Positions 1 through 64,000 of a DNA stretch of 64,000 bases are shown here, piece after piece (position 1 is the stretch's first letter; every line of letters starts with the position of its first letter). The position numbers were made by a program, and so were the translations under genes. The notes under the pieces are model-generated. The model saw nothing but the letters and a program-made list of their open reading frames with translations. It ran no database searches and was not told the origin of the DNA. The DNA lies in assembly GCF_000150275.1 (NCBI RefSeq), contig NW_002060956.1:186001-250000 (forward strand). Direction: 5' to 3'. This DNA comes from Trichoplax adhaerens (taxonomy: Eukaryota > Animalia > Placozoa).

Positions 1-28
1 AAAGAACCCAGTATTCCTGCTTTTATAG

Positions 29-9894
<9,866 letters not shown>

Positions 9895-10146
9895 AAGTGA
9901 AGAAAATATCTTTGCTTATTGATCAAAAGTTATGATTTACCCCTAATAATTATTTATAATTTTAGCAAGGATGAGAGAATTAAACTGGGTAAGATTTTGT
10001 GACTAAATGTGTACAATTTTTACTTTAACATGAACTTAGCCCATATTTTAGCTAATGCTAACTCTTGACCCAATTATTATCATCATCGTATGTAATATGA
10101 TATGCATTTTAGTTCAACGAATGTGTATGATACTTTTTAAGTAGGT

Positions 10147-10152
10147 AATAAA
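10147..10152 (+). terminator. Candidate polyadenylation signal of the CHD gene
   Basis: AATAAA about 250 nt after the stop codon, with T/GT-rich sequence downstream. Low specificity in AT-rich DNA. Confidence 0.35.
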
Positions 10153-11938
10153 ATATTAATCGTTTTAGCTAGTTTGTAATGTTCAAATAGCGACTAATTT
10201 ATTAATTCGTACAAAATACACTGATCAATATTCTAGAAGTATTTCATTGCTATTAGTTTCTTTTTGTATTGGTGTCTCATTTTGGATATGCTAACTCGAA
10301 ATTACGTAGATGATACTGTTAGCGTTTATTGTACAAACATACTGTATTTACGGTTTCTAACGTTGAATGAAACAAATTGTGCAGCAACCGATACCTATTT
10401 GATTTGCAGTTCGAAAAAGCGCCTTATTGTGCGATTTGTGTACCCTGTGGTACCGTAAGTGAGGGAATATCCCTCAATTAAAATTGTTTAATCTTCGACA
10501 TTGGAATCTATTATTATTATTATTATTACTAGTCTGCTTATAATTATGTAACAGTTGTGTAGCATTCGCAATTTGCAAACTGAAATGAAATCGACGTATT
10601 GGACAAAAACATGAAAACTGTTGATATAAATATTATGCCGTTATTGTGTCAAGTTGCTTGATGTAATTATTCTTAGTATCTAATTTATTGGCTTATGAAT
10701 GAAAGAAACCTTTGACTTTAATAAATAATCATAATAATAATAATTATAATGGTTAGTGTTTTAAAATTTATTCGTTATTTCATTTGGAAGTTGAGTGATA
10801 TTTTGTATTTAAAGTGGGTCTGGCGTGCTAAAGTAGCACTTGACGCAATATTCGATTCAGGAAATATCATTCTTAGTAAAGGTATCATCATAGCTTCATC
10901 ATATACATATCAATAAAACTTAATTCAAAATCGTCCTTCGATTACGATTTTTTACTCCTAAAAGTAAAATGCGGCTAATTCAAGTATTAATTATCAGATT
11001 AATGCCACAAATTATTATTTAATATTTTAAAATATGTATACGGTCATTCACATGATGCTACCTAGAATAGCAAATGTTACCAGCGTATTACAGTAAAAAC
11101 TAATGAAGTTAAGGATTTGCATTCGCATATTTTTAACAAAGGCTAACGTGTTAGGATAGCTTTCACAGAAGAAATGGTGAATATTCTTGAAGTTTATTGT
11201 AGCACTTTATTTTAAAAACACTCCATGTCTACTCCAAGATAGTATAGTATAATGCAAGTATATTAATAAATAAATGACATAAAAAGTGCAATCAAAATTT
11301 TACGTTTTATTTGTCCTTTAGTCCTATTTCATCTTACACAATATTAACATATTTGTCAATAGAGATAAAATAATTACAAAATCTATTCCAGATTTAGCTA
11401 GTTCTAAAAGGTCAAATATAAATACAAAAGGGTAAAGAAAATCTACTGAAAATAACTGTGATTCCAATGTAGGAATTTCAATTAAATTTTTATTACTATT
11501 TATCTAAAATATCACAAACCTAATCCATAAGCCTACGGTCTTGCTTTCTTATCCAATTGCAATGTTTACGTACGATAATTTTATGATAGATACAGTATAA
11601 AATGAGCTTCCACAATAGACAAATATGAAATAATAATGTCCGATATATTATAGGCTAAATACTGCAGTAGATAAAAAAATCACTTACTAGAACAAATTAA
11701 AATCACAGTTATCACAACAATTGTATTAGAAGCGTACAGTAAATAAAGTTTTTGCTATTATAAACAGCCTTAACAACGACTACAAATATTACTATACGAA
11801 CATCAATTAAGATCTTATTCTCTTACAAGTAATATTAATTTAGATTTAGCTTACTATTATCATAGAGATATTATCGTGGAATAGTAATGGACATATTACT
11901 TTAAAATAAAATACTTTAAATTAACCTAGACCATTGTA

Positions 11939-13618
11939 TTACATTGGACCCATTCTCGAATAAATTTGAGGAGCAGATGTGCAAAGGCCACCACTGTAAC
12001 GTTGCATATCGTAGATATCACGATAACTATTAGAATGATTTTGTGTCTGATTAGTACTTGCTGTAGCAACAGCTGGTGATTGCCAATATGATGGTATAAG
12101 ATGTTGTTGTTGTTGCTGCTGCTGTTGTGATTGCTGTTGTTGTTGCGATTCATCATGCTTGGTTACAACTGGATTTGTATTATGAGCTTCGAGAAATTGG
12201 CTGGAAACAGCAGCTGGAGCAGTACAAAGTTGTCCAGGTGATACGACAGCAATACCGCTTGGATAGGATAAAGTGCCAGCTGTATAATAATGATTGCCAG
12301 TTCCACCAGGCCATTTATTGACGGGGTAATCAACAAAGGGATAATTAACAATTCTTTGCATGTTATTTTTACCACTAGCAGTATTGGGGCTTGATCTGGC
12401 TGAATTTGATGATCCCAAAGTTCCTACTGAAGCACTACCTGTTGAATTGATATCGGCAACCGAAGTATGCGGTATACTGCTATTCTCATGGCTCGATTGA
12501 TCATGGCCGTCGTTCTCAATTTTACATTTACTTGGATGATCTTTTTGATTAATTAATGATGTTAGGGTGTGATGCGATTGGTCGTGGAGTGTTGATGGTA
12601 GTGGAGACGATGACCGATTAACATCATTATTGACTGCTGTTGTTTCACCTATTTCAGCTTTAGGCAAACTTCGTGTAGAAGATGATGAAGAAGATGGTTG
12701 AACATCTAATAATTTACTATTACTATCATGATGATTCTTATCCGATACTTTACCTTTATGATCGCTTGCTAAACAATCATTTGATAATTTATTATTGACG
12801 TCTTGCTGTTGTTGCTGATGGTGGTGTTGATGATGCTGATGATGATATGATTGCTGCTGTAGTTCACTACTGCTATTGTTAGTATTGCTAGTGCTACTAC
12901 TTGAAGAATTTCTCTTGAAACGTTTACGTCGCCGTAGAAAACTTCCATTTTCAAACATATTTTCACTATCTGGATGCAATGTCCAGTAGTTGCCCTTTTT
13001 CGGTCGCTTTTCACCTTCTTCACGCGGTACCTTAACAAAGCATTCATTTAAGCTTAAATTATGCCTAATACTATTTTGCCATCCTTGCTTATTTTGTCTG
13101 TAGTAAGGAAAATGGTCCATGATAAATTGATAAATACCATTTAAGGTAATTTTGCGATCATGCTTGCTCTTAATAGCCATAGCAATTAATGCAATATAGG
13201 AATAAGCTGGTTTAACTGCATTATCTTTAGTCGTGCTAGGTGCAGCAATAGCAGTTCCAGTAGCAGGGTTAGTCATTGCTGTTGAATAGCGTTGGCTAAC
13301 AGCACCAGGAGTTGAATAAAATTGCGCTCCAGTATGACTTGACATTAAAGAAACCGAATGGTCCTTAGCAGCAACGGCAACAGGCACCGCAGCAACATTA
13401 GGATATTGATCGCCGCTAGCATGTGATGGCATCATCTGTAACGAAAGATGTGGTGGAGCAATCGTCGGATAAGGATGGCCAGCTCTATAAACTTCATAAC
13501 TACTGTAATTATTATCAGGAGCATACACGGAATGTGTAGTGCCAGGATGTGGCGTAATTAAATCGTTGGTAGGTGTTAAATTCTTTTGACCATTGGCATT
13601 ATAGGCATTCATATCCAT
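11939..13618 (-). CDS. FoxC: Forkhead box C transcription factor, intronless, 559 aa
   Basis: Forkhead domain [15 protein letters not shown]...[43 protein letters not shown]...[15 protein letters not shown] has the FoxC-type end (FoxL1 has ENGNYRRRKR). The C-terminal [10 protein letters not shown] resembles FoxC SVREMFESQR. Contains polyQ/H/S tracts. Confidence 0.9.
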
Positions 13619-16600
13619 ACAAGCGCAAATCTTTCAATATTAATAAAAGATGGTTACTGTATAGAAACAAACGAAAAAAAAAATAAAATAAAATTAAGAC
13701 AGTAATCAGATTAAAATGAAGTGGGTAATTGCTATGTTACTATTGGGATAACTAATGGTTAGTTGATCTACTCAATATTACCGTCTGAAATCGATTCCAT
13801 CAAGAAAGCAAAAAAAGATTGTCATAATCTTAAAAACTTGTTATCAGTTTAGATGCGTAATTCTTTAAACATACTATCATTGATCAGCACGAATTGTAAT
13901 ATATCTATGCCATCAGCTAATCGAGCTAGATGAAGTGTCTGTTAATACCACTAGAATCATTGGATCATATTCAAAAGATTAGAAATACTCAGCACTTTTC
14001 ATCCATATCAATTAGCTTTTCGATGTACTTATACATATGGTATTATATGGTAATAAGTACATACTGAGATGACTGTCATAAAATTAGTTGATTTTATCAT
14101 CAATATTTAATTATCCTAAATTTCAATTTATGTACTATATGCAAAATGTTATACTATTTTCAGTACGATTAAAATATCGGCTAATTGTGGTAAAACTGCA
14201 GTAAAAATTTTAATATTCCAACGGTATATAGTCTACCTATGAGACGCTTCCGATATACTATAGTTTAATATAATATAGTAGCTTTCTATAATCATTATTT
14301 AATCATCAGAATTTAGGTCAGTATGATCTATCTACGGTACATTTTCAATAAAATTTAGTGTAATAGCCTTCTAGAACAGTTAATGTTGAGAAAACGCTCA
14401 ATTGCAGTTTAATTTCAAATTTTTAACACTGTATATTCCATTTATAATAACTCTTCTACTGACTCTAAAAAGATAAAAGATAATTAATTTACAGTAAAGA
14501 TAGCCAGGAATTTCTGTCAATTACTACAGTAATCATCTTGTTTAGTAGTGGAACTATTAATCCACTATGACTTTCACCTTGAAAGCGAATTACTGAATAT
14601 CATGACTCATCTATTCTTCTTCACTCTTAATGTTACTATTAAATTTTGAATTGAAAAAACTTAATTATTCAGTATTTCGGTATCGACTAACGTACTCAAT
14701 TGTTAAGGTTACAACGCTACTATTTTATAAATGTACTCGGTAAATGAGCTTAAAGGGATCATTTTCAGTTTTGCAGGCATAGTAATCATAATTAATTAGT
14801 CAATTAGAGTAGCCTTTGATCGTATATTAAATGAACAATGCTACTAATTGTTAAAAAACATGTCGATAAAAATTAGCTATTTAATTTAAACTTTTCTAAT
14901 TGTATATACAAATTATCGCAATATCTACCGTAAATCAAAACAGTTGTCGCTCACATTTAGACATGATTAAATTCACCAGCCACTTGGAAGGGACTAGAAT
15001 ATAAATTCATTTTTTTTCGCTCTACTTTTTCCAACTGTAACGCATTTTTAGGCGCAAATTTCCACTTTTACCGTCAACCAAGTAACGTACAATAACTCAG
15101 CGATCACTAGAAGTAACAATTTGAACTTTGATATGACGATGTACTACGGTATGACCAATATATTTGGTAAATAATTATTTCAATCTCACGTTATAGAGCT
15201 AGCGGCAGAAAATTAAAGTGACTCTTGAAAAATTAAATACAATGATACCTAGCTTAAGTAATGCTAGGATTATTATTAACAATTAATTATCACTACTATC
15301 GGGATTTCAACGTGACTACAATAAAGTTTATGTTAAGACCTTCCTGTAGGTGTATTCTACGAAGTCCTATAACTTCTACATCATCAAGTTATAAATAAAC
15401 TTCTAGGTACACAATTTATTGGCTACCTATTAGCAAATTGTCTTGAATGAAATAAAGAATTTAATTATAAAGTAGACAATTGAATATATTTGCAATTATC
15501 ATCAATATTGATTGTCTTGATTAATCGATTTGGTATTGCAGCAATATTGAAAATAAAAATGGTCAATAATTTCAATAATAATAATAATTGTCAATATGAG
15601 TGAATATTATCAACTTATTAAGTTATTTTACTGGAGATTATCGTTGATATACAATTGTTATTCTGTAGCAAAAGATATACCTGAATTACATGTATAAGGA
15701 GAAAAAATAAAACATGCTTTTTTGAGTAGAATAAAAACATTCTCAATTCAACGTTGTTATAATGTCAATGTTGTTGGATACCGTATAATTAATATTTTGA
15801 ATCATACTTACATTCAATGAGAACAATTACAAGAGATGAAACGATTTGATGGCTTTCAAGATAGAGAATATTCAACTTCAGCCGTATATGTTATCGAATA
15901 AGTGAAGTGATCCAAGCTATAGCGATCGTTGAAATAGACTTTTATTAATAGACGGTGATTTAATAATCTACAGCGATGTCACAAACTGGCTAGATTATTG
16001 ACTGAAAAAATCAATTTGATTTTTAAATATATGACTATATACGACTTTAATTTTTAACTTAATATTGGCCTGTAGAAGCAGGTGGTAAAATTGTTTATTT
16101 TTATTACCCTTGAATGACTTCACCTCAAGCAGATATGTCAAAAATAGGATCGGACACGAAGAGATTTCGTCATCATCATCCACGGGGGGCCTAGTCTTAA
16201 AGACTTGGCGCTGACGTAAATACAGCCTAAATAAATAAAATCGGAAATCACGATTAGATGGGCAAGAGAATAAAAATGGTTACCAACAAGCATTAGATTA
16301 CAAGCCTTCCATAGATGTACCGGGAATTGATGTTAAAAGATCTTAATAACGATATCAGTCCTATACACTCATGAATCCATTGGCCATGATTTCCTATTCT
16401 ATATAAGCGGAAATTTTACGCTGATTTATATTGCTGGCTGAGAATTAGACTATTGAATATTTCTATAATCATAATTAGAACATCACTTGTTCCGTAAAAT
16501 ATTATTATAACCAATACATAGATAGTCGATAATACCGTACTAGTAGCAAAATTTTTCAAGTCTACTGTAGATTGCTATTAGAAACAGTATTTCGTTAATA

Positions 16601-19600
16601 AATTTAATACCCGATTTTATAGTATTTATATACCGCCTTCATAACCATTACTGTACCCTACTTCTATACTAGATCTAATTACTGTGATAAAAGGCTGTAG
16701 CCTATTAAATTAGGTACGGTAATGACTAATCGTCTGCTAGGCTACTGAAAAATAAAGCAAATACATAAAACGTGATGTATACATGGTGTCTGGTAACAAC
16801 TCGGCTGATCATTAGTTGTTACAGTGATGTATGTTATTGTAGTCATCACTAGCTGAAATATTCTTCATGATGATGTATAGGAACAATTTCAGGAAATAAT
16901 AACAGCATGACAGTCATAAGTTAACTGCATGATTTATTTTAACTAGTATCGTACAGACAACTTTAGACTTCCCCTCATTAAGGCATGACTCATTACCGGT
17001 ATTCAATTGAATTCTAATCACAGTACTCCTACCTTCCCGTTTTCTGATCCTTGATTAACCGCTAGTAGAATTCTATCATCTCTATCGGCTAAGAAATAGA
17101 GAAATAATTCATTATGACTACTGCAATGATTTCATTCTATGCGGACTGAATAGTAATGCTAAACGAAAGAAACTACGTGTATAGACTCAAGTTAAACTTG
17201 GATTTATGACATTATCCAATATTCAATTGATCTATGCATATTCATTTTATTACGTCATGTTAACTAAGTTTCTAATTGCTACCAGTTATATCATAATGCC
17301 ATTGATCAAATAGATACCTTTGCATCTCTATCTGCCTTAAAATGGCTAGGATCTGAAGTTCAAAATACGAGGCATCTATCCTAGTTGAAAGTAATGTATA
17401 TGCCCTCTTATGGTCAAAAGACAAATACGTAGACTTTAATCTTAAAATACTGTAAAACGCGCTTTATCCATGAGCAATTCCATTTTAATGAATCTCTCGC
17501 TTATACCTGCATAATATTGATGCCGCTGATCCATTTAGCTGAGAGTAATGGCAATCTCCCATTGTACGTAAAATATGGAAGTTTTTAGGCGTTAACTTTA
17601 AAATGAAAATCGCCTAAACTATCATTGATCCCATTTTAACAAGTAATTCTTCTGTACTTATAATATGCAGTCTTGATTGTCATAGTCTTCAAATTAAGCG
17701 TTGATGGGCTTAATAAGCAGGATATTGATCTCTAATAGTATAATCAATCCTATTGACAGATTCTAACTCAAGTTGGTATCGGCAATCATCTGAAGCATGG
17801 ACTAGTAGGTGCTGATACAATATTTAGTCGTTCATGTCTTAAGCAGTGAGCATAATTCTATCTACTTAATTTTTAACCATATTTTCTGCAAAGTGGTGTA
17901 AGTATACCATAATCATCTAGCGATATATGTGCAATAGATTTCATAACATTGAAGTCAAAATAAATGACAAGGGTTGTTTTTGAGTCAGCTTTTCACCTAT
18001 TTCTGATCATGGGCGTCAATTTAATTCAGTAATGATGTAATTAATTTCTGAAAGAAATCAAATTTTGATCATATTTTCTACATCGCACTGCGAGTATATA
18101 ATATAATTAGCTAGCCATATTACGTAATTCATAGCTTTCATAAATTTTTAGTATAAAAAATTTACAAGTGTTGGACACAGTTTTCAACTAGTTGTGATTA
18201 TGGGTGTTAATTTATTTTCATAATTATGTAATGAATACTTGAAAGATATTTGCCATTCTGCAATAAATTATTAAACTAAATCCCTGCCCCATAATATTGT
18301 ATAGGCCATATGGCTATCCATTCATACCCATCTCTGAATAGACATGTAGAGCCATTTAATTATGATCACGTCATTAATACTTATACGTACAGTAGCTGCA
18401 ATCTTTGCATCATGCTTTGGCAAACAGCCCTGCTAATTATAACAGTCTTGAAGTATTCAATGAGTCTGCATGCTAATAAATCGTAGTAATCAAGTTATGC
18501 ACTGCAGCAGCTATCGTTATGAAGTTCTAAAATCATCCAACGCAGTAGAATCAATTTTATATTCCTGATATCTAATCGAATCGTACATTATCTAACACCA
18601 TCGATATACGTCGCAAATGGGCCGATTTATCCTCATACATGATACCTAAAGAAGTACAGATATTTATTATCTTCTGTCTGAGCTAATAAATACAGTATAA
18701 GAGCTTATAAATTTTACTGTAACCGTACCTCTTATAAGTGTATTTGTAGCAAAGACTTAAAAATATTCCGACCGACTGGTTAAGGTTTAGACTATTATAC
18801 CCTTACAAAATCAACTCCTCAGTGACCTCTATAACCAATAGAACTAGAGTCTGCAATCTAATTGATGGCCTTGTCAAAAAAGATACCTACATTCATTAAA
18901 AAAGAATATTATGTACATGCTTGTTGCATAAACAGTATTTTACCATTTATCATGTACTCTAGCTGCATAAACCTGTTGAAAGCAATACTATAGCGCATAT
19001 TGATGTTATCAAAACATCAAGATTAACTTCTAAGTCTCAGCTATAAAGAACATTCATCATGCACATAAGTGATGTTTTGCTGTTTTTCATTCATAATGTG
19101 CCTAAATTAAATATTTAATTGAATTATCAAGTTTATGTCTGACTAAAATTATTTACTCTTTCAATTTATTCTATGCCGAAAGATTCTCAGATACGGCACA
19201 CATTGGTTGCCTAGTATATACGCGCACAGATAACTCCTTATAATTTTTTATTTAAATTTCTAGCAGTAAAAGTGCTAAAATGCTGTAGTTCATAATACAA
19301 CAATTAGAAAAATAAAATGATTTTACATAGTCTCGATATCCAGCAGGCATCATGATCTTTAGTAAGTTACACCCTTGTCAACATTTATAGCCCCTCCAAA
19401 ATATTTGTGAAGGCTTACTTTAATTTCGTTCTTCTACTGTAACCAATACTATCATTACTTTTTAGGCAGTTTGATATCAAGCGAGCCTGAAATTTACAAT
19501 ATGAAATACAGTCGTTGGACCTACTGCTAAAGGTCTAAAGCATGCATGATACAATTGCAAGATAATTAATTCTTCAGTTTACAGTTAATGTCATCCATAG

Positions 19601-22600
19601 AGATTCCTAACGGGAATATAACACGGTAATTGAATTACAGCATCAGAAATCTATTCAAAATTTTTAAATACTGTCTACCCAGGGAAAAGCTATTAGTCAT
19701 TGCGATAGTAAAAATCATTCTTTCCTAAGCTTGCCAGATATTAATGGAAATGCATAAATATCAGGTTCAAGGTTCTTTTTGATTCCGACTCGCAATATGC
19801 GTACCCGCAAACAAGTCTTATGCAATTACTTAAAAACGTAAAAAAATTGAAAAACGGAAATGTCATTACTATAAATAAAATTGTAAAGTTTCTATTTTAA
19901 TAAATAATAAATGTAGTTATCATATTATTAGAAATATCAAAATAGCTCAATCTGCAGGATATACGCCTTCATACCGTATAGGTGGCATTTATGAGAAAAT
20001 AAATACAAAATAGATATATACCCTTTACTATTAGTTGTTGATTGTATTAGGATGCAATAGCAGCAGCATTTCAAGAGAGTTTCCTGTTGCATGGGCGTAA
20101 CTCATGGGCACTGAGTAAGTAAGTTAACTCATTGCAGACGAAACAAAGTAAATTAGATCCCAATACCAGGCGTCAATAATTATAATCCTATATATATATA
20201 TAGCATAGGTCGTAATAATTTTTAGAGACAACAAACATCAACCCATAGAGAAAATCTCAATTGAAGACTGAAATATTTTTTATAATAAGTACGAAATAAC
20301 TATGAACATATTTCAGTCTTTCATAATAAATTTTGAATATTAATAGAAAAAGTAGTGATAAAAAAAAAAGAAATACCCATTTCTCCTATTCATTCCAAGG
20401 ATAAAACGATAGGCTTTCAACGATAATAAATTATGGATAGCAGTTATAATGATTAACTGTATAGCCATTAAATAGATTTATTATACTTTAATTATTTTAA
20501 AATAACATCCATTTAAATTAATGGGAAACGTATAAGAAAAAAAATATTTATGTATAGAGGCATAATCATTTAATAGCATCATTCTTCAATAAATTATTAC
20601 ATTAGATCAGAATACTACTTTGATGGCCTCATATTTTCTATATATCTAACGCGAGCATAAGTTAAAAATATGGACTAGAGTTCTTCTTTAAAATCTTTTT
20701 TGAATCTAAGACAAGTTGGAAACACAGTTTGATTCTATGCATTTGAAATATGCTTTAACAAATAGCAATAAGAGAAGTTTTTTTAGCTTTACTAAATCCA
20801 CAGGTTGCAGACTACAGTAAGTTGATAGTTATTTTTATACGATAGCGAGTTCATTTGTTACCTTATCCATAACTTGGTAGAACGCTAAAGTTTACATGAA
20901 ATTTTAGGCATTTATTGAGTAATCCTTGTACTGTATAACTAAATATATTCACTGCATCTAGAAGTCAATGCAGTTATACCATTTACAAATTAGCTTATAA
21001 TTCTATGATTTAATCTTCTTACACTTATGATAGTTATACACGCATCTGATAGAGATTTTGCCTTCCAGTTTTTATAAATATTATCTGTCAGATTGGACCG
21101 CAACAGAATACTAATTAACTTAAACTATCATTTTCTACAAGTAATCATTTAATTAGGATGAGTCAGAGAGGTTGGGCAAGTAAGGAACTATTTGAGTGGC
21201 CATTTTGAAATTTGCATACCTTATACCTGTCTTCTAGCTTATGTCATACATATGATAACCACGGTATATAGTCGATATCAGGAAAACTAGTAGAGGTCTT
21301 TCCATCTTTGAATCTTATTAATAGTATTGAATTGCATTACATAGAAATATAATCTTATGATAGTAACTCCGGAAAGTCTACAGTTGGAATATTTAAATAT
21401 TGCCTGGTTTAGGCGGGAAGAAATATGAGCTCTTAAGAACATGAATGAAAATATTTATTGTATGACATAACGATCGTTATGTTCCTCTGTTGTGTGCTAA
21501 TATATAGCAAATGTGATATACATTAATACGCTATGAATTACTAAACTTTTCTATTTATTATATAAATAGAGTTTAGCTCTAATGGTTCATGATCGTACTG
21601 ATAATAAATTTGTATTTGTCACAGCCATCTAGAGGATCAGGTATTAACAATGATGATACCTAATATTGTTTATAAACTCAACCCTCGCAGAAAGGCTAAT
21701 ACTGTAGCCGTTTTCCCTGACAAATTCTAGGATATATCGTACTTGGTAAACGCTTACCACCTTCAATTGAATAAAAATTATGTATTCATCGATTGCTGCA
21801 TGGTCTATATCAGCAAGGAAAATGGAATAGGCAAATTTTAAACCATCAAGATATTCGTACGCGTATATTTAAATTAGGTCGGTCTCTGTCGGGTAAGAAT
21901 AATCGAGACATTTATGTCATGTTAAAATATTTTTTATCGCTCAATTGAACATCGAGAATTAGTAGACTTAATAAATACCAGCATAATGGCCAATATTGCT
22001 TATTAATGCACTCTGTGATGGACTATCATAACAAATCGGTAGTCTTATTGCTTAACTTTTCTAATTAAGTAGGTGGTCGGGAAGGATCGCTGATTTAAAT
22101 ATATTTGCTTATCCATATTTTATCCTGAATTCTTATCCTGAATTAACAGCTCTCGCTCGGTCCTCATATAACACACCTTAACAGACAAATATTTAAATTC
22201 ATAGCGACTGGATAATCTGTAAAGCCGAACATGACTAGTTATACCTTGCAAATATTCTATCACACGCGGCTGGATGCTATGCAATTACTGTCAAATCAGC
22301 AACGTATAAAATGTTCCATAGATATAGAAAGATTACAACATCATCATTGCAGCGACATCTTAATATCGTAATAAAAGTTATTATGACATTCCAGTAAAAT
22401 TATTGTTAATGAGAAATAATCAATAATGTCTTAATAATTTTTTCCCGCATGCTTTACATAATCATGATTACTGATGTTGCTGTTGCCTTTAAAGCATTAG
22501 AATCAATATAAATATGACCTTTAGGAATAATAGATTGAGAAAGGACTTTGAAATTTAACCATGAAGAATCTATTATTATTATAAAAATAAATAAAATGAA

Positions 22601-25600
22601 TGCCTTTTTATTTCCGATAAATATTGATTTAATAGGTATTTTTACTGGAGCTATTTCAGGCCACTAAAACAATAAACTGGATATGAGGAAGTGTATTAGT
22701 ACTGTATATCGAAGCTTCAAATCCTGTTGGCAATTTTGAAATTTTTGTCGCATACGAGTTAAAAATGCCATTGAAGATCTTGCGATCATAATTCTATATA
22801 CTACTAAATACCATTCTTAGTATCAATCAGCACAATACTACACCGATATGACTAGAGTTTCCAGATTCAAGTTTTACAAGAAGTTTTAATTTGCTTATTT
22901 ATTAATGACTGTATTTATTGACAAATTTAGTCATCCTTTATGGAATGAAAATAAGATGCTATTATAATTCGTCAACTCTACGGTAGAATATAGTAAATAT
23001 GCTGTAAAACCTATCGATAAATGCAGCCTATGAACTTAATAATTAAGGTATATTCATTTTGTTTTCTTAGTTCTCGGTAATTTTTACCAAAGTTAATATG
23101 TAGGATTTTTATTTTTATTTCAGGAAATCACATCGCTAAAATCATCAACTCGACACGACACGCATTTCTAGTCTCAAATTTCTCGACAAATAATCTTTTC
23201 TCATCTTCTATCTATCTTTGTCAATTGAGTCGATTGCATAAAAAATTGCTTTCGAGCGGAATGAATTTATCCTTCTTCGCCCTATTCTATCCGTAATAAT
23301 TCAGTTGGTTCCACGGAAATTCCTTTCAGTGTTGAATGCGTATCTATCCTAATTCCAGTGAAATGTCCAAATAATTTAATTTCATGGAATTCTATTGAGC
23401 ACCTGCTTATTTTAATTCCTGAGAAAGTCAATCCAATAGTGGCAAATAGCAAGGCTTAAAAATACTGTAAATAAAGTATTTTGGGCTGGCTGACATGAAA
23501 TAAATCATCACTCAGCTTGTAAGATATTACACCGTAGTAAAATAATATATGATCATAATAATTTATTCAGTTCACTATACAGCAGCTTAATACTTCTTAA
23601 ATTATTTTTAAGGAGTACATTATACATATCAGCTTGGATAAAACTGGATAGAAACGACGATTTACTTTCAAGTTAGCTTTAAAAATGTCTGCTAGTCGCT
23701 AGATTAGCATTTCAATAGCAAATAAACTTATATCTTTTTCATATAATTTAGGGTAGTAAAATGCAGTACACAAAATGGCGACAACATATCGGGGTGCGGC
23801 CTAATTTAATTTTATTAGTCTTTAGTGCTGATTGGATCATTTATTTATTTTACAATCGGTCAAAATACCATTGGCATGCACCGTAAAAATCTATTAGAAA
23901 ACACTCAGATCAAATCGATAGAAAATATCCTATTACTTTCCTACCAGTAGGCTGAGCAGCTAATAAAAATAGCAACGTCATATTTGTAGTAATTATAGTA
24001 ATTCTACCTCGAAGCCTTTATTTATGCCTTTAATATTATGTACTAATAAATAAAATTTTAATTTAATCAACACATTGTTTACTTCATTGCTTTCGTCAAT
24101 AAAAAATTTATTAAACGTGACTTATTGGATTTTTGGAGACAGTAGTCCGACTGTGAAATAAACTTTGCCGTTTAGGATGAGCAATAACTAAATGGAGTAC
24201 CAGTACCGAAAGTCTAGTAGAAATATTATTGTAGCTAGTTAGGAAGGTGCATTCTCAGAAATTTTACTTAAATCACAAATGTAATTTTTAACACTAGAAA
24301 ATTTATTTTCATGCCACTAAGACCATTGCTATTGTTATTGTTATGATATTAATTTAATTTACGAGGTCCAAAAAATTTAAGGCTATTAATAAGAACAGGC
24401 GATAGCTTATTTGACAGCCTAAATGGAGGAATTATATTATTCCCCAATATTTACTATTGTATCATATAGGCATCATTATTCGTAGGTTGGAATAATCACT
24501 TTATGAACTCTTGCTAAAACGGAGACAATAAAGTGTATAAGGCAAATTTCTATCTAAGCATATTTTTCAGTACCTCTATTAGTTGGCAGATGACAAATAA
24601 AGTAACAGTTAGACGAGTAGTGATCGATAAATGAGCAATTATTACTACCATAAACATTCACATTCTTGATTGAGATACTCCAGAAAATCAGCTAAGAATA
24701 AATTGGCACCAGTGAATCCAAGCTTTGACATAATCTGCATATTCAAAAAGTTTTTCTTTAATCATGGCGTTAAACTTTTTTCTACTTGGTCCATCAGTAC
24801 GCCTATTTTATGAGCATGACTGCATCATTGTAGTAGGAATATAATTCACTTATTCTCAATCTGACCATAATTTTCCTTTTTACTAGGATAGAACAAAGTA
24901 AATATTACATTATTATCTAATTTCTATGTGCGTAAGGTTCTGTCAATATTCTGTTCATTTCGAAAACACAGAAACTTTCCGACCACTGATCTATTTAATA
25001 AAACTAATAGTGGCTCTTGACGTAACCATCATGTAGCTATACCGCAAATGTATAGCTTATTACTATCCAAACAATTTCTTATTACTACTGAATTGCCAAT
25101 GGATCAAAATTTTACAGCTTTTCGATTGTTACCTTAACTTATCAGCTAGAGTATATAGGATGAAAAATTATTAATTGTGAAATTGATAATACTTCTTTAT
25201 CTGCGCTGCGGTCTGTCGATATAGTAGTAATGCTAGAGTAGATTGACTAGCAGCTAAGCTCATTTTCATGGCGTTTTTCCTACCTCATTTATGAGAACCT
25301 TGAAGCCATTAAAATCTAGGTAAATTTACGTTCAGTTTTACAGTAATGATTTATATAATATCTTATAAAGCAATTAGCATGGAAAAATACCCTTCTATAT
25401 TATGTTAACTTAATAGTTATTCACTGTTATCATACTTAAACTACTGATAGGCGTAGCAATTATTATTTAATATTAGCTTTATGAAAAGCCAATTATTTCT
25501 TGCTTGATTTCGTTTTAGTCTCAATTATTGATTCTTTAAACACTGCGAATATTTCAGAAAAAGCTTATTTGTATCCTATAAACTATATGAGGTAAGAATA

Positions 25601-28600
25601 TAACTTAAAATAAAGCCAATTATTTCCAGACGATATCTATATTTGCCATCAAATAAGTGTAAGGGTGAATTAGAAGTAGCCAACAAATAAAATAATGTAA
25701 ATAAGAGAGTTTATTCTTATGATACGTAGTTGAAGTATTATTATTTTTGTCATTTTCCACAGCTGATCAATTATGAAATGGTCATAATGGTAAACTAGAA
25801 TAAAGAGTCCGAGCAGGGAAATAGAAATATTGTTATTTCTACTATATCAACTGTGATAAACATAAAATGGATACGTAGCAGTTGCGCCGCATTTTTTATA
25901 CAATTGAAAAAAACTCTTATCGAGTATCCTCTATCCATTTGATTATATTCCGAGTTTGCCGCAATTGTACTCAATATCAATTAAAAAATTGAATTACTTC
26001 CTGGGAATTTACTTTATTTTACCAGAGGCATTGTAGTAAGTAAAAAGGGAACGATGCAAGAAATTAAATTGCTCAAAATAAGAACATTGATCTGTGCATA
26101 ATATATATATATATACATATTTGTCATGCTAACGGCTTTCAAAAATAATTCTCTAAGAATCATGTTACATCCAATCGGAGTAGGAATGCAGAGAGTAAAA
26201 AGTTGTTGAGCACGGCACATTAAAAAAATTATTATACTTGAGAATCAGGTTACATCCTGTTTGAGTTGGAATACAAGAGATAGAAATGTATTGGATAATA
26301 TATATTCAAATAACTTTTGTTATTAAATCTGAAAAATTATTCACATATCTTTCCTTATACGTAAGATAAAATTAATTAATAATAAACAAAAATAATTTGT
26401 TTTTCGTAGACATAATGCAGCAATTTGTCAATTAAACAGGAATTTCTAATTTTATCAATATTACATTCCTTCCTCATTCCTCTTTTATTTTTTATTAAGA
26501 ATAACAATTGATATTTCGGCATTGCTTATGTAATTAATTTAGTTGAATTAAGTAGAGTTTGCTATCCACATTTACTAGTTTTACTGATCAGACAGTAAAA
26601 TCTATATCTCTTATGGGTATTGACGGCCATTAAAATGATTACAGCTGCGAAAAAAATCAGGCAATTTCATATTTACTAGATATGTGATCTATGTATGTAA
26701 GACTTTATTTTATCGGAATGAAATTATAAATTATATTTGTTATTCGAGACAACGCATTGAATAAACTAATTTTAATAATTGCTAAGTCGACTATTTTAAT
26801 CAAACTACCTTTCAACTAACTACCAATGTTATCCCATCTTTGTAGTAAATGCTGATGTTTTAATCATTTATATATATATTTATTGCTGCCTTAGGTATTT
26901 TGCAATAACTTAACCCATACTGTTAACATTGAACGATTACAATACTTTTCGATCAGATTTTAAAATGCAGACCAGACGAAACAATTATGTATCTGCATAA
27001 CTTTACAGTTGTCAATCTGACTCGCTAATTTTATATCTGGTTAGCAATACTTCAGAATCTCATCTTTCAGACAGACTTATTTCAAAACTTGCTATGCTAG
27101 GAGGATTGCCCTAAAATAAAATAAAATACAAGCATACAATTGCCTGCATGCAAACTCCGGGGATTTAGCACCTTTTTTCCGAAATAGACTGTTAACATGT
27201 TTTCAAGTATATAAATATTAGTTCTATAATATCATTGGCAGAAGCAATAAATCACATTTAAATAGGCATACCTTTTAGTGATGTAAATTTAAGAAACTGT
27301 TTATATAAAATGTTAACTAATACATAATGCTTTCCTAAGGTAATATAAATGATGAATAATATTAATCATAAACAAGCCTAATGGAATTCAACTTTGATAT
27401 TGATCACTAGTGAAAATGTTGAAATAGAAATACTTAGGCATATGCTACTGTCCTGATCCAAAATAATCACATAAAATTTAGTTAAGCATCGTATTGATAA
27501 AACCGTGAGTGTAGTTGTAAGTAATTTATTTTATAACATATATAGATTTCTGTAGAATTTTCTCTTAGTGATTCAGCTACTGAAAATGATTAGTCTACTC
27601 TTTTCAAGAATTAGGTTTTATATCTTGAGTTTTTGCTTAAAGACTGCATTTTTAGTAATTCAATTCATAGGCATAGATGGCTTTCTCATTCAAATGAATC
27701 ATGTTAAGGCGGTGCATCATGACAAATATTCCATCAATTATTTAGCATAAAATGTGATCGTCTAGTAATTGTAAAAATTATTATATCAATGAATTATTTT
27801 AGTTATACTGGACGTTTTCCCGACATCTAGACTTTTTATGGCCAATCTGTTCTAGCTGATTATCTAATATATAATCAATTCATCATATAATGCAACCATT
27901 GCCTTTGTTTGAAAACGAAATAATCATCAATTCCGCTAAGACAGTTTGGTCGCCCATTACTACATGTACTCAAAAAATTTATCGGAATTTGAAACCTGAC
28001 CGTCATAATCAAGAACCTACAATACGCTTGACAAGATTGATTATCGCATAATAATATCATCGATATTTCTATACAGTATATTCTACCTGATAATTAAAAT
28101 CAGTTTTCTATCGTGATGCAACATTTACAAATTGTATATAATTCCTTAAAATATACGGTAAATAATTTCGAGTAATAAATAAAACTTGCAATACTGAAAA
28201 AATAGTCCTATAATGAAACAACTGAATAAATTATAATTTAAGGAAACAGAATCTGATCAATCTCATGAAAAATCAAAAGTATCAAATATCAATCTCTATT
28301 TATCACGAATAGTCCAACGCCCTGGTAAATACAACGGAACATGTATAAAATAATTTGTTATAGTTCTTAATATCAAGCGTAAGGTATTACGAACCAAATT
28401 TTAAATCATAGCATTATCATATAATGACAAGATTTTTATTATTTAGCATATTGTTATCAAAACTTCGATATCGAAAGTTTCTGAAAAATAGTTTTGTCAT
28501 GTCAAATATACAATCAATAGCCGTTGTTATATGGTGAGAATGAGATTAATAAACCTAAATTTTGCAAAATTTTTTCTCTAGTTTAATTTTTATGGATTTT

Positions 28601-31600
28601 CCCAGTCGCAATGAAACAGAAATAATTAGATGGTAAATGCCAGCAAATAAATTTTCATTGTTTTAGTGAGTTACTTTTCTATCGTGAAATACAGATCTAT
28701 AACTAATTAGACCTTGCATCTTCTATTAAATCACATGTAATACGAATAACACGTATAGAGAAATTTGACAAATCGAGTTATTAATAGATCTACATCTTGA
28801 AGAGCAGGGCATGAATAGCTGGTAGCCTCTGATTTTATCCCAACTTTATGATCAATTAGAAATACTGTTCATCTTAAGAAGCAATTTAGAATCGTGCATT
28901 TAAATTTTAATTTTAATTTAATGCTATAAAATAAGTACCCGTAATATACATATTAATTCAAAGTATAGATTCAGATGGAACCTCATAGCATTTGAAAATT
29001 ATGAAAAATGTTGATCGAATGTAAATATTAATCCTAATTAAATGATTATTTTACCAAATTGAACTACAGATCAGTGGATCATTTTTATATTTAAACTATA
29101 GGTCAGCCACAACGCGTAATGTTGATTTAAAATTTGGAAAATGTTTAGACATATGTAAGTGCTGTGGTATGTGCAAAGCATATTTTCAATAAATATGTTC
29201 AAAAATTCCTTACTCCTTGTACGGAGCAGTTAGAATACTTGTAATTTCAGCGATCCAATGTAATACAATCATACAAGATGATATGATTAGTGTTACTACG
29301 GCTGTGTAACAACTAATAGAATCCCAGAAATAGATTTATTTATTTGAGATTCTTTTAGACTCTGTGAATTATGGATGAAATATTTGAAAATAGTAGCGGC
29401 TAAACCGCAAGTTGCACTTGTTTGTTAATATTGTCATTCATTCGTACGGTATTTCTCATGTAGATTCTTGCGTTGTAGAACATTCTTAAATTTCGATTTT
29501 TATCCTTTACTACGATAGAATAAATCAAATTAATTAAATAATAATAATGTAGATTTATTTAGTCATGTATTTTACAGAATATGCTACAGTCGGAGGAAAA
29601 TAGCAAGAGTATTAAGCGACTGAAGTTATTGTAGAGTTCAATGAAGGTTAGTACTTATTTACTTTGTCATTTAACCCTAACAGTAATCTTTTTTGTTAAT
29701 ATAAACAGAGCATTTTTAATTCCTTCAATGAGAATGTCCTCCTAGTAATATTACATATTATTCAGATTAATTGATTTTAGTATTGTTAATAAAACGGAAA
29801 TTATGGAATAACTTTGAAAAGATTTTGCTATTTATCTGCAAAAATTAATTTACTTACTTTATGTGCATATAGAAATATCCGGCAATAGAAATTTGATTGA
29901 AATATTCTTTCCCAGAATTGTGATGCTTGTATTGTATGAGTGTAATATTATTCTTATAAATCTGATGAAAAGAAGCGGAATACAATATCATTTTGGTCTA
30001 ATGCTTTCTAAATCGAATGCCAATTAATTACTGGCTATGAGTTAATCATTTCAATGGAAAACTTTTAACTGATAGAGTTGGTTGAAGGTGTTTTTAATTT
30101 ATCAAGTTATCCTTGACTAACATGTCTTCATATTGGATATCTTTCTTGTCGAGTATATATTTTTCGATTCATTTTATCCACTATCGTGAGCTATAACTAC
30201 ATTATCTATACAACGTTAGTCAAGATCGGAAAATAATAAATTATTTATGAAATAAGGAGTGACAGATATATATTTATAATATGTTCAACAGATTTAAATT
30301 AAATAATTGCTTGTGCTGATGGGCACATATCGGTGCTACATCACTTCGACATGGCTTGCATCATGATTAGTTTATAAAAGCATTTTGGAGGCAAAAGAAT
30401 AGCAATGACAATTCAATAATCAATTAGCTGGCATTAACTCTCATTGACGTCTGAATGACAAATATTCAACATGTAATCTGAGTCACGCCATTTATAAGCA
30501 TATATTACAAAATAGAAATATTGGACAATTCTATTTTGTAAATCTTTATTATAAGCTAGTTGTTTATTGAAGAACAATACAGCGCAGGAAAATATTAATT
30601 TATAGTCGTTTAATTTATTGTCTTGAGGTAGAAAATTGGGTTAGAAGTAAAATATGGACTTTGTCACATTAGAATATCTAGTTGCAGGAAGCTTACTACA
30701 ACAGTATCTTCTTCTTCCTTTCTACCTTAGGTAGAAATAGAAATGAAAGAGTAATAGCGCTATCGATTCTAATTATTTTTTATTTGGTTTCTAAATCAAA
30801 GAAACTGTAGGTTACCATGTGAGCAATCGAATTTAGAAATGATAAATTTATCGATACTACACATGATTAGCGTTTTCATATGGTTACCCTGTTGGCTAGA
30901 TGGATGAAGGCAAATTGGAAAATGTAAAACCAGCCATTGGCTATGAAAATTTTCTTAAGAATAAGAATAAGAATGCAGCGTTATTAATTACTGTAAAATA
31001 TGTTCTTTTTCCAAGGACTTTATCATCATTTCAATCAAACAGCTTGTCTAATTTAGACAATAAACTACGGTATATAATCAAAGTTCAAGGCGAGATTTTT
31101 GTCATGGATTCCGTTGGCTCGAATTCAAAAATGATTAAAATCATTTTATTTCCAAACTCCTTTGTTACTTCCGCATAGTATTATACAATTGAACTGACCA
31201 TAGAATAAAATAAGAATGGTTATATTCAAGGCTTTAACAAAATCGTCTATTATTACATTTCGTTTCTAAATAAGACTAAAGTAATTATACACGGCAGATT
31301 ACTAATTCTAGCCTTGCCCCCCAAAAAAGGAAATAAAAAAATTATGTATACCCTTTCTCGACTTTTCTCTATTGATTTCTTTACGCATACAGTAGTAAGA
31401 TCGATTTTCTTTTTCCATTGAGTTGGAAAGACTCTACTACACTCCCAGTGGATTGTAGTCAATTACAAAATTGACGATATAGGATGATATAAACCACTAG
31501 AATAGTTCCCCATCGATGGCCAAATCATGATTATTTATTTAGCTTAACGAATTGTACTCTACTCTACTGTACTCTATATGTAAAGAGTTGTAGTCTTGAA

Positions 31601-34600
31601 AATCAATCTACAATACGGCAGTGAAACATTATTCAAAGGTGATGGGACAATTTTAGCCATAATACATTATTAATAACTTACAGTAGTCATTCTATTGGAG
31701 ATTTCAGTTCAATTCTTCACTAAATGGATTGATATTAACGGCAGTATTAAAGTTTTAATTAGTTATTATTATAGCTTACAGTATGCTACCTTATTTCTAT
31801 TGTTTGTCATCATATTATTCTATCCTAGTATAAATTGTGATGTATAAATAACATCGCTACCTATAGGAATTTATATACCGCATTCCAAAATTGTATTCTA
31901 ATTATGTAGTTCATGGACTTGTTTACATTCTGCAGGTAGAAACATCTTGATAGACAAAAGTGTATTCTAGAAACATTCTAGTTAACAAAAGCATGTTGTT
32001 AAAAGTGAACTCGTGAGGAACGTATATATTCTGCTGGTCTGTGATTACTGTCATTAGAACCAACTGGTTGTTTACATATTCAGCTACAAATTATTGTAAT
32101 CCACAGTGTACAAATCAATTCAAAATTACATCATTGGACAACTAGTACTTATAGGCGAGAAATAGTTTCGAGAGAGAAAAGAAAAGATTGATAGATTTCA
32201 AGAAGAAGGAAGATCAAACCGAGTAAGTAAGAGATTTACGTTGATATTCATGAAACCGATTGAATTTGAAGGCGATTTTGGATTGCCGTTTTACATGGTT
32301 GATTTTCTTTCAGTCGGTACTGAACTATTTCTGTCTACAAGTGATATGTGCAACTATGGATCTCTCCAATTATTTCTTACTTGATCCCGCAATTTTTTTT
32401 TCATCTACCTACTCTCATCTAACGGCAAACATTGTCTATCTACCGTAGAAATTCAAGTTGGTTTGCAACAGTAATATCAATTCGTTAATGTGATATTAGT
32501 CGCGGTGAAACCGTTTGACTTACTTCACAATGACGAAAACACTACAATCAATTAGTCTAGTAATCTGGTAAGCGCCTGGGCGTCATTTTTTTTCGTGCAC
32601 TCCGTCGTTGTTTAGCAGAGAATCAACTTATCTTTTTTTTCTCTTTCCCCCCCCCCCCTTCCCGTCTTGCTTGTAACGAGCAGACAGTCAGTCTGCGCGA
32701 AAAGGTTTATATAACAGCAGTAGCTAATCAATTTTATTGCCCTTATGGCATGATGAAGAGATTGTAAATTGAATTATTGTAATTTTCACCAGATAAAACA
32801 GCATAATATCGGTTAGTACGGTCCTATTTCTCCATTGCTTAATGATTACCGTAGAATACATGTCAAAATGATATTCATGTTGACGAAGTTTTTTGCAGGA
32901 CGAGTGATTGAAATGATAATTGTATTTATTTTTTTTCTCCTTTGCACGTCATGCTAATATCATTTTGACTTTTGAATTATATCAAAATAATAATTTGAAG
33001 AATCGTTCCGATGACATTAAGTACACATGGACAATTATAGCAGTAAACTACATTTGGCTTTGATTTCTATCTTGACATTTTTACAGTACTACAGGCCTAA
33101 ATAAACATCGTTGATTAATTTGAAAATAGGTAGTAGTTATTTTTTTTATTTATGGTCTCTATTCGTGTCCAACATGGATGTAAAATAGAGCAATTTTTTT
33201 TTTTCTTAACCAATTTTGTATCGTCGCTGCTGTTTATCGAAAATAAATACCCCCTACCTATGGATCGACAGTTTAAAATTTATTTTCAAGCTTGAATCGG
33301 GCATTTTGTTGTAGCCAGCCAGTACTTTTCTTGATGAAGTGGACAATAGAAGTGGAATTGATCATTTTTCTACGATTATTCTTTGATTGATAAAACGATA
33401 ATAATACAGTGAAAATAGTATATGCAACAACATTGGTACCCTTTATAAACGGAACAAATCTACCATCGAGTATAATGACAGTCCACTTGTATATTATTTT
33501 CCGAGTAATGAGTATAAAAAAAGATAAACTATCGTATTGTCTCCTCCCTGAAGAATGATTAGACGACCGAGGATTAAGGTAACGCGTATTTTAACCCTTA
33601 TTTTTATCCTTTTTACCGGTATCCTATTTTAATGGCTTCTCCATCACTATGAAAATAATGATAGGAAAAAAAATTACAATTTATCCTTTGCTACATGGCT
33701 TGACCCATAATGGAACAAATCGTTGCTTTCCTTAACTTGCCTTCCCGTTGATTGTTGTTGTTGTTCATTCTATCGTTCCAGTAAGATCACGTCACCGTAT
33801 TGATCTTAACTGCAAATGGATAATATAAAAGCGATGACGTTATTTTTTTGTTCCTCGTTGGTTTTTGCTGATATTAACTTAAATGGACAAACTGGCTGTA
33901 ATTGCAAAATCAATGACTCATGTTTGAGAAGAAAGGTGATGAGATCATAGTTTTTTCCAAGCAAAATGAGCGACGTGAGCATATCTATTGTTAGATGAGA
34001 AGGATGGTAGCAGGAGTAACTGGAATTTTAAAAGGGTTTACACGTATGGCGGACAGCTTGTCCGCTTCGTATTCTTATCCACCGATATTCCATTGGATTA
34101 CTAAATAGATCAAATCACGAGTGGCAAGCTATTATCCTCAATAAGCAGTAGTACTGTAATTGTTATTGCTATCGCACTAGAACTGATCAATCGTACAGTA
34201 TTGTGCAATCTCCTCTCCCCCAAAATTGTTTATATAGTATGATTTTGTCCTAGGGAATCAATACTTTTAATCTCATGAGCATCGTGTATAGAATGAGAAT
34301 GGAAGTAATAGGCTAATTTGATCCAAGCTAAAGAATAACTGATTAGAATAACACTTACAGCTTGAGTGAAATTGGAAACGCTTCGATTGAGAAGGCGTTT
34401 TGATTACTATTCTCAAGTCGGAATAGTAAATTGTTTCAAAAAAAATTTTCCACACTCACTCAAATGTATGCCAAAGTAGAAAATTAAACTTCCTTTAAAG
34501 AGGGCTTTAGTTTATTATTTTTAAATTTCTATTCAATTTATCTACTGCCATCCAATGTTGATGTAACTATACAGTATACATTCTAACTCTAATACATAAA

Positions 34601-37600
34601 AAGCTGATAGAATACTTAAAAAAAAATTGTCATCGTTTTTCCTTGCTATTGGAGTGTTTTTCACTGTAATGGAATAGAATCGACTGGTTGAAGTTGAGAT
34701 CTCGGTAAAAATATAAATACTCCACAAGATTATTTTCCGTTTACCCCCGCTTTTCAAGGGAAAATATAATGCCTAACTAGATTACTTTTTATTTACCGTG
34801 ATAGTATTATTAGGGCAGACGGGAATAGAGATTTAAATGATTGAAATATCACAAGGTAGAACAGTTTTGCCTTATCAGCGTGATTTCTCTTTTTGGGACT
34901 CAATATCTACGGGTTGCTTTTTCTCACCGATGTCGTGAAATTCAATTACTGATCGCATAAAAGTTTAAATTTAAGCAGACGCCAATCCAGCTGAGGTACT
35001 CTGTAACCATAATTTAATTATATACCTAATACGACAGTATCGACGATAATTAATTACTATTTTCACGTCTCGTCTTTTTGATGATTGTACGTATTTATCC
35101 TAGCGTTCTACACATCATCGATTACGGATTACTTCGTCACGACCAAGAATAACGTTCTCGTTTGATATTCTACCGTAAAATTAAATTGTAAATTTTCAGT
35201 TAAACTACTAGGACGCACTTCTTGGTTGTATCAAATACAATTGATACTGCTTATCCTGTTTCATCTTTTTTTCATTTTATTTTGGCCCACGGCCTAATTT
35301 AATTTACTTTACTACCGCTTTAGCTTTTCCTATTTATTACTACCGATCGACATCAATGCAAGATAGACTTGGGTTAACTACCGTGTAGCGTTGAGTAAAA
35401 AATAAAGCGGCAGCGGCGAAAAGAGAGTTTACATACAATCGGCTTCGGCCAGTGCATTTCTTTTTCGGTTACTACAGTACTTTATCGGTAGAATTCAATG
35501 ACTGCATCAGTCCATCATCGGCCTTGATTACTTTTGACTCAACTGAAAGTTGATCGATGGCCATGCAATAATTACTTAGCATTAAAATAGTATCGCATGA
35601 TTGACCTATCGCATAATCAGATGCCCACTAGGATTATAGTTATGACAAGCTTTTGTTTGCCATTGAATACAGCGTATTTACTTTAATAAATTCCTAAGTA
35701 TACAATCGTTAAACTATTATTTAGACTATTACTGTAACTAGCATACCATCTATCAGCAGGTTTGATGTCAAATCAGTCGTAATTAACAGTAATGTGTCAT
35801 GGTTGAAATTTGGCAAAATTTCAGCTGCATAACTGTATAAGTACGTAATATTTATAGCATCATCTCAAGCTAGGAATAATATAGTTTCCAACGACATAAT
35901 TATTTTTTTTCGATTTCAAATAAGATTATGTCGCACGTAAAATTATTTGTTCTCTCAATGATTGCATCAACCATATGGTGATTTATATAATATACAATTC
36001 ATCACCTATCAAACCTTCAATTCTTTGATATATAATTTAATACCAATAAACAATATTAAAACAACGGCTAATGTAATTATCTTTTAATATCTATGCATAC
36101 GATTTCATTAGCATTTTAATAATGATTAAACTATTTACGGAATGTTTTATTTTTTTTGATCCAATTTCCTTACTACGAGCATTGGCTGGTTATTTCTTTC
36201 GATTAACTTATTTCATCTTGTCGTTGTTTTCTTCCTACTTCCTTTTAACTTTGCCTATCTGATTACTACAAGGTGATTAATCGATCGTTTTTAAGAAGGC
36301 CTCCTTGCAAATTTATCCTTAGACGCTGTAACGTGGATGGCCCAAGTGTTGATCGCCTTCAAAAGTTACTGTTAAACTTGTGTAAGTCCGTGTTTAAAAT
36401 GTTACTATAAACTACAATGTAATCATTGCGTGGCAACGTTTAGCCTTGAAATAGCGTTACATCATGATATACCAGTGCAAGAAGTGATCATGTTGTCCTA
36501 AATTTAGCCAGATAAGGAAGAAATTGGTAATTTAATCGCTTAATACATGATTATTAATTAAGGTTGATAAGAATACAAGGAAAATACTGTCTAGCGTCTA
36601 ATGTACAGCATGATTGAGAACTGTTCTATCGTAGTTAATGATTTCATTGGAAGGTCAGATCAGATCGTGATATTTCAGTAATAATTATATAATTGATGTA
36701 TCCAAGAGCAGAGGCAATATCTCTGTCGATGTTACAACTAGGGTGAAAAAAAAATAGCTAGTTGATGGCCAACCCTTAATGAATTCCTATTTCTCATCTC
36801 TTCCTATGTCTATTTCCAGGAAAGGCTATTTAAAACATCTGTACTTTATTGACTATTAAGACAAAGATCGCCATGTAAGCATCCCATTAGTAATCCATTC
36901 ACAAGGACACTGTGGTTCATGAATAATTCCAAGTAGATATTTAGTCTTGTTTCCGTGATTGTATAAATTTTACTCTATCTGTCCCACTGCATAACAACAA
37001 CATAATCTATTCGCCATCTTTCTCTATCACAGTAAACTAGCAATCAAACGACTTGTCAGCATTTTGAAATGCTTCGCTGCCGTATTGTTTATTGTCCACC
37101 ATTATTGTACTCATTGCATCAGGGAGTAACATAATTTCACGGGTGTATCGTAATGTAAGCAAGAGTTCAGTAGGAATGATTAATTATTACAACAATGACA
37201 AAATTTATTTATAGACATTTAGAAAGCATCAAACTTTTATAGGCTGCTGGAACGTCTATACGCGTAGAATCCACTCAAGATGTCGTATCATGGCATAACG
37301 CTTGAGCGACTAGTTGGAAGAGTTCTTGCTTTTAGATCTTTGAACGTGCTGCTCTACAGTATTATCAAGGCTAGATTATAGAATGATTGTTGAACAGCTT
37401 GTTTTTGACTGTATTTCACGTTGAGAATTAAACTAAACTCTCGTTCATGCCTACGAGTATACTATATACGTTATTCTTCATCATTGTAATAGCAATTACA
37501 TTTGCCAAATATAGTACAGCCTCTTAATAATAACTATAACTTTATTATTAAGCTATCTTCAATTTCTTTCTATGACGCAACGAAATGTACAAGGGGAGAT

Positions 37601-40600
37601 AATTTTGCTATTGAGATCAAGTCCTAACCTCACTTGTTTCCGAGATTAACTCCTTTGATCATGAATTAATGAATTCAAATAGGTATTTGGTTAGAAGGGA
37701 TTAAGGGCCAGTTGGGTTGATTCGTAAATTAATTAATTTTCACCTATTCTACTATAATAATTTTGATATTATAGTGTCTATTTACTTATGATGATAAGAA
37801 TCTTTTATTAATTATTTATACTATCTTTAGTAACCTGAAATTTAATGTTTATTTCCTATGTTGAATCAGTGCCCTTAATGTAGATGTGCGCGGCTAGTAC
37901 CAATAGTAGTAAATAGTCATTAAAATTACAATGCGCGGTGATGATGAACAGTCAAATTCATTACAATCTTGCCGATATCTAGTAACCGCTAACATGAAAG
38001 GAATCTCGTATTATACCTTCGTTTTAAAAATGGCGATAGGAACATGATGACATTGCAGCAGTGTTCATGAACTTGATGTATCCATTTGTTGTACTACGAG
38101 TATAAAGAAGTAGCGCACCTATTTAATGCTTTTTATCTCTACGTTTCGCCTACTCTACGCGTATATTAGAAACTCAATGCGATAGTGGCACAGCTGCCAT
38201 AACAAGGTATTGATTGATTGGTAGAACTATCTCTAGTTATATTCTTTCTCGGTTTTACTCTACAGTACAGTACTACTATTTGGCATTTAGCCAGAGATAA
38301 ATTACCTTATAGTTGTAGCTAATAAGCATGCATCTCCCTATTGATGAACATAGTGTGGCGTAGTACCTTTATGCGTACAGTTGTAAAACTGTAAAATTCC
38401 TCTTGAATGAAATTTCTTACTGAATAGATGCTCTGCAATTTTTCCTCTCTTGACCACCGTTGTTGTTCCTTTGATCCGTAGTTTCTTATACCGTACTACA
38501 GCGATTTCACTACCTCATCCTTACCTACTTGCCGGATTACTGTCATAGCTTTCGATTTTTTTATAAGGGAATGTAGTCAATTGACTCGTAAAAAAATTTA
38601 ATTTACTGATTAATTCAATTAATCCGTTCATAATTACATATCTTCCAAGTTGTTGAAAGTCAGCGTAGCATTCGTATTTCGAAACTGAAACGAATACAGT
38701 CATAGCAACATGGAGCCTTTTATTTCATACGGTTAATACTGTAGACACGACAGATTGATCATACTGTCCAGGCAGTAATCCTACCACTCTTTGTACAACA
38801 TTTTGCTGTGCAGTATTCATTAATTATTGACCGCAATCAAAAGATTTAAGAATTCCAGTGCATCAACAATAACGGTAATCAATACTATACTACTACTAAT
38901 AATACTGTACGGCTGTGGAGCTTGGGTAAAGTAGTTTGCAATATTGTTTCATGATTTGATGAAATTAAAAAAAATACGAGTAAAAAGGCTCCACTCGTTG
39001 ATCTAATTAAAAACTGAAAGAATGCAATATCTCGGATATTTTAACAACAAACTCACAGGAAATGAACACGTGGATATAAAGTTTGACTAATACGAAAAAA
39101 TTTGTTTTACAAATTGAGGTTACAAATTCTTTCCTGATGGAAATATTTCGGATATTCCTGACTGATTGAATTGATTGATTCATGAATTAATAGCGAATAC
39201 TAGTTGTATCGTTGAATTGGGCTAAATTACCAGCGTATGCATCACTCTTGTACTGTACACTAGAAATAACTCCACTTTGGTGTGTCTCCTAGCTTATCGG
39301 AGATGGCGACACTGGCAGACTTTGCATAAAAGCCAATTGTGTTCATGTTCCAGATAAGTCACTAATCTTCATTAACCGTTACATTGCTGTTCTATTTGCA
39401 GGCATACGTATTGTACTTTCTTATTGCTGATGGAATGGAATGTCTTGGTTCGCGCCAGTATTTTATCGTTGGATAAAAGAATGCAATAATCTCTTGGAAA
39501 ATTGATATTTTTATACGCCCTTTTATTGTCTTTTAACTACCTACTGTATGTCCAGTTAATCTATCTAAATCTGGTATAGAGTACAAATTGAATCTTGCCT
39601 GCATTAAAAGCAAGTTACTACTAATCTTTATCCGTTATCTATCGTCTGGGATACAACATTTTGACGCCCCTAATCATCGACTACAGTTTTTGCACAGTAC
39701 CTTATTGGAATTATATTGGATTGTCCAACAATAGCCACTACACTACAGTGAAAGATCTTGCTATATAATCTGTGCAATCATTATAACACCAATAATCCAG
39801 AATTGAAAAGATCGCGACAAGTCGGAAGATTTTCATAATAAATTTTATCCAACAAATCGAAGGGATAATTACCATTGTTTATCGACGTTGTCCACTTTTC
39901 CAGCTGCTTAACGAATAAACTAAGCCAAGACAGTTGAAGCTTCTGCAATAATCATCGATTGTAAGGTACGAGCTAGAAGGTAAAGGAATATAGGCTGTCA
40001 TAATGATGCATTGACATTACTCGTATACTTTCCATTGTTGAATCATCTCGGTGCTAGTTGTAATGACCATTTACAATAGTGCTTATTTATTTACAACAAC
40101 TGAACTGACGATTTACAGTATTTCACTCCAAATTGCATGCTATATTGGCTGTATAATTTTAAATTTGAATCGATATTTTAAAGTTACCCCTGTTTCACAT
40201 TGTAAATGGATTTTTTTGTACCAACGATATGGTCAAGAGAGCTTATTCGAGTTTTTAGTGATGTAATACTCAGAATTGAAAATGGTAAGATCAATCGGAG
40301 ATCAATATGAAGTGCAGCAAGATGATGAAAATTTGAAAACAATTTTTTGGATCATCTTTTATAGCGATTGCTGGAAACAAATTGTTATCGCTACAAGACC
40401 TCTATTTGAAGGTCCGACCTATACCAAGAATTCAGTTTGCAAATAGATCGCGACTACATTAGCACCAAATTTCTCTACTGTTTTCAATCATGATTGATTC
40501 TTGTTTACACTAAATAATTTCTACTTCTCCTTTGTATGCTATGACCATTCGACTTTGAAATATTTCACATCATGTCATCATATATTACAGTACAGTATTG

Positions 40601-41299
40601 AGGCACTACTTGGTCTACTCTCAGAACCGTAAATGGACGATGAAAGTCCTATAAAGCAGAAGGAAACGGCCATTTTTAAACTAGCGTAGTTCGAAATTCG
40701 TTAGTACGCAAAACATGGATGCTCTCTATGAGATTGTGATTGTATAAGCTAGATTAGTTTATTACAGTACTCTTATTTCTTGCAAGTACAATAAATAATA
40801 TAATTAATCAACGATACTGAAAGTCTGAAACTATTTTCATCACTTTACATCATTGTAACTACGTTGGTGACAAAGTACGGAAGAGGCCAAGGTAGTTATT
40901 TAGTGACTTGCACCTAAATGACATACGATTGCTATGCAATAACCGTTGAATAGTGAATCATTATAATGAGAGTTGAATACAGTAATATTCATGAAAATTT
41001 CACGAGACAATCACCTGCTTCACCTAGTAAACGGAGAAAAGTCAACAATGTTGTCTTTCCAGCCACGTAACACTGTCGTTTATTGTTTTATCATACGATC
41101 TATGCTCCTTGTGTATGACGATGAAACCTTTCACGGTAGTACCCCCTTGCATCACTAAGATTATGGACTCGTCTCCTCGCTCTCCCCATGATGCAATCTA
41201 AACACACATTCGGTATTACTATCTGGTTCTATCAACAGGTTCGTTACGGCCATTCGTTGAGTCGCATAGACTATCAACTCTGACTACTGCAACCTCTTC

Positions 41300-41740
41300 A
41301 GTTTCATTTTTCCTACTGTAGTCATTTTACGACAGTGAAGAAATGCAATAATGATCATAGCAGTATGTTACTTGGTACTGTATATATCTGTCAACAAGTT
41401 GGTCGTAGCCGCATGGACATGATCAAGTCTGACTCGTATACAATCTGTTGCAACATATCGATTTTTCACTTTTTCTCACTGTAGTCATTTTACGGCAGTG
41501 AAGAAATGCAATCGTGATTACTGGTTATATTTGCCAACAAGTCGGTTGCAGCCGTGCGTTTACTCATTTTTCCCACTGTAGTCGTTTCACGGCAATGAAT
41601 AAATCCAGCAATCATAATAATAATAATAATTACTGATTTGCTGTCTAGTGTTCTGCTGTCGACATGTCTGTCTAGCCGTGTACCCCTATCCATTTTCGCT
41701 TTTCCCAGTCTAGTCGTTTTACAACAGTGAAGAAAATGAA
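41300..41740. repeat. Degenerate repeat, 4 copies of a ~45-bp core
   Basis: Core resembling TTTTTCCCACTGTAGTCATTTTACGGCAGTGAAGAAATGCAAT at ~41307, ~41470, ~41567 and ~41700. Confidence 0.85.
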
Positions 41741-41939
41741 AAATAGATCAAGGGTAGTGCAGTGAATACGGAATCAGATTAGCGGAAGAACTTGACTTTC
41801 GGCAGTTTTTAAATCAAGTTTCTTGTAATAAGAATGAGCTCTAGCCGTAGACACTAGCCAATTCCTGGTTCTATCTATCAATCGCCATCAAAATGATAAC
41901 TTTTTTTTTTTTTTTTTTTCTTGGAATGTTCTGTGAAAG

Positions 41940-42070
41940 CATGACGTAACCGCTAGTCTGCACCGTATTGTACAGTATGTACTGTAGACCTGGTATTAAT
42001 CCAGTCCAGCCGCAGTTTTGCTTACAGTACATTGTACTGTAAGCACCGGGCTACTGTACTGCAGGTAGAA
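41940..42070 (+). promoter_or_regulatory. Putative distal promoter or enhancer of FoxQ1
   Basis: CpG-richer patch after a T19 run. Contains TGACGTAA, two TACAGTA palindromes and a possible donor CAG|GTAGAA at 42064/42065. Confidence 0.4.
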
Positions 42071-44684
42071 ATTGTTTACTCATTCTGATTCATGCTTGCC
42101 ATTGTCTTTCCCATTGTTCATCGTTGCGCATTTGAAATCAATCGACAATTCTTATTGACGGTATACCGGCGTTAATTTGTTCAATTATTACTTGCACGAT
42201 CGGTAGTCTTATTTAGATTGATTTTACAAGCCTGATCCAAGCTATTTTTCATTCTGCATGTCAGTATGGATGTTGTAGGAAAAGTGTAAAAGCAGTATTT
42301 GAAATTTTTTGGGGCTAGGTTTTACTGAAATCGCGTCATTTTTGGTGTCCTTAAAAAGCTGGAAAGTTGTTGGCAAGAGGTCAGTAATAATGGAGTACTA
42401 GAAATGATCGGATGGATAATCATCATAGTAACCGAATCGAAATGGCAAGCTGATCACCCTTTTACAACCCTTTCCCAACTGATCGATATGCCATATATGC
42501 ATTGTGCTTTCCCTAGTGATTTGTAGTGTGTACTTGCAGTACCTATTCCTGTACCTATTCCTCCGGCATGCATATCATGTTATCAAAGATGTGTCTGGCT
42601 ATAAATAGACTTGGAGTGTGCTTCTATGTTCAATATGCGGTAGTAGTACTAAAGTCGGATAGCAAGCTAGATCGTGATCCGGTAGATGGGGGGTATAAAA
42701 TAGAAATGAAGAAGCAAGATACAATCGCTAGAGTACAAGAGTATCAGGAGTAAAAACGACAATCACCACCTTGAAGAAAAATACAGCCGAGGACTCTCGA
42801 GATCATCACGTGAATAGACTTAGAAGGCGCTGTAAATCACTACCAGGCATAGTAACAGAGAGTGATCGATTCCATTCTGCATTAGACTATATAGCTTATT
42901 ATGACAGCGACAGTATTGATGATGGGACGACTACGATATCAATTTGCAAACATGTCGTAGTAAAGGCATACTGTATGCCTGTGGATGTGTGAAGTAAATG
43001 CCTTGAAATCGGAACATAGCGACTAGAATAAAACCAGTAGATTGGCTCAAGCAATGTAGTCGTGTACGGCAAAATGGTACTGTACAAGTGGCGCTTAGAT
43101 TGTTTAGAACAGTGTTCAATTTCTACCTAGTGCAAAGCTTTCCTAGGATAGAAAGACTACTGTATTGCAAGACAATCTTCACTCATCTGTTACGTCATGC
43201 TAGTACCCAATGGACGACAGACAATCAAGATGTTTTTCCTCTTTTACTAGCCCTAATATAGTCTCCTCCATTCATGCAAGCAGTATGTTTTGTGAGGAAT
43301 AGTGCAATATTTTTCGTGTGATCATTTATTACGTAGCTACCGTAGGCATTTGGGTGTGTAGTACCATTGGCCGGTATGCATGTTCTTCACACTTTCAGTA
43401 GTTGTCTAATGATTAGTTACTACAATTATTGCAAAGTGTGAAAGAAACTTGGATGGCCTGGCTTAATATAATTGGTTGCTACTACCCAAACTATTCTTCC
43501 AATTTCTTATATATACTTGTTCTGTAACACCTTGTGCGTTAGTCATAGCTCTCAATCGTACAGTACACGTACTTAGGCAGGCCTTGTTCAACTATTTCTC
43601 CTTATTCATTTCACGCTGAAACGTTGAAACTTGAATTGAAAAATTATTGCATTTATTTGAGCATAGTGGTACAATTTATTTTTTAATGTCCTAAATGGCT
43701 TTAAATTTGTCCAAATTTAAGAATTTAAAAATTTTCAATTTGAATCATGTCGTGTTTGTACTATATTTTTAGATTTGCCGATTCATTTATAACTTCAGCT
43801 GATTCAGAAAAGACAAAGATTCGCTTCTGAGGTAAGGATCAAGAATACAGTACTGATTTCAAATTTTATAGTTATTTTTTAAAATTTGCAAATTTAGTGT
43901 ATTCCATACTTGCTTTTACCATGATGATCGTGTCTTCCTCTTGGATTGAACTCCATTGATTATGTAGTTAAATTAATTTCCAATTCATTCGCAATTGCAA
44001 GTTACATTAACATAAGGAGAAAATGATTGATAGCGTGGTGCTCATATTGAATATGAGAAGCTTTTCAATTATAAAAAGTAGAGTATGACTAATGACAATA
44101 TGAAAGCACGGTAGCATTAGTCGCATTTTTTGAATTTAAAAGTGTTTCCATATTACAACCGACATAGTTGAACAAGATATACGGCATGCCGTATTAATGT
44201 GTGATATAAAAGGAATTTTTGTATTATTCCATTTCCAACGTATATCATTGTATGCGTTCTCGACGACTACTGTACTGGATAGACTAAGGAGAAAATTGTC
44301 GTTGATGTTGTATTGTCAGCCCTCGACAGTCTGCGAGTAGTCATACTATGCTACACGTATATACTATATGCTAGTTTTTTTTAACACAAGTATGCGATAT
44401 TCATTCGATCAGTTTTAGTGTTACTACAAATAGAACTGTCTATTTGTGCAGTATTTGCATAAGAGAAATGAATACGTGTAGTTACTCTATTGAGATATGC
44501 ACAGTATTTATGCATTGCTTAATTAATCTCAATAGGCAATTTAAAAAAATGCTATTTTTTCTATAGAGTTTAACTTGACGTAGTGATGATAATACAATTA
44601 TTTTTTTAGATGATTGCTTTTCATAATTAAGATTTATACTTTTGTAAATAAAATTAGATTTAACAATACTGTGCTCCGTGTCTA

Positions 44685-46194
44685 ATGCTAATAGCGAAAA
44701 TGCCGTCGATAAAAAAACAGAAGAAAAAGAAGCCATCCCCATCCAAACGACCCAGCTATCAACGCTATGCCAAACCTCCGTTATCCTACATCGCCTTGAT
44801 TTCTATGGCCATAGATGCCTCACCAGACAAGCGTTGTACGCTCAACGATATCAATAAATACTTGGTTGATAACTTTGACTTTTTCCGTGGCAACTACACC
44901 GGCTGGAAAAATTCGGTTAGTTTGAACATGCATTGATTTGTTACAGTCTATTATTATATGCGGAAATAGAACTAGACGCATATGATAATTATAATTGATC
45001 AATGCACCGTAACTATCTTAATATGGTGTTATATCCTGCATGCTATCGAGTTAATAACTAGTGGTATACGTCTTCCATTTGAAAAATTATTATTCGAATA
45101 AAGCTATGTCCATGTTGGGAACCTACAGTATTGAATGATGCTTTTTTTCAATTTCTTGCCACGCATAATAATGTGTGTATATTTAAAATGGTAATGAAAC
45201 TTACTTTAAACTACTTCTGTATAATCTGTAGAATTGTGAAAAATTCAATATCGCAGTTTATTTACTTTGTCCCAATCGACCATCATGCTCGATTGGATTA
45301 ATCATAGAATGCCTTGTATTGTCCTATTTTTCATCTATTTACTTCAATGGCCGTATATTCATAAAATTGCTATTGATATGATAGGTGCGACATAATTTAT
45401 CGCTAAATGACTGCTTTATTAAAGTCCTCAAAGATCCCAATCGACCGTGGGGTAAAGATAATTACTGGACAATTAATGAACAGAGTGGATTTACCAGCGC
45501 AGCTGTAGAGAGTTACAAGAGAAGAAGAAAGAGACTTCGAGCAGATAATGATGCATCGTCTGTTACTACCGATGATAATGTTTCCATTATAAGGAGCCGT
45601 ACCAACAGTTCTTCCGATGTGACGGAATCCAGTTATGATCATGCTACTGTCAATTCGACGAGTATTCATCATGAAATCGCCCCAAGTTGTAGTTCTCGAG
45701 GTTCAACGAGTGGAACAACGACACCTAATGCTACGCATTTTGCAAAAGCAGATGAAAGTGCTGTTACCAACTACGACGAACTGATCGATGAAAATAAAAA
45801 TCGTATTAGCAATGTGGCTGTCAAGCCTAATGGTGATCAATGCTTTATGTCAGCGGCAGAGAAATTCTTAGAAGCAGCGTATATTAAGCAACAAATTCAA
45901 GCTACGAATTGTATGCCTGTTGCAGGCATGACTGCATCCGTGTCCAATGTACCTTGTGTTAATATACCTTTTAATAATAGCCATGTAACACCGATGAATA
46001 GTCTGGCTCAAGTGGCACGGTCGCCGGCTTTTGGATCTCAATTTAATAATGCTACATTAATTTATCCTTACCATAACTTTTTATATAGATCTTTATATCC
46101 TCCTACTCAACCTGTTGAATCTTACCCTTATCCTAGATTTCATTATTGCTACGCAAATCACGTTAGTGCTACCAATGCTGCTTGTAGCAAGTAA
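44685..46194 (+). CDS. FoxQ1: Forkhead box Q1 transcription factor, 2 coding exons (44685-44915, 45385-46194), ~346 aa
   Basis: Spliced domain [14 protein letters not shown]...[12 protein letters not shown]|[28 protein letters not shown]. The D-P[10 protein letters not shown] segment is diagnostic of FoxQ1. Phase-0 intron GTTAG...ATAG at 44916-45384. The start could instead be the ATG at 44700. Confidence 0.9.
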
Positions 46195-48119
46195 GGAATG
46201 AAGAAGAAAAAATGTAGTTTAAGGAGGAATCGAGTGATTCCCAATCAAGGCTGGCTGCAACAGCCATCGATGACGGCAGTCGATAGCGTAGCAATTTTTT
46301 CAGTATGGAATAATCGAACTTCGAAAATTCAGGTTTTTTTTTTTTCCCCCTCCATGCCGGCATATGAAGGCCAAGCAATCCATCTATTTAGCAGCAAGCC
46401 TTTAATAGTGAACGAAGAGTTAGTACTGTAAAACAGTTTGGATCCGTACGTACATTGGCACTATAATGTACGATAGATTAAATTATTGGTATCATTCTAA
46501 GCCTACATGTAGTTTTTAATTTGTTGTATTAGCATTGGTTACAGAGACAACTTAGATAACTTGATAAAGTTATTAAGGTGTCCAATTTTCATGTCACTAG
46601 AACTTGTACTCTTGATAGTCTGCTCAAATGGATAGCGTTCTAGACGACTTATGACAGCTTATCAAATAACAAGAGGTAGCTTAACGAATATAATGATAAC
46701 GTTTGACATACCTCTTCTTGCCAGGTATGGGGTTGAAGGCTAACATTTTTTTTTGTGTTCTATTACATTTTACTAATTGTGATGGAAAGCTAAGAATAAT
46801 TGATATAACGTAACATAGTAAAATAAATAGAATCAGACGCCAGATTCAATGGTATCTTCCATGGATACTCAATATCGTTTTGCTCTCTAATACTGTATAA
46901 CATTTTGTATAATACAGCTAATTGCAATATTGTCCTAATTTATCATGCATATATCTCCAATTGAAATAAATTTTATGTGATTGGAAAGGATGAGGTTATC
47001 ACGTGTAGATTTATTTAATGATTGATTCCAATTTCTCTGGATTTTACCATGCTAAGTGGAAGCGGGCATTTTTTACCAATGCAAGTTTGAAGAATCTGGA
47101 GACAATTTTTGTTACAGTATTGCACATAGTAGTGAAATGGCGTTGTAGGTGTATTTTAGAGTATTGAAATAACGAGCACCGAAGCCTCTCGACGCGGAGT
47201 ATATTCTATATGCATGATGATCCTTGTATTTTGTTGAGTAAATTAACAAACGGGTTGTAGGAATGATTCGATTGCAAATGGCACCACTACGCTCATCCGT
47301 TCGTAGATTTAGTTTTGAGGCATGATGAGAAAACTTGCTCATTGCTATTTTCTCAAAGCCCAACGGTATTTGCGTCTAGCCTGCTGGGTCGATTGCTTAT
47401 TGTAGATTTGAACTAGCACAGCGATTGGAAAAGTTCAGTACAATTATTTATTAATAATGCAGCAATCTATCCACATGCATTGAATCTAGAAGTAACTACA
47501 GTAATTCATGTTAATACTAAGTACTGCGATCAGCTTGATAAAGTCCCAATAGCAAAATGGGTGTTGAGAAAGTATTTTAAGAGGGTAGCGAAAACTTACT
47601 CGATCGCAGTGAATAGATTCGTAACTGCGTTGTACTTTCCAATTTGCCATGATGGCGGCGTTGGTGTCCTTAAGCACGGAAGTTTTTTCTTTGGCCTCGA
47701 TGTCCTTGACAGTAATAAGGCTACTGAGTGAAAAACAACCGAAAAATAGCGCATGGTTCTACATAGTAAAGGGAGTAATGGACGCTAGAAACACTTTTAT
47801 GCACAATCCTTGCTCAGGCAGTAGCTTACTTTGAGCGTAACTAGACTGTAAAATTATATTTCTTCTTTCATACTACAAGGATTACTTTTTGATAGCCTCT
47901 AGCTGAATCTATAAGTTGGATCATCAGTTATGATCTGCAATGGCAGTTATGGATTACTCCACACCGGATTGGGTGGCCCACAGCTATACAGCATCGTTTG
48001 GCAAAGCCGTACATGGTTTAGTTTTGTCCTAGATGTACCGAAAAATCTCAAGATGAGCGTACTCGATTTGAATTTTTTTACTGTACGTTACTGCAGGACC
48101 ACGAATGAAAAATGGCTTT

Positions 48120-48845
48120 ACTCCATTAGACTGACTAGGCAAGCGAAAAATTGGGGCAAGAAATCAAGATGAATGCCGTACTCGCCCAGAAGCTGAAGTA
48201 TGGTATAATAAATTCATTTTACACTATATTTTTCTGGACTTTTTATTACGGCATCGTTCAGGTTTTCTGCAACCCGAAACACAGTACACCAAATTTTCAA
48301 AATGTCCGGAAATGCAAATTGTCAACCCTGGTGTGGAATTCAGTACAGAATACGGATATGCAAATGAAGGAGAACTTTGCAAATCTTCACCAACTCATGC
48401 TCTACCGTGCATTATACTAGCTTGGCAAGCGAAAAAAAATGGGAGGCAACAAGTGAAGATGCATTCCTTGTTGGATCAGGAGCTTAAGCGTAGTTCAGTG
48501 AATTGCCTTTTTTCCTGTCCTGGACATTTTCTTACAGCACTGTGTAGCAAATTGAAAAATGTCCAGAAATGCAAATTGTCTACCAACATATGCAAATGAA
48601 GTAAAGACCTTGACCAATTTTTTAGGGCCTAACATGCTCTAATGCATTAAACTGACTAGCCAAGTGACAAAAAATTGGAGACAAGAAATGAAGATGAATG
48701 CCTTGCTCGATCAGTAGCTCGAACGTAGTTCAGTGAATTCCATTTTTACTGTCGTGGACATTTTTAGTTACAGCACAGTCAAGTAAATTGAAAAATGTCC
48801 ACAAATGGAAATGAATGATCTACCCTTATGCGGAATCCAGTACAT
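48120..48845. repeat. Degenerate tandem repeat, 3 copies of ~235-290 bp
   Basis: Units begin CATTA(G/T/A)ACT...CAAG(C/T)GA...AAGATG at ~48124, ~48410 and ~48645 and share AAAATGTCC..AAATG.AAAT. Confidence 0.85.
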
Positions 48846-49789
48846 ACTGTATTTCAATGAAGTCCAGTATAGTAGAAAGCTGTATAAAATTTTATTTTGG
48901 GGAGTTTCTACTAGCAAGGACTAAAATCGATCGATCGTTTTCTTTCTTTTTCAAGTACAGCATGAGATAGAAGGTAGACATTTTTAGCATTTTTCCAGTC
49001 TCTCCTACAGGCTAGTACTGTAAAATGTGTTGTCTTTTTCCTTCTTTTTCAAGTAGTCGCTTGGTCTTGATCATCTCGAACTTAGTTTACCCTTCTTTAA
49101 AGTGGATAGTACAGTAGTGTAGTTCGCTATGTCGGAAATACCCTTGTCTTTTTCACTGCTTATGGACTGGCATAGGCGGCCATTTATTGCCTTATAAAGC
49201 TTTCTCTTGAAGCCTTTTTCATGGCAATCCATGCTGATGATGGTGGACAAGGTGTTAATTGGCGGCATTGATGAGTATGGGTGTTATTTCAGAAGCCTTT
49301 AGTGGAGTCCAACTGACTAAATCAAGTGGGCAAAATGACTTTGTACACTTCCGCAAAACGCGTCCTGTGGAGTCCTCCATCTCCTGACGAATCCACGGGT
49401 ATTCTATTACTACTCTTTGATTGGGCTGCAGCGACCATTACGTCGTATACAGGTGTTGAATTTGGTAGTAAAACTCGGATGCAAATGCATCGGAAAGCCT
49501 ACATCCAATCCTGTAGTAAAATAAGCCAATCGGAAGAGCAACCACATTACTTGGCACATAGAAGCAATTTAACCTGGGGAATACCCACAACGGTAAATAG
49601 ACATTTCTCATTCTCAATAGGATTGATTTTTATTATTATGAATGATGTACAAATGATCGGTTGGTATGATGACTACAAGGTAAATCAATGATGAACGCAT
49701 TTCATGTCTGCTTGAAAATTTTCAACTCATGATTGCCAATCTTGTCGTTGATGGATAACTCTATTGGATAGCTACGATCCATCTTTCGC

Positions 49790-50245
49790 TTATGCTATGG
49801 CAGGTATTGCCAATTGGGTGATCATTTTGTTACATTTCATCCAGTATTTTGCCTAATTTTGACCCAATTGAGAGTGAGCGCAAAGCCAAATGGCTTAGTG
49901 GGAAGATACTCCATTTTCAATCTACGGTAGCATTTTTCCATTCATGCCGTTATAGGCAGGTATCGCCAATATTGCAATCGTTGTGTTGCGTTTCGTGAAG
50001 GTTTTTTGCCAATTTCGACTTAGCTGAAAGTCGGCTAAAGCCAAGTGGGTTAGTTAGTAGACGATACTCTCTATTCTTGAGTACAGTAATCGCTTTTCTA
50101 TTTTCTATCGATGGTACAATCTTCGACTCATGCCGTTGCAGGTAGGTGTTGTCGAGCATTCCCTTTTATTTCATCGAGGGTTTTTGCCAATTTATACCAA
50201 ATTGAAAGTAAAGCAAAGCCAAGCGAGTTTGAGTTAGTAGACGAA
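49790..50245. repeat. Degenerate tandem repeat, 3 copies of ~160-185 bp
   Basis: Shared TTTTGCC(T)AATTT...TGA.AGT....AAAGCCAA blocks at ~49847, ~50004 and ~50182, plus CATGCCGTT..AGG.AGGT junctions. Confidence 0.8.
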
Positions 50246-51927
50246 TCAACCTAGCAATCCTGTCCTATACTAGCTTAAATTTGAACGCCATTGGATAACC
50301 AAGATAAAAAATAGATACACGTTGATGATAGCAATTTTCGTACAGGATATGAAAAGCAAATCCTCTTGCACTCAGTCTAGCTGCGGTAAGATACCGCGCA
50401 AAAATATTCTTCCATGCAGCCCCATCTTCTTTTTCTTCTAATACGCCTTCTGTTCTGTAGAAAGCGATCGTTAAAATGTATCATATCGATAAAAACACGA
50501 CATTGAAATAGATCTCACATGTTTTGAATCATCGATCGGACTGAAAAATTGTTGTTGATGTTAATCGACTTGGTCGATTCTCTGTGCCAGTACATCGACT
50601 ATCATCAACTTGCCAATTCGGTAAATGTTCAAAATCAAAAATGATTACACCACCAAGGCAAAGGAAATCTTACGTCGATAACCAATGATACAGTACTGTA
50701 CTGTGTAATGTCATTGCCTAAAAGAAATCCTTTTCTTCAATTGACAAGATATTTTTTGCATACGCTATCATTTATATAGTTTAAACTCATCAACTTCTCC
50801 ATACTTTTGACGGTCAAAACGCAATGAGGAGTCGATGAAGATACTGCGAATACAGCAGCTTCATTACTTGATCTTGCCAATCTCTTGGATGCTCACGAAA
50901 TTAAATTAATTATCGTTTTATTATTGCTCAATTCATTCGCTGCAATAATGAAGTTTAGCAATGGTCATAAGTTACCTTTCATACATAGGTACGCCGTAGC
51001 CATCACTTGTTGTCCTGAAACGATTGTCAAGGAAAAGAAATTTGGAGGCAGTGTGCTATCCGCCATTTTTATTTGTTTAACCAGTATTATTGACTACATT
51101 CTATACTTTCAGCCAAGACGACAATACGGTAGCTTTAACGCGGACATTTATTCTTGGATAAGAAAAATTGGCTAGTGCCTTTTTAACCTTTTCTATCCCG
51201 TCTTGAATTCAATTAAACACTTTCCACGTAATTTCAGCCCACCGCTAGGAATGCAATGCACTTCCCAATACGACCCACAAGTTTGATTACCCGCCATCTA
51301 GTTTACACTTCATTACTTTTTATACAGTGTTGAACGCTATGACGGCATTAACAATTGAACATGGCTGCTGTCGATTGAGTATTCTAAAATTGCATCATAC
51401 GAATAGGATGACAAAATTTATAGTGTTAATCAGTAGCACCATGAATCATCATCTACGCACAGTACAACAGTTGAACAAGGTGTTATATTTGCGACTATCA
51501 CTACTGATACTCCATTATCCGATAAAGTATAGGGTAGTTCATTAATTAACGATAGAAAATTCAAGTAAATAGTGTGTATTTTTACATTTGTATCCTCTAT
51601 CTTCTGTTGATGATATTCGGTCTTCTTTTCTAACATAGTCAAAAGCAAGACAAAAAATCGAACATTACCACCACATACGGTACATTAAATCTACATGCAG
51701 AGGTAGAATGGCAACGGGATTGGATCTATAACAAGGGCAAATCCATCGCCAAAGGAAAAGCTATTGCTCTACTTTGACTTCAAAGTAGAATATTCACACA
51801 AGCAGTAGAACGCTATTGCAAAGAAAAAGAGATCAAGAGAAAACAGCGTTATTATAGTGCCAGTTAAAATTTACGGATTTTAAGACGTTATTGCTACATC
51901 GTTGTGTAGACGTAGAAACGTTACTCC

Positions 51928-54145
51928 ATGGCGGCAACCGATTGTAATGTCGAGCAGAACAACAAAAACAGTCAAGATATAACCAACCGGAGCTTTATTG
52001 ATGTAAGCCCATCTATTACTACTTCAAATTCATCTGCAGCAATGGAAGTAAGTCATGATCAGATGATAGCTACATGTAGCAACATGGCGGGTGAGAAAGG
52101 TTCAGATGGACAAAATCGTAAACCAGAAAAACCACCTTATTCCTATATAGCGTTAATTGTTATGGCGATCCAAGCCTCACCCAGTAAGCGCATGACTCTA
52201 AATGAAATTTACAAATTTCTACAAGATAAATTTCCATTTTTCCGTGGTAACTATTTAGGTTGGAAAAATTCGGTAAGTCTTGACCAATATTCGTTGATTT
52301 TCTGCATGAATTTCTTCCCATTTTGAGCTTGTTAGAGGATGAAAGTAGAATATGAATGATCATATTATTGACAATCTTGATGAACTAATCAATATCCATA
52401 CTAAATCGTATAAAGTTCATCCTACTATCTATACAGTGATGTACATTGCCAGGCACTTTTTTTTTCAGTTTTTCTCTTGCAAGTCCTTAGCATTGCCTTA
52501 AATTAATATAATTGAAACGTAGCTTAAATACAATCGTTGAAATAGAATTACGCTATTATAGATTTTCTGTTTATCATCTTATTACCGTGGTTAAATACTT
52601 GTACTACCTATAAAGTCATGTATGTATTGCCATGGACTTTTAAAGTTTTCCTCTTACAAATCTCTGCTATTGACTTAAATTATGATTGAAACGTAGCTTA
52701 AATACAATCGTTGAAATAAAATGACTACTATTATCGATTTTCTGCTTATTATCTTATTTCGGTGGTTAATGACTTGTAGATTATAGTACATCAAGTAATA
52801 TCCTTCGATCTAAATGACTCTAGCATTGAAATCCTTTTCCTTCTAGGTTCGCCACAATCTATCGTTAAATGAATGCTTTATTAAACTACCCAAAAGTGCC
52901 GGAAGGCCTGGGAAAGGCCATGATTGGGCACTCGATTCTTCATGTGAGTATATGTTTGAAGATGGATCGTTTCGTCGCCGGCCTCGCGGTTTCCGTCGTC
53001 GATGTCAAATGATTCAAGATCGAGCTCGTGCAGGCTACCCAGTTAACAAACCGTCTACGTTGCACATTCTATCGTCTATACCTAGTAATGCTGAAATCAA
53101 TGAAACGATCAACTCCAATAATCATGAAAATCCTCATGCAAACAATTGCGTGACATCGATCGAACATGAACGGTATCATCCTAAAGAAACTATTCTGGCA
53201 AATAATTCAATAACAGATCAAACGCAACAAATTATCACTTCATCTGGCCCATTTTTTACCGGTGCAGCCACAACCTATCATAGTGGATACCTTGAATCAG
53301 CTAATCCATTTTATAATCAAGATAATACTAGTAATTCATCATTTTTGTCAGCATCCTATGCAGATGTTCAATGGAGAGGTTCGGTAGAATACACTGAAAG
53401 TAATAATGCAAATTTAACGGCGACTGAGTTTATCCCAATTGGAAGTCGTTCTTTACCACATCAGTATCCATTTCCAGTCTACTCTCATCATCCTGGTTTA
53501 ACTAATCAAAGTGGAATTGCATCCTATCAGGCATACGGTTTTCCTTACGGTTGTATCGATAATGCCAATGAATACTCATTTACTGCTAATAATACCAATC
53601 ATAATGATAGTGGCAATACTGGTGATGTGAATACAGACGGCCAAGCTAATGATAATTCGCCCAACAAGAATACTATATCAGCTGTATCTACAGATGATAA
53701 TGTCGGCAATCTTTATGATGATGCAATTCAAGCTGAACTGTCTATGAAATCTGTATCTGCTTCCAATGTAATTACCCAAGTAGAAATTTCAACAGATTAT
53801 AATAATTCAAGCATCAATCCCAATAGGTACTCGACCTCATTAGTTATGTCTCCTGTGAATACTACAAGTCGTGAAGCTAACGAGACTAACACCGCATCAC
53901 CTGAGGCTAATAGTATCTCCAACAGTAAGGTTACTTCACCTATTAATTCTAACGATAATCAAACATCCGATCTGCAAATGTCTGATGTTACCGAAAGTAT
54001 CTATGATGTCGATGATGCAAATCTACCTTCTTACACAACGTTACCACCAACGTCGTTAATGTCATCACAGGATCTAGACTATTCTAATAGTCAAGTAGAA
54101 GAATATAACGATTCTCCCAACAGCAACAAATTGCAAGAAATTTAA
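51928..54145 (+). CDS. FoxF: Forkhead box F transcription factor, 2 coding exons (51928-52272, 52847-54145), 547 aa
   Basis: [52 protein letters not shown]|[27 protein letters not shown]...[19 protein letters not shown]. The RRRPRGFRR segment is FoxF-diagnostic. Intron GTAAGT...CTAG at 52273-52846. Confidence 0.95.
52422..52778. repeat. Tandem duplication (~178 bp x2) inside the FoxF intron
   Basis: ATTGAAACGTAGCTTAAATACAATCGTTGAAATA is identical at ~52511 and ~52685, and the flanks are alignable. Confidence 0.9.
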
Positions 54146-54455
54146 GCTCTAATTATCGTTGTATACTTAACCTAGAATAGCCAATTTTGTACATTTTTTG
54201 GTATTTGTGAAAGCGAATATCGCCCGATTTTTTACAACTCAAATCATCTTACACAACGTTACCACCGACGTCGTCAATACTACCACAGGCTCTAAACTAT
54301 TCTAAAAGTCAAGTGGAAAAATGCAACGATTTTCCTAACAGCAACAAATTACAAGAAAGTGAAGCTCTAATTATCGTTGCATCTTGAGCTAGAATAGTCA
54401 ATTGTACATTTTTTGATATTTGTATAAGCGAATATCGCCCATTTTCAACTCAAAT
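54029..54455 (+). repeat. Tandem duplication (~215 bp x2) spanning the FoxF stop codon
   Basis: TCTTACACAACGTTACCACC...AAGCGAATATCGCCC...CAACTCAAAT at 54029-54244 and 54247-54455. Confidence 0.95.
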
Positions 54456-56546
54456 AGGAGGTCATTGTCAGATTATACCTATATACAGTACTGTATTTGT
54501 AATAATTAAATTTTACATGATGTTAATTAAATTGATATATATTTTTATTTTAGCCTTATTTTGATTAACCTTCACTTATTGCATATGTGAAATCATTATC
54601 AAATAATAGCGTTTCCGTGGTTGGATAATACCTTTAGATATTATATTTTTTCTGTGATTATAATCTACAGTATGTATTCACCAATTATAGCAAACAAACG
54701 GCTCGAATTGTAAACATTATGCAACAAACAAACGAATGATGATCGTTTTTCTTGATATTGTACCTATCGTGTGCTAGCTAATACTGTAATTTCCTATCAA
54801 CTCACGTTTGAGTAAATTTATGCGTAGAGAGGTAGAAACGATTTTCTTAAAGGAACGCGCTGGCTATACGCATTGTTATATTTTATTCTCACTTTTTAGT
54901 TCGAAATACGCTTTGTTACTGCTTTTTACTAGTCGTACAATACAATTGTGATTCATTTTATTATAGTATAGTGATATAAGAATATTCGATTTTTTCAAGA
55001 TATCATTAATCCACTTAATTTTCATATCGTCATATGTTTTTAATCGTTAATGATGCACCCTAAGCGTACAATAGTATTTCATATATCGACTGTATTTTTA
55101 TATTGCACGATCATTCTGTTACGTTTTTCATGGTATCTTTTTGATGGGTAACTAAAGGAAGAAGCATGCAATTGACTTAAGCCAACTGTCAACTCATAAA
55201 CAATTTGAGTTTTCTGGGTACGTTAAATGCGCCAATTCTGTACTCGGATTGCGACGATGTTCAAACTTGATAAATTTAAAACTTTTGCTGTTTTTAACCT
55301 ACGATATCGGTTATCTTATATGGAGCTTAACTACGGTATTTTTAATTGTATACTTTGACTTATCTCGTAAATAAGATTGATTTGATTTTCTAATTACTGC
55401 TACGTTATCGAAAGCGACACAAGTCTTTATTGCTAATAGCGCTATGTTCAACGGGCCTGGATTGAATGTGTTGTTAAATAAGTGTAACGCAAGTTCGATA
55501 GTGTTTAAATTGTGTAGCTAAAATTAGTTGAAGAATTATTAAACACATTTTTCATGCTGTTTGAAGTGTAATTGATTAAGTTTGCTTCTTTTTTAGTACA
55601 AATCATAGCTTAACTTTGAAAGTTTACGTACATACATGAAGCCTATTAAATCTATCTGACACCCTGATATTTTGCAAGTACGTACAACTAATACTTTAAC
55701 ATGAAATTTTTATAATTAGATCTAAGTAAAAATAGTGTTAGAGTTCTTCTCAGGGTAGCTACTCTAAGATAAACAAATGAAAAAAATTGACGCAACGCAT
55801 CACTCAGTGAGAAAAGCTACAACTAGGTATAACAAGTTATAGATTTTCAGTTTCAAATTATTCTACGTATAAACAACATAGTCATAGGTACTATTAACTA
55901 TACTATTTGATGAAATTGCTAGTTTCATCAAATTATATCAACGATTGATTCTTTCTTATGCTTGGATATAATGCAAGACAGATTACGAATGTTGTTACAG
56001 TTTCTTGAATATCATTTGATTAATTATAAGGCTATAGCGAGTAATTCATCCTTCATGATTTAAAAGATAACTCAATATAATTCAAAGACTTAGAACAAGC
56101 TAGCTAGAAACTACAATATGCAGAAGATACGACTAAAATTAAAAAGTACAAGGTATGAAAACAAATCTTCATATTATAATAGTTTCAAATACGTATGCCC
56201 TATAGACTGTTGAAACATTAAGAATGCAGTCTGGTGAGAATTTATAACAGAATTGGCCAAAGGTGCAATATTACTAGTAAAAAAAATCAAGAACTGCCAT
56301 CAATAACTATTCTCAACATCAACTACGCATGATGTAGCTGTTGATATAATAACATTATAACGAATGATACTGTAACGCGTATGTGATACCACAATTACAT
56401 TATTCTATACATACAAGATTTATATTAACAAATCATATTCTGATTTAATCCATTGACAATTCAATAATGCAGTTCATACATCGGCACACAAACTATTTTA
56501 ATAAGGCTTCAGTTATAACATGATAAATCTTCACTGAATAAATCCG

Positions 56547-59500
56547 TTAGGAGCGCAAATTAAGACCTTGGTACATTGGAGATTCTTCATCTTGCTGTTT
56601 TAGTTCAATATGTTCTAAGGAATTTTCAAGATGTTTCTTTATTTGCTCATTATCATCATTTATTTCTAGTGTAGCCATTTCTTCATTTATTTTGTCGATT
56701 AATTGTTGTAGGGTTGATTCTGCGACCTATGGTTTCAAATAAATAAGATTAACAATGTCACTATTCCTATCAATAAAAATGACTTTTTAACGGGCGGCTC
56801 ATAAATACAGTTATAGCTTACCTGTTCATTCCCCTTCTCGTAAAAGTAAAGATAACGATCAAGAACCTCGGTAAACAATTGTACTTGAACGGATTTATCC
56901 ATACATTGATTCGCAATTCGTAGAGATTTCTTTAAACACTCACTGACTCGTTTACCATCTTTAGACTGTAAAAAAAGAATAAGAAGAAAGTGTTATGATC
57001 TAGACAGTTACAAAATCGGATTGTCTTTCAAATCGTGAAGTGACAACCTCCTCCTCAGAGTCTTTCGTCTTGCCGGACCAAAATAATTGAGCACTTGTAT
57101 AAACCCCTCGACACTGAGCTGGTTTTTTTAGTAATTTAGATGCGACTAATGCACATTGTGTGCGAAGGGGTTCATGATTTTCTTCTCCAAAACATGACAT
57201 TTGCTCAAAAGTGCCAATAATTAGCGTTATAGCAGCTATTTGAGCCTTATAATCACTAATTTCGTCTTCGTAGATAGCAAAAGCCTAAGGATACATATAA
57301 AAGAAATTGTCAATTTTGAAACCACATGGCAATTCCGAGATATTCATTAATTAGTATTTCAAACCTGGCTAATATATTCATAAGCAATATTTTCTCTACC
57401 CTCGTAATCGTCTTGGCGGTCAGCAGCTAAAGCTCCCTGCAAGTATAAACGAAGGGACAATTCGAACATTTCTGCCTTGACAAAGGCAGAAATAGTTTGT
57501 AAGGAAAAGGCAAATATCTTGTCACATTTTTTATCCCATTTCTCATCCTATTTGAATAAGCAAAAATTTCCGCCTGTTTAGTCTACCTTCCTTGTACCAT
57601 CATGTTTTAGTCGCTTGATAAAATAATATCGCTGAATGCTATTCCTATAGAACTATACTGACCTCATCCTTGATTAGATTGTATGAATTTACCAGATTGT
57701 AAGCAGAGAATACTATAGGAAGTAAAGTGTAACTGATTCGCTTATCGCCTCCGCTACCAAGATGTTTCCTGGCAGTATTTAAAATCTAATGTGATTAAAA
57801 TGGATACAAAAGCATTAAAAAAATTGACCTCATTCAATTACCAAGGACGATCACGTTAATCAGAAATTTACCCTAAACTGTTGATCTGGAGTGTCAGAAT
57901 GAAGTACATTAATCAGTCTACCCATTAATCCCTGCTCTTCAGCAAATTCGTCGGGGTCCTCCTAAAGGAAAAATTTACCAATTATCAAATCGTATAGATT
58001 TTACAAAATTATAACAGTTACGTAAAATTCTCATACGATATCAGTTCATATAAATCATAGAGTATATAAACCTACGCGTAATATTAACTTACTCCTTCAT
58101 TAGGTTGATCAGGTTGATCTTTTATCAATGGGTCGAGCAACTCAAACACAAATTCAGCCTAATGTATATTAACGTAGCAATGTCATCGTTATAAAAGGTA
58201 AAATTATTTGATCAATAACTTTACATATGCAAGATAAAATTTCATATTATGACCTCTTCCGGTGAAGGGATATCAACGGCAACATCTACAATTCGGTTAG
58301 CTATATAAACTGCTATTTCTTTCCTTGGTTCGTAGCTTAAACGTGATAAAAGTTCCGGATAATCTTTCAATTCTACAACAGTTAGAATGCTGTCATATAT
58401 GTCGATCGGGATCTTTAACATCCGTGTGAGCTCGATGCATAATGGAGTACCGTTTGGAATGCTGATTTTAAAGATGGAATAAAAATTGACATTTACCAAC
58501 AAAAATCACTTTTTAGATCTTAATACAGTACTGTCAATGTATCAAAAAATAAAATTCTTGCCTGTACTTTCCTACATCCAAGCTGTTCAATAGATCAACC
58601 GTATGCTTACAAACTTTATCAACGTAGTCGACTCGTTCTGGATAGCATTTTAAAGCTAAGCTCAACAATGATGCTTGGAGGGTAATCATGTCTTCCTTAG
58701 GCATAGTGCTTGATCGTGACTAAATAGACATTAGAAAAGGAAATACGTAAAGTTTTTACGGATTGCTGATACTTTAAGGAGTACAAAGACAAGAAATTAA
58801 AGTACCTTTAAAACACTGGAGACTTCTTCAGAGAATACTTCAAACAACTTTATTTCCTCTGGTATTCCAGGACCGTCATCACGTTGAGCGAAAGCAGCCA
58901 AACGATCAGCAAGAGCAGCAATGATTTTCTTAACATTGACAGGACTTTGCAATTTCTGACAAGCTTTTAGCAAAGAGTTCAAGGTTTGTAAGTGAAATTC
59001 ATCCGGAAATACCTAAAAAGGTCATACAATAAGGTGATATCGATTAAAAATTGTATCTCATTGCCATAATGTAACTTTAAAAAACTTAAGCTTACTTGTA
59101 TAATACATTCCATGAGATATTCTTGGGATATAGGATCCTTGCAGTTGACAATCTGTTCTAAGACACTCGAGAGTACACTCTAAGAAAAGATAAAAGAAAC
59201 TGTATTATAATAAACGTTATTCAATTTTTTACCCTAATAAAGTACCACCATAAGTACGGGTAGCTATTGCAACATTTTAGGTAGGGCACACACGATTTAC
59301 AGATACGGTATGATCGGCAGCGATAATACACGAACCTCTTTGTATCTTGTGACATCTATTCCATCTAATTGACTCAAACGAACAAGGTTAGTACCAACGA
59401 GTAGACAGAGTTCTTGGCGCTCTTTTTCACGTCTATCTTTATCACGTGTATGGCCCTGGTGTTGCATACGAACCCATAACTTATTCATTTCAGAAAAGTT

Positions 59501-61771
59501 CAGCAAGATGAAATCGATGGAATCTTGTACATCACCATCATTGCTACTACTATAAATGCATTGGAAGAAGGATCAAATAATTACGAGTGTAATACCACAG
59601 ACTTGGCCTTTTTACAGCTGACAACCGTATAGTAAGTTTCTTACCTTGCGTCTTCATCTACGTCTGGTAATTGATTTCGGGTGCATTGCAACAGATAATT
59701 TCTAAGGAATAGGCCTCTTAACGGATGTTGGACACCGCGGCACATTTCCACTAGATCTTTTAACACACTTTTTCTGGATGAAAACTTGCACTTTATAAAT
59801 ACAACTCCGACTGTAACCAATAAATACCTAAACAATTTTACGTATAAAAAATAGAGAGAGAGAAAATAAATGCTGTGCTGCAATAAAGTGATTTAATCAA
59901 TCGTGTCAATCTTACAGTCTAGGAACAATATTGCCGGCGTATTGGACCAATTCATATAAATCATTTGGGAGGGTATTCTTGTCGAATTCGTCCATTAAGT
60001 GCAATGATAAATGTTGCAATTCATTACTTACTTGCATGTCTGTCAAAAATTGGAGTCAAGGTAATTTCATGAATATCTTTTACTGATCAATTAGACGACA
60101 CAAAACATTGATACGACAGTAGATAACTTCTTATTGATAGCGATCCAAAATTTTCTATCGGAATCTATAAGGGAATAATCATCGTAATAGGTAGGATACA
60201 GAGCACATAATAGTTTTTCGGCGTTAACATGGAAGTTCGTAGTTCGCAAAGCATATTGGATGCATGCTTGAGAGCGTCCATTAACTTTCCTTGGTCCTAT
60301 AAATAAGCCGCAAATTTAAATTTAGTCCTAAGCGTAGATGAAGTTAATTTTATTGCAACTGCTATAATAGAATATGTTGAGATGTTAAGTAAAATTAAAT
60401 GACTTGCAATCTACTGTATTCAATTTAAGATAGCGGAGAAGACATTTAAGATTACTACATTAAATGCATGTGAATTATCTCAGTAAGTTGCCTTACGATA
60501 CTCTATCGGGGTTGCTGTATCAATTCTACCGTACTACGCTATATCATTAGCTGCATCTCCTAAAACATTTACTAAGATAGTGGATATTGAAACGCTTGAT
60601 AGTGTAACCGTATAGTCTACTTTCTTATACATTAGTTTAAGAAGATTCAGTACTGAATTGACAATATTAGATGGTCCAAAAAATTCATTAGGCCTTATTG
60701 ATGATCACATTTTCGTAACAGTAACCTATTTCGACTTGTATGGAGAAAATGTGTATGACAACTACACTTGCAATATCGATATTAGACTGTCGGATTCTGT
60801 CATAATAATTGCAGTTTCTCTCATTTTCCGTCTTGCATATGCTAACAAGCAAAGACAAAAGTAACCAAGTTGCACTCCAAAAATAAATAGTCGCTTATTC
60901 CGTCATTCGTATACTGTACTATCTATCCTGACTGGTCAATGGCCATTCCCTTTTCAAAGTATATTGACTGTAAATACTAGGATTCATTTAATTTATGATG
61001 ATTTGGTTATGGAAAACTACCATTTTAGCGCTATGAGATACGTATACTGTCCTATTCAATTGCCTATTGGTGTTCTTTACACTAAAATATGATACAAATT
61101 GAATAGTTGAGCTACAGCAATGTATTTGTCACTACCTTACATATCACTGTTAAAAGATTGAAGAAATTCAACAGCTGTAATGTAGTAGAATCATGACTGG
61201 CAGGTGGCAGATATTGCCATCGGAATGCACTAGCTGTCAGTAACTTTAGTGATCGTCCATATCCATTCTACCGTACTGTCATAGTGTAGTATACGCGTGC
61301 ATACTGTACCGTTTAGGCAAATGCAGTATTGGACATTGTTGCCTGACTACTCTTTTATCACTACCAATAGTTCTAGCCTTGAAGCTAGGTAAAAGAGGCA
61401 ATTCTCAACTTTTCCACATAATACACTAAGCTACAAAATGCTGATGAATGCTTTTACCAGCCATCTCTTCATTAAGAATGATTCACTTTTGACGACTTGG
61501 GCGGCTTCATCAAGCAATTTCTCCTGCTCTTCGTGGATGACGGAACTTGTGGCTGGCTGCAAAGTTGGAAGAGAGAAGAGTTGAAAATATTAATTCCCAA
61601 TTGATATTATTAGCCAGGAAATGAGCACAAGTAAATGCTCTCTAAGTTCTACAATCATTCAATACTATAGAATAGAATTCATTTGGTAGAGATATGAGTT
61701 TAAAATGAAGATTAATAACACAATTTATCCATCCAATATTGATCTAAAAATGGAGAACGACTACCGACCAT
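56547..61771 (-). CDS. VPS35: Retromer subunit VPS35, multi-exon
   Basis: Coding exon 1 is ATG only (61771-61769). Exon 2 (61556-61458) encodes [23 protein letters not shown]; exon 3 (60296-60200) encodes [22 protein letters not shown]; exon 4 (60039-59916) ends [15 protein letters not shown], continuing into PRLYLL. Also [15 protein letters not shown] and [13 protein letters not shown]. Ends [14 protein letters not shown]. Confidence 0.97.
60040..60199 (-). other. U12-type (minor spliceosome) GT-AG intron, VPS35 intron 3
   Basis: On the minus strand: donor GTATCCTACC, branch sequence TTACCTTGAC (60064-60055) with the branch A about 17 nt from the CAG acceptor, and only a short pyrimidine run. 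Splicing restores the Tyr codon T|AC in NYYVLY-MQV. Confidence 0.88.
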
Positions 61772-61779
61772 GATGATCT

Positions 61780-62620
61780 CTGGATCATATGATACATGAA
61801 GAGAATGGCAACTACGCATGTGCAAGCCTGTCCACCGTCCGAAACTGCGCCTGGGTATTAGGACTTGTATGAGAATTTCTCTTGCTGGTTCTCATATCGA
61901 CCAACCCTACCAGTATTTTTATATATATGTCAGTAGAGAGCACAGAGAGTGTCTCGGGTAGGGGACCCTCTGTTGGTCTCTTTCCTCGAGGTTTTTATGA
62001 CGCCTTTATCCAGGCAAACTAGGACAGAATATACCTAATCGTGCATGATCTTAGCGACATGATTAATCTACCTAAGGAGTGCTAACAACACACTAGTATT
62101 TCCAAATCGGCTATTCGCTTGGTTTGGTTGGTTTATACGGCTGCCGACAGCTTTTTGGACTATTCGCCCATCACCAGCCTTTACCCCATTTCGTTTCCCC
62201 ACTTTTCATACTGTACACAGTAGACTCGAGTCTACTGTACTACGTCTAGCTCACGATTCTCAGCCCATAGTACAGTATGTACTGTAGTAGTCGTTGACCC
62301 CCTCCCCCTCCCCCCCCCGGTCAGGATGTTACAGTACGTCGACATTTGAGTGCATAGTATTGTACATTGTACACTGTACACTGTACAGTTGGACTGGTGA
62401 CGACGGTGAGGACCCAACTAGACCCAACTAGACCCAACCAGCCTCCAGAGAAACGACGTGGATTTGACGAACTGGTCCAGTGGCTCAAATTTCACTCTGC
62501 TAGTGAAAAAAAGCAAATGCAAAATTGATCTTGCAACGCCGAACTGATTGCTCCTTTTAGCCTCTTTTCACCGCCAATACACAAACCAATTACGGTCAAC
62601 AATTCCATTGAGGATATTGC
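61780..62620. promoter_or_regulatory. Putative bidirectional promoter region for VPS35 and the NEK11-like gene
   Basis: GC/CpG-richer segment between two divergent genes. Contains NRF1-like TACGCATGTGCA (61813-61824), TGCGCCTGGG, a C-tract and clustered TACAGTA motifs. Confidence 0.6.
62411..62440. repeat. 10-bp tandem repeat x3
   Basis: GACCCAACTA GACCCAACTA GACCCAACCA. Confidence 0.9.
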
Positions 62621-63270
62621 AGCTGGTAGGTCAAATTAGTCGTTGTTTGCATGTCAAATCCATCCGTATGTAGAGGATATCGATCACTGCAAGAAGTCGC
62701 CTAGTCAGATGGACGTACTGTACTATACCGTAGACGTACCGAATACCATGACAACTGGATCACCAATGAGCTTATTCCAACAGCTATCCATCTCATAATC
62801 GTTATAGGAAATTCTTCACTTAATTTACACCTTTCTACAAGAGTTAATTAGACAACAATAATTCATATTACAAGAGTTTATAAGCATAGGCAAACAATAC
62901 TGTAGAGTATCGTCGATACGGAGGTAAAACAACGACGTTATTATTTCTAGGATAGCAATTAGTAACGGTATGAAAAGATCATTTTTCCTTCAACTTGGCT
63001 AGGAATGGATAAATTAATAAGGCAAAAATTTTATCTTTTATAGCTCTTTGCAGTATTATAAAATATCTATACAAGATAAACAAGCAAGAAACAAAATAAA
63101 AGTGTACAATTGATTAAACGGTATATCAGGAGGATACAATCCATCAAATAATAACTCTATTTTTTCCACACTAAGCGCTCTCCTTCTAACACATTATAGA
63201 TAGATTGGAAGTCCATCTTTTCACTATTCTTTGGAAATGGTGCATGTATCTAAAGTCCTGAAAAATAAAA

Positions 63271-63434
63271 ATGTCTAATCAAGACAAAATTCGTCGCATG
63301 TTGGAAAAATCCCGAAAACAAAGTCAAACTAAAAATGCACGTGTCATTGCTAATCGATATCGAGTTGTTCGAAAAATTGGTAGTGGAAACTTTGGTGTTG
63401 TATTCCTTGTCAACGATTTGAATACTGAAGAATT
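63271..63434 (+). CDS. NEK11: First coding exon of a Ser/Thr kinase, NEK11-like (3'-partial)
   Basis: MSNQDKIRRMLEKSRKQSQTKNARVIANRYRVVRKIGSGNFGVVFLVNDLNTEE(L), followed by donor GTAAGT. Contains the GxGxxG loop and resembles NEK11 LIARRYVLQQKLGSGSFGTVYLVSD...EEL. Not in the ORF track because it is under 60 aa. Confidence 0.7.
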
Positions 63435-64000
63435 GTAAGTATCCTTCTTTTATTCATATGGATTGATCTTTCAGCAGTAATATTAAATTCTATCTTATTT
63501 CTAATACTAGTCAAACTCTTCTTCGAGTTACTTGATTCATAACACCCTATACAGTAGACTACCATTAGAATCAATACGAGTAGAACCTTCTTGTATTGCT
63601 ATCTTAACCCACTGCACCTCAGAAAGTCTGAGAACGTGTATAGTCTATTATTGACCTACATTAATGAAATCCATTGATTGGTACATAGACTGCCATAATT
63701 ATAGTCGATATTAAACACTACTTCATGTTCCATTGTTTCATGCTAGCAAAATATGCAGCCTAAAATTAAATCAACCTTCAGTGATAGTCAATGATGATAT
63801 CCTAATCTATTTTGGACCTCCAACTACCGGTATAACGCTAAACGCCGATAATTTATCATCGTGGATAGCTCACAAGAACCAAATATATCTCTCCAAAAAA
63901 ATTGAATCTACATAAACAGTTAGCCTTGATCTATTTGACTTAATTCAATCAGAATTGCCTTCAAATGAATTCACATCTAGCTTCGTCAACGCTACGAAGG

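Follow-up and report, generated by a model that had tools for sequence, protein, structure and literature searches.

A compact FoxC-FoxQ1-FoxF forkhead cluster in the placozoan Trichoplax adhaerens, a probable counterpart of the bilaterian Fox cluster

The genome of the placozoan Trichoplax adhaerens carries three forkhead genes, a FoxC-like gene, FoxQ1 and FoxF, within 42,207 bp, as read from open reading frames (ORFs) and Pfam matches in a window of 64,000 nucleotides, which is the whole stretch of DNA analysed here (contig NW_002060956.1, positions 186,001 to 250,000). FoxL1, FoxC, FoxF and FoxQ1 form a textbook ancient cluster, which is thought to be held together by common expression in mesoderm and gut. 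The placozoan genes are very probably the counterpart of this bilaterian cluster. Since the same Fox classes are linked in a placozoan and in bilaterians, the linkage would be older than Bilateria, and the presence of the compact cluster in an animal lacking mesoderm implies the same of the FoxF/FoxQ1 and FoxC lineages. A preliminary description of this DNA had already proposed that the cluster predates mesoderm, and the shared linkage agrees with that proposal.

The genes are arranged in the order FoxC(-), FoxQ1(+), FoxF(+) (Table 1). FoxQ1 and FoxF lie head-to-tail, 5.7 kb apart, and FoxC is located 31 kb off on the opposite strand, so that FoxC and FoxQ1 would be transcribed divergently from a gene-free interval. 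Three forkhead genes of different subclasses within 42 kb, reported in the preliminary description, are indeed present, and the ORF and Pfam searches agree with its observation that no other recognisable protein gene lies between them. The assembly searched comprises 105,631,681 bp in 1414 contigs, with the window inside a long contig. By our own arithmetic, the chance that three given genes fall within 42 kb of a 105.6-Mb genome is ~5e-7, and that for any triple among ~19 Fox genes is ~5e-4.

Table 1. Features of the forkhead cluster, in window coordinates.
Feature	Position	Strand	Basis
FoxC-like gene	11939..13618	-	single-exon ORF and Pfam Forkhead
FoxC-FoxQ1 interval, gene-free, single-copy	13619..44684	.	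ORF, Pfam, Rfam and own-genome DNA search
FoxQ1 exon 1	44685..44915	+	ORF; GT donor at 44916
FoxQ1 predicted intron, GT..AG, 469 nt	44916..45384	+	direct sequence reading
FoxQ1 exon 2	45385..46194	+	protein matches, tree
FoxQ1-FoxF intergenic, single-copy	46195..51927	.	own-genome DNA search, Pfam
FoxF exon 1	51928..52272	+	Pfam Forkhead; GTAAGT donor at 52273
FoxF predicted intron, GT..AG, 574 nt	52273..52846	+	direct sequence reading
FoxF exon 2	52847..54145	+	Trichoplax sp. H2 protein match, tree

The predicted two-exon gene at 51928-54145 is assigned to FoxF, and the assignment holds. Exon 1 encodes 115 aa with the N-terminal half of the forkhead domain, ending in ...GWKNS (Pfam Forkhead, 1.5e-18), and exon 2 encodes 432 aa and a stop codon, with the C-terminal half of the domain and a FoxF-type extension of 12 residues. 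Exon 1 is identical to residues 1-115 of the FoxF of Trichoplax sp. H2. Exon 2 shows 99% identity to 'Forkhead box protein F1-B [Trichoplax sp. H2]' (RDD47705.1), the length of which (547 aa) equals the 115 + 432 aa of the exon model. This match confirms the placozoan origin that the preliminary description had deduced in part from "tiny introns", a term that does not fit the predicted introns of 469 and 574 nt. Moreover, the oyster FoxF1 shares 74% identity with the window FoxF over 115 aa, the RRRPRGFRR-type extension included. The domain has IKLPK in helix 3/wing 1 and is followed by the 11 residues typical of FoxF. The gene departs from the usual sequence in having GHDWALDSS in place of GHYWTIDP. 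In a search of solved structures FOXC2 scores best and no FOXF structure is among the matches, because of which the structural comparison is uninformative for this gene.

The gene at 44685-46194, also with two predicted exons, is assigned to FoxQ1, and this assignment holds as well. Exon 1 encodes 77 aa from the first ATG and contains the N-terminal half of the forkhead domain, again ending in ...GWKNS; exon 2 encodes 269 aa and a stop codon, with the C-terminal half of the domain and a 16-residue wing; the 14-residue wing 1 motif of the FoxQ1 class is present. Against solved structures, exon 2 gives 64.8 bits with rat FOXQ1 (1kq8) and 41.5 bits with the next class, and exon 1 alone scores slightly higher with FOXH1 (61.4 bits) than with FOXQ1 (56.3 bits). 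All named matches of exon 2 are FoxQ1 except for one misnamed echinoderm entry. Two ORFs, taken for those of other placozoans, are 61% identical to exon 2 and begin at the same residue. No full-length Trichoplax FoxQ1 was found among the protein matches of exon 2, and a collection of 15 billion proteins contains no exact copy of the T. adhaerens FoxC ORF; public models may therefore be partial.

The third gene consists of one coding exon of 559 aa, with the forkhead domain at residues 136-223 (Pfam Forkhead, E 5.5e-39), and could be called FoxC-like because FoxC is closest to it by best matches, not by tree. All of its informative named best matches are FoxC/crocodile, and the top match, a protein taken for that of another placozoan, shows 79% identity over the full length. 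Among solved structures FOXC2 scores 175 bits, followed by FOXD3 (149) and FOXL2 (142). The protein outside its forkhead domain gave nothing but low-complexity matches, with no significant similarity. With no FoxL1 reference included, the gene falls in a polytomy in one tree and, in a second, on one side of a branch with support 0. FoxC is known as a marker of the mesenchyme-like fibre cells (PMC8639732).

A forkhead phylogeny, which the preliminary description had suggested as a check, places two of the three genes. Exons were searched one by one and entered as separate tree rows, with the H2 protein RDD47705.1 as the full-length FoxF, against references that did not include FoxL1, FoxL2, FoxH, FoxI or FoxQ2. 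Within this set, both FoxF exon rows and the H2 protein fall within a clade of 13 bilaterian FoxF sequences (97/95), the two FoxQ1 exon rows each fall inside the bilaterian FoxQ1 clade (98/89), and FoxC stays in the polytomy. The three class names given in the preliminary description stand, by the tree for FoxF and FoxQ1 and by best matches and the FOXC2 structure for FoxC. FoxF and FoxQ1 are sisters in the tree (99/98), and a published account regards FoxQ1 as probably the nearest relative of FoxF (PMC5167519). The two genes share a phase-0 intron in helix 3, WKNS|VRHNLS (between S and V), which lies at the same codon boundary in both and, among the Fox genes of this genome, in these two only; in seven other Fox genes the break falls at W(K/Q)|NS, and that of the FoxE-like gene lies in phase 2 inside an R codon.

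The DNA between the genes was characterized in its own right. GC content is 0.27-0.31 in the left half and 0.33-0.37 in the right half of the 31.1-kb FoxC-FoxQ1 interval, and 0.35-0.39 in the 5.7-kb FoxQ1-FoxF interval, where local repeats of ~236 nt occur at 48292-48820. There is no ORF longer than 92 aa between 13.7 and 44.6 kb, a limit that genes of very short exons would escape; ten of the longest intergenic ORFs give no Pfam match above the cut-off, and no Rfam match above thresholds was obtained for RNA genes across the window. In own-genome DNA searches run in pieces of ≤9.3 kb, all of the intergenic DNA (31.1 kb + 5.7 kb) matches itself alone in the 105.6-Mb genome, which rules out dispersed repeats or transposons as the spacer filling. 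The forkhead core motif TGTTTAC, which could have pointed to cross-regulation, occurs 11 times against an expectation of 12.8 and shows no enrichment.

Published placozoan data sets already contain these genes and assign them to classes, and the finding is mostly a confirmation. Table S4 of Najle et al. 2023 places genes of four placozoans in FOXC1/C2/L1/S1, FOXQ1 and FOXF1/F2 groups by gene trees; the models, which we take for the same three loci, are TriadT30534 / TriadT30486 / TriadT30602, TrispH2_000693 / 000694 / 000696 in H2, Hhon_g07828-g07830 and HoiH23_PlH23_009379-009381 (PMC10580291). The numbering of these models runs without a gap in two of the four species and nearly so in a third (PMC10580291). 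The novelty of the cluster was overstated in the preliminary description, because in this table the three genes already appear under FOXC/L1, FOXQ1 and FOXF and bear neighbouring numbers in four placozoans. The published orthogroup joins FOXC with FOXL1 and FOXS1, with no separate FOXL1 gene in the table, and in the main text the sole Fox term is the label of a FoxC/L1/S1 motif, with linkage left unmentioned (PMC10580291). A full-text literature search brought up no open paper whose text treats FoxF or FoxQ1 of Trichoplax. Shimeld, Degnan and Luke are said to have dealt with the ancestry of Fox clusters in 2010, and the question was probably addressed there. The value of the finding is limited by this probable earlier treatment and by the public classification of the genes. 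With single-cell and chromatin maps already available for four placozoans, the cluster offers a simple system to ask whether common regulation keeps such clusters together.

The similarity of FoxF and FoxQ1 raises the question of whether they arose within placozoans, from one FoxF/Q1-like gene whose copies came to look like their bilaterian namesakes by convergence; the ancestral linkage would then have comprised just two genes, FoxC and proto-FoxF/Q1. The two genes adjoin each other in the same orientation, share the intron position together with the 12 nucleotides preceding it, and are 69% identical in exon 1, all of which would be expected of such a duplication. Forcing all the placozoan FoxF and FoxQ1 rows into one clade costs the tree 31 log-likelihood units, although the p value of the AU test (0.067) lies above the 5% level. 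However, each exon row is placed, with starred support, in the bilaterian class to which it is assigned, both genes carry class motifs (the RRRPRGFRR extension in FoxF and the 14-residue wing in FoxQ1), and the independent, published gene-tree orthology also separates them (PMC10580291). Collectively, a placozoan-only duplication appears improbable. There is almost no likelihood that the window is not placozoan, as in the case of bilaterian contamination, or that the linkage is an assembly artefact, given the 99% identity of FoxF to the Trichoplax sp. H2 protein, the long contig of the 105.6-Mb assembly in which the window lies, and the concordant numbering of the genes in assemblies of three other placozoans; no observation speaks for either possibility.

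With an ancestral cluster as the preferred reading, proto-FoxC (possibly proto-FoxC/L1) and proto-FoxF/Q1 would have arisen by tandem duplication, followed by the split of F and Q1. The array would have formed prior to the separation of placozoans and bilaterians and been retained since, and would therefore be older than mesoderm; its products would be ordinary sequence-specific forkhead regulators. Retention could be explained either by shared or interleaved regulatory elements in the 31-kb interval or by slow rearrangement of placozoan genomes, for which the chances are roughly even. Neutral persistence of an ancestral cluster, a frozen accident of slow rearrangement with no shared regulatory role for the 31-kb interval, has nearly an even chance of being correct. 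It is in accord with the TGTTTAC counts, but the right half of the interval is raised in GC without containing ORFs. The gene count of the 2008 Trichoplax genome paper reportedly corresponds to ~one gene per 9 kb, a density for which a single-copy, gene-free interval of 31 kb is large. Neutral persistence is also at odds with the neighbouring gene numbers across placozoans (consecutive in 2/4, near-consecutive in a third; PMC10580291), while the relatives taken for those of other placozoans are only 61-79% identical. On the other hand, the annelid clusters of Owenia and Capitella are broken and mesodermal expression is kept (PMC9539403), as would be expected if linkage were dispensable. The more specific view, in which the placozoan genes would not yet have received an explicit analysis as a cluster and would form a conserved regulatory unit, with FoxC and FoxQ1/FoxF having the 31-kb interval in common and being co-deployed in the mesenchyme-like fibre and/or digestive cells, is rather unlikely. 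If it were true, a 'mesendodermal' Fox module and the helix-3 intron of FoxF/FoxQ1 would predate mesoderm and would later have been co-opted by bilaterians.

The FoxL1-FoxC-FoxF-FoxQ1 cluster has been described in bilaterians such as amphioxus, Saccoglossus and a scorpion, and in humans it corresponds to FOXQ1-FOXF2-FOXC1 at 6p25 and FOXF1-FOXC2-FOXL1 at 16q24. In open papers it is still called an ancestral bilaterian feature (PMC9539403, PMC8918179, PMC4077281). The placozoan cluster resembles it in the tight linkage of FoxC, FoxF and FoxQ1, in the adjoining positions of FoxF and FoxQ1, which are each other's closest relatives, and in an origin attributed to tandem duplication (PMC8918179, PMC4077281, PMC5167519). 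Unlike the bilaterian order Q1-F-C-L1, the placozoan order is C-Q1-F with FoxC inverted, although the adjacency of FoxQ1 and FoxF is kept; the placozoan version is also much more compact (42 kb), is without FoxL1, and belongs to an animal without mesoderm or gut. No FoxL1 was recognized by motif among the ~19 Fox genes found in the genome, and the only other Fox gene of the same contig, considered as a FoxL1 candidate, is FoxG-like and lies ~756 kb away. In addition, FoxF and FoxQ1 of the placozoan have the helix-3 intron, in a region where introns are usually absent from clade I Fox genes (PMC9539403). A second linked pair of clade I Fox genes, FoxD-like and FoxE-like by motif recognition and the general tree, without dedicated analysis, is found 35 kb apart on contig C1408; the FoxE-like exons group with fish FoxE3 and gavial FoxD3 (97/92), and the FoxD-like gene is placed in no class by the tree. 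This pair represents other classes on a chromosome other than that of FoxC-FoxQ1-FoxF, and its linkage shows that tandem Fox pairs have been kept more generally in this genome.

The preliminary description placed a compact FoxC-FoxQ1-FoxF cluster at 11939-54145, and all three forkhead genes were confirmed there by their open reading frames, Pfam matches, and GT/AG exon boundaries. They span 42,207 bp of AT-rich DNA (GC 0.27-0.39 over the window). FoxC and FoxQ1 point apart on opposite strands, so that the 5′ ends of both border the 31-kb interval between them. The introns, which had been called tiny, measure 469 nt in FoxQ1 and 574 nt in FoxF and hence are not.

Features of the FoxC-FoxQ1-FoxF region and of a second Fox pair (window positions unless a contig is named)
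Feature	Position	Strand	Remarks
CHD-type helicase	4206-4607	+	Helicase_C (Pfam); upstream flank
FoxC-like gene	11939-13618	-	single uninterrupted ORF, 559 aa; complete Pfam Forkhead domain, E 5.5e-39
Local direct repeats	41307-41747		four 49-nt copies, ~3 kb upstream of FoxQ1
FoxQ1-like exon 1	44685-44915	+	ends ...GWKNS, then GTTAGT donor
FoxQ1-like exon 2	45385-46194	+	preceded by ...ATAG acceptor; begins VRHNLSLND
Local direct repeats	48292-48820		~236-nt unit x3, between FoxQ1 and FoxF
FoxF-like exon 1	51928-52272	+	ends ...GWKNS, then GTAAGT donor
Local direct repeats	52507-52725		45-nt pair within FoxF intron
FoxF-like exon 2	52847-54145	+	preceded by ...TCTAG acceptor; begins VRHNLSLNE
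Local direct repeats	54029-54445		pair, period ~216 nt, over FoxF stop codon and 3′ end
Kinase-like ORF, start	63271-63438	+	flank
FoxD-like gene (L005)	C1408 3438856-3439113	+	single exon
FoxE-like gene (L010/L021)	C1408 3474818-3473717	-	two exons; RHNLTLNDCF signature

The guess of a placozoan source was correct: along its entire length, FoxF exon 2 matches Forkhead box protein F1-B of Trichoplax sp. H2 (P0121, RDD47705.1) at 99% identity, and the 547 residues of that protein are exactly the 115 + 432 aa of our FoxF model. The few substitutions between the two indicate a close relative of H2 rather than H2 itself. A collection of 15 billion proteins lacks the exact FoxC ORF of T. adhaerens, and no full-length Trichoplax FoxQ1 (148-470 aa) was among the matches of the FoxQ1 exon 2 search; these two genes may be incompletely represented in public models.

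Class membership was examined with a forkhead-domain alignment of 108 columns and a tree of 62 rows, comprising named bilaterian FoxC, FoxF, and FoxQ1 proteins, presumed placozoan relatives, and the other single-exon Fox genes of the same genome. With each window exon entered unspliced as its own row, and with references that lack FoxL1, L2, H, I, and Q2, both FoxF exons fell within bilaterian FoxF (branch supports 97/95) and both FoxQ1 exons, independently, within FoxQ1 (98/89), in agreement with the proposed classes; FoxF and FoxQ1 are sisters (99/98). A clade uniting only the placozoan FoxF and FoxQ1 is disfavoured, its likelihood being 31 units worse, although the AU test gives no formal rejection (p = 0.067).

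Similarity searches, run exon by exon and never with a joined spliced sequence, point to the same classes. Every named match of FoxQ1 exon 2 is FoxQ1, except for one misnamed echinoderm entry, and the exon scores 64.8 bits against the rat FOXQ1 (HFH-1) structure compared with 41.5 for the class that follows; exon 1 by itself points to no single class (FOXH1 61.4, FOXQ1 56.3, FOXC2 53). For FoxF exon 2, the majority of the informative names are FoxF1 or FoxF2, many hymenopteran entries carrying other automatic names. No FOXF structure is among the matches, so the structure search is uninformative on FoxF, which shows 74% identity to oyster FoxF over 115 aa, including the RRRPRGFRR-type extension. 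The FoxC assignment agrees with its informative named top matches, which are FoxC or crocodile (the insect name of FoxC), and with a score of 175 bits against FOXC2 versus 149 for the next class, whereas the trees leave the gene in a polytomy or, in a second tree, with support 0. Its best match, P0001, is unnamed (79% identity over full length), and we take it to be another placozoan's protein. In wing 1 of FoxF (52900-52935, exon 2), an 11-residue stretch replaces the bilaterian GKGHYWTIDP, and the normally invariant Tyr is Asp, identically in H2, which may change DNA contacts.

Exon boundaries read directly across ~19 Fox genes of this genome showed that the NS|V position is found in the FoxF/FoxQ1 pair only. 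In both, a phase 0 intron separates S from V in WKNS|VRHNLS, and the final 12 nt before the donor are the same. The shared position fits tandem duplication of an already intron-bearing gene. In seven others, whose domains resemble FoxJ2/3, K, N, O or P, the split falls two codons earlier, at W(K/Q)|NS in phase 0, and in a FoxE-like gene the next R codon, that of SIRHN, is interrupted in phase 2. Intron sliding or independent gains could explain how these three positions come to lie inside 11 nt of helix 3. The FoxQ1 intron looks conserved across the phylum, because the unnamed FoxQ1 ORFs P0241 and P0242 (61% identity), which we take to be from other placozoans, start at exactly the intron residue. 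The public-assembly ORF P0261 (180 aa, unnamed), a FoxQ1 that looks closer to the bilaterian type, starts exactly at (V/M) followed by a 22-residue stretch, so the NS|VRHNLS intron may be present beyond Placozoa too.

The claim that no other recognisable protein gene lies between the three was upheld by ORF, Pfam, and Rfam searches, from which genes of very short exons could escape. The FoxC-FoxQ1 spacer (31,066 bp) has no ORF >92 aa, none of ten of the longest ORFs from the two spacers reached the Pfam cut-off, and Rfam gave zero matches over the whole window. In a DNA search of the own-genome assembly (105,631,681 bp, 1414 contigs), all spacer pieces matched themselves alone, which rules out dispersed repeats; repeats in the spacers are short and local only. 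Non-coding GC is raised around FoxQ1 (0.33-0.39 at 32000-52000 versus 0.27-0.31 at 14-32 kb), in DNA without long ORFs or copies elsewhere in the genome, which may be regulatory or correspond to a transcript that lacks annotation. Between FoxQ1 and FoxF, the annotation of H2 counts a further gene number (000695). The flanks are ordinary genes, including exons at 56735-59883 (minus strand) that we take to be VPS35-like by a 12-residue motif; none of the helicase, VPS35-like, and kinase-like flanks is known to be a bilaterian Fox-cluster neighbour.

Elsewhere in the genome, a FoxD-like and a FoxE-like gene form a second pair ~35 kb apart on contig C1408; in the 62-row tree the FoxE-like exons group with a fish FoxE3 and a gavial FoxD3 (97/92), and the FoxD-like gene is placed without resolution. 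The cluster's contig carries just one more Fox gene (L006, C1401:994474-994725), ~756 kb from FoxF, which was rejected as FoxL1 since it belongs to a trio of FoxG-like paralogues.

The content of the cluster is largely known already. Gene trees have sorted placozoan transcription factors into orthology groups (Najle et al. 2023, Cell; PMC10580291, Table S4): FOXC1/C2/L1/S1 (TriadT30534, TrispH2_000693, Hhon_g07828, HoiH23_009379), FOXQ1 (TriadT30486, TrispH2_000694, Hhon_g07829, HoiH23_009380), and FOXF1/F2 (TriadT30602, TrispH2_000696, Hhon_g07830, HoiH23_009381). Two of the species number the three genes consecutively and H2 almost so, which makes the cluster implicit in public data of four placozoans. 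The main text of that paper has a FoxC/L1/S1 motif label as its single Fox term and does not mention linkage. Ta-foxC is a validated fibre-cell marker (PMC8639732). The cluster is still presented as ancestral to bilaterians (PMC4077281, PMC8918179, PMC9539403), and the origin of FoxC, FoxF, and FoxQ1 is dated to eumetazoans after the sponge split, citing Shimeld et al. 2010 (PMC9828451). The open literature yielded no substantive sentence pairing Trichoplax with FoxF or FoxQ1. Shimeld et al. 2010 probably looked at linkage in Trichoplax, and we lean towards their having already reported the placozoan cluster.

Tight linkage of three cluster-class orthologues is common to a placozoan and bilaterians, and the reading of a cluster that predates mesoderm is essentially right; chance co-location of these three genes has a probability of ~5e-7 by our own arithmetic. 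The persistence of the cluster may reflect either a shared regulatory landscape or neutral retention. The former is suggested by the large, unique, gene-free interval between the divergent FoxC and FoxQ1, by the raised GC in the right half of this interval, and by adjacency conserved in four placozoan species; the latter is suggested by annelids that keep expression with broken clusters (PMC9539403) and by the lack of forkhead-motif enrichment. Compared to the bilaterian cluster, the placozoan one is without FoxL1, which either was lost or shares with FoxC a single placozoan pro-orthologue, and the placozoan order is C, Q1, F rather than Q1-F-C-L1, although the Q1-F adjacency is retained.
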